Below, in pieces: positions 1 through 64,000 of a stretch of 64,000 nt of DNA. Each line of letters begins with the position of its first letter. Positions within the stretch are counted from its first letter, which is position 1. Where the stretch lies: NCBI GenBank assembly GCA_964016885.1, contig OZ024741.1, positions 315,146,001 to 315,210,000 of the forward strand, given 5' to 3'. The notes beneath the pieces are model-generated. The model was not told where the DNA came from. It worked only from the letters and a program-made list of their open reading frames with translations, and made no database searches. A program made the position numbers and the translations under genes. The stretch is from Eledone cirrhosa (lineage: Eukaryota).

Positions 1-54
1 CATAGTGACCCTGACCATCAGGGCAAGTGCGCTCTCCAGTTTTCCACCTTTAAT

Positions 55-2656
55 TTACAGACACATACTCAGAGTAAGCCCATTCACTCGGGCCATACTT
101 GCTTCTCTCACCCATCTTTCAACAAAATGCTGGGAAGAGAGCACTTCCCTCTCTACCCTGATTTTCCTTTTCAAATGACATTTGAAAAAGTTAATCAGGG
201 CATCACCGAAGAGGTAAGTGCTCCTCTTCAGCCCTTTCAAACGTGTCCACCATACTATCTCTTTCGCCATGGCCACCAGACAGATAAAAACTGCCTGCCC
301 TTCCCGGCTAAAGGAAGTGGGCGGGGCAATCCTCACGATGGACTCAGCTGATAGCCGGATTCGTCCTACACGCGACAGCAGGTGTTTGACATAAACAAAC
401 AAGTCAGCAATGCTCGAACACTGGACGAGTGCGTGCAGGACGGTTTCGTCGCCCTGCGCGCATCTCGGACATGCCCGGCTGACGGCACCTCCATGCCTGT
501 AGAGTTTTATCCCGAACTGGCAAAGCTCCTCGGTAGCACTGCCAGGCCAGGGATTTCTGGAAGTTGTCCATAGGTCCCGGCCCGAAAGTCCTTCCGAAGA
601 GATTGGCTAGTTGGTTTTCGTCGACGCCTAGAGTTTCTCCAAGTACGTCGTCGCTCTTCCCCTCCACTAATCCTCTATAGAACGCCAAGGTGGAGTTCCA
701 CCGATCACATTGCCCGATTGGTCGAGGGCTGTGAGCGCCTGAAGACATTCCAGTCTCCAAGCGCTCCCTCTCGGTCTTCGTTTGACCCAGGACTGCAGCT
801 CCGTCAAGGAGACGAGCTGGGGAAAGACGTGTCTAGCAAACGGCGACCACACCTGATCACCGTCGAGGAAGAGGTGGAGATGTCGTAGCCTAAGCGCATG
901 TCTGTGCATCATCAGCCACGGCATGCCCAGCCCTCCACGTAGCGGGTGTTGACAGCAGATGGACCGCCGGACCATCGGAGCGCGTCCCTTCCACAAAAAG
1001 CGAAAGAGCAAACGCTCCAGCGCAGTCAGGCGGGGCTTAGGACAAGGTACGACGGTCAGGCGGTAGTAGATGACGGACGCGATGTACGCGTTAGCCACAT
1101 CCGCTCGACCTTTCAGGGATAGCTTCCTCTCCGCCCATTTCTGGGTGAGAGAAGCCAGCCTGCTCGTCACCTCGTCCCAGTTTTTGTTCGTCTGGAGGTC
1201 CGGACCGAACCAGACCCCTAGCAATTTACCGGTCCGTCCGTCCAGCGCCCGACGAGGCTGTTGGACGGCATGGACCTGCCTCTCCAGGTGCCGAGCTGCA
1301 GGCCCACTGACTTTTCCTGGTTGATCATTGCTCCTGTCACCGCTTCGTATTTTCTTAGTGTAGTGCTGATCGCCTCGATGTGTTTGGCGTTCGACACCAC
1401 TACGGTGACATCGTCCGCATATGCTGACACGGATCTTCCACATCCAGTTCGCGTGAGACCCCCCTCAACGTCTCCAGTTTGTGCAGTAATGGCTCGAGAG
1501 TCAATACGTACAAGAGGGACGAGAGGGGACATCCTTGGCGGACCTCGGCGCCTCCGCCACTCGGGCCCATTGAACGACTTTCGTCCCCTCGTTTCTGAGA
1601 GCACGCACCCTAGCTCTGACAACGCAGCCTTCGTTCTTTGCATTGAAGAATTGGTCAAGGGCCAATTTCGCCGCAAGTACGTCGGTCGCGATGCTTTTGC
1701 TAAGCGCCTCGTCTAATTTTCAGACTAGTTCTCCCTCTGCTCTATTTTTCTCTATAGCTAAAGCCTTACTAAACCTAATGGACTCTATTCTAATCGCTCC
1801 TTTCAGAGCAAACCACCACTTGTTGTTGACGATGGCCCCGTCAACGCTGGCTTAACTAGTTCGATAATCCGGTCTCTGTAGGCCTTACGCGCTGGTAAGG
1901 ACGCGTTTAGCTTCCAGTAGCCGGTTCCTCGTCTATGAAGCCTATCTAAGTCAAGCACACAGATCACAAATTTGTGGTCCGTGTAGGTGACTATCTTGAA
2001 TTGTGGACAGCTTATGCTAGACCTATCTATTGCCCTACAAAATACTCTATCTAGATATGATCTGGATGACCCTATACGATTTGTCCAAGTCCACGTTGGC
2101 ACATTCGGGAAATCCAATTGGTACCTATCAGACAGTTCAAAACGCCTGAGCAGGTTGGTGAGGCTCTTGCACCGTCCTCCCTTATCCGCTAATCCCACAC
2201 AGTCCCAGCGTGCATCTAAGATCCCGTTCCAGTCGCCCACTAACACTAAAGAGCGGGACGTTCCTAGAAAGGTCTCCAGACGCCGGAAGAAATCAGGCCG
2301 CCCTGCTCCTGCCGGGGCATAGACGGCCACTAGCCTGAAAGCTTGCCCTTCTCCGCTGGTCACTTCCAGCACCACCAACTTACCTTCTGGGTCCAAGAAG
2401 ATGGCCCGTATGGCGAGATCCAAACCTCTCCGAAAAATCACAGCACCCCCCCCCCCCCCGATCCAGGACAGCTGGGAGATGCGTACACATCGTAGCCGCC
2501 GAAGATTGGTGCGAAGGCCCGTGCTTCGGAGATTCTGGTCTCGCTGATGGCCACTACATCTATGTTTAGTGACCTGAGGTTGTTGAGCAGGTGGCCATGC
2601 TTCCATGACGACCCCAAGCCACGCGCATTTATGCTGCCTATTCTGAGTGAGGTCAT
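55..2656 (-). pseudogene. Tx1 ORF2 (APE endonuclease-reverse transcriptase) remnant, type A
   Basis: Starts MTSLRIGSINARGL and has several frameshifts. A deletion of ~0.8 kb of the RT N-terminal half lies at ~1545 relative to copy 3 (~15731-16549). Confidence 0.9.
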
Positions 2657-2762
2657 GTTGAAATGGAGTGGAAAAGATGGGAAAGACCACTCACCTTACT
2701 TCTCGCAGAGGAAGTGTGGTTTCTCCATCCCTTTTCACTTGATCGTCTCCTGAAGGGACCGT

Positions 2763-4433
2763 TTAATCATCCCTTCGGCTAGTCTTCGGCTCTTCTGTGA
2801 GTATATCCGAATATACTCTCCGGTTGAGTGTCCTTCCTAGGTCTCTGAAATCACCAACTGAGTTGGGGAATTTCGTTTTAATGTTTGTGTATTGTTTCTG
2901 TGCTATTCTTACCAGTCTTATATTCGTTGGTGTTTTGATTGGTGCTGGTATTATGTAGTCGTGCTGTGAAATGTCTGTGTGTTCAATTATGTAAGTCATT
3001 AGTTTATTGTTGTGTGTATTTATTCCTGTGCATTTGTTTTTCTGGGGGTGGGGTGTGGTTCTGCTATTTTCTTGTTGTTGCTGGGTGTGTGTGTTTTGTT
3101 GTGTTTGCGATGTTGGTGCTTGTGGTGGTGGTGTTGAAGGTGTTGTTGTTGTTGTTGGCGGTGGGGTTGCCGCCGGTGGTGATGGTGTTGCTAGTGTGGG
3201 TGGTGATGGTGTTGGTGGTGTTGCTGCTGTAAGTCTCTTTGCAGTAGCCTTTACCCTTTTTTCGTTTCTTTCCTCCTTTTCGAAGGCGACGATGCACTGC
3301 TTCTGCGTTTGTGCCTTCTTGATACATTTTGCCATCCCTCTCCCACCTCACACTCCATGTCCGATTTTGTGAGGTCGGGTAGGGGTACCAGCTCCACTCT
3401 TTCACTTCTTGTTGTTGGTGATGTTTGCAGTGGAGTCTCTGTTGCAGGTGCAGTTGGTATTACTGTTGTTGTTGTTAATACTTCCACTGCTGCTTCTCTT
3501 CTTGATTTCCGTGGCGTGGGTATGAGTGCCACGGACCTATCCTTCCTGGTTGCCACCTGTCCTGTTGCTGGTAGCAGTGGAGCCGGTTTCGGAAAGAAGG
3601 GGGTTTTCTCCTTTCTCAGGGTGTTCTCATTGCAGAAGGCCCAGAGGTGAGTCTTCGATCCACAGCGAAAACATTTCGGGCGTTTGCCCTCAACACTTAT
3701 GGGCAGTTGAGTGCCGTTATCAAAGTCTATCACATCCGGGATAGCTTCGATGCACTCCTGGTTGGTTTGGATTAACATCTCAATGGAGGTGCCGACCCAA
3801 TCTTCTCGTACTTTTTCCTGTACTTGCAGTACAGTTGTTTTGTCCTCGATTCCGACGAGGACAGATGCGGCCAGCCAGGTTCTTTGCGATACCTGCAAAC
3901 GAGATTAGTTTTTCTTAGTTGTTGTTGTTGTCGTCGTCAGAGCTGCTGTTACTGTTGTTGTTGCTGCTGGTACTACGACTGCCGCCGCCGCTGTTGCTGT
4001 GGTTGCCGTTGTTGTTGCTGCTGCTGCTGTTGTTGTTGCTGTTGCTGCTGTTGTTGTTTATGCTGCTGCTGATGCTGTTGCGGCTACTACTGTTGTTTTC
4101 CTTGTCACTGTTGCTGCTGTTGCTGTTATTACGGCTGCTACTGCTATTATTCATGACGTCAGACGAATGAAATGGGTTTCCGTATTTACCGCACACATCT
4201 TTCGTCGTTGTCGTCGTCGTGGAGAAATGTTCCTCGGTTTGCACGTGCTCTTGGAAACTATCAGAAACTATATATTTCTTTTTCTTTAATGGCGTCACTT
4301 GAGAAAGAGACGACACCACATTTAGAGACGGGAGGGAGAGAGACAATCTTCTCTCTGATGTAGTGACGATTGAGGTAGAAGAAGAAGACGGAATGAGTGG
4401 AAGTGACTTGTGAAAATTCTTTTTTGTAGCCAT
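2763..4433 (-). pseudogene. Tx1 ORF1 remnant, type X (N/S-rich N-terminus, CCHC zinc knuckle, P/T-rich linker)
   Basis: Fragments 3915-4433, 3251-3898 and 2763-3335. A deletion of ~0.4 kb lies at ~3878 relative to copy 2. Confidence 0.85.
3918..4152. repeat. mixed (GTT/GCT)n triplet tract encoding the Asn/Ser-rich ORF1 segment
   Basis: Direct reading; translates on the minus strand as NNSSSSRNNSNSSNS... Confidence 0.85.
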
Positions 4434-4647
4434 GTTTTTTTTGGTTTAAAATAAATATTGGGCACAAAACCCCAATAAGCGGTTATTTCACCCCGAAGGG
4501 CCAAATAACGGGCAGAAAGACTCTTCTCACGAGGAGGAGGGTGTTTTTGTCTACAATCTGGTTAAAGTTTTAAACAATTTACAATTGTTATAGCGGTTTA
4601 AATGTACTATACCTTACAGAGCCGAGCGTCCGTCAACCATGGCATTC

Positions 4648-4663
4648 AATAATAATAATAATA
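4648..4663. repeat. (AAT)n microsatellite between copy 1 and copy 2
   Basis: aataataataataata. Confidence 0.9.
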
Positions 4664-4972
4664 AAGATTACTTTATTGTCCACAAGGGCTGACATCAAGA
4701 AAAAACATTACAGACGGCACAGGACGGTACAGCACGGTACGATGTGGGTTTTGTGCGTGTAAATATTTTTTATTATTTATATAAGAAAAGAAAAAAAAAT
4801 GACATAGAAACTTATATATATATAAAGAATAAAAATGGAAATTGAAACAACGAAAAATTCCCCGATAGGAGGGAAACCTCCGAGGGTTACTCGTGGCGAA
4901 AACCACACAAAAGACCACGGCCACCCTGCCCACCAGGGCAAGCGCCCTCTCTCAATTTTTCCGTCTTTCAAA

Positions 4973-7900
4973 CTACAGAAGTATATTCAGAGCGGTTCCG
5001 TTGACTCGGACCATTCTCGCTACATTCACTCACCTTTCAACAAACTTGCTAGAAGGCAGCACTTGCCTCTCCACACTGATTTTCCTCTTCAAGTGAAACT
5101 TGAAAAAGTTAAATAGGGATTCGCCGAAGAGGAAAGTGTCTGTCTTTAACCCTTTTAACCTTGTCCACCACACAATCTCTTTCGCCATGGCCACCAGGTA
5201 GATGAAAACCGCCTGCCCTTCCTCCTCGAAGGAAGACGGCGAAACCATCTGCACAATGGACTCAGTGGATAACCGGATCAGTCCTACACGCGACAGCAAC
5301 TGTTCGACATAGCTCCACAAGTCAGCAATGCTCGGGCACTGAACGAGTGCGTGCACGACGGTTTCGTCGCTCTGCACGCATCTCGGACATGCTCGGCTGA
5401 CGGCACTTCCGTGCCTGTAGAGCTTATCTCGAACCGGCAGCGCTCCCCGGTAGCACTACCAGGCCAGGGATTTTGGGAAGTTATCCATAGGCCCTGGGCT
5501 GAAAGTTGTCCGGTAGAGAGCAAACAGCTGATCTTCTTCGACGCCGAGGATCTCTCCGAGAATGTCGTCGCTCCTCTCCTCCACTAGTCCTCTATAGAAC
5601 GCCAAGGTGGATGTTCCACCGATACTGGTTCCCAGCTGGCCGAGCGCAGTGAGCGCCTGGAGACATTCCAGTTTCCAAGCGCTATCCCTCGGTCTTTTTC
5701 TGACCCCGGACTGCAGCTCCGTCAAGGCGACGAGCTGTGGGAAAACGTGCCTGGCGAACGCCGACCACACCTGTTCACCGTCAAGGAAGCACCAGAGATG
5801 TCGCAGCCTCAGCGCATGTTTGCGCATCATCAGCTATGGTATGCCCAGTCCTCCACGCAACGGGTGTTGAGAGCAGATGGATCGTCTGACCATGGGAGCG
5901 CGTCCCTTCCACAAAAAGCGTAGGAGGAGGCGCTCCATTTTCGTGAGAATTGGGCTGGAGCAAGGGACGACGGTGAGGCGGTAGCAGATGACGGATGCGA
6001 TGTACGCATTCACCGCCTCCGCCCGGCCTTTTAGGGACAGCTTCTCTCGGCCTATTTCTGGGTGAGGGAGGCCACCGTGCACGTCACCTCGTTCCAGTTT
6101 TTTCTCCATCTGGAAGTCCGGTCCGAACCAAACTCCGAGCAATTTAATCGGTCCGTCCGTCCAACGCCCCACGACGCTGTCGGACGGCATGGACTTGCCT
6201 CTCCAGGTGCCGATCTGCAAGCCCACCGACTTTTCCTGGTTTATCTTTGCTCCTGTCACCGCTTCGTATTCCTTGAGAGCGGTGCCGAGCATCTGGACGT
6301 GTCTGGTGCTCGAAACCACCACGGTGACGTCGTCGGCATCCTAGTTCGCGTGGGACGTTCCTTATTGCCCCCAGTTTGTGCAGTAACGGCTCGAGAGCCT
6401 ATACGTACAAGTGGGACGAGAGGGGACAACATTGGCGGACCGAACGCATGATGCTGAACGGCTGTGACAGGTGAACATTCACTCTCACAACTGAGCAGAT
6501 GTAGCTGTATATCGCAGCGATCCAACCCCTGAAAACGGTCCCGAAGCCGGCTGCCTCGGGGCCCGACTCCAAGTACCGATGATCGACCCTATGGAATGAT
6601 TTGGATTGATCCAAGTTGATCAGGGCCCCACCCGTACCAGGTTCCTTAACCACCCTCTCTATGATATATCGCATGAGGTGGAGGTTGTCGTGTATGTATC
6701 TGTCCGGAATGGCGCATGTCTGCGCCTCTCCCACCAGACCCTTGACGACAAGCGCCAACATCGTTTCTAACACCTTGGCCAAAATCTTGAACACTGCGTT
6801 AAGCAGGGTTGTGGGCCTGAGGTTATCGATAACAACGCCGTTGTTCGGGTCTTTTCTCAGCCGCGCCACCGCACCCCGGCTCACAAAAATGGGTATGCTC
6901 CCGTTCTGCTGCCAGTTGCAGTAGACGTCTGCCAAGAGGTCACCGAACAAGTCTGGCATAAATGCATAAAGCTCGTACGGCAGACCATCCAAACCTGGCG
7001 ATTTAACCCTCGCGCAGTTAGCCATCGCTTCCCGTATTTCACCGGCTGTTATTGGCTTTTCGCAACACTGTGCTGCGGTCGTCGAGAGCCGAGGCAGTCC
7101 GTCGAGGTATGCACTAATGTCCGTGCCCCGATCCGGGCCGCCGCTGCTCCAGAACAGTTCAGCAAAGTGCTGCTGAAAAGCTTCACACATCTGCTTGGGT
7201 TCGAGCAACACGCACCCGTTTTGGTCAGACTAAGACCGAATTGTGGCTTTGTTGCAACGTCGCGGCTCTGCCCCCGGCCCATTGGGTGGCTTTTGTCCCC
7301 TCGTGTTTCAGAGCACGCGCTCTAGCTCTGACAAGGCAGACTTCGTGTTTTGCGTTGAAGAATTGGTCGAGTGCCAATCTCGCCGCAAGCACGTCGGTTG
7401 CGATTCCTGTCCTAAACGCCTTTTCTAGCTTTCTGACTAGTTCTCCCTCTACTCTATTTTCCTCTATCACTAGTCCTTTGCTAAACCTAATCGACTCTAC
7501 TTTAATTGCCCTTTTCAGAACGAACCACCACCTGTTGTTGACGACCGCAACCGTCAACGCCCGCTTAACTAATACGCTAATCCGATCTCTGGAGGCTTTG
7601 CGCGCCGGGAAAGACGCGTTCAGCTTCCAGTAATCGGGCCTTTGTCTATGAAGTCTGTCTATGTCGATCACAAATTCGTGGTCTGTATAGTCGACTATCT
7701 TAAATTGTGGACAACTTATACTAGCCTTATCTAGTTCTCTGCGGAATACCCTATCGAGATACGATCTGGATGACCCGATACAGTTTGTCCATGTCCAGTT
7801 TGGCACATTCGGGTGATCCAGTCGGTACCTGTCAGACAGTTCAAAACGTATGAGCAAGTTGGTGAGGCTCTTGCACTCTCCTCCCCTATCCACTAGCCCC

Positions 7901-8220
7901 ACACAATCCCAGCGTGCATCCAAGATACCGTTCCAGTCGCCCACTAACACTAAAGAGCGGGACGTTCCAAGAAAGGTCTCTAGACCTCTGAAGAAATCTG
8001 ACCGTCCTGTCCCTATCGGGACATAGACGGCTACTAGCCTGAAAGCGTTGCCTTCGGTGCCGCTTACGTCCAGCATCACCGACTTACCTTCTGTGTCCAG
8101 GAAGATGGTCCGTATGACGAGACCCAAGCCTTTCTGAAACAACACAGCCACTCCGCCCTCTGCTCCCGTACGGCTCGGAGATGCGTACACCTCGTAACCG
8201 TCGAAGATCGGTGCGAAAGC
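4973..8220 (-). pseudogene. Tx1 ORF2 remnant, type B
   Basis: GDWNG, SYLDRVF, KSPGLDGLPYELY, LDQSKSFHRVDH and CPLSS motifs spread over frameshifted fragments. The N-terminus is lost at the 8220 junction. Confidence 0.9.
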
Positions 8221-9548
8221 TTGTTGTTGTTGTTAATACTTCCACTGCTGCTGCTGTTCTTGATTTCCGTGGCGTGGGTATGGTTTCAGTAGGAGGGGGG
8301 TTTTCTCCCTTCTCGGGGTCTTCTCATTGCAGAAGGCCCTGGGGTGAGTCTTCGACCCACAGCGAAAGCATTTCAGGCGTTTGCTCTCAACACTTATGGG
8401 CAGTTGCGTGCCGTTATCGAAGTCTATCACATCCGGGATAGCTTCGATGCACTCCTGGTTGGTTTGAATTAACATCTCAATGGAGGCGTCGACCCAATCT
8501 TCTCGTACTTTTTTCTGTACTTGCAGTACGGTTTATTTGTCCTCGATTCCGACGAGGACAGACGCGGCCAGCCAAGAAGGGGCCATCCCGGGGGGGGGGG
8601 GGGCTAGGGTCAGTTTGACTCTGACAAATTTTTGCCCGCAGTAGGAGGGCACCAACACCATTTCCTCGCTTCTTAGGGTTACTAAGGATTGAGCCTTTGC
8701 CTCCTGGGGTGTGGCAAAAAACACATCCACGGTGGCATATTTCTTGCCTCGGGTGATATGCGTTTTCCGCTGCCACACAGACTCTAAGGCTTTTTGTATT
8801 TGAGCCTCTGTGGTTCTTTCAACTCTACGTGTTTTTGTGCTTACTGTACGGTACGTGACCGTACAGTGGCTGTTGGGTTTCGAAAAATTCTTCGGCTGCC
8901 TTGCAGATTGCTCGGTGTCCGGTTTTCGTCACCGTCTTCTTTGCTTCCTCTAATTCCTCATTTGTTATAAGGATGGTTTCCAGGTTCTTTGCGATACCTG
9001 CAAACGAGATTGGTTTTTCTTTCTTGTTTTTGTCAGAGCTGCTGTTACTTTTGTTGTTGCCGCGGTTGCTGTTGTTGTTGTTGCTGATGCTGCTCCTGCT
9101 GCTGCTGCTGCTGCTGCTTCTGCTGCTGTTGTTGTTGCTGTTGCTGCTGTTGATGTTGTTGTTTATGCTGTTGCTGATGTTAGTGCGGCTGCTACTAGTA
9201 TTTTCCTCGCCACTGTTGCTGCTGCTGCTGTTATTACGGCTGCTGCTGCTATTCTTCATGACGCCAGACGAATGAAATGGCTTTCCGTATTTACCGCACA
9301 CATCTTTCGTTGTTGTTGTCGTCGTGGAGAAATGTTCCACGGTATGCGCTTCTCTTGATGAAGAACGCTACGAGAAACTACATTTTTCTTTTTCTTTAAT
9401 GGTGTCGCTTGCGAAAGAGGCGACAGAGCGACACCACATTTAGAGAAGGGAGGGAGAGAGACAATCTTTTCTCTGACGTAATGACGATTGGGGAAGAAGA
9501 AGACGGAAGGTGTGGGAGTGATTTGTGAAAATTATTTTTTATAGCCAT
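8221..9548 (-). pseudogene. Tx1 ORF1 remnant, type X
   Basis: ATG at 9548, N/S tract at ~9040-9255, KTHITRGKKYATVDVFF and CFRCGSKTHPRAFC. The C-terminus is deleted. Confidence 0.85.
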
Positions 9549-9777
9549 GTTTTTTTACAGTTTAAAATGAATATTGGGCACAAATCCCCAATAACTGGTT
9601 ATTTAACCCCGAAGTGCCAAATAACGGGCAGAAAGACCCCTTTCACGAGGAGGAGGGTGTCTGTATCTACAATTTGGTTCAAGTTTTAAACAATTTACAA
9701 TTGTTATAACAGTTAAAAATTACAATACCTTACAAAGCCGAGCCTCCGTCAACCATGGCGTTAGATATTAAAAATCA

Positions 9778-9970
9778 TAATAATTGTTTCTATTTTTGGC
9801 ACAAGGCCAGCAAATACCCAGTACATTACTGGTACTTTATTTTATCGACCCCGTAAGGATGAAAGGCAAAGTTAACCTCGGCGGGATTTGAACTCAGAAT
9901 GGCAATAGCCGTAACTCTATACGTCAAAGCATGGCGTCCGACCCTCTACCGATACTGCCAATTCACCGCC
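9778..9970 (-). mobile_element. tRNA-derived SINE, copy 1
   Basis: On the minus strand: GGCGGTGAAT head, A-box-like TGGCAGTATCGG (9949-9960), B box GTTCAAATCC (9884-9893), central GCCTTTCATCCTTACGGGGTCGATAAAAT (Meta-domain-like, from recall) and an (ATT)n tail. Confidence 0.9.
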
Positions 9971-9973
9971 ATT

Positions 9974-10166
9974 AATAATAATTGTTTCTACTTTAGGCAC
10001 AAGGCTAGCAATTACCCAGTACATTACTGGTACTTTATTTTAGCGACCCCGTAAGGATGAAAGGCAAAGTTAACCTCGGCGGGATTTGAACTCAGACTGT
10101 AAAGGGACGTAACTATGCTAGAATGCATGGCGTCCAACCCTCTACCGATACTGCCAATTCACCGCC
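9974..10166 (-). mobile_element. tRNA-derived SINE, copy 2
   Basis: Same head, A/B boxes, core and tail as copy 1. Confidence 0.9.
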
Positions 10167-10169
10167 CTT

Positions 10170-10355
10170 AATAATAATTGTTTCTACTATTGGCACAAGG
10201 CCAGCAATCATACCAGTGCATTACTGGTACTTTATTTTATCGACCCCGTAAGGATGAAAGGCAAAGTTAACCTCGGCTGGATTTGAACTCAGACCCCAAA
10301 GTGACGTAACTATGCTGGAAAGCATGGCGTCCGACCCTCTACCGATACTGCCAAT
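10170..10355 (-). mobile_element. tRNA-derived SINE, copy 3 (lacks first few bases)
   Basis: Same organisation; homology stops at gatactgccaat. Confidence 0.88.
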
Positions 10356-10649
10356 CAAGTCGAAAAATTACAGAACTGAACACAGACAAAAACAAACGCA
10401 ACAGCAAAAGAAAATCAAATTTCAAAAGTTTTGAACGCAACACGCCCTACCTCCCTCGTTGCCATGACTACGAGCTTAACGTAGCTAAAATCAAAAACAG
10501 CAGCAGCAGCAACAATACTTGTAATCGATGTTACTGGCCTTGAAAAACAAAAAGGAAACAAAAAACAAAAAAACTAAGTCAGACATTCAAACATTACAAT
10601 GAAACTTATGTTTATTTTTTTTATGTTTTTATTTATTTATTTGTTTATT

Positions 10650-13600
10650 TATTTATGTTCGTCTACAGCGTGATGGTGCCACGCTAAAATCATCGGTGGT
10701 TATGTAACATACATTCACCAATCCTCGATATGAGTGTTTAAATGTCGAACCTAACCAGTTCGAATAACGGTAAAAAGAAGACTGGAACGTCATGTGAAAT
10801 ATTCTCACCCAGAAAGTGCTCCCTGGCCCAGCAGCAGGGACCTGGCTGTCATCCAAATACTGCTGGTGTTCGGGGAAGAAGAAGAAAGAAAGGGGCAAGA
10901 ACCAACTGGACGAAAGAATTAAATAGAACTGTCATGAAATGTTACCTGAAGAGTAACCCAATGGAAAAAGGCTATAGGAAAGGGATGCATAACATTTGGA
11001 ACGAGATTGGTCTATTTAAATTAGATGAACAAAAATTGACCGGGCAGGCTCGGGTAATAAGAACCCGGGGGATAAGCGAGATGGAACTGAGCAGAGAGAT
11101 TAAGTTGGAAATGGAGACTGGAGTATGTCAGGCAAACGAGCCAGTGGGAAATGAAGGTGAAGAGGTTGAGAGACCTGAGGAAGCATCCGAAGCAGACAAT
11201 GATCTGAATGCTGAAATAAATAACATCTGGAACAAAGATATGGCTATTGAGGAAATGAATGCTGACGGGCTAGGACAAGATTTGGTTGATATCCTGAACT
11301 TAATGGTAGATGAAATGAACAATGATAGTGAAAAACCTATTAACCTAAGATTTATAGACAGGAAAAAGTTAAAAGAAACAACAGCTAAGGTAAACAAAAT
11401 CATCCCATACCTTGAGGCGAGGAACCTTCACCAATGCAACAATATCCTCAAAGCAACAGCAAATGCGGTGGGGAAATTACTTGCATAAAAACGAGAGGAA
11501 ACAGAAAACAAGAAAGATCAGAACCTTGGTGGAAGAATCGACTGAATGGTCAAATCAAGGAAATGAGAAAAGACATTGGAAAGCTTGAGTCCTTACTGAA
11601 TGGGACATTACAAAATATAGACACTAAAGATAGATTGGAAATAAAGTACAAAACTAGAGGAGGGGGAGCTAAATATTATCATAGAGGAACTGAAGCAACG
11701 CATTGTAGCAAAAAGTGTAAAGATTAGGCGGTATGAGACTAGAGTCAGTCAGTATAGACAGAAACGCATGCTTGACAACAACCAGAAGATGTTGTTTGAA
11801 CATCTTGGAGAGAAAGAAAGACGCAACGACTTGATCCATGAGGCGGAACAAATTAAGACATTCTGGAGAGGAATATGGGAGCAGGATGTTGAACATAATA
11901 GTCAGGCAGTGTAGATTGAGACAGTTCAAAAGAAGATTAGTGAACAAGCACACCAACAACCTGATTTGAGTATCACAGTTGAAACTCTTAAAGGGCAGGC
12001 CAAAAAACTAACCAACTGGAAATAACCAGGCCTAGATGATGTACAAGGGTATTGGATTAAAAACATAACATCCCTCCACCCAAAACTGACAACCATGTTC
12101 AATGACTGCATGATGTCAGGTGAGGTACCAGAGTGGTTGACAAAAGGTACCACAGTTCTTGTAATGAAAGACCGAATCAAGGGTAATGATGTTACCAACT
12201 ATAGGCCTATCACATGTCTGTCCGTAATGTAGAAACTTTTAACAAGCATTGTGTCTAAGGAAATCTTCCATCACCTCCACATAAACAACTTGTTACCGAA
12301 CAAACAGAAAGGATGCCGAAAGAAGTCGCGTGGTACAAAAGATCAGTTACTTATTGATAAGATGGTAATGAGGAATTGCAAGAGGAGACACACTGGTCTT
12401 GCCATAGGATGGATAGATTACAAAAAGGTATTCGACATGGTACCTCATTCTTGGATAAGCAAAAGCCTAGAGATCTTCAAGGTGGCAGATAACATCAGAC
12501 AGTTGTTGAGCCAAAGTATGAAGTCCTGGGAAACAGAGTTAACATCAGCTGGAGAATCCTTGGGAGGCGTGAAGATCAAGAGAGGTATCTTCCAGGGAGA
12601 TAGTTGTCTCCTCTGCTGTTTGTCCTTGCCCTGATACCCCTGACCGTTATATTGCGAAAAGTGAGAGCAGGATACAAGTTGGGAAAGGGAGAGCTTACCA
12701 TCAACCACCTACTCTTCAAGAAGTTGGATATACTTGTTGACACTGTCCGTATTTTCAGCAATGATATATTTGGTATTAATAAGTGTGGGGTCCTAGTGAT
12801 GAAGAGGGGGTAAATTGAGCAGAAGCAACGGAATCCAGGTACCAACATAAAGGAAATTGACACTGAGGAAGGATACAAATATTTAGGTGTTCTGGGAGAC
12901 AGATGACACCAAGAACAACAAAAATGAAGGAATTGATAAGATCTGAGTACATAAGGTGAATAAGGAGCGTATTAAAATCACATCTAAATAGTAGGATTGT
13001 CATAAGTGCAGTGAATTCCCGAGCTGTGTCTATTATTAGGTACAGTGCGGGAATTCTGAAATGGAATGTTGCTGAACAAAAAGAAATGGATAGAAAGACT
13101 ATCTAAATGTTACAGAAGAGGAGTGATGTCGATAGACTCTACATAAAGAGATCTGAAGCCCTCAGAACGAAGTGTGTGAAACACCATATTGACAAGGAGG
13201 AGGCTAGCTCACTGTGTAGGATATGTGGAGAGAGCGGGGAGACTGTGGCTCACATTGTATCCGAGTGTAAACACCTAGCCCAGACTCACTATAAAGGCTG
13301 GAGACATGATGTGATAGGCAGGGTGATCCATTGGCATCTATGCAAAGTAAACAATTTACCACATCCTGAGTAGTGGTATGAGCATAAGCCAGAGTCGGTG
13401 ATAGAAAACGATCAGGTGAAGGTGCTATGGGATTTTAGGATACAGACGGACAAGAAATTAGAACACAATAGGCCTGACCTGGTGGTGTTGGACAAGGAAA
13501 AAAATCGAGCCTGATTGTAGATGAAGCCTGCCCATTTGACACGAGAGTGCAAGAAAAGGAGAGGGAAAAAATTAACCGATTTAAAGTGGGAGTTAAAAAG

Positions 13601-13860
13601 GATTTGGAAAAGCCATGAAATCAAGGTCGTCCCGATTGTCATAGGCGCACTAGTTACTATCTCAAAGAGGTTCCAAGGATGGTGAAAGATGATTAGTCCA
13701 TCCCCGCTTTTTTGAACACTACAAAAGGCATGCTTGCTGGGAACAGCAAGAACCCTCCGATATGTCCTGAATATCTGAGGCTGCAGGTAGCGGCTTGATA
13801 TTCATTTCAACAAACCTTCCAGTTAAATAACATCAATCAATGACTTAGACTCAAAGAACA
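10650..13860 (+). mobile_element. R4/Dong-like non-LTR retrotransposon with restriction-like endonuclease, decayed (5' boundary uncertain, could extend to ~10356)
   Basis: Single long broken ORF with RT motifs QKGCRKKSRGTKDQLLID, WIDYKKVFDMVPHSWI and RGIFQGDS/SPLLF. These are followed by CRICGESGETVAHIVSEC, RHD and NRPDLVVLD (CCHC plus PD nuclease). The short 3' UTR ends in (AAT)n. Confidence 0.88.
10742..13778 (+). pseudogene. RT-RLE polyprotein remnant
   Basis: Many stops and frameshifts. The catalytic xDD motif expected after INHLLF (~12717) is deleted. Confidence 0.85.
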
Positions 13861-13872
13861 ATAATAAAAATA

Positions 13873-13969
13873 ATAATAATTGTTTCTACTTTTGGAACAA
13901 GGCCAGCAATTACCTAGTGCATTACTGGTACTTTATTTTATCGACCCCGTAAGGATGAAAGGCAAAGTT
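13873..13969 (-). mobile_element. 5'-truncated SINE (3' ~90 bp)
   Basis: Matches the SINE tail and core up to ggcaaagtta, with (AAT)n on both sides. Confidence 0.88.
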
Positions 13970-14242
13970 ATAATAATAATAATAATGCTTTCTTTCTTTA
14001 TTAACCACAAGGGTTTACATAAAGTAGACATTAAGGACAGTACAGGACAATACAGGACGGTACAAATGGGCATTTCTGCGTGTAAAAAAACAAAAACAGT
14101 GGATGTAACACAAAAATAACAATGAAAACTTCCCCAATATGGGGGAGACTTCCGAGGGACATTTGTGGAGAAAGCCCATTAAAAGGCCACAGTGACCCTG
14201 ACCACCCGGGCAAGTGCCCTCTCCCAGTTTTCCACCTTTAAT

Positions 14243-17200
14243 TTACAGACACATACTCAGTGTAGGCCCATTCACTCGGGCCATACTTGCTTCTCTCACC
14301 CATCTTTCAACAAAATGCTGAGAAGAGAGCACTTCCCTCTCTACCCTGATTTTCCTTTTCAAATGAAATTTGAAAAAGTTAATCAGGGCATCACCGAAGA
14401 GGTAAGTGCTCGTCTTCAGCCCTTTCAAACGTGTCCACCATACTATCTCTTTCGCCATGGCCACCAGACAGATAAAAACTGCATGCCCTTCTCGGCTAAA
14501 GTAAGAGGGCGGGGCAATCCTCACGATGGACTCAGCTGATAGCTGGATACTTCCTACACGCGACAGCAGGTGTTCGACATAATCCCACAAGTCAGTAATG
14601 CTCGGACACTGGAGAGAGTGCGTGCAGGATGGTTTCGTCGTCCTGCGCGCATCTCGGACATGCCCGGTGACGGCACCTCCATGCCTGTACAGTTTATCCC
14701 GAACTGGCAAAGCTCCTCGGTAGCACTGCCAGGCCAGGGATTTCTGGAAGTTGTCCATAGGCTCCGGCCCGAAAGTTCTTCCGAAGAGATTGGCTAGTTG
14801 ATTTTCGTCGACGCCTAGAGTTTCTCCAAGTACGTCGTCGCCCTTCCCCTCCACTAATCCTCTATAGAACGCTAAGGTGGAGTTTCAACCGATCACATTA
14901 CCCGATTGGTCGAGGGCTGTGAGCGCCTGACGATATTCCAGTCTCCAAGCGCTCCCTCTCTGTCTTCGATTAACCCAGGACTGCAGCTCCGTCAAGGAGA
15001 CGAGCTAGGGAAAGACGCGTCTAGCAAACGGCAACCACACCAGATCACCGTCGAGAAAGAGGTGGAGATGTCGTAGCCTAAGCGCCTATATGCGCATCAT
15101 CAGCCACGGCATGCCTAGCCCTCCACGTAGCGGGTGTTGACAGCAGATGGACCGCCTGACCATCGGAGCGCATCCCTTCCACAAAAAGCGAAAGAACAAA
15201 CGCTCCAGCGCAGTCAGGCGGGGCTTAGGACAAGGTACGACGGTCAGGCGGTAGTAGATGACGGACGCGATGTACGCGTTAGCCACCTCCGCTCGACCTT
15301 TCAGGGATAGCTTCCTATCCGCCCATTTCTGGGTGAGAGAAGCCACCCTGCTCGTCACCTCGTCCCAGTTTTTGTCTGTCTGGAGGTCCGGACCGAACCA
15401 GACCCCTAGCAATTTAACCGGTCCGTCCGTCTAGCGCCCGACAACGCTGTTGGACGGCATGGACCTGCCTCTCCAGGTGCCGAGCTGCAGGCCCACTGAC
15501 TTTTCCTGGTTGATCATTGCTCCTGTCAACGCTTCGTATTCTCTTAGTGTAGTGCCGATCGCCTGTGTTTGGCGTTCGACACCACTACGGTGACATCGTC
15601 CGCATATGCTGACACAGATCTTCCGCATCCTAGTTCGCGCGGGACCCCCCTCAACGTCTCCAGTTTGTACAGTAATGGCTCGAGAGTCAATACGTACAAG
15701 AGGGACGAGAGGGGACATCCTTGGCGGACCGAGCGCATGATGTTGAACGGTTCCGAAAGGTGACCGTTCACTCTCTCCACAGAGCAGATTCGCTGTGCAA
15801 TGCAGCGATCCAGCCTCTGAAGACGAGCCCAGAGCCAGCCGCCCTCAGGACTGCTGCTAGGTAACGATGGTCGACCCTATCGAAAGATTTCGACTGATCT
15901 AAATTGATCAAGGACCCACCCGTGCCAGGTTCCCTAGCTACCCTCTCTACGATGTATCGCATGGGGTGGAGGTTGTCGTGGATGGATCTGTCGGGAATGG
16001 CACATGTCTGAGCCTCTCCCACCAGACCACCAACGACAAGCGCCAACCTCTTTGCTAGCACCTTGGCCAAAATCTTGAACACTGTGTTTAGCAGAGTTAT
16101 GGGACTGAAATTATCTATGTTATCTCCCTTGTTCAGATCCTTTCTCAGCAGCGCCACAGCTCCTCGGCTCACAGAGCTGGGAATTTTCCCGTTCTGTTGC
16201 CAGTTGCAGTAGCCATCCGCCAAGAGGCCTCCGAACAAGTCTGGCATCTGTACGTAAAGTTCATAGGGCAGAGCATCCAAACCAGGCGATTTACCCCTTG
16301 TGCAGCCAGTCATTGCATCCCGTACTTCAGCGGCTGTTATCGGCTTTTCGCAACACTCCGCCTCAGTGGCCGAGAGCCGCGGCAGTCCGTCGAGGTAGAC
16401 ACTAAAGTTCATCCCTCGATCCGGCCCGCCGCTGGCCCCGAACAACTGAGCGAAGTGTCGATGAAAAGCTTCACACATTTGCCCGAGATCGAGTAGCATG
16501 CGCCCGTCGTGGTCCACCAAAGACCGGATCGTGGCTTTGTTGCCACGACGCGCCTCCTCCACTCGGGCCCATTGAATGGCTTTCGTTCCCTCGTGTCTGA
16601 GAGCACGCACCCTAGCTCTGACAACGCAGCCTTCGTGCTTTGCATTGAAGAATTGGTCAAGGGCCAATTTCGCCGCAAGTACGTCGGTCGCGATGCCTTT
16701 GCTAAGCGCCTCGTCTAATTTTCTAACTAATTCTCCCTCTGCTCTATTTTTCTCTATTGCTAAAGAATTACTTAACCTAATGGACTCTATTCTAATTGCT
16801 CTTTTCAGAGCAAACCACCACTTGTTGTTGACGATGGACCCCGTCAACGCCTGCTTAACTAGTTCGCTAATCCGGTCTCTGTAGGCCTTGCGCGCTGGTA
16901 AGGACGCGTTTAGCTTCCAGTAGCCGGGTCCTCGTCTATTAAGCCTATGTAAGTCAAGCACACAGATCACGAATTTGTGGTCCGTGTAGCTGATTATCTT
17001 GAATTGTGGACAGCCTATGCTAGACCTATCTATTTCTCTACAAAATACTCTATCTAGATATGATCTGGATGACCCTATGCGATTTGTCCAAGTCCACATT
17101 GGCACATTCGGGAAATCCAATCGGTACCTGTCATACAGTTCAAAACGCCTGAGCAGGTTGGTGAGGCTCTTGCACCCTCCTCCCCTATCCGCTAATCCCA

Positions 17201-17657
17201 CACAGTCCCAGCGTACTTCTAAGATCCCGTTCCAGTCACCCACTAACACTAAAGAGCGGGACGTTCTAAGAAAGGTCTCCAGACGCCGCAAGAAATCAGG
17301 CCGCCCTGCTCCTGTCGGGGCATAGACGGCCACTAACGTCAAAGCTTGCCCGTCTCCGCTGGTCACGTCCAGCACCACCACCTTATTTTCTGGGTCCAGG
17401 AAGATGGCCCGTATGGCGATATCCAAACCTCTCCGAAAAAGCTCAGCAACTCCTCCCCCCGATCCAGGACGACTGGGAGATGCGTACACCTCGTAGCCGC
17501 CGAAGATCGGTGCCAAGGCCCGTGCTTGGGAGATTCTGGGCTCGCTGATGGCCACTACATCTATGTTTAGTGACCTGAGGTCGTTGAGCAGGTGGCCCTG
17601 CTTTCATGACGACCCCAAGCCATGCGCATTTATGCTGCCTATTCTGAGTGAGGTCAT
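14243..17657 (-). pseudogene. Tx1 ORF2 remnant, type A
   Basis: EN, RT (LDQSKSFDRVDH, RQGCPLSS, SAYADDVT) and C-terminal domain are all present, with a few frameshifts. Confidence 0.92.
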
Positions 17658-17703
17658 GTTGAAATGGCGTGGAAAAGATGGGAAAGACCACTTACCTTAC
17701 TTC

Positions 17704-19679
17704 TCAATCTTTTTCACTGCTTGTGGCCTCCTCCGGAAGGATGTCCTTATAAATCATCCTGGAGAGTGCTTGTCGGAAGTCTCCGATGTCCTTGGCGAAT
17801 TTTTGTTTTAGTGTCGTGTACGTTTTCTGTATGATGCGAGTGATTTGTATGTGTGGAGGTGGTGTGAACTTTTGGGCTGTTGTGTAGTCTTTTTCTGTGA
17901 TGCTGGTGTTGTGTTGGATGTAGTGTAATAATTGGTTGTTGTTCAAATCTAATGGTGTGTAGTGTGTATCGTTTTGGTTGTTTTGTTTTGTTTGCGTTTG
18001 TTGTGGGTTTGTTTCTGTTACGCTTTTTTGGTGACTTTTGTGGTGTTGGGGATGGTTATGGTGTTGGTGTTTGTGGTGATGGGGTTGGTGTTGCTGGTGT
18101 GGGTGGTGGCATAGCTGTCCTAACTTTTTTGTTTGATACTTTATTTGTTTCCCTCTGTATTTTGTTTTTGGAGGGGGAAGGAAGAGGATTTTTTCTTCTT
18201 TGGTTTCTTTTTCTTTTTTTCTTTTTTCCTGATACCGTTTCCCACTCCTCGTCGTCACAATCTGTCTCCAGTTGCGGTAGGTCGGGGAGTTGAAAAATCA
18301 TCATGGTTGTGGCGTGGTGGATGGTGTAGGCGCTGGTGCTTGTTCTGAAGCGTTGGGTGGTGGTGGTGTTGGTTTTGCTAGTGTTGCTGGGGTTGTTGCT
18401 GTTGCAGTTGCTTCTGTTGTTGCTGCTACATTTGTTGCTGCCATTTCTGCAGCTGGTGGCGTTGATGGTTGAGTCACTGTGGTGGGTAAGAGAGGTGGCC
18501 TCAACCTTTTAACCTGAGTGCAGAAAGCCCTTAGATGGGTTCCTTCACCACAAACGACACACCTAGGCCTTCTGCCTTCGACGATTACGGTGAGGTGGCT
18601 GCCGTCAGTGAGGTCTATTACCTCTGGGATCTCCCCAATGCTTTTTTGGTCCGCTTGGATCAGGAGCTCCATCCCAGATCCGGACCAATTCTCCTGCTTT
18701 TCTTTCGATTATCTTGGTGTTGGCCCCGATGCCGGCGAGGACGGCAGCCATTAGTCAGAGAATTTCGATGGCCGGTGGAACGTGGGTCACCCTGATCTTA
18801 ACGAGTCTCTGGCCACAATAGCTTGGGACGAATGTGAAGTCGTCACTTCTTAATGGGCCCATGGAGTGTTCTCTGGCCTCCTGTGGTGTTCCAAAGAACA
18901 CGTCCACGGTTCCATATTTCTGCCCACGTCTGATGTGGGGTTTTTTGGCCCACACATGTCCCAAAGCTTTTTGGATTTGGGACTCGGATGCCCGTTCCAC
19001 TCGGCGCGATTTTATGTTAATCGTCTGATAAGACACAGTGCATAGGCGCCGATGCTCCATTTTATTTGGTGGTGGTGGTGGGGAGGGGGGAGGCTGACCC
19101 TGTACCCATCTTTCTTTACCATTCTCTTAGCTTCATCTAATTCCTCCTGAGTTACCTTGATTGTTTCGCATTTCTTGGCTGCTTTGGCAAATGACAGGAT
19201 GTTATTCTCATTGTTGTTGTTACTGTTGTTGTTATTGTTATTTTTGTTATTGTTATTTTTAGTTTCAGTTTAACTTTGCCTTTCATCCTTACGGGGTCGA
19301 TAAATAAAGTACCCGTAATGTACTTGGTAATTGCTGGCCTTGTGCCTAAAGTAGAAACAGTTATTTTTAGTTTCAGTTGTGGTGGTGGTGGCGTCATTGG
19401 TGTTCGGTGTGGAAGAGTCCATTCTGGGTGAATCCATTTCGATGTCACGAGATAATTTATTTTTTCTTTTGTTTCTGTTGTCGCTGTGGTGGTGGTGGAG
19501 GTGGCGGCCTCAACACATGCAGTCATTGGTAATGGCGGGAAATGAATGTCTGCATGAGAAAAATTTTAAATATTGCTACTGCTTACATTTTTAGTGTTGG
19601 CAAACGTAGTAATATTTACAATGGTGGTGTCGGTGTGAGGTGTTAGTTTGTGAGGAAGGTGTGACTGTGAGTCGTCCAT
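17704..19679 (-). pseudogene. Tx1 ORF1 remnant, type Y, interrupted by a SINE fragment
   Basis: Fragments homologous to the other ORF1s (RVERASESQIQKALG, KYGTVDVFF, zinc knuckle, GDFRQALSRMIYKDIL). The start at 19679 is inferred. Confidence 0.8.
19271..19359 (+). mobile_element. 5'-truncated SINE with 19-bp target-site duplication
   Basis: gttatttttagtttcagtt at 19252-19270 and 19360-19378 flanks 89 bp of the SINE 3' half. Confidence 0.92.
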
Positions 19680-19893
19680 GATTTTTTTCAAAGAAATTTT
19701 TGTTTGATAATTATAAAAGTTTAAATTTTGGGCTCAAGGCCCCAATCTTTTTGAGTGTCCTTTTCAGAAAACAATGTATGTGCACGTATATACAGTTCAC
19801 AATAAAAATTCTCCATAAATGGCAATTTGAAACAACTGAAAACAACAAACCTTTGCGGAGCTCACGATAATACGATTTCCTACGTAGGTCGCC

Positions 19894-19957
19894 AATAATA
19901 ATAATAATAATAATAATAACAATAATAATAATAATTATTATTATTATTACTATTATA
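19894..19957. repeat. (AAT)n switching to (TTA)n microsatellite
   Basis: Direct reading; orientation flips at 19934/19935. Confidence 0.9.
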
Positions 19958-20538
19958 CTTTCTTTATTAACCACAAGGGTTTACACAAGGTTAAACATTA
20001 AGGATAATACTTGACGGTAAAATGGGCATTTCTGCGTGTAAAAAAAAAAAACAGAGGTTGTAACAAACAGAGAAACAATGAAACATTACCCAATAGGGGG
20101 GAGACTTCCGAGCGATATTCGTGGTGAAAGCCCATTAAAAAAGCCACGATGACTCTGACCCCAGAGCAAGTGCCCTCTCCCAGTTTTCCACCTTCAATTT
20201 ACAGGTGCAATTCACTCGGGCCATACTTGCCTCTCTCATCCATCTTTCAAAAAAGTGCTGAGAAGAGAGCACTCCCCTCTCTATCCTTATATTCCTTTTC
20301 AAATGAAATTTGAAAAAGTTAATCAGGGCATCACCGAACAGGTAAGTGCTCGCCTTCAGCCCTTTCAAACGCGTTCAGGACACTATCTCTTTCGCCATAG
20401 TCACCAGACAGATAAAAACTGCCTGCCTTCCAGGATAAAGGAAGAGGGCGGTGCAATCCTCACGATAGACTCAGCTGAGAGCCGGATCCGTCCTACACGC
20501 GAGAGGAGGTGTCCGACATAAACCCACAAGTCAGCAAT
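19958..20538 (-). mobile_element. Tx1 copy 4, 5'-truncated 3' fragment, type A
   Basis: The 3' UTR and ORF2 C-terminus match copy 3 (13987-14600). AATAAA at 19963-19968. Confidence 0.9.
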
Positions 20539-20796
20539 AAAAATAATAATGGTTTCTTTATTGGCAACAAGGGCTAACATGAAGAAAAACATTACAGACG
20601 GCACAGGACGATACAAAGTGGGTTTTGGCCGTGTAAAATGGTTATAACAGACAGAAACGTATAAAATAAATTAAATTTCAAACAACAAAAATTCCCCAAT
20701 AAGGGGGAAACTTCTCGTGGCGAAAATCACACGAAAGACAACGGCCTCCCTGACCACCAGGGCAAGCGCCCTCTCTCAATTTTTCCATTTCTCAAA

Positions 20797-23700
20797 CTAC
20801 AGGCGTATACTCAGAGCGGGCCCGTTCACTCAGACCAGATTCGCCACTTTCACCCTCCTTTCAACAAACTTACAAGAAGACAGCACTTGCCTCTCCACAC
20901 TGATTTTCCTCTTCAAGTGAAATTTGAAAAAGTTAATCAGGGATTCGCCGAAGAGGAAAGTGTCCGTCTTCAATACTTTCAGCCTTTTCCACCATACAAT
21001 CTCTTTCGCCATGGCCATCAGGCAGATTAAAACTGCCTGCCCTTCCTCCTCCTTAAAGGAGGACGGCGGGGCTATCTGCACAATGCACTCAGTCGATAAT
21101 CGGATCCGTTCTACATGCAACAGCAGCTGTTCGACATAGCTTCACAAGTCAGCAATCCTCAGGCACAGATGAGTGCGTGCAGCACGGTTTCGTAGCCCTG
21201 CGCACATCTTGGACAGGCTCGGCTGACAGCACCTCCGTACCTGTAGAGCTTATCCCGAACCGGCAACGCTCCCCGGTAGCACTGGCAGGCAGGGATTTCT
21301 GGAAAATGTCCATAGGCCCTGGGCTGAAAGTTCTCTTCAAGAGAGCAAACAGCTGATCGTCTTCGACGCCCAGGGTCTCCCCGAGAACGTCGTCACTCTT
21401 ACCCTCCACTAGCCCTCTATAGAACGCCAAGGTGGATGTTTAACCATTATTAGTGCCCAGCTGGTACAGGGCGGTGAGCGCTTGGAGACATTCCAGCTTC
21501 CAAGCACTATCCCTCGGTCTTTTTCTGATCCAGAATTGCAGCTCCGTCAAGGAGACGAGCTGGGGAAAAGTGCGTCTGGCGAACGGCAACCACACCTCTT
21601 CACCGTCAAGGAAGCACCAGAGATGTCGCAGCCTCAGCGCATGTTTGCCGCATCATCGGGCAATTTGCACCCAGTCCTCCACGCAACGGGTGCTGACAGC
21701 AGATGGATCGTTTGACCATGGGAGCACGTCCCTTTCACAAAAAGCGGGAAAGAATGCGCTCAATTTTGGTCAGAGTTGGACGGGGGCAAGGTACGACGGC
21801 CAGGCGGTAGCAGATGACGGACGCGATGTACGCATTCGCCACCTCTCCCGGCGTTTCAGAGACAGCCTCCTCTTAGCCCATTTCTGGGTGAGAGGAGCCA
21901 ACCTGCTCGTCACCTCGCTCCAGCTTTTCTCCATCTGGAGGTCCGGACCGAACCAGACCCCGAGCAATTTAACCGGTCCTTCCGTCCAGCGCCCCACGAC
22001 GCTGACAAACGGCATGGTTTTGCCTCTCCAGGTGACGAGTTGCAAGCCTACCGACTTTTCCTGGTTTATCTTTGCTCCTGTCACCGTATCGCATTCCCTG
22101 AGAGCGATTTCGAGCATCTGGGCATGTTTGGTGCTCGACACCACCACGGTGACATCGTCGGCGTAAGCCGACACGGATCTCCCGCATCCTAGTTCGAGAG
22201 GGACCCTCCTCATGGTCTCCAATTTGTGCAGTAATGGCTCGAGGGTCAGTGCGTACAAGAGGGACGAGAGGGGACAACCTTGGCGGACCGAGCGCATGAT
22301 GCTGAACGGCTGCTACAGGTGACTAGTCACCCTCACAATCGAGCAGATGTCGCTGTGCATGGCAGCGATCCAGCCTCTAAAAACGGACTGCAGTCAGGTA
22401 CCGATGGTCGATCCTATCAAATGCTTTAGATTGATCCAAGTGGTAAGAGCCCCACCTGTGCCAGATTCCTTAACCACCCTCTTTATGATGTATCGCATGA
22501 GATGGATGTTGTCGTGATGGATCTGTCCGGAATGGCGGAACACCTTGGCCAAAATCTTGAACTCTGTGTTTAGTAGAGTTATGGGCCTGAAGTTTTCTAT
22601 AGCGTCCCATTTGTTCAGTTTTTTTCTCAGCAGCGCCACCGCTCTCCGGCTCATAAAACTGGGAGTGCTTCCGTTCTGCTGCCAGTTGCAGTATACGTGT
22701 GCCAAGAGGTCGCGGAACAAATCTGGGATGTACGCATAAAGCTCGTAGGGTAGACATTCCAAACCAGGCGATTTACCCCTCGTGCAGTTAGACATCGCTT
22801 CCCGTATTTCACCTGCTACTATCGGCTTTTCGCAGAACTGCGATGCGGTCGCCGAGAGCCGCGGCAATCCGTCGAGGTATGCACTGAAGTCCATGCTCCG
22901 ATCCAGCCCGCCGCCGCCCCCGAACAATCGAGCAAAGTGCTATTGAAAAGCCGTTCACTTCTGCTCGCGTTCGAGCAATATGCTTTCGTCTTCTCGTGTC
23001 TCAGAGCATGCGCTCTAGCTCTGACAAGGCACCCTTCATGCTTTGCGTTGAAGAATTGGTCGAGTGCCAATCTCGCAGCAAGCACATCGGTTGCGATGCC
23101 TGTCCTAAACGCCTCTTTTAGCTTTCTAACTAGCCCTCCCTCTACTCTATTTTCCTCTATCACTACTCCTTTGCTAAACCTTATCGATTCTACTCTAATA
23201 GCCCTTTTCAGGGTAAACCAACATCTGTTGCTGACGATCACACACGTGAACGCACGCTTGACTAATTCGCTTATCTGGTCTATGTTTGCTTGGCGCGACG
23301 AGAAAGAGGCGTTCGGCTTCCAATAACCGGGCACTTGCCTATGGAGTCTATTTAAGTCAACCTAATAGGTCACGAATTTGTGGTGTAGTCGACTACTTTA
23401 AATTGTGGACAACTTACACTAGCCTGATCTGTTTCCCTACAGAATAACCTATCTAAATACGATCTGGATGACCACATTGGTACATTCGGATAATCCAGTC
23501 GATACCTGTCAGACAGTTCACAACGTCTGAGCAGGATGTTGAGGCTTTTACTAGCCCCACATAATCCCAGTTGCCCACTAACACTAAAGAGCGGGACGTT
23601 CCAAGAAAGGTCTCGAGACATCTGAAGAAATCTTGCCGTCCTGCTCCCGTTGGGACGTAGACGCTACTAGACTGAGTGCATTTCCTTCTCTGCCGGTCAC

Positions 23701-23992
23701 GTCCAGCACCACCGACTTACCTTCTGGGTCCAGGAATATGGCCCGTATGGCGAGATCGAAGCCTCTCTGAAAAAGCACAGCAACCCCCCCCCCCCCTATC
23801 CTGGACGGCTGGGAGATGCGTATACATCGTAGCCGCCGATGATCGGTGCGAAGGTTCGTGCTTCGGAGATTCTGGTCTCGCTGATTGGCACCACATCTAT
23901 GTTTAGTGACCTGAAGTCGTTGAGCAGGTGACCATGCTTCCGAGATAACCCAGGCCACGTGCATTTATGCTGCCTCTTCTAAGTACGGCCAT
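20797..23992 (-). pseudogene. Tx1 ORF2 remnant, type B
   Basis: Start MAVLRRGSINARGL, with RQGCPLSS, SAYADDVT and ENFRPITLLN motifs. Several small deletions and frameshifts. Confidence 0.9.
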
Positions 23993-24024
23993 GTTGGATG
24001 AGGAACGTGGCAAGTGAGAAAGGA

Positions 24025-25713
24025 TCACTTATCTTGATCGTGTGGGGAAGGGACAGTATAACCGTACCCTCGGCTGGTCAAGTGTGCCTCCAAGACGAAA
24101 TCTTTGTAGATTCTTTTGGAGAGTGACCCCCTGAAATCCCCAACTGCGTTAGGGAATATTTGTTTTAATTGTTTGTAGTTTTCGAGTTCAATTTCTACAA
24201 TGTTAATGTTTTTTTGGTAATGTTCTTGGTGTTGGTGGTGTGTGGTAATTTACGTCTGAAATATGGATGTTGTGTTTTATGTGTTCCATTAGTCATTGGT
24301 GTGCAATGATTATGGCTGTGTACTTTTGGGGGGAGGGGTGGTTTAGTTGCTGTTTTCTTGTTGTTGCTGTTGTGTATGTGCGGTTTGTTGTGTTTGTGAT
24401 GTTGGTGTTTTTGATGATGCTGGTGGTAGTGTGGTTGTTGTTGGTGGTGATGGTGATTTTGGTGGTTTTGCTGCTAGTCTCCTTGCAGTCTTTATTCTTC
24501 TTTCTTTGCCTTCGCTTTTTGGGGGGAGGAGCTGTCGTGTTCTGTCGTTTTTTTTGTTGTTGTTGTTAACCGCTTTGCACTCCTCAGCCGCCTCATACTC
24601 CATGTCCGACTGTGAGAGTTTGGGGAGGGGTATGAGTTCTACCCTCCCATTTGTCTTTGTTGTTGTTGGTGGTGGTGGAGGAGCCTGGTTTTCCGCTCCT
24701 GGCACAGGTGCAGCTAGTGCATCTGTTTATGTTGCTGCAACTGCCGTCGCTGTTTTTGTTGTCCGTGTCTTTCTTGTGGGTGTCACGGACGTTGTCTTCC
24801 TATTCTCTGTAGAAGCTCCCGACATTTTCGCAGACTACTCTGTTTCTGATGGCAGCGGTACCGGGGTTGGAACGAGGGTGGCCTTGGCCTTTGTTATTTT
24901 CTGTGGTCAGAAAGCTCTGAGGTGAGACTTTGATACACAGTTCAAGCATTTTGGGCGCCTTCCTTCAACAGATATGGGAAGTTGGGAACCATTCCCGAGG
25001 TCTACTACGTTGGGAATAGCGCTGATGCAGTCTTGGTCGGTTTGGATTAGCATCTCCATTCCAATACCGGACCAGTCCTCTCTCTCCAACTTCTGTACCT
25101 ACAGAATAGTTGTTCTTTCTTCGATGCCCACAAGAACAGACACGACCAGCCAAGGAACAGGTACGTAGAGCGGGACATGGGTTACCCTGACCTTTGCAGT
25201 TTTTTCCCCGCAGTAAAACGGGACTAACGTTATGTCATCACCCCGTAGGCTCCTCAGTGAGTGAGATTTTGCTTCCTGGGTGGTAGCAAAAAGGACTTCC
25301 ACAGTAGCATATTTATTGCCACGGGTGATGTGGGTTTTCCGTGTCCACACAGTTCCCAAGGCCTTCTGGATTTGGGCATCCGAGGCTCTCTCCACACGAG
25401 GGGATTTCGTGGCAATCGTGAGGTACGACACTGGGCGTCGCTCTTGTTCCACCAGGAAGTCGATTGGTGGTTTCAAGGACATTGAAAATTCAGTTCTGGT
25501 TACCATGTGTCTTGCGACCGCCGTCTCCTCCTCTGTGACCAGGACTGTTTCTACGTTGCGAGCCTCCTTTGTAATAGAGGTGGTCTCTTTTTCAGTGGCG
25601 TCATTGTTGCCACCGTTAATGTTGCAAATGCACTTGTTGTTGGTGGTGATGTTGTTGTTGTTAATACTGCTACAAACGGTGTTGTTGGTGTTGCTGCTGC
25701 TGCCGCCGCTACT
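24025..25713 (-). pseudogene. Tx1 ORF1 remnant, type Z (non-satellite part)
   Basis: RVERASDAQIQKALG, KYATVEVLF and CLNCVSKSHLRAF*, with premature stops at 25099 and 24907. Confidence 0.85.
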
Positions 25714-28700
25714 GCTACAACAGATGTTATTGTTAATACTGCCGCTGCTGCTGTTGCTATTGCTACAACAGATGTTATTGTTAATACTGCCGCTGATGCT
25801 GTTGCTACTGCTGCAACAGATGTTATTGTTAATACTGCCGCTGATGCTGTTGCTATTGCTGCAACAGATGTTATTGTTAATACTGCCGCTGATGCTGTTG
25901 CTATTGCTACAACAGATGTTATTGTTAATACTGCCGCTGATGCTGTTGCTATTGCTACAACAGATGTTATTGTTAATACTGCCGCTGATGCTGTTGCTAT
26001 TGCTACCACAGGTGTTATTGTTAATACTGCCGCTGCTGCTGTTGCTATTGCTACAACAGATGTTATTGTTAATACTGCCGCTGCTGCTGTTGCTATTGCT
26101 ACAACAGATGTTATTGTTAATACTGCCGCTGATGCTGTTGCTATTGCTGCAACAGATGTTATTGTTAATACTGCCGCTGATGCTGTTGCTATTGCTACAA
26201 CAGATGTTATTGTTAATACTGCTGCTGATGCTGTTGCTATTGCTACAACAGATGTTATTGTTAATACTGCCGCTGATGCTGTTGCTATTGCTGCAACAGA
26301 GGTTATTTTTAATACTGCCGCCGCTGCTGTTGCTATTGCTACAACATATGTTATTGTTAATACTGCCGCTGATGCTGTTGCTATTGCTACAACAGATGTT
26401 ATTGTTAATACTGCCGCTGATGCTGTTGCTATTGCTACAACAGATGTTATTGTTAATACTGCCGCTGCTGTTGTTGCTATTGCTACAACAGATGTTATTG
26501 TTAATACTGCCGCTGCTGCTGTTGCTACTGCTGCAACAGATGTTATTGTTAATACTGCCGCTGATGATGTTGCTATTGCTGCAACAGATGTTATTGTTAA
26601 TACTGCCGCTGATGCTGTTGCTATTGCTACAACAGATGTTATTGTTAATACTGCCGTTGATGCTGTTGCTATTGCTACAACAGATGTTATTGTTAATACT
26701 GCCGCTGATGCTGTTGCTACTGCTGCAACAGATGTTATTGTTAATACTGCCGCTGATGCTGTTGCTATTGCTACAACAGATGTTATTGTTAATACTGCCG
26801 CTGCTGCTGTTGCTATTGCTACAACAGATGTTATTGTTAGTACTGCCGCTGATGCTGTTGCTATTGCTGCAACAGATGTTATTGTTAATACTGCCGCTGA
26901 TGCTGTTGCTATTGCTACAACAGATGTTATTGTTAATACTGCTGCTGATGCTTTTGCTATTGCTACAACAGATGTTATTGTTAATACTGCGGCTGATGCT
27001 GTTGCTATTGCTGCAACAGAGGTTATTGTTAATACTGCCGCCGCTGCTGTTGCTATTGCTACAACAGATGTTATTGTTAATACTGCCGCTGATGCTGTTG
27101 CTATTGCTACAACAGATGTTATTGTTAATACTGCCGCTGATGCTGATGCTATTGCTACAACAGATGTTATTGTTAATACTGCCGCTGCTGTTGTTGCTAT
27201 TGCTACAACAGATGTTATTGTTAATACTGTCGCTGCTGCTGTTGCTATTGCTACAACAAATGTTATTGTTAATACTGCCGCTGCTGCTGTTGCTATTGCT
27301 ACAACAGATGTTATTGTTAATACTGCCGCTGATGCTGTTGCTATTGCTACAACAGATGTTATTGTTAATACTGCCGCTGATGCTGTTGCTATTGCTACAA
27401 CAGATGTTATTATTAATACCGCCGCTGATGTTGTTGCTATTGCTACCACAGGTGTTATTGTTAATACTGCCGCTGCTGCTGTTGCTATTGCTACAACAGA
27501 TGTTATTGTTAATACTGCCGCTGATGCTGTTGCTACTGCTGCAACAGATGTTATTGTTAATACTGCCGCTGATGCTGTTGCTATTGCTGCAACAGATGTT
27601 ATTGTTAATACTGCCGCTGATGCTGTTGCTATTGCTACAACAGATGTTATTGTTAATACTGCCGCTGCTGCTGTTGCTATTGCTACAACAGATGTTATTG
27701 TTAATACTGCCGCTGATGCTGTTGCTATTGCTGCAACAGATGTTATTGTTAATACTGCCGCTGATGCTGTTGCTATTGCTACAACAGATGTTATTGTTAA
27801 TACTGCTGCTGATGCTGTTGCTATTGCTACAACAGATGTTATTGTTAATACTGCCGCTGATGCTGTTGCTATTGCTGCAACAGAGGTTATTGTTAGTACT
27901 GCCGCCGCTGCTGTTGCTATTGCTACAACAGATGTTATTGTTAATACTGCCGCTGATGCTGTTGCTATTGCTACAACAGATGTTATTGTTAATACTGCCG
28001 CTGATGCTGATGCTATTGCTACAACAGATGTTATTGTTAATACTGCCGCTGCTGTTGTTGCTATTGCTACAACAGATGTTATTGTTAATACTGTCGCTGC
28101 TGCTGTTGCTATTGCTACAACAGATGTTATTGTTAATACTGCCGCTGCTGTTGTTGCAATTGCTACAACAGATGTTATTGTTAATACTGCCGCTGCTGCT
28201 GTTGCTATTGCTACAACAAATGTTATTGTTAATACTGCCGCTGCTGCTGTTGCTATTGCTACAACAGATGTTATTGTTAATACTGCCGCTGATGCTGTTG
28301 CTATTGCTACAACAGATGTTATTGTTAATACTGCCGCTGATGCTGTTGCTATTGCTACAACAGATGTTATTATTAATACTGCCACTGATGTTGTTGCTAT
28401 TGCTACCACAGGTGTTATTGTTAATACTGCCGCTGCTGCTGTTGCTATTGCTACAACAGATGTTATTGTTAATTCTGCCGCTGATGCTGTTGCTACTGCT
28501 GCAACAGATGTTATTGTTAATACTGCCGCTGATGCTGTTGCTATTGCTGCAAAAGATGTTATTGTTAATACTGCCGCTGATGCTGTTGCTATTGCTACAA
28601 CAGATGTTATTGTTAATACTGCCGCTGATGCTGTTGCTATTGCTACAACAGATGTTATTGTTAATACTGCCGCTGATGCTGTTGCTATTGCTACCACAGG

Positions 28701-29068
28701 TGTTATTGTTAATACTGCCGCTGCTGCTGTTGCTATTGCTACAACAGATGTTATTGTTAATACTGCCGCTGCTGCTGTTGCTATTGCTACAACAGATGTT
28801 ATTGTTAATACTGCCGCTGATGCTGTTGCTATTGCTGCAACAGATGTTATTGTTAATACTGCCGCTGCTGCTGTTGCTATTGCTACAACAGATGTTATTG
28901 TTAATACTGCTGCTGATGCTGTTGCTATTGCTACAACAGATGTTATTTTTAATACTGCCGCTGATGCTGTTGCTATTGCTGCAACAGAGGTTATTGTTAA
29001 TACTGCCGCCGCTGCTGTTGCTATTGCTACAACAGATGTTATTGTTAATACTGCCGCTGATGCTGTTA

Positions 29069-31507
29069 CTATTGCTACAACAGATGTTATTGTTAATACT
29101 GCCGCTGATGCTGTTGCTATTGCTACAACAGATGTTATTGTTAATACTGCCGCTGCTGTTGTTGCTATTGCTACAACAGATGCTATTGTTAATACTGCCG
29201 CTGCTGCTGTTGCTGTTGCTACAACAAATGTTATTGTTAATACTGCCGCTGCTGCTGTTGCTATTGCTACAACAGATGTTATTGTTAATACTGCCGCTGA
29301 TGCTGTTGCTATTGCTACAACAGATGTTATTGTTAATACTGCCGCTGATGCTGTTGCTATTTCTACAACAGATGTTATTATTAATACTGCCGCTGATGTT
29401 GTTGCTATTGCTACCACAGGTGTTATTGTTAATACTGCCGCTGCTGCTGTTGCTATTGCTACAACAGATGTTATTGTTAATACTGCCGCTGATGCTGTTG
29501 CTACTGCTGCAACAGATGTTATTGTTAATACTGCCGCTGATGCTGTTGCTATTGCTGCAACAGATGTTATTGTTAATACTGCCGCTGATGCTGTTGCTAT
29601 TGCTACAACAGATGTTATTGTTAATACTGCCGCTGATGCTGTTGCTATTGCTACAACAGATGTTATTGTTAATACTGCCGATGATGCTGTTGCTATTGCT
29701 ACCACAGGTGTTATTGCTAATACTGCCGTTGCTGCTGTTGCTATTGCTACAACAGATGTTATTGTTAATACTGCCGCTGCTGCTGTTGCTATTGCTACAA
29801 CAGATGTTATTGTTAATACTGCCGCTGATGCTGTTGCTATTGCTGCAACAGATGTTATTGTTAATACTGCCGCTGCTGCTTTTGCTATTGCTACAACAGA
29901 TGTTATTGTTAATACTGCTGCTGATGCTGTTGCTATTGCTACAACAGATGTTATTGTTAATACTGCCGCTGATGCTGTTGCTATTGCTACCACAGGTGTT
30001 ATTGCTAATACTGCCGTTGCTGCTGTTGCTATTGCTACAACAGATGTTATTGTTAATACTGCCGCTGATGCTGTTGCTATTGCTACAACAGATGTTATTG
30101 TTAATACTGCCGCTGATGCTGTTGCTATTGCTGCAACAGAGGTTATTGTTAATACTGCCGCCGCTGCTGTTGCTATTGCTACAACAGATGTTATTGTTAA
30201 TACTGCCGCTGATGCTGTTGCTATTGCTACAACAGATGTTATTGTTAATACTGCCGCTGATGCTGTTGCTATTGCTACAACAGATGTTATTGTTAATACT
30301 GCCGCTGATGCTGTTGCTATTGCTACAACAGATGTTATTGTTAATACTGCCGCTGCTGTTGTTGCTATTGCTACAACAGATGCTATTGTTAATACTGCCG
30401 CTGCTGCTGTTGCTGTTGCTACAACAAATGTTATTGTTAATACTGCCGCTGCTGCTGTTGCTATTGCTACAACAGATGTTATTGTTAATACTGCCGCTGA
30501 TGCTGTTGCTATTGCTACAACAGATGTTATTGTTAATACTGCCGCTGATGCTGTTGCTATTTCTACAACAGATGTTATTATTAATACTGCCGCTGATGTT
30601 GTTGCTATTGCTACCACAGGTGTTATTGTTAATACTGCCGCTGCTGCTGTTGCTATTGCTACAACAGATGTTATTGTTAATACTGCCGCTGATGCTGTTG
30701 CTACTGCTGCAACAGATGTTATTGTTAATACTGCCGCTGATGCTGTTGCTATTGCTGCAACAGATGTTATTGTTAATACTGCCGCTGATGCTGTTGCTAT
30801 TGCTACAACAGATGTTATTGTTAATACTGCCGCTGATGCTGTTGCTATTGCTACAACAGATGTTATTGTTAATACTGCCGATGATGCTGTTGCTATTGCT
30901 ACCACAGGTGTTATTGCTAATACTGCCGTTGCTGCTGTTGCTATTGCTACAACAGATGTTATTGTTAATACTGCCGCTGCTGCTGTTGCTATTGCTACAA
31001 CAGATGTTATTGTTAATACTGCCGCTGATGCTGTTGCTATTGCTGCAACAGATGTTATTGTTAATACTGCCGCTGCTGCTTTTGCTATTGCTACAACAGA
31101 TGTTATTGTTAATACTGCTGCTGATGCTGTTGCTATTGCTACAACAGATGTTATTGTTAATACTGCCGCTGATGCTGTTGCTATTGCTACCACAGGTGTT
31201 ATTGCTAATACTGCCGTTGCTGCTGTTGCTATTGCTACAACAGATGTTATTGTTAATACTGCCGCTGATGCTGTTGCTATTGCTACAACAGATGTTATTG
31301 TTAATACTGCCGCTGATGCTGTTGCTATTGCTGCAACAGAGGTTATTGTTAATACTGCCGCCGCTGCTGTTGCTATTGCTACAACAGATGTTATTGTTAA
31401 TACTGCCGCTGATGCTGTTGCTATTGCTACAACAGATGTTATTGTTAATACTGCCGCTGATGCTGTTGCTATTGCTACAACAGATGTTATTGTTAATACT
31501 GCCGCTG
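29069..31507. repeat. 1200-bp (25-unit) tandem duplication within the satellite
   Basis: Lines 29101-30300 match 30301-31500, including the rare variants atttctaca and gctgttgctacaacaaat. Confidence 0.9.
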
Positions 31508-34500
31508 CTGTTGTTGCTATTGCTACAACAGATGTTATTGTTAATACTGCCGCTGCTGCTGTTGCTATTGCTACAACAAATGTTATTGTTAATACTGCCG
31601 CTGCTGCTGTTGCTATTGCTACAACAGATGTTATTGTTAATACTGCCGCTGATGCTGTTGCTATTGCTACAACAGATGTTATTGTTAATACTGCCGCTGA
31701 TGCTGTGGCTATTGCTACAACAGATGTTATTATTAATACTGCCGCTGATGTTGTTGCTATTGCTACCACAGGTGTTATTGTTAATACTGCCGCTGCTGCT
31801 GTTGTTATTGCTACAACAGATATTATTGTTAATACTGCCGCTGATGTTGTTGCTATTGCTACCACAGGTATTATTGTTAATACTGCCGCTGATGCTGTTG
31901 CTATTGCTACAACAGATGTTATTGTTAATACTGCCGCTGATGCTGTTGCTATTGCTACAACAGATGTTATTGTTAATACTGCCGCTGATGCTGTTGCTAT
32001 TGCTACAACAGATGTTATTGTTAATACTGCCGCTGCTGCTGTTGCTATTGCTGCAAAAGAGGTTATTGTTAATACTGCCGCCGCTGCTGTTGCTATTGCT
32101 ACAACAGATGTTATTGTTAATACTGCCGATGATGCTGTTGCTATTGCTACAACAGATGTTATTGTTAATACTGCCGCTGATGCTGTTGCTATTGCTGCAA
32201 CAGAGGTTATTGTTAATACTGCCGCTGATGCTGTTGCTATTGCTACAACAGATGTTATTGTTAATAATGCCGCTGCTGTTGTTGCTATTGCTACAACAGA
32301 TGTTATTGTTAATACTGCCGCTGATGCTGTTGCTATTGCTACAACAGATGTTATTATTAATACTGCCGCTGATGCTGTTGCTATTGCTACAACAAATGTT
32401 ATTGTTAATACTGCCGCTGCTGCTGTTGCTATTGCTACAACAGATGTTATTGTTAATACTGCCGCTGATGCTGTTGCTATTGCTACAACAGATGTTATTG
32501 TTAATACTGCCGCTGATGCTGTTGCTATTGCTACAACAGATGTTATTATTAATACTGCCGCTGATGTTGTTGCTATTGCTACCACAGGTGTTATTGTTAA
32601 TACTGCCGCTGCTGCTGTTGCTATTGCTACAACAGATGTTATTGTTAATACTGGCGCTGCTCTTGTTGCTATTGCTACAACAGATGTTATTGTTAATACT
32701 GCCGCTGATGCTGTTGCTATTGCTACAACAGATGTTATTATTAATACTGCCGCTGATGCTGTTGCTATTGCTACAACAGATGTTATTATTAATACTGCCG
32801 CTGATGTTGTTGCTATTGCTACCACAGGTGTTATTGTTAATACTGCCGCTGCTGCTGTTGCTATTGCTACAACAGATGTTATTGTTAATACTGGCGCTGC
32901 TCTTGTTGCTATTGCTACAACAGATGTTATTGTTAATACTGCCGCTGATGCTGTTGCTATTGCTACAACAGATGTTATTGTTAATACTGCCGCTGATGCT
33001 GTTGCTATTGCTACAACAGATGTTATTATTAATACTGCCGCTGATGTTGTTGCTATTGCTACCACAGGTGTTATTGTTAATACTGCCGCTGCTGCTGTTG
33101 CTATTGCTACAACAGATGTTATTGTTAATACTGGCGCTGCTCTTGTTGCTATTGCTACAACAGATGTTATTGTTAATACAGCCGCTGATGCTGTTGCTAT
33201 TGCTACAACAGATGTTATTATTAATACTGCCGCTGATGTTGTTGCTATTGCTACCACAGGTGTTATTGTTAATACTGCCGCTGCTGCTGTTGTTATTGCT
33301 ACAACAGATGTTATTGTTAATACTGCCGCTGCTGCTGTTGCTATTGCTACCACAGGTGTTATTGTTAATACTGCCGCTGCTGCTGTTGCTATTGCTACCA
33401 CAGGTGTTATTGTTAATACTGCCGCTGCTGCTGTTGCTATTGCTACCACAGGTGTTATTGTTAATACTGCCGCTGATGCTGTTGCTATTGCTACAACAGA
33501 TGTTATTGTTAATACTGCCGCTGCTGCTGTTGCTATTGCTACCACAGGTGTTATTGTTAATACTGCCGCTGCTGCTGTTGCTATTGCTACCACACGTGTT
33601 ATTGTTAATACTGCCGCTGCTGCTGTTGCTATTGCTACCACAGGTGTTATTGTTAATACTGCCGCTGCTGCTGTTGCTATTGCTACCACAGGTGTTATTG
33701 TTAATACTGCCGCTGATGCTGTTGCTATTGCTACAACAGATGTTATTGTTAATACTGCCGCTGATGCTGTTGCTATTGCTACAACAGATGTTATTGTTAA
33801 TACTGCCGCTGATGCTGTTGCTATTGCTACAACAGATGTTATTGTTAATACTGCCGCTGATGCTGTTGCTATTGCTACAACAGATGTTATTGTTAATACT
33901 GACGCTGATGCTGTTGCTATTGCTACCACAGGTGTTATTGTTAATACTGCCGCTGCTGCTGTTGCTATTGCTACAACAGATGTTATTGTTAATACTGCCG
34001 CTGATGCTGTTGCTATTGCTACAACAGATGTTATTGTTAATACTGCCGCTGCTGCTGTTGTTATTGCTACAACAGATGTTATTGTTAATACTGCCGCTGC
34101 TGCTGTTGTTATTGCTACAACAGATGTTATTGTTAATACTGCCGCTGCTGCTGTTGTTATTGCTACAACAGATGTTATTGTTAATACTGCCGCTGATGCT
34201 GTTGCTATTGCTACAACAGATGTTATTGTTAATACTGCCGCTGCTGCTGTTGTTATTGCTACAACAGATGTTATTGTTAATACTGCCGCTGCTGCTGTTG
34301 TTATTGCTACAACAGATGTTATTGTTAATACTGCCGCTGCTGCTGTTGTTATTGCTACAACAGATGTTATTGTTAATACTGCCGCTGCTGCTGTTGTTAT
34401 TGCTACAACAGATGTTATTGTTAATACTGCCGCTGATGCTGTTGCTATTGCTACAACAGATGTTATTGTTAATACTGCCGCTGATGCTGTTGCTATTGCT

Positions 34501-37500
34501 ACCACAGGTGTTATTGTTAATACTGCCGCTGCTGCTGTTGTTATTGCTACAACAGATGTTATTGTTAATACTGCCGCTGATGCTGTTGTTATTGCTACAA
34601 CAGATGTTATTGTTAATACTGCCGCTGCTGCTGTTGTTATTGCTACAACAGATGTTATTGTTAATACTGCCGCTGATGCTGTTGCTATTGCTACAACAGA
34701 TGTTATTATTAATACTGCCCCTGATGTTGTTGCTATTGCTACCACAGGTATTATTGTTAATACTGCCGCTGATGCTGTTGTTATTGCTACAACAGATGTT
34801 ATTGATAATACTGCCGCTGCTGCTGTTGTTATTGCTACAACAGATGTTATTGTTAATACTGCCGCTGCTGCTGTTGCTATTGCTACCACAGGTGTTATTG
34901 TTAAAACTGCCGCTGCTGCTGTTGCTATTGCTACAACAGATGTTATTGTTAATACTGCCGCTGCTGCTGTTGCTATTGCTACAACAGATGTTATTGTTAA
35001 TACTGCCGCTGATGTTGTTGCTATTGCTACCACAGATGTTATTGTTAATACTGCCGCTGCTGCTGTTGCTATTGCTACAAAAGAAATTATTGTTAATACT
35101 GCCGCTGATGCTGTTGCTATTGCTACAACAGATGTTATTGTTAATACTGCCGCTGATGCTGTTGCTATTGCTACAACAGATGTTATTATTAATACTGCCG
35201 CTGATGTTGTTGCTATTGCTACAACAAATGTTACTGTTAATACTGCCGCTGCTGCTGTTGCTATTGCTGCAACAGATGTTATTGTTAATACTGCTGCTGC
35301 TGCTGTTGCTATTGCTACAACAGATGTTATTGTTAATACTGCCGCTGCTGCTGTTGCTATTGCTACAATAGATGTTATTGTTAATACTGCCGCTGCTGCT
35401 GTTGTTATTGCTACAACAGATATTATTGTTAATACTGCCGCTGATGTTGTTGCTATTGCTACAACAGATGTTATTGTTAATACTGCCACTGATGCTCTTG
35501 CTATTGCTACAACAGATGCTATTGTTAATACTGCCGCTGATGCTGTTGCTATTGCTACCACAGGTGTTATTGTTAATACTGCCGCTGCTGCTGTTGTTAT
35601 TGCTACAACAGATGTTATTGTTAATACTGCTGCTGATGCTATTGCTATTGCTACAAGAGATGTTATTGTTAATACTGCCGCTGCTGCTGTTGCTATTGCT
35701 ACAACAGATGTTATTGTTAATACTGCCGCTGCTGCTGTTGCTATTGCTACAATAGATGTTATTGTTAATATTGCCGCTGCTGCTGTTGTTATTGCTACAA
35801 CAGATATTATTGTTAATACTGCCGCTGATGTTGTTGCTATTGCTACAACAGATGTTATTGTTAATACTGCCGCTGATGCTGTTGCTATTGCTACAACAGT
35901 TGTTATTGTTAATACTGCCGCTGTTGCTGTTGCTATTGCTACCACAGGTGTTATTGTTAATACTGCCGCTGATGCAGTTGCTATTGCTACAACAGATGTT
36001 ATTGTTAATACTGCTGCTGCTGCTGTTGCTATTGCTACCACAGGTGTAATTGTTAATACTGCCGCTGCTGCTGTTGCTATTGCTACCACAGGTGTTATTG
36101 TTAATACTGGCGCTGCTGCTGTTGCTATTGCTACAACAGTTGTTATTGTTAATACTGGCGCTGCTGCTGTTGCTATTGCTACAACAGTTGTTATTGTTAA
36201 TACTGCCGCTGCTGCTGTTGCTATTGCTACAACAGATGTTATTGTTAATACTGCCGCTGCTGCTGTTGCTATTGCTACAACAGTTGTTATTGTTAATACT
36301 GCCGCTGCTGCTGTTGCTATTGCTACCACAGGTGTTATTGTTAATACTGCCGCTGCTGCTGTTGCTATTCCTACAACAGATGTTATTGTTAATACTGCCG
36401 CTGCTGCTGTTGCTATTGCTACAACAGTTGTTATTGTTAATACTGCCGCTGCTGCTGTTGCTATTGCTACCACAGGTGTTATTGTTAATACTGCCGCTGC
36501 TGCTGTTGCTATTGCTACAACAGATGTTATTGTTAATACTGCCGCTGCTGCTGTTGCTATTGCTACAACAGTTGTTATTGTTAATACTGCCGCTGCTGCT
36601 GTTGCTATTGCTACCACAGGTGTTATTGTTAATACTGCCGCTGATGCAGTTGCTATTGCTACAACAGATGTTATTGTTAATACTGCTGCTGCTGCTGTTG
36701 CTATTGCTACCACAGGTGTAATTGTTAATACTGCCGCTGCTGCTGTTGCTATTGCTATAACAGATGTTATTGTTAATACTGCCGCTGCTGCTGTTGCTAT
36801 TGCTGCAACAGATGTTATTGTTAATACTGCCGCTGCTGCTGTTTCTATTGCTGCAACAGATGTTATTGTTAATACTGCTGCTGCTGCTGTTGCTATTGCT
36901 ACCACAGGTGTAATTGTTAATACTGCCGCTGCTGCTGTTGCTATTGCTACCACAGATGTTATTGTTAATACTGCTGCTGCTGCTGTTGCTATTGCTACCA
37001 CAGGTGTAATTGTTAATACTGCCGCTGCTGCTGTTGCTATTGCTACAACAGATGTTATTGTTAATACTGCCGCTGATGCTGTTGCTACTGCTGCAACAGA
37101 TGTTATTGTTAATACTGCCGCTGATGCTGTTGCTATTGCTGCAACAGATGTTATTGTTAATACTGCCGCTGATGCTGTTGCTATTGCTACAACAGATGTT
37201 ATTGTTAATACTGCCGCTGATGATGTTGCTATTGCTACAACAGATGTTATTGTTAATACTGCCGATGATGCTGTTGCTATTGCTACCACAGGTGTTATTG
37301 CTAATACTGCCGTTGCTGCTGTTGCTATTGCTACAACAGATGTTATTGTTAATACTGCCGCTGCTGCTGTTGCTATTGCTACAACAGATGTTATTGTTAA
37401 TACTGCCGCTGATGCTGTTGCTATTGCTGCAACAGATGTTATTGTTAATACTGCCGCTGCTGCTTTTGCTATTGCTACAACAGATGTTATTGTTAATACT

Positions 37501-40500
37501 GCTGCTGATGCTGTTGCTATTGCTACAACAGATGTTATTGTTAATACTGCCGCTGATGCTGTTGCTATTGCTACCACAGGTGTTATTGCTAATACTGCCG
37601 TTGCTGCTGTTGCTATTGCTACAACAGATGTTATTGTTAATACTGCCGCTGATGCTGTTGCTATTGCTACAACAGATGTTATTGTTAATACTGCCGCTGA
37701 TGCTGTTGCTATTGCTGCAACAGAGGTTATTGTTAATACTGCCGCCGCTGCTGTTGCTATTGCTACAACAGATGTTATTGTTAATACTGCCGCTGATGCT
37801 GTTGCTATTGCTACAACAGATGTTATTGTTAATACTGCCGCTGATGCTGTTGCTATTGCTACAACAGATGTTATTGTTAATACTGCCGCTGCTGTTGTTG
37901 CTATTGCTACAACAGATGTTATTGTTAATACTGCCGCTGCTGCTGTTGCTATTGCTACAACAAATGTTATTGTTAATACTGCCGCTGCTGCTGTTGCTAT
38001 TGCTACAACAGATGTTATTGTTAATACTGCCGCTGATGCTGTTGCTATTGCTACAACAGATGTTATTGTTAATACTGCCGCTGATGCTGTGGCTATTGCT
38101 ACAACAGATGTTATTATTAATACTGCCGCTGATGTTGTTGCTATTGCTACCACAGGTGTTATTGTTAATACTGCCGCTGCTGCTGTTGTTATTGCTACAA
38201 CAGATATTATTGTTAATACTGCCGCTGATGTTGTTGCTATTGCTACCACAGGTATTATTGTTAATACTGCCGCTGATGCTGTTGCTATTGCTACAACAGA
38301 TGTTATTGTTAATACTGCCGCTGATGCTGTTGCTATTGCTACAACAGATGTTATTGTTAATACTGCCGCTGATGCTGTTGCTATTGCTACAACAGATGTT
38401 ATTGTTAATACTGCCGCTGCTGCTGTTGCTATTGCTGCAAAAGAGGTTATTGTTAATACTGCCGCCGCTGCTGTTGCTATTGCTACAACAGATGTTATTG
38501 TTAATACTGCCGATGATGCTGTTGCTATTGCTACAACAGATGTTATTGTTAATACTGTCGCTGATGCTGTTGCTATTGCTGCAACAGAGGTTATTGTTAA
38601 TACTGCCGCTGATGCTGTTGCTATTGCTACAACAGATGTTATTGTTAATAATGCCGCTGCTGTTGTTGCTATTGCTACAACAGATGTTATTGTTAATACT
38701 GCCGCTGATGCTGTTGCTATTGCTACAACAGATGTTATTATTAATACTGCCGCTGATGCTGTTGCTATTGCTACAACAAATGTTATTGTTAATACTGCCG
38801 CTGCTGCTGTTGCTATTGCTACAACAGATGTTATTGTTAATACTGCCGCTGATGCTGTTGCTATTGCTACAACAGATGTTATTGTTAATACTGCCGCTGA
38901 TGCTGTTGCTATTGCTACAACAGATGTTATTATTAATACTGCCGCTGATGTTGTTGCTATTGCTACCACAGGTGTTATTGTTAATACTGCCGCTGCTGCT
39001 GTTGCTATTGCTACAACAGATGTTATTGTTAATACTGGCGCTGCTCTTGTTGCTATTGCTACAACAGATGTTATTGTTAATACTGCCGCTGATGCTGTTG
39101 CTATTGCTACAACAGATGTTATTATTAATACTGCCGCTGATGCTGTTGCTATTGCTACAACAGATGTTATTATTAATACTGCCGCTGATGTTGTTGCTAT
39201 TGCTACCACAGGTGTTATTGTTAATACTGCCGCTGCTGCTGTTGCTATTGCTACAACAGATGTTATTGTTAATACTGGCGCTGCTCTTGTTGCTATTGCT
39301 ACAACAGATGTTATTGTTAATACTGCCGCTGATGCTGTTGCTATTGCTACAACAGATGTTATTGTTAATACTGCCGCTGATGCTGTTGCTATTGCTACAA
39401 CAGATGTTATTATTAATACTGCCGCTGATGTTGTTGCTATTGCTACCACAGGTGTTATTGTTAATACTGCCGCTGCTGCTGTTGCTATTGCTACAACAGA
39501 TGTTATTGTTAATACTGGCGCTGCTCTTGTTGCTATTGCTACAACAGATGTTATTGTTAATACAGCCGCTGATGCTGTTGCTATTGCTACAACAGATGTT
39601 ATTATTAATACTGCCGCTGATGTTGTTGCTATTGCTACCACAGGTGTTATTGTTAATACTGCCGCTGCTGCTGTTGTTATTGCTACAACAGATGTTATTG
39701 TTAATACTGCCGCTGCTGCTGTTGCTATTGCTACCACAGGTGTTATTGTTAATACTGCCGCTGCTGCTGTTGCTATTGCTACCACAGGTGTTATTGTTAA
39801 TACTGCCGCTGCTGCTGTTGCTATTGCTACCACAGGTGTTATTGTTAATACTGCCGCTGATGCTGTTGCTATTGCTACAACAGATGTTATTGTTAATACT
39901 GCCGCTGCTGCTGTTGCTATTGCTACCACAGGTGTTATTGTTAATACTGCCGCTGCTGCTGTTGCTATTGCTACCACAGGTGTTATTGTTAATACTGCCG
40001 CTGCTGCTGTTGCTATTGCTACCACATGTGTTATTGTTAATACTGCCGCTGCTGCTGTTGCTATTGCTACCACAGGTGTTATTGTTAATACTGCCGCTGA
40101 TGCTGTTGCTATTGCTACAACAGATGTTATTGTTAATACTGCCGCTGCTGCTGTTGCTATTGCTACAACAGATGTTATTGTTAATACTGCCGCTGATGCT
40201 GTTGCTATTGCTACAACAGATGTTATTGTTAATACTGCCGCTGATGCTGTTGCTATTGCTACAACAGATGTTATTGTTAATACTGCCGCTGATGCTGTTG
40301 CTATTGCTACAACAGGTGTTATTGTTAATACTGACGCTGATGCTGTTGCTATTGCTACCACAGGTGTTATTGTTAATACTGCCGCTGCTGCTGTTGCTAT
40401 TGCTACAACAGATGTTATTGTTAATACTGCCGCTGATGCTGTTGCTATTGCTACAACAGATGTTATTGTTAATACTGCCGCTGCTGCTGTTGTTATTGCT

Positions 40501-43500
40501 ACAACAGATGTTATTGTTAATACTGCCGCTGCTGCTGTTGTTATTGCTACAACAGATGTTATTGTTAATACTGCCGCTGCTGCTGTTGTTATTGCTACAA
40601 CAGATGTTATTGTTAATACTGCCGCTGATGCTGTTGCTATTGCTACAACAGATGTTATTGTTAATACTGCCGCTGCTGCTGTTGTTATTGCTACAACAGA
40701 TGTTATTGTTAATACTGCCGCTGCTGCTGTTGTTATTGCTACAACAGATGTTATTGTTAATACTGCCGCTGCTGCTGTTGTTATTGCTACAACAGATGTT
40801 ATTGTTAATACTGCCGCTGCTGCTGTTGTTATTGCTACAACAGATGTTATTGTTAATACTGCCGCTGATGCTGTTGCTATTGCTACAACAGATGTTATTG
40901 TTAATACTGCCGCTGATGCTGTTGCTATTGCTACCACAGGTGTTATTGTTAATACTGCCGCTGCTGCTGTTGTTATTGCTACAACAGATGTTATTGTTAA
41001 TACTGCCGCTGATGCTGTTGTTATTGCTACAACAGATGTTATTGTTAATACTGCCGCTGCTGCTGTTGTTATTGCTACAACAGATGTTATTGTTAATACT
41101 GCCGCTGATGCTGTTGCTATTGCTACAACAGATGTTATTATTAATACTGCCCCTGATGTTGTTGCTATTGCTACCACAGGTATTATTGTTAATACTGCCG
41201 CTGATGCTGTTGTTATTGCTACAACAGATGTTATTGTTAATACTGCCGCTGCTGCTGTTGTTATTGCTACAACAGATGTTATTGTTAATACTGCCGCTGC
41301 TGCTGTTGCTATTGCTACAACAGATGTTATTGTTAATACTGCCGCTGATGTTGTTGCTATTGCTACCACAGATGTTATTGTTAATACTGCCGCTGCTGCT
41401 GTTGCTATTGCTACAAAAGAAATTATTGTTAATACTGCCGCTGATGCTGTTGCTATTGCTACAACAGATGTTATTGTTAATACTGCCGCTGATGCTGTTG
41501 CTATTGCTACAACAGATGTTATTATTAATACTGCCGCTGATGTTGTTGCTATTGCTACAACAAATGTTACTGTTAATACTGCCGCTGCTGCTGTTGCTAT
41601 TGCTGCAACAGATGTTATTGTTAATACTGCTGCTGCTGCTGTTGCTATTGCTACAACAGATGTTATTGTTAATACTGCCGCTGCTGCTGTTGCTATTGCT
41701 ACAATAGATGTTATTGTTAATACTGCCGCTGCTGCTGTTGTTATTGCTACAACAGATATTATTGTTAATACTGCCGCTGATGTTGTTGCTATTGCTACAA
41801 CAGATGTTATTGTTAATACTGCCACTGATGCTGTTGCTATTGCTACAACAGATGCTATTGTTAATACTGCCGCTGATGCTGTTGCTATTGCTACCACAGG
41901 TGTTATTGTTAATACTGCCGCTGCTGCTGTTGTTATTGCTACAACAGATGTTATTGTTAATACTGCTGCTGATGCTATTGCTATTGCTACAAGAGATGTT
42001 ATTGTTAATACTGCCGCTGCTGCTGTTGCTATTGCTACAACAGATGTTATTGTTAATACTGCCGCTGCTGCTGTTGCTATTGCTACAATAGATGTTATTG
42101 TTAATATTGCCGCTGCTGCTGTTGTTATTGCTACAACAGATATTATTGTTAATACTGCCGCTGATGTTGTTGCTATTGCTACAACAGATGTTATTGTTAA
42201 TACTGCCGCTGATGCTGTTGCTATTGCTACAACAGATGCTATTGTTAATACTGCCGCTGATGCTGTTGCTATTGCTACCACAGGTGTTATTGTTAATACT
42301 GCCGCTGCTGCTGTTGTTATTGCTACAACAGATGTTATTGTTAATACTGCTGCTGATGCTATTGCTATTGCTGCAACAGGTGTTATTGTTAATGCTGCCG
42401 CTGATGCTGTTGCTATTGCTACAAGAGATGTTATTGTTAATACTGCCGCTGCTGCTGTTGCTATTGCTACAACAGATGTTATTGTTAATACTGCCGCTGC
42501 TGCTGTTGCTATTGCTACAACAGTTGTTATTGTTAATACTGCCGCTGCTGCTGTTGCTATTGCTACCACAGGTGTTATTGTTAATACTGCCGCTGATGCA
42601 GTTGCTATTGCTACAACAGATGTTATTGTTAATACTGCTGCTGCTGCTGTTGCTATTGCTACCACAGGTGTAATTGTTAATACTGCCGCTGCTGCTGTTG
42701 CTATTGCTACCACAGGTGTTATTGTTAATACTGGCGCTGCTGCTGTTGCTATTGCTACAACAGTTGTTATTGTTAATACTGGCGCTGCTGCTGTTGCTAT
42801 TGCTACAACAGTTGTTATTGTTAATACTGCCGCTGCTGCTGTTGCTATTGCTACAACAGATGTTATTGTTAATACTGCCGCTGCTGCTGTTGCTATTGCT
42901 ACAACAGTTGTTATTGTTAATACTGCCGCTGCTGCTGTTGCTATTGCTACCACAGGTGTTATTGTTAATACTGCCGCTGCTGCTGTTGCTATTCCTACAA
43001 CAGATGTTATTGTTAATACTGCCGCTGCTGCTGTTGCTATTGCTACAACAGTTGTTATTGTTAATACTGCCGCTGCTGCTGTTGCTATTGCTACCACAGG
43101 TGTTATTGTTAATACTGCCGCTGCTGCTGTTGCTATTGCTACAACAGATGTTATTGTTAATACTGCCGCTGCTGCTGTTGCTATTGCTACAACAGTTGTT
43201 ATTGTTAATACTGCCGCTGCTGCTGTTGCTATTGCTACCACAGGTGTTATTGTTAATACTGCCGCTGATGCAGTTGCTATTGCTACAGCAGATGTTATTG
43301 TTAATACTGCTGCTGCTGCTGTTGCTATTGCTACCACAGGTGTAATTGTTAATACTGCCGCTGCTGCTGTTGCTATTGCTATAACAGATGTTATTGTTAA
43401 TACTGCCGCTGCTGCTGTTGCTATTGCTGCAACAGATGTTATTGTTAATACTGCCGCTGCTGCTGTTGCTATTGCTACAACAGATGTTATTGTTAATACT

Positions 43501-46500
43501 GCTGCTGCTGCTGTTGCTATTGCTACCACAGGTGTAATTGTTAATACTGCCGCTGCTGCTGTTGCTATTGCTACCACAGATGTTATTGTTAATACTGCTG
43601 CTGCTGCTGTTGCTATTGCTACCACAGGTGTAATTGTTAATACTGCCGCTGCTGCTGTTGCTATTGCTACCACAGATGTTATTGTTAATACTGCTGCTGC
43701 TGCTGTTGCTATTGCTACCACAGGTGTTATTGTTAATACTGCCGCTGATGCAGTTGCTATTGCTACAACAGATGTTATTGTTAATACTGCTGCTGATGCT
43801 GTTGCTATTGCTACCACAGGTGTTATTGTTAATACTGCCGCTGCTGCTGTTGCTATTGCTACCACAGGTGTTATTGTTAATACTGCCGCTGATGCTGTTG
43901 CTATTGCTACAACAGATATTATTGTTAATACTGCCGCTGATGCTGTTGCTATTGCTACAACAGATGTTATTGTTAATACTGCTGCTGCTGCTGTTGCTAT
44001 TGCTACCACAGGTGTAATTGTTAATACTGCCGCTGCTGCTGTTGCTATTGCTATAACAGATGTTATTGTTAATACTGCCGCTGCTGCTGTTGCTATTGCT
44101 GCAACAGATGTTATTGTTAATACTGCCGCTGCTGCTGTTTCTATTGCTGCAACAGATGTTATTGTTAATACTGCTGCTGCTGCTGTTGCTATTGCTACCA
44201 CAGGTGTAATTGTTAATACTGCCGCTGCTGCTGTTGCTATTGCTATAACAGATGTTATTGTTAATACTGCCGCTGCTGCTGTTGCTATTGCTGCAACAGA
44301 TGTTATTGTTAATACTGCCGCTGCTGCTGTTTCTATTGCTGCAACAGATGTTATTGTTAATACTGCTGCTGCTGCTGTTGCTATTGCTACCACAGGTGTA
44401 ATTGTTAATACTGCCGCTGCTGCTGTTGCTATTGCTACCACAGATGTTATTGTTAATACTGCTGCTGCTGCTGTTGCTATTGCTACCACAGGTGTAATTG
44501 TTAATACTGCCGCTGCTGCTGTTGCTATTGCTACAACAGATGTTATTGTTAATACTGCCGCTGATGCTGTTGCTACTGCTGCAACAGATGTTATTGTTAA
44601 TACTGCCGCTGATGCTGTTGCTATTGCTGCAACAGATGTTATTGTTAATACTGCCGCTGATGCTGTTGCTATTGCTACAACAGATGTTATTGTTAATACT
44701 GCCGCTGATGCTGTTGCTATTGCTACAACAGATGTTATTGTTAATACTGCCGATGATGCTGTTGCTATTGCTACCACAGGTGTTATTGCTAATACTGCCG
44801 TTGCTGCTGTTGCTATTGCTACAACAGATGTTATTGTTAATACTGCCGCTGCTGCTGTTGCTATTGCTACAACAGATGTTATTGTTAATACTGCCGCTGA
44901 TGCTGTTGCTATTGCTGCAACAGATGTTATTGTTAATACTGCCGCTGCTGCTTTTGCTATTGCTACAACAGATGTTATTGTTAATACTGCTGCTGATGCT
45001 GTTGCTATTGCTACAACAGATGTTATTGTTAATACTGCCGCTGATGCTGTTGCTATTGCTACCACAGGTGTTATTGCTAATACTGCCGTTGCTGCTGTTG
45101 CTATTGCTACAACAGATGTTATTGTTAATACTGCCGCTGATGCTGTTGCTATTGCTACAACAGATGTTATTGTTAATACTGCCGCTGATGCTGTTGCTAT
45201 TGCTGCAACAGAGGTTATTGTTAATACTGCCGCCGCTGCTGTTGCTATTGCTACAACAGATGTTATTGTTAATACTGCCGCTGATGCTGTTGCTATTGCT
45301 ACAACAGATGTTATTGTTAATACTGCCGCTGATGCTGTTGCTATTGCTACAACAGATGTTATTGTTAATACTGCCGCTGCTGTTGTTGCTATTGCTACAA
45401 CAGATGTTATTGTTAATACTGCCGCTGCTGCTGTTGCTATTGCTACAACAAATGTTATTGTTAATACTGCCGCTGCTGCTATTGCTATTGCTACAACAGA
45501 TGTTATTGTTAATACTGCCGCTGATGCTGTTGCTATTGCTACAACAGATGTTATTGTTAATACTGCCGCTGATGCTGTGGCTATTGCTACAACAGATGTT
45601 ATTATTAATACTGCCGCTGATGTTGTTGCTATTGCTACCACAGGTGTTATTGTTAATACTGCCGCTGCTGCTGTTGTTATTGCTACAACAGATATTATTG
45701 TTAATACTGCCGCTGATGTTGTTGCTATTGCTACCACAGGTATTATTGTTAATACTGCCGCTGATGCTGTTGCTATTGCTACAACAGATGTTATTGTTAA
45801 TACTGCCGCTGATGCTGTTGCTATTGCTACAACAGATGTTATTGTTAATACTGCCGCTGATGCTGTTGCTATTGCTACAACAGATGTTATTGTTAATACT
45901 GCCGCTGCTGCTGTTGCTATTGCTGCAAAAGAGGTTATTGTTAATACTGCCGCCGCTGCTGTTGCTATTGCTACAACAGATGTTATTGTTAATACTGCCG
46001 ATGATGCTGTTGCTATTGCTACAACAGATGTTATTGTTAATACTGTCGCTGATGCTGTTGCTATTGCTGCAACAGAGGTTATTGTTAATACTGCCGCTGA
46101 TGCTGTTGCTATTGCTACAACAGATGTTATTGTTAATAATGCCGCTGCTGTTGTTGCTATTGCTACAACAGATGTTATTGTTAATACTGCCGCTGATGCT
46201 GTTGCTATTGCTACAACAGATGTTATTATTAATACTGCCGCTGATGCTGTTGCTATTGCTACAACAAATGTTATTGTTAATACTGCCGCTGCTGCTGTTG
46301 CTATTGCTACAACAGATGTTATTGTTAATACTGCCGCTGATGCTGTTGCTATTGCTACAACAGATGTTATTGTTAATACTGCCGCTGATGCTGTTGCTAT
46401 TGCTACAACAGATGTTATTATTAATACTGCCGCTGATGTTGTTGCTATTGCTACCACAAGTGTTATTGTTAATACTGCCGCTGCTGCTGTTGCTATTGCT

Positions 46501-49500
46501 ACAACAGATGTTATTGTTAATACTGGCGCTGCTCTTGTTGCTATTGCTACAACAGATGTTATTGTTAATACTGCCGCTGATGCTGTTGCTATTGCTACAA
46601 CAGATGTTATTATTAATACTGCCGCTGATGCTGTTGCTATTGCTACAACAGATGTTATTATTAATACTGCCGCTGATGTTGTTGCTATTGCTACCACAGG
46701 TGTTATTGTTAATACTGCCGCTGCTGCTGTTGCTATTGCTACAACAGATGTTATTGTTAATACTGGCGCTGCTCTTGTTGCTATTGCTACAACAGATGTT
46801 ATTGTTAATACTGCCGCTGATGCTGTTGCTATTGCTACAACAGATGTTATTGTTAATACTGCCGCTGATGCTGTTGCTATTGCTACAACAGATGTTATTA
46901 TTAATACTGCCGCTGATGTTGTTGCTATTGCTACCACAGGTGTTATTGTTAATACTGCCGCTGCTGCTGTTGCTATTGCTACAACAGATGTTATTGTTAA
47001 TACTGGCGCTGCTCTTGTTGCTATTGCTACAACAGATGTTATTGTTAATACAGCCGCTGATGCTGTTGCTATTGCTACAACAGATGTTATTATTAATACT
47101 GCCGCTGATGTTGTTGCTATTGCTACCACAGGTGTTATTGTTAATACTGCCGCTGCTGCTGTTGTTATTGCTACAACAGATGTTATTGTTAATACTGCCG
47201 CTGCTGCTGTTGCTATTGCTACCACAGGTGTTATTGTTAATACTGCCGCTGCTGCTGTTGCTATTGCTACCACAGGTGTTATTGTTAATACTGCCGCTGC
47301 TGCTGTTGCTATTGCTACCACAGGTGTTATTGTTAATACTGCCGCTGATGCTGTTGCTATTGCTACAACAGATGTTATTGTTAATACTGCCGCTGCTGCT
47401 GTTGCTATTGCTACCACAGGTGTTATTGTTAATACTGCCGCTGCTGCTGTTGCTATTGCTACCACAGGTGTTATTGTTAATACTGCCGCTGCTGCTGTTG
47501 CTATTGCTACCACAGGTGTTATTGTTAATACTGCCGCTGCTGCTGTTGCTATTGCTACCACAGGTGTTATTGTTAATACTGCCGCTGATGCTGTTGCTAT
47601 TGCTACAACAGATGTTATTGTTAATACTGCCGCTGCTGCTGTTGCTATTGCTACAACAGATGTTATTGTTAATACTGCCGCTGATGCTGTTGCTATTGCT
47701 ACAACAGATGTTATTGTTAATACTGCCGCTGATGCTGTTGCTATTGCTACAACAGATGTTATTGTTAATACTGCCGCTGATGCTGTTGCTATTGCTACAA
47801 CAGATGTTATTGTTAATACTGACGCTGATGCTGTTGCTATTGCTACCACAGGTGTTATTGTTAATACTGCCGCTGCTGCTGTTGCTATTGCTACAACAGA
47901 TGTTATTGTTAATACTGCCGCTGATGCTGTTGCTATTGCTACAACAGATGTTATTGTTAATACTGCCGCTGCTGCTGTTGTTATTGCTACAACAGATGTT
48001 ATTGTTAATACTGCCGCTGCTGCTGTTGTTATTGCTACAACAGATGTTATTGTTAATACTGCCGCTGCTGCTGTTGTTATTGCTACAACAGATGTTATTG
48101 TTAATACTGCCGCTGATGCTGTTGCTATTGCTACAACAGATGTTATTGTTAATACTGCCGCTGCTGCTGTTGTTATTGCTACAACAGATGTTATTGTTAA
48201 TACTGCCGCTGCTGCTGTTGTTATTGCTACAACAGATGTTATTGTTAATACTGCCGCTGCTGCTGTTGTTATTGCTACAACAGATGTTATTGTTAATACT
48301 GCCGCTGCTGCTGTTGTTATTGCTACAACAGATGTTATTGTTAATACTGCCGCTGATGCTGTTGCTATTGCTACAACAGATGTTATTGTTAATACTGCCG
48401 CTGATGCTGTTGCTATTGCTACCACAGGTGTTATTGTTAATACTGCCGCTGCTGCTGTTGTTATTGCTACAACAGATGTTATTGTTAATACTGCCGCTGA
48501 TGCTGTTGTTATTGCTACAACAGATGTTATTGTTAATACTGCCGCTGCTGCTGTTGTTATTGCTACAACAGATGTTATTGTTAATACTGCCGCTGATGCT
48601 GTTGCTATTGCTACAACAGATGTTATTATTAATACTGCCCCTGATGTTGTTGCTATTGCTACCACAGGTATTATTGTTAATACTGCCGCTGATGCTGTTG
48701 TTATTGCTACAACAGATGTTATTGTTAATACTGCCGCTGCTGCTGTTGTTATTGCTACAACAGATGTTATTGTTAATACTGCCGCTGCTGCTGTTGCTAT
48801 TGCTACCACAGGTGTTATTGTTAATACTGCCGCTGCTGCTGTTGCTATTGCTACAACAGATGTTATTGTTAATACTGCCGCTGCTGCTGTTGCTATTGCT
48901 ACAACAGATGTTATTGTTAATACTGCCGCTGATGTTGTTGCTATTGCTACCACAGATGTTATTGTTAATACTGCCGCTGCTGCTGTTGCTATTGCTACAA
49001 AAGAAATTATTGTTAATACTGCCGCTGATGCTGTTGCTATTGCTACAACAGATGTTATTGTTAATACTGCCGCTGATGCTGTTGCTATTGCTACAACAGA
49101 TGTTATTATTAATACTGCCGCTGATGTTGTTGCTATTGCTACAACAAATGTTACTGTTAATACTGCCGCTGCTGCTGTTGCTATTGCTGCAACAGATGTT
49201 ATTGTTAATACTGCTGCTGCTGCTGTTGCTATTGCTACAACAGATGTTATTGTTAATACTGCCGCTGCTGCTGTTGCTATTGCTACAATAGATGTTATTG
49301 TTAATACTGCCGCTGCTGCTGTTGTTATTGCTACAACAGATATTATTGTTAATACTGCCGCTGATGTTGTTGCTATTGCTACAACAGATGTTATTGTTAA
49401 TACTGCCACTGATGCTGTTGCTATTGCTACAACAGATGCTATTGTTAATACTGCCGCTGATGCTGTTGCTATTGCTACCACAGGTGTTATTGTTAATACT

Positions 49501-51570
49501 GCCGCTGCTGCTGTTGTTATTGCTACAACAGATGTTATTGTTAATACTGCTGCTGATGCTATTGATATTGCTACAAGAGATGTTATTGTTAATACTGCCG
49601 CTGCTGCTGTTGCTATTGCTACAACAGATGTTATTGTTAATACTGCCGCTGCTGCTGTTGCTATTGCTACAATAGATGTTATTGTTAATATTGCCGCTGC
49701 TGCTGTTGTTATTGCTACAACAGATATTATTGTTAATACTGCCGCTGATGTTGTTGCTATTGCTACAACAGATGTTATTGTTAATACTGCCGCTGATGCT
49801 GTTGCTATTGCTACAACAGATGCTATTGTTAATACTGCCGCTGATGCTGTTGCTATTGCTACCACAGGTGTTATTGTTAATACTGCCGCTGCTGCTGTTG
49901 TTATTGCTACAACAGATGTTATTGTTAATACTGCTGCTGATGCTATTGCTATTGCTGCAACAGGTGTTATTGTTAATGCTGCCGCTGATGCTGTTGCTAT
50001 TGCTACAAGAGATGTTATTGTTAATACTGCCGCTGCTGCTGTTGCTATTGCTACAACAGATGTTATTGTTAATACTGCCGCTGCTGCTGTTGCTATTGCT
50101 ACAACAGTTGTTATTGTTAATACTGCCGCTGCTGCTGTTGCTATTGCTACCACAGGTGTTATTGTTAATACTGCCGCTGATGCAGTTGCTATTGCTACAA
50201 CAGATGTTATTGTTAATACTGCTGCTGCTGCTGTTGCTATTGCTACCACAGGTGTAATTGTTAATACTGCCGCTGCTGCTGTTGCTATTGCTACCACAGG
50301 TGTTATTGTTAATACTGGCGCTGCTGCTGTTGCTATTGCTACAACAGTTGTTATTGTTAATACTGGCGCTGCTGCTGTTGCTATTGCTACAACAGTTGTT
50401 ATTGTTAATACTGCCGCTGCTGCTGTTGCTATTGCTACAACAGATGTTATTGTTAATACTGCCGCTGCTGCTGTTGCTATTGCTACAACAGTTGTTATTG
50501 TTAATACTGCCGCTGCTGCTGTTGCTATTGCTACCACAGGTGTTATTGTTAATACTGCCGCTGCTGCTGTTGCTATTCCTACAACAGATGTTATTGTTAA
50601 TACTACCGCTGCTGCTGTTGCTATTGCTACAACAGTTGTTATTGTTAATACTGCCGCTGCTGCTGTTGCTATTGCTACCACAGGTGTTATTGTTAATACT
50701 GCCGCTGCTGCTGTTGCTATTGCTACAACAGATGTTATTGTTAATACTGCCGCTGCTGCTGTTGCTATTGCTACAACAGTTGTTATTGTTAATACTGCCG
50801 CTGCTGCTGTTGCTATTGCTACCACAGGTGTTATTGTTAATACTGCCGCTGATGCAGTTGCTATTGCTACAGCAGATGTTATTGTTAATACTGCTGCTGC
50901 TGCTGTTGCTATTGCTACCACAGGTGTAATTGTTAATACTGCCGCTGCTGCTGTTGCTATTGCTATAACAGATGTTATTGTTAATACTGCCGCTGCTGCT
51001 GTTGCTATTGCTGCAACAGATGTTATTGTTAATACTGCCGCTGCTGCTGTTGCTATTGCTGCAACAGATGTTATTGTTAATACTGCTGCTGCTGCTGTTG
51101 CTATTGCTACCACAGGTGTAATTGTTAATACTGCCGCTGCTGCTGTTGCTATTGCTACCACAGATGTTATTGTTAATACTGCTGCTGCTGCTGTTGCTAT
51201 TGCTACCACAGGTGTAATTGTTAATACTGCCGCTGCTGCTGTTGCTATTGCTACCACAGATGTTATTGTTAATACTGCTGCTGCTGCTGTTGCTATTGCT
51301 ACCACAGGTGTTATTGTTAATACTGCCGCTGATGCAGTTGCTATTGCTACAACAGATGTTATTGTTAATACTGCTGCTGATGCTGTTGCTATTGCTACCA
51401 CAGGTGTTATTGTTAATACTGCCGCTGCTGCTGTTGCTATTGCTACCACAGGTGTTATTGTTAATACTGCCGCTGATGCTGTTGCTATTGCTACAACAGA
51501 TATTATTGTTAATACTGCCGCTGATGCTGTTGCTATTGCTACAACAGATGTTATTGTTAATACTGCTGCT
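30626..51570. repeat. three copies of a ~6.4-7.6 kb higher-order repeat
   Basis: The rare marker gctgtggct recurs at 31707, 38091 and 45579. The marker ctacaaaagaaatt recurs at 35075, 41411 and 48995. Confidence 0.9.
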
Positions 51571-54500
51571 GCTGTTGTTGCTATTGCTACAATAGATGCT
51601 ATTGTTAATACTGCCGCTGATGCAGTTGCTATTGCTACAACAGATGTTATTGTTAATACTGCTGCTGATGCTGTTGCTATTGCTACCACAGGTGTTATTG
51701 TTAATACTGCCGCTGATGCAGTTGCTATTGCTACAACATATATTATTGTTAATACTGCCGCTGATGCTGTTGCTATTGCTACAACAGATGTTATTGTTAA
51801 TACTGCCGCTTGCAGTTGCTATTGCTACAACAGATGTTATTGTTAATACTGCCGCTGCTGATGTTGCTATTGCTACCACAGGTGTTATTGTTAATACTGC
51901 CGCTGCTGCTGTTGCTATTACTACAACAGATGTTATTGTTAATACTGCCGCTGATGCTGTTGCTATTGCTACAACAGATGTTATTGTTAATACTGCCGCT
52001 GCTGCTGTTGCTATTGCTACAACAAATGTTATTGTTAATACTGCCGCTGCTGCTGTTGCTATTGCTACAACAGATGTTATTGTTAATACTGCCGCTGCTG
52101 CTGTTGCTATTGCTACCACACATGTTATTGTTAATACTGCCGCTGCTGTTGTTGCTATTGCTACAACAGATGTTATTGTTAATACTGCCGCTGATGCTGT
52201 TGCTATTGCTACAACAGATGTTATTGTTAATACTGCCGCTGATGCTGTTGCTATTGCTACAACAGATGTTATTGTTAATACTGCCGCTGGTGCTGTTGCT
52301 ATTGCTACCACAGGTGTTATTATTAATACTGCCGCTGCTGCTGTTGCTATTGCTACAACAGATGTTATTGTTAATACTGCCGCTGGTGCTGTTGCTATTG
52401 CTACCACAGGTGTTATTGTTAATACTGCCGCTGATGCTGTTGCTATTGCTGCAACAGATATTATTGTTAATACTGCTGCTGCTGTTGTTGCTATTGCTAC
52501 AACAGATGCTATTGTTAATACTGCCGCTGATGCTGTTGCTATTGCTACAATAGATGCTATTGTTAATACTGCCGCTGATGCTGTTGCTATTGCTACAACA
52601 GATGTTATTGTTAATACTGCCGCTGGTGCTGTTGCTATTGCTACCACAGGTGTTATTATTAATACTGCCGCTGCTGCTGTTGCTATTGCTACCACAGGTG
52701 TTATTGTTAATACTGCCGCTGATGCTGTTGCTATTGCTACAACAGATGCTATTGTTAATACTGCCGTTGAGGCTGTTGCTATTGCTACAACATATGTTAT
52801 TGTTAATACTGCCGCTGGTGCTGTTGCTATTGCTGCAACAGATGTTATTGTTAATACTGCCGCTGATGCTGTTGCTATTGCTACAACAGATGTTATTGTT
52901 AATACTGCCGCTGATGCTGTTGCTATTGCTACAACAGATGTTATTGTTAATACTGCCGCTGATGCTGTTGCTATTGCTACCACAGGTGTTATTATTAATA
53001 CTGCCGCTGCTGCTGTTGCTATTGCTACCACAGGTGTTATTGTTAATACTGCCGCTGGTGCTGTTGCTATTGCTACCACAGGTGTTATTGTTAATACTGC
53101 CGCTGATGCTGTTGCTATTGCTACAACAGATATTATTGTTAATACTGCCGCTGATGCTGTTGCTATTGCTGCAACAGAGGTTATTGTTAATACTGCCGCC
53201 GCTGCTGTTGCTATTGCTACAACAGATGTTATTGTTAATACTGCCGCTGATGCTGTTGCTATTGCTACAACAGATGTTATTGTTAATACTGCCGCTGATG
53301 CTGTTGCTATTGCTACAACAGATGTTATTGTTAATACTGCCGCTGCTGTTGTTGCTATTGCTACAACAGATGTTATTGTTAATACTGCCGCTGCTGCTGT
53401 TGCTATTGCTACAACAAATGTTATTGTTAATACTGCCGCTGCTGCTGTTGCTATTGCTACAGCAGATGTTATTGTTAATACTGCCGCTGCTGCTGTTGCT
53501 ATTGCTACAACAGATGTTATTGTTAATACTTACGCTGATGCTGTTGCTATTGCTACAACAGATGTTATTATTAATACTGCCGCTGCTGCTGTTGCTATTG
53601 CTACAACAGATGTTATTGTTAATACTGCCGCTGATGCTGTTGCTATTGCTACAACAGATGTTATTGTTAATACTGCCGCTGATGTTGTTGCTATTGCTAC
53701 CACAGGTGTTATTGTTAATACTGCCGCTGCTGATGTTGCTATTGCTACAACAGATGTTATTGTTAATACTGCCGCTGCTGCTGTTGCTATTGCTACCACA
53801 GGTGTTATTATTAATACTGCCGCTGCTGCTGTTGCTATTGCTACTACAGGTGTTATTGTTAATACTGCCGCTAATGCTGTTGCTATTGCTACAACAGATA
53901 TTATTGTTAATACTGCCGCTGATGCTGTTGCTATTGCTACAACAGATGTTATTGTTAATACTGCCGCTGCTGTTGTTTCTATTGCTACAACAGATGTTAT
54001 TGTTAATACTGCCGCTGATGCTGTTGCTATTGCTGCAACAGACGTTATTGTTAATACTGCCGCTGATGCTGTTGCTATTGCTACAATAGATGGTATTGTT
54101 AATACTGCCGCTGATGCTGTTGCTATTGCTACCACAGGTGTTATTGTTAATACTGCCGCTGATGCTGTTGCTATTGCTGCAACAGAGGTTATTGTTAATA
54201 CTGCCGCTGCTGCTGTTGCTATTGCTACAACAGATGTTATTGTTATTACTGCCGCTGCTGCTGTTGCTATTGCCACAACAGATATTATTGTTAATACTGC
54301 CGCTGCTGCTGTTGCTATTGCTACAACAAATGTTATTGTTAATACTGCCGCTGCTGCTGTTGCTATTGCTACAGCAGATGTTATTGTTAATACTGCCGCT
54401 GCTGCTGTTGCTATTGCTACAACAGATGTTATTGTTAATACTTACGCTGATGCTGTTGCTATTGCTACAACAGATGTTATTATTAATACTGCCGCTGATG

Positions 54501-57500
54501 CTGTTGCTATTGCTGCAACAGATATTATTGTTAATACTGCCGCTGCTGCTGTTGCTATTGATACAACAGATGTTATTGTTAATACTGCCGCTGCTGCTGT
54601 TGCTATTGCTACCACAGGTGTTATTGTTAATAATGCCGCTGATGCTGTTGTTATTGCTACAACAGATATTATTGTTAATACTGCCGCTGCTGCTGTTGCT
54701 ATTGCTGCAACAGATGTTATTGTTAATACTGCCGCTGCTGCTGTTGCTATTGCTGCAACAGATGTTATTGTTAATACTGCCGCTGATACTGTTGCTATTG
54801 CTACAACAGATGTAATTGTTAATACTGCCGCTGATGCTGTTGCTATTGCTGCAACAGATGTTATTATTAATACTGCCGCTGCTGCTGTTGCAATTGCTAC
54901 AACAGATGTTATTGTTAATACTGCCGCTGATGCTGTTGCTATTGCTACAACAGATGTTATTGTTAATACTGCCGCTGCTGCTGTTGCTATTGCTACCACA
55001 GGTGTTATTGTTAATACTGCCGCTAATGCTGTTGCTATTGCTACAACAGATATTATTGTTAATACTGCCGCTGATGCTGTTGCTATTGCTACAACAGATG
55101 TTATTGTTAATACTGCCGCTGATGCTGTTGCTATTGCTAAAACAGATGTTATTGTTAATACTGCCGCTGATGTTGTTGCTATTGCTACAACAGTTGTTAC
55201 TGTTAATACTGCCGCTGCTGCTGTTGCTATTGCTACCACAGGTGTTATTGTTAATACTGCCGCTGCTGCTGTTGCTATTGCTACAACAGATGTTATTGTT
55301 AATACTGGCGCTGCTGTTGTTGCTATTGCTACAACAGATGTTATTGTTAATACTGCCGCTGCTGCTGTTGCTATTGCTACAACAGATGTTATTGTTAATA
55401 CTGCCGCTGATGCTGTTGCTATTGTTATAACAGATGTTATTGTTAATACTGCCGCTGGTACTGTTGATATTGCTACAACAGATGTTATTGTTAATACTGC
55501 CGATGATGCTGTTGCTATTGTTACAACAGATGTTATTGTTAATACTGCCGCTGATGCTGTTACTATTGCTACAACAGATGTTATTGTTAATACTGCCGCT
55601 GATGCTGTTGCTATTGCTACAACAGATGTTATTGTTAATACTGCCGCTGATGCTGTTGCTATTGCTACAACAGATGTTATTGTTAATACTGCCGCTGATG
55701 CTGTTGCTATTGCTACAACAGATGTTATTGTTAATACTGCCGCTGATGCTGTTGCTATTGCTACCACAGATTTTATTGTTAATACTGCCGCTGCTGCTGT
55801 TGCTATTGCTGCAACTGATGTTATTGTTAATACTGCCGTTGCTGCTGTTGATATTGCTACAACAGATGTTATTGTTAATACTGCCGCTGGTGCTGTTGCT
55901 ATTGCTACAACAGATGTTATTGTTAATACTGCCGCTGATGCTGTTGCTATTGCTACCAAAGGTGTTATTGTAAATACTGCCGCTGATGCTGTTGCTATTG
56001 TTACAACAGATGTTATTGTTAATACTGCCGCTGCTAATGTTGCTATTGCTGCAACAGATGTTATTGTTAATACTGCCGCTGCTGCTGTTGATATTGCTAC
56101 AACAGATGTTATTGTTAATACTGCCGCTGCTGCTGTTGCTATTTCTACCACAGATGGTATTGTTAATACTGCCGCTGCTGCTGTTGCTATTGCTACAACA
56201 AATGTTATTGTTAATACTGCCGCTGCTGCTATTGCTATTGCTACAACAGATGTTATTGTTAATACTGCCGCTGATGCTGTTGCTATTGCTACAACAGATG
56301 TTATTGTTAATACTGCCGCTGCTGTTGTTGCTATTGCTACAACAGATGTTATTGTTAATACTGCCGCTGATGATGTTGCTATTGCTACCACAGGTGTTAT
56401 TGTTAATACTGCCGCTGATGCTGTTGCTATTGCTACAACAGATGCTATTGTTAATACTGCCGCTGATTCTGTTGCTATTGCTACAACAGATGTTATTGTT
56501 AATACTGCCGCTGGTGCTGTTGCTATTGCTACCACAGGTGTTATTGTTAATACTGCCGCTGATGCTGTTGTTATTGCTACAACAGATGTTATTGTTAATA
56601 TTGCCGCTGATGCTGTTGCTATTGCTACAACAGATATTATTGTTAATACTGCCGCTGCTGCTGTTGCTATTGCTACAACAGATGTTATTGTTAATACTGC
56701 CGCTGATGCTGTTGCTATTGCTACAACAGATGTTATTGTTAATACTGCCGCTGATGTTGTTGCTATTGCTACAACAGATGTTATTGTTAATACTGCCGCT
56801 GATGCTGTTGCTATTGCTGCAACAGATGTTATTGTTAATTCTGCCGCTGATGTTGTTGCTATTGCTACAACAGATGTTATTGTTAATACTGCCGCTGATG
56901 CTGTTGCTATTGCTACAACAGATGTTATTGTTAATACTGCCGCTGATGCTGTTGCTATTGCTACAACAGATGTTATTGTTAATACTGCCGCTGATGCTGT
57001 TGCTATTGCTACAACAGATGTTATTATTAATACTGCCGCTACTGCTGTTGCTATTGCTACAACAGATGTTATTGTTAATACTGCAGCTGATGCTGTTGCT
57101 ATTGCTACAACAGATGTTATTGTTAATACTGCCGCTGATGTTGTTGCTATTGCTACCACAGGTGTTATTGTTAATACTGCCGCTGCTGCTGTTGCTATTG
57201 CTACCACAGGTGTTATTGTTAATACTGCCGCTGCTGCTGTTGCTATTGCTACAACAGATGTTATTGTTAATACTGCCGCTGATGCTGTTGCTATTGCTAC
57301 AACAGATATTATTGTTAATACTGCCGCTGATGCTGTTGCTATTGCTACAACAGATGTTATTGTTAATACTGCCGCTGCTGTTGTTTCTATTGCTACAACA
57401 GATGTTATTGTTAATACTGCCGCTGATGCTGTTGCTATTGCTACCACACATGTTATTGTTAATACTGCCGCTGCTGCTATTGCTATTGCTACAACAGATG

Positions 57501-60500
57501 TTATTCTAAAAACTGCCGCTGATGTTGTTGCTATTGCTGCAACAGCTGTTATTGTTAATACTGCTGCTGCTGCTGTTGCAATTGCTACAACAGATGTTAT
57601 TGTTAATACTGCCGCTGCTGCTGTTGCTATTGCTACAATAGATGTTATTGTTAATACTGCCGCTGATGTTGTTGCTATTGCTACAACAGATGTTATTGTT
57701 AATACTGCCGCTGATGCTGTTGCTATTGCTACAACAGATGTTATTGTTAATACTGCCGCTGATGCTGTTGCTATTGCTGCAACAGAAGTTATTGTTAATA
57801 CTGCCGCCGCTGCTGTTGCTATTGCTACAACAGATGTTATGGTTAATACTGCCGCTGATGCTGTTGCTATTGCTACAACAGATGTTATTGTTAATACTGC
57901 CACTGATGCTGTTGCTATTGCTACAACAGATGTTATTGTTAATACTGCCGCTGATGTTGTTGCTATTGCTACAACAGATGTTATTGTTAATACTGCCGCT
58001 GCTGCTGTTGCTATTGCTACAACAAATGTTATTGTTAATACTGCCGCTGCTGCTGTTGCTATTGCTACAACAGATGTTATTGTTAATACTGCCGCTGATG
58101 CTGTTGCTATTGCTACAACAGCTGTTATTATTATTACTGCCGCTGCTGCTGTTGCTATTGCTACAACAGATGTTATTGTTAATACTGCCGCTGATGCTGT
58201 TGCTATTGCTACAACAGATATTATTGTTAATACTGCCGCTGATTCTGTTGCTATTGCTACAACAGCTGTTATTATTATTACTGCCGCTGCTGCTGTTGCT
58301 ATTGCTGCAATAGATGTTATTGTTAATACTGCCGCTGATGTTGTTGCTATTGCTGCAACAGATGTTATTGTTAATACTGCCGCTGCTGCTGTTGCTATTG
58401 CTACAACAGATGTTATTGTTAATACTGCCGTTGCTGCTGTTGCTATTACTACAATAGATGTTATTGTTAATACTGCCGCTGATGCTGTTGCTATTGCTGC
58501 AACAGATGTTATTGTTAATACTGCCGCTGCTGCTGTTGCTATTGCTACAACAGATGTTATTGTTAATACTGCCGCTGATGCTGTTGCTATTGCTACAACA
58601 GATGTTATTATTAATACTGCCGCTACTGCTGTTGCTATTGCTACAACAGATGTTATTGTTAATACTGCAGCTGATGCTGTTGCTATTGCTACAACAGATG
58701 TTATTGTTAATACTGCCGCTGGTGTTGTTGCTATTGCTAGCACAGGTGTTATTGTTAATACCGCCGCTGCTGCTGTTGCTATTGCTACAACATATGTTAT
58801 TGTTAATACTGCCGCTGCTGCTGTTGCTATTGCTACCAGAGGTGTTATTGTTAATACTGCCGCTGATGCTGTTGCTATTGCTACAAGAGATATTATTGTT
58901 AATACTGCCGCTGATGCTGTTGCTATTGCTACAACAGTTGTTATTGTTAATACTGCCGCTGCTGTTGTTTCTATTGCTACAACAGATGTTATTGTTAATA
59001 CTGCCGCTGATGCTGTTGCTATTGCTACCACACATGTTATTGTTAATACTGCCGCTGCTGCTATTGCTATTGCTACAACAGATGTTATTCTAAAAACTGC
59101 CGCTGATGTTGTTGCTATTGCTGCAACAGATGTTATTGTTAATACTGCTGCTGCTGCTGTTGCTATTGCTACAACAGATGTTATTGTTAATACTGCCGCT
59201 GCTGCTGTTGCTATTGCTACAATAGATGTTATTGTTAATACTGCCGCTGATGCTGTTGCTATTGCTGCAACAGATGTTATTGTTAATACTGCCGCTGCTG
59301 CTGTTGCTATTGCTACAACATATGTTATTGTTAATGCTGCCGCTGATGCTGTTGCTATTGCTACAACAGATGTTATTGTTAATACTGCCGCTGATGCTGT
59401 TGCTATTGCTGCAACAGAGGTTATTGTTAATACTGCCGCTGCTGTTGTTGCTATTGCTACAACAGATGTAATTGTTAATACTGCCGCTGCTGCTGTTGCT
59501 ATTGCTACAACAAATGTTATTGTTAATACTGCCGCTGCTGCTGTTGCTATTGCTACAACAGATGTTATTGTTAATACTGCCGCTGATGCTGTTGCTATTG
59601 CTACAACAGATGTTATTGTTAATACTGCCGCTGCTGCTGTTGCTATTGCTGCAACAGATGTTATTGTTAATACTGCTGCTGCTGCTGCTGCTGTTGCTAT
59701 TGCTACAACAGATGTTATTCTTAATACTGCCGCTGCTGCTGTTGCTATTGCTACAATAGATGTTATTGTTAATACTGCCGCTGATGTTGTTGCTATTGCT
59801 GCAACAGATGTTATTGTTAATACTGCCGCTGCTGCTGTTGCTATTGCTACAATAGATGTTATTGTTAATACTGCCGCTGATGCTGTTGCTATTGCTGCAA
59901 CAGATGTTATTGTTAATACTGCCGCTGCTGCTGTTGCTATTGCTACAACAGATGTTATTGTTAATACTGCCGCTGATGATGTTGCTATTGCTGCAACAGA
60001 GGTTATTGTTAATACTGCCGCCGCTGCTGTTGCTATTGCTACAACAGATGTTATGGTTAATACTGCCGCTGATGATGTTGCTGTTGCTACAACAGATGTT
60101 ATTTTTAATACTGCCGCTGAATGCTGTTGCTATTGCTACAACAGATGTTATTGTTAATACTGCCGCTGCTGTTGTTGCTATTGCTACAACAGATGTTATT
60201 GTTAATACTGCCGCTGCTGCTGTTGCTATTGCTACAACAAATCTTATTGTTAATACTGCCGCTGCTGCTGTTGCTATTGCTACAACAGATGTTATTGTTA
60301 ATACTGCCGCTGATGCTGTTGCTATTGCTACAACAGATGTTATTGTTAATACTGCCGCTGCTGCTGTTGCTATTGCTACAACAGATATTATTACTATTAC
60401 TGCCGCTGCTGCTGTTGCTATTGCTACAACAGATGTTATTGTTAATACTGCCGCTGATGCTGTTGCTATTGCTACAACAGATGTTATTGTTAATACTGCC

Positions 60501-63500
60501 GCTGATGTTGTTGCTATTGCTACCACAGGTGTTATTGTTAATACTGCCGCTGCTGCTATGGCTATTGCTACAACAGATGTTATTGTTAACACTGCCGCTG
60601 CTGCTGTTGCTATTGCTACCACAGGTGTTATTGTTAATACTGCCGCTGCTGCTGTTGCTATTGCTACCACAGATGTTATTGTTAAAACTGCCGCTGCTGC
60701 TGTTGCTATTGCTACAACAGATGTTATTGTTAATACTGCTGCTGCTGCTGTTGCTATTGCTACAACAGATGTTATTGTTAATACTGCCGCTGATGCTGTT
60801 GCTATTGCTACAAGAGATTTTATTGTTAATACTGCTGCTGCTGCTGTTGCTATTGCTACAACAGATGTTATTGTTAATACTGCCGCTGCTGCTGTTGCTT
60901 TTGCTACAACAGATGTTATTGTTAATACTGCCGCTGATGCTGTTGCTATTGCTACCACAGGTGTTATTGTTAATACTGCCGCTGATGCTGTTGCTATTGC
61001 TACCAAAGGTGTTATTGTTAATACTGCCGCTGCTGCTGTTGCTATTGCTACAACATATGTTATTGTTAATACTGCCGCTGATGCTGTTGCTATTGCTACA
61101 ACAGATGTTATTGTTAATGCTGCCGCTGATGCTGTTGCTATTGCTACAACAGATGTTATTGTTAATACTGCCGCTGATGCTGTTGCTATTGCTGCAACAG
61201 ATGTTATTGTTAATACTGCCGCTGATGCTGTTGCTATTGCTGCAACAGAGGTTATTGTTAATACTGCCGCCGCCTCTGTTGCTATTGCTACGACAGGTGA
61301 TATTGTTAATACTGCCGCTGCTGCTGTTGCTATTGCTACAACAGATGTTATTGTTCATACTGCCGCTGCTGCTGTTGATATTGCTACAACAGATATTATT
61401 GTTAATACTGCCGTTGATGCTGTTTGTATTGCTACAACAGATGTTATTGTTAATACTGCCGCTGCTGTTGTTGCTATTGCTACAACAGATGTTATTGTTA
61501 ATACTGCCGCTGCTGCTGTTGCAATTGCTACAACAGATGTTATTGTTAATACTGCCGCTGCTGCTGTTGATATTGTTACAACAGATATTATTGTTAATAC
61601 TGCCGTTGATGCTGTTTGTATTGCTACAACAGATGTTATTGTTAATACTGCCGCTGCTGTTGTTGCTATTGCTACAACAGATGTTATTGTTAATACTGCC
61701 GCTGCTGCTGTTGCTTTTGCTACAACAGATGTTATTGTTAATACTGCCGCTGCTGCTGTTGCTATTGCTACAACAGATGCTATTGTTAATACTGCCGCTG
61801 CTGCTGTTGCTATTGCTACAACAGATGTTATTATTAATACTGCCGCTGCTGCTTTTGCTATTGCTACGACAGATGTTATTGTTAATACTGCCACTGCTGC
61901 TGTTGCTATTGCTACCACAGGTGTTATTGTTAATACTGCCGCTGGTGCTGTTGCTATTGCTACAACAGATGTTATTGTTAATACTGCAGCTGCTGTTGCT
62001 ATTGCTACCACAGGTGTTATTGTTAATACTGCCGCTGCTGCTGTTGCTATTGCTACAACAGATGTAATAGTTAATACTACCGCTGATGATGTTGCTATTG
62101 CTACAACAGATGTTATTGTTAATACTGCCGCTGATGCTGTTGCTATTGTTGCAACAGAGTTTATTGTTAATACTGCTGCTGCTGCTATGCTATTGCTACA
62201 ACAGATGATATTGTTAATACTGCCGCTGCTGCTGTTGCTATTGCTACAAAAGATATTATTGTTAATACTGCCGCTGATGCTGTTGCTATTGCTACAACAG
62301 ATGTTACTGTTAATACTGCCGCTGATGCTGTTGCTATTGCTGCAACAGATGTTATTGTTAATACTGCCGCTGCTGCTGTTGCTATTGCTACAACAAATGT
62401 TATTGTTAATACTGCCGCTGCTGGTGTTGCTATTGCTACAACAGATGTTATTGTTAATACTGCCACTGCTGCTGTTGCTATTGCTACCACAGGTGTTATT
62501 GTTAATACTGCCGCTGATGCTGTTGCGATTGCTGCAACAGATGTTATTGTTAATACTGCCGCTGATGCTGTTGCAATTGCTCCCACATGTTTTATTGTTA
62601 ATACTGCCGCTGATGTTGTTGCTATTGCTACAACAGATGTTATTGTTAATACTACCGCTGCTGCTGTTGCTATTGCTACAACAGATGTTATTGTTAATAC
62701 TGCCGCTGCTGCTGTTGCTATTGCTGCAACATATGTTATTGTTAATACTGCCGCTGCTGCTGGTGCTATTGCTACAACGGATGTTATTGTTAATACTGCC
62801 GCTGCTGCTGTTGCTATTGCTACAACATATGTTATTGTTAATACTGCCGCTGCTGCTGTTGATATTGCTACAACAGATGTTATTGTTAATACTGCCGTTT
62901 CTGCTGTTGCTATTGCTGCAACAGATGCTATTGTTAATACTGCCGCTGCTGCTGTTGCTATTGCTACCGCAGATGGTATTGTTAATACTGCCGCTGCTGC
63001 TGTTGCTATTGCTACAACAGATTTTATTGTTAATACTGCCGCTGATGCTGTTGCTATTGCTACAACAGATGTTATTGTTAATACTGCCGCTGCTGCTGTT
63101 GCTATTGCTGCAACAGAATTTATTGTTAATACTGCCGCTGATGCTGTTGCTATTGCTACAACAGATGTTATTGTTAATACTGCCGCTGCTGCTTTTGATA
63201 TTGCTACAACAGATTTTATTGTTAATACTGCCGCTGATGCTGTTGCTATTGCTACAACAGATGTTATTGTTAATACTGCCGCTGATGCTGTTGCTATTGC
63301 TGCAACAGATGTTATTGTTAATACTGCCGCTGTTGCTGTTGCTATTGTTGCAACAGAGGTTATTGTTAATACTTCCGCTGCTGCTGTTGCTATTGCTACA
63401 ACAGATGTTATTGTTAATACTGCCGCTGCTGCTGTTGCTATTGCTACAACAGATATTATTGTTAACACTGCCGCTGATGCTGTTGCTATTGCTGCAACAG

Positions 63501-64000
63501 ATGTTATTGTTAATACTGCCGCTGCTGCTGTTGCTATTGCTACAACAGATGTTATTGTTAATACTGCCGCTGGTGCTGTTGCTATTGCTACAACAGATGT
63601 TCTTGTTAATACTACCGCTGCTGCTGTTGCTATTGCTACAACAGATGTTATTGTTAATACTGCAGCTGCTGCTGTTGCTATTGCTGCAACATATGTTATT
63701 ATTAATACTGCCGCTGCTGCTGGTGCTATTGCTACAACAGATGTTATTGTTAATACTGCCGCCGCTGCTGTTGCTATTGCTACAACATATGTTATTGTTA
63801 ATACTGCCGCTGATGCTGTTGCTATTGCTACAACAGATGTTATTGTTAATACTACCGCTGATGCTGTTGCTATTGCTACAACAGATGTTATTATTAATAC
63901 TGCCGCTGCTGCTGTTGCTATTGCTACAACAGATGTTATTGTTAATACTGCCGCTGATGCTGTTGCTATTGCTACAACAGATGTTATTGTTAATACTGCC

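Follow-up and report, generated by a model that had tools for sequence, protein, structure and literature searches.

A single-locus 45-kb array of its own ORF1 motif, likely grown in place, within a dead LINE of Eledone cirrhosa

Results

We analysed a window of 64,000 nucleotides from Eledone cirrhosa (contig OZ024741.1, positions 315,146,001 to 315,210,000) together with the sequence that follows it. Very probably, a full-length, dead LINE of the L1 group, likely of the Tx1 clade, holds at a single locus a 45-kb array built from its own ORF1 motif, and this array likely expanded in place, unselected, after the element had inserted.

Extent and internal structure of the array

Tandem repeat detection (TRF) found one 48-bp array in the window (25,708-64,000, 797.8 copies, 93% matches), bearing out the claim of the first-pass annotation that a >38-kb satellite lies inside a LINE ORF1. 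With unit parsing, the in-window part was placed at 25743..64000 and its continuation, 7,012 bases past the window end, at G000:C2:315210001-315217012 (locus L031). Including a terminal 'B-type' unit at 25695..25742, the form found in single-unit sister copies of the LINE, the whole array runs from window position 25,695 to extended coordinate 71,012 (45.3 kb, ~7 kb past the window end) and comprises 943 full units (45,270 bp) plus this terminal one. The array contains no recognition site for EcoRI, HindIII, BamHI or SacI. The site is interstitial, at 315 of 416 Mb on C2. The array, its internal blocks and the parts of its host element are all on the minus strand.

The younger half of the array (538 units, none with an indel) contains three higher-order blocks of ~7 kb: block 1 at 44174..51566 (~154 units), block 2 at 36686..43982 (152 units aligned, differing from block 1 at 8 bases) and block 3 at 30638..37022 (133 units aligned, differing at 13 bases from block 1 and at 10 from block 2). 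The blocks are 0.11-0.20% apart, with private changes in each. The youngest duplication consists of two adjacent 25-unit (1,200-bp) copies with 0 differences (29102..31502), and nested periods of 4-6, 8, 14, 18 and 25 units were found. The older half (51567..64000, on to L031:7012) holds all 8 indel-bearing units, 117 of its 405 units are unique, and its nested periods are 49 and 33 units (12 and 8 matches; shuffled maximum, 6). The two halves of the unit have recombined freely (19C x 43G = 76/78/381/400).

Blocks at 99.8-99.9% identity and a perfect 1.2-kb duplication are structures that assemblers mishandle. The array might therefore be real and its assembled length inflated, by alleles strung together or a block duplicated, with a true allele of, for example, 30-38 kb. 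Moreover, no read or contig bridging the 5' junction or spanning the array was among the records listed (8 of ~19,900), so that the junction and the length of the array depend on the assembly. However, each of the three blocks has substitutions of its own, and their unit numbers differ, which two haplotypes alone would not readily produce. In run X1, which may be the assembly's own sample, the summed contig depth over ~2.8 array units is, per unit, about 2,300x the depth of the one 370-bp flank contig; this ratio is no copy number, but its scale agrees with hundreds to thousands of units. Three RAD-seq runs from other samples (reduced representation) gave at most 1-2 reads on array units and 0 across the junction, which in such data counts for neither side. 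We consider an inflated length unlikely.

Anatomy and decay of the host LINE

The array lies exactly between the 5' part of the host element and its ORF1 core, and the element minus the array measures 5,783 bp. Past 64 kb, as anticipated in the first-pass annotation, we found the ORF1 start, 5' UTR and (ATT)n of the same element: a Ser-rich ORF1 start segment, ATG region and 5' UTR at L031:7013-7597, with the broken ATG region at L031:7386, and an (ATT)n tract beyond the 5' UTR at L031:7598-7612. On the other side of the array follow the degenerate N/S segment and the conserved ORF1 core, to a premature in-frame stop (25099..25694), the remaining ORF1 and an inter-ORF low-complexity segment (23993..25098), a decayed ORF2 with endonuclease, RT and C-terminal zinc-binding region (20791..23992; RVT_1 match at 21,773-22,312 by domain search), and a 3' UTR with AATAAA and a short (ATT)n tail (20535..20790). 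Separately, one X1 contig has a joint that skips L031 6987-7598, with a short side of only 23 letters.

The host copy is dead, as seen from its stops, frameshifts and ~6% private divergence. In its ORF1 start region the frame meets a stop after only five codons, and there are frameshifts; the aligned part of 23993..25098 has 4 stops; ORF2 has many stops and frameshifts, and tblastn stretches show stops and frame changes in both ORFs. At 6.3% of 719 sites, the ORF1 core departs from the letter most frequent in that column among 32 sisters.

The host is an L1-group LINE and likely belongs to the Tx1 clade, the label given in the first-pass annotation. Window copies contain Exo_endo_phos and RVT_1, and the host RT piece matches EN+RT+zf-RVT proteins. 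One of these homologues, P0007 (48% to the host RT piece), matches human L1 ORF2p at E 9e-69 and R2 at 5e-16. Homologue and cluster searches returned no named Tx1 reference: the homologues were all called 'hypothetical protein', the sole organism-named match being from Argonauta hians (61%), a hint of an octopod-like source, and the clusters were generic EN/RT clusters and unnamed ORF1 look-alikes. Tx1 ORF1 carries a gag-like CCHC knuckle, and a C-x2-C-x4-H-x4-C pattern is present in the ORF1 of the in-window relatives, while in the host this region is broken (near 24,934-24,954), with a stop at the last position. As for insertion sites, ATT directly precedes 14 of 25 sister 5' ends and an (ATT)n-like tract precedes 22; of the remainder, 2 follow an internal duplication and 1 follows (GTT)n. 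The family thus shows a target preference for a repeat by the threshold of PMC4494074, more than 20% of flanks.

The unit in sister copies

The unit is the LINE family's own Ser/Asn-rich ORF1 motif, with (GCA)n on either side, so the expectation that ORF1 copies of this family contain the 48-bp unit held. The 5' flank of the array is 79-82% identical to the sisters L054, L056 and L065. On L054 the host 5' flank stops at base 2118 and the 3' flank starts at 2119, so that the host flanks abut on an unexpanded sister. Among 59 distinct sister loci, the motif was single in 36 (in one of these a further copy lies at a distance of 764 bp, not in tandem), in tandem twice in 5, three times in 1 and five times in 1, and undetected in 16. 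This census is biased to close relatives because the searches score best candidates only (best 40 of 1,571). All 11 tandem spacings in the sisters are multiples of 3 (42-60 bp).

The three relatives in the window had been offered as unexpanded controls. They do carry short AAC/AGC tracts at the homologous place, but the motif is absent from all three at up to 6 mismatches, and we rejected them in this role; the true unexpanded controls are copies dispersed on other contigs. Likewise, the suggestion that a microsatellite was frozen into the unit at this locus was not supported, as the subfamily's ORF1 already had the complex core as a fixed motif. The triplet regularity behind it is real (in the commonest unit on the plus strand, 16/16 triplets begin with a purine and 13/16 end in T), and it is the pattern of codons in a segment rich in Ser, Asn, Ile and Cys. 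What counts about the (GCA)n tracts is the microhomology that they provide on either side.

The unit ranking third in abundance within the array (42 copies) equals the A-type unit of L056 except for the length of the GCA run, and the host shares minority ORF1 letters with L056 and L065. In the ORF1 tree, which is star-like, the host does not fall together with these two, a 95% node standing between them, and the diagnostic ORF1 letters of the host form a mosaic (8 vs 7 of two subgroups). It is conceivable that the two flanks belong to different LINE copies recombined within their motif tracts, the array marking the rearrangement: the 5' flank is closest to one subgroup, and the ORF1 core falls outside its 95% node. 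The diagnostic letters do not support such a chimera, however. Immediately 3' of the array, the first three diagnostic sites agree with the 5' flank's subgroup, the others alternate, as for an intermediate sublineage, and the terminal unit is the B-type of the 5' flank's subgroup. We therefore regard two source copies as very improbable.

Reading frames and coding signal

The first-pass annotation described an uninterrupted minus-strand reading through the N/S segment into the ETVLVTEEE core, and this reading exists: (SINNNICCSNSNS[I/S]SG)n continues into the degenerate N/S segment and ETVLVTEEE...RVERASDAQIQKALG, and ends at the stop 25,099-25,101. The in-frame expansion claimed with it holds only across the ORF1-proximal 26.7 kb of the array. 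The first register shift occurs at a 46-bp unit (51,807-51,852), and further 5' the frame containing ETVLVTEEE has 338 stops; the listed 9,476-aa ORF switches register within the array. Over the whole array the net length change is +6 bases, leaving both ORF1 halves in one frame (chance, 1 in 3).

Chance alone would be expected to give a long open frame, since 2 of the 3 minus-strand frames of the unit are open and only 2 of 140 classed single-base changes, which leave out the four commonest variants, make a stop in the ORF1 frame. The array units show no coding constraint: synonymous/non-synonymous changes in the ORF1 frame number 77/230 against 78.9/224.7 expected, a neutral ratio. Single-base stops in this frame number 0 against 3.5 expected haplotype occurrences, a shortfall that counts only weakly against neutrality since the occurrences are non-independent. 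Among the sequencing runs listed as containing array sequence there was no RNA run, which speaks neither for nor against expression. In-frame expansion is thus not a meaningful property here, the host being dead, the frame broken at 51.8 kb and the units free of coding constraint.

These data also bear on the idea that selection keeps the array, either because it encodes a giant Ser/Asn/Cys-repeat protein or because it has a structural role (a heterochromatin seed, or centromere-like). The 26.7-kb open frame, the 538 indel-free young units and the recent large duplications would suit it. Nevertheless, the ORF1 start is broken within five codons and by frameshifts, the core ends in frame at 25,099, the neutral ratio speaks against constraint, the stretch free of indels is the one that was amplified recently, and the array is a single locus at an interstitial site. 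Maintenance by selection is accordingly most unlikely, and the giant protein in particular was rejected by the frame breaks, the neutral unit ratio and the dead host ORFs.

Genome-wide distribution

All 407 genome-wide matches of the exact unit pattern fall within the window and L031. A looser A-type pattern has 501 of its 502 matches in the array, the sole outside match being on the strand where L056 carries the motif, and a B-type pattern has 15 matches at 13 other loci and none inside the array. The array is single-locus by these exact patterns, which would miss diverged arrays. The satellite was thus not found away from the host LINE family. With the 5' end present and the unit in family ORF1s, all three results run opposite to what would have told against the first-pass idea, and its core is supported. 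That a 5'-truncated LINE landed in or beside a satellite already present there is scarcely credible: although this family inserts at simple repeats and LINEs cluster in the window, the 5' end is present past the array, collinear with the sisters, and the unit is the family's own motif, with no array elsewhere.

Discussion

Expansion of the host's own motif in place could have proceeded as follows. The source element would already have carried the motif twice, as an A-type and a B-type unit like L056 and L065; given the star-like tree, the 95% node and the 8/7 letter mosaic, this step is not proven. The (GCA)n runs flanking the core would permit in-register misalignment, which we propose as the reason why the tandem periods are all multiples of 3. 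Growth would then have taken place in chromosomal DNA, since an RNA intermediate of 45 kb is implausible and the array units, at 6.6% average divergence from a sister-like unit (pairwise, 6.0-6.8%), have aged like the flanks. It may have begun with slippage of 1-6 units and continued by unequal exchange between sister chromatids or homologues, or by break repair, in steps of 14-50 and later ~130-160 units, the exchange mechanism being read from structure only. The array would yield no protein. We see no sign of a function, and the expansion is likely neutral.

We also considered whether the unit folds. Among the eight commonest units, predicted folding is -2.4 to -3.0 kcal/mol for 24G types and -4.3 to -6.4 for 24T types. 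The change 24G>T, now in ~81% of array units, completes a 6-7-bp hairpin, which 26T>C strengthens further. This contrast is a lead only, because it reflects one event and the hairpin-breaking variants 40A and 34A are also common. Stretches of two units fold no more stably than shuffled ones (z -0.55 to -1.03), which ruled out a hairpin as a special property of the unit. It is a doubtful possibility that a satellite seed is built into the family, its complex core flanked by two (GCA)n runs duplicating repeatedly in separate copies, and that the hairpin-perfecting 24G>T triggered the runaway copy. If so, the locus would amount to a natural experiment that can be dated and compared with dozens of unexpanded copies, bearing on how a coding low-complexity motif becomes a macrosatellite with higher-order repeats, and array length would still be changing among living animals.

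Satellite origins are usually reconstructed after the parent sequence has been lost, whereas here both parent halves persist. One genome holds the ancestral-type unit (still in 42 copies), sisters with 1, 2, 3 and 5 units, a nested duplication record and an internal clock, with about 6% elapsed since insertion and 0.1-0.2% separating the most recent large blocks. This makes the step from minisatellite to higher-order array directly measurable in population long reads.

By exact pattern matches, the array neither occupies several loci nor is detached from its parent element, as a classical satellite would be, and the intact ORF and purifying selection on units of a coding tandem repeat are both lacking. 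It agrees with transposon-derived satellites in that its unit is homologous to an internal segment of the element, with 943 head-to-tail units against 1-5 in the sisters. Literature searches covering titles and abstract starts of Creative Commons papers and preprints turned up no description of this array; supplementary repeat libraries could contain the unit. Its monomers come from a retrotransposon segment, as do those of the L1-derived cetacean satellite reportedly described by Kapitonov in 1998 and the plant LTR-retrotransposon 3'-UTR satellites ascribed to Macas in 2009, which are said to be mature, dispersed and detached from their parents.

In the squamate SINE-derived satellites (sSat), as outlined in the available part of PMC10702118, a sub-segment of a non-LTR retroelement is likewise tandemly duplicated in place, with loci of few to hundreds of units and alternating locus-specific unit subvariants. 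Unlike sSat as presented there, the parent here is a LINE, the unit comes from ORF1 coding sequence, one locus only grew large (943 units; the longest cobra locus quoted has 320) and the array has multi-kb higher-order blocks. In Drosophila virilis, the TIR-220 repeats of Tetris show that transposon-internal tandem repeats can seed kb-size satellite-like arrays, with unequal crossing-over as the proposed engine (PMC4079207, available part), and we propose similar seeds and unequal exchange here. Tetris involves the terminal repeats of a DNA transposon, a 220-bp unit and heterochromatin-favoured arrays according to the same text, whereas we observed a 48-bp ORF1 motif in a single array with both parental flanks intact. 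The Tx1 families Kibi and Koshi target microsatellites, (TC)n and (TTC)n respectively, much as the host family inserts in a simple repeat, but the target here is (ATT)n, and the accessible portion of PMC4494074 describes no internal satellite for them. Transposon-derived satellites are already known, and the host array is an unusually complete example of them rather than a new kind of system.

The array lies within a single full-length LINE copy

Within the window (C2:315,146,001–315,210,000), Tandem Repeats Finder reported a single 48-bp array that starts at 25,708 and reaches the window end (93% matches, 797.8 copies). The array ended ~7 kb past the window end; its 943 full units, 935 of them 48 bp long and 8 with indels, span 45,270 bp, to which a terminal unit (25,695–25,742) is added. 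Beyond it, in direct contact, lay a Ser-rich segment, the host ORF1 ATG (extended coordinate 71,386, counting the first base of L031, the stretch just past the window, as 64,001), the 5′ UTR, starting at 71,597, and (ATT)n; the 5′ end of the same element is thus present where the first-pass annotation expected it. The host element totals ~51,050 bp, or ~5,780 bp with the array subtracted, and its 5′ and 3′ flanks aligned to the adjacent bases 2118 and 2119 of L054, a sister copy. Since the flanks abut on this sister and the 5′ end is found beyond the array, the array is located within one full-length LINE. Array edges are usually the most diverged part; here, the edges (window 25,695–28,000; L031:6700–7037) were among the most uniform parts, and derived letters occurred at both, including the terminal unit and the pre-array flank.

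An exact unit 30-mer had 407 matches in the 3.0-Gb genome and 407 in the window plus L031, and a looser pattern had 502, of which 501 were inside the array, exact patterns being blind to diverged arrays. A terminal-form pattern matched 15 times at 13 other loci and never in the array. Apart from L031, the 19 stretches examined (the rest of the 100 kb that follows the window, and ten samples at spaced positions) did not contain the unit. As far as exact patterns show, the array does not form a multi-locus satellite family.

Four decayed LINE copies, all on the minus strand and matched by Exo_endo_phos and/or RVT_1, lie in the leftmost 25 kb of the window, and the further ORF2 matches over the 100 kb past the window were on the minus strand too. 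ORF2 relatives carried EN, RT and zf-RVT; for one of these, the match to human L1 ORF2p was much stronger than that to R2. The 5′ ends of 22 of 25 sisters lay inside an (ATT)n-like tract, in line with the target preference described for many Tx1 families in PMC4494074. The host family is likely Tx1. Across 164 kb (window 1–25,000; L031–L039), every ORF2 match found had one and the same orientation, and the copies formed head-to-tail clusters with (AAT)n tracts and a SINE between them. This SINE occurred at 9,777–10,355 as three tandem ~197-bp copies, 89% alike; the (ATT)n tail of each insertion was likely the target of the next. A subgroup including the host (L031:7020–7250; L052–L067) carried a duplication of the Ser-rich segment at the ORF1 N-terminus, and in some copies the 5′ start was duplicated as well. 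Three copies (L012, L013, L014) shared the ORF1 core, with a different 5′ UTR and an Asn/Thr-rich N-terminus, an apparent 5′-end swap between subfamilies.

The unit derives from an ORF1 motif of the host subfamily

Sisters were collected by ORF1 core search (best 40 of 1,571 candidates), 5′ flank search (best 40 of 126) and patterns, leaving 59 distinct loci after removal of five duplicate loci and the host itself. The core motif was single in 36 loci, of which one had another copy not in tandem with it; five loci held two tandem copies, one held three and one held five, so ORF1s of the family do carry the unit, as the first-pass annotation expected. In the remaining 16 loci it was undetected. 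Each of the 11 spacings between tandem copies was a multiple of 3 (42 to 60 bp), and (GCA)n runs flanked the core motif on both sides. In L056 and L065, an A-type unit, carrying the array's diagnostic second half, precedes a B-type unit resembling the array's last one, and the third commonest array unit (42 copies) was identical to the L056 A-type unit except in GCA run length.

The unit triplets had been counted correctly as purine-first (16/16) and T-last (13/16). Their reading as a microsatellite frozen at this locus fails, because sisters already bear the core motif; judged by these sequences, the unit is a pre-existing ORF1 motif of the host subfamily. In the in-window relatives, put forward as unexpanded comparison copies, there are mixed AAC/AGC tracts but no core motif. 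Five tandem units in L004 (C1, near 278,417,200; period 48–54 bp) and three in L002 (45–60 bp) are candidate early-stage expansions. In L124, a second core motif lies 764 bp downstream of the first, past the zinc-knuckle region, where the in-window relatives also have SINNN-like codons.

Growth, decay and age of the array

Variants of the two unit halves were freely recombined. Periods in the ORF1-proximal, young half were mostly 4–6, 8, 14, 18 and 25 units, and those in the old half (51,567 to L031:7012) 33 and 49. The ORF1-proximal part contained three blocks of about 130–155 units, each with private changes, and with gaps of 1–6 units when aligned to one another; the three pairwise comparisons showed 8 differences (152 unit pairs), 13 (133) and 10 (127), and the two copies of a 25-unit duplication were identical. 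Unique units numbered 117/405 in the old half and 24/538 in the young half. We infer that this pattern matches the established model (Smith 1976, cited in PMC4079207), in which slippage would come first, followed by unequal exchange of ever larger blocks. A derived 24T, in 751/927 units, perfects a 6-bp inverted repeat (unit positions 20–40), which 26C strengthens further; predicted folding was −4.3 to −6.4 kcal/mol for 24T units versus −2.4 to −3.0 for ancestral-type units. The rise of 24T could reflect templated quasi-palindrome correction, promotion of slippage, or drift.

On the minus strand the unit translates as SINNNICCSNSNS(I/S)SG, in a frame leading via a degenerate N/S segment to the ORF1 core, where a stop codon lies at 25,099–25,101. 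The proposal that the array is in frame with ORF1 held from 25,102 to about 51,804; beyond, register shifts (six along the array, net length change +6) and 338 stops break the frame. The host ATG is followed by a stop five codons later and by frameshifts, and when open stretches from in-window relatives were aligned to the host by tblastn, 7 of the 9 aligned stretches contained stops and the frame changed repeatedly along ORF1 and ORF2, indicating that the host LINE is dead. In 397 full-length units of the older part, synonymous changes in the ORF1 frame numbered 77 (78.9 expected from base-change rates) and non-synonymous 230 (224.7 expected), with the four commonest variants left out; stops from base changes were 0 versus 3.5 expected, these counts being non-independent. 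The units are probably neutral, and the array is not a coding repeat.

Host ORF1 departed at 6.3% of 719 sites from the letter most frequent among 32 sisters (the other 7 of 39 loci, excluded here, aligned over <600 bp or failed to align), and the ORF1 tree was star-like (median terminal branch 0.042). Units diverged by 6.6% from a sister-like unit and by 6.0–6.8% from one another, comparable to the flanks, so the units have aged like them; their common ancestry would reach back roughly at least half of the copy's age. If the Octopus vulgaris rate implied in PMC13282606 (JC 0.065 = 18 My) held here, the copy would have inserted some 17 My ago and its blocks would have been triplicated 0.15–0.3 My ago, both dates being rough.

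At the 5′ junction we examined four of six listed runs (X1, X4, X5, X6; the six comprise three contig sets from one sample and three RAD-seq runs from other samples, with no RNA data among them). No record among those listed bridged the junction and the RAD-seq runs were uninformative on it, so array length and linkage rest on the assembly. Summed X1 depth per unit was ~2,300x that of one 370-bp flank contig, which is not a copy number; X1 may be the assembly's own sample.

Comparison with known satellites

The literature listings yielded no description of this array. It is real, and transposon-derived satellites are already known as a kind: PMC10702118 describes satellites from segments of LTR elements, LINEs, SINEs and DNA transposons, including squamate sSat loci of up to 320 units, and PMC4079207 describes Tetris internal repeats as seeds of kb arrays. 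As far as these accounts go, the E. cirrhosa array works like both. Unlike sSat, its 943 units derive from ORF1 coding sequence and occupy one locus; unlike Tetris-seeded arrays, it arose from ORF1 coding sequence at a single locus with intact parental flanks. Taken together, its ORF1 origin, single locus between intact parental flanks, size and complete record set it apart.
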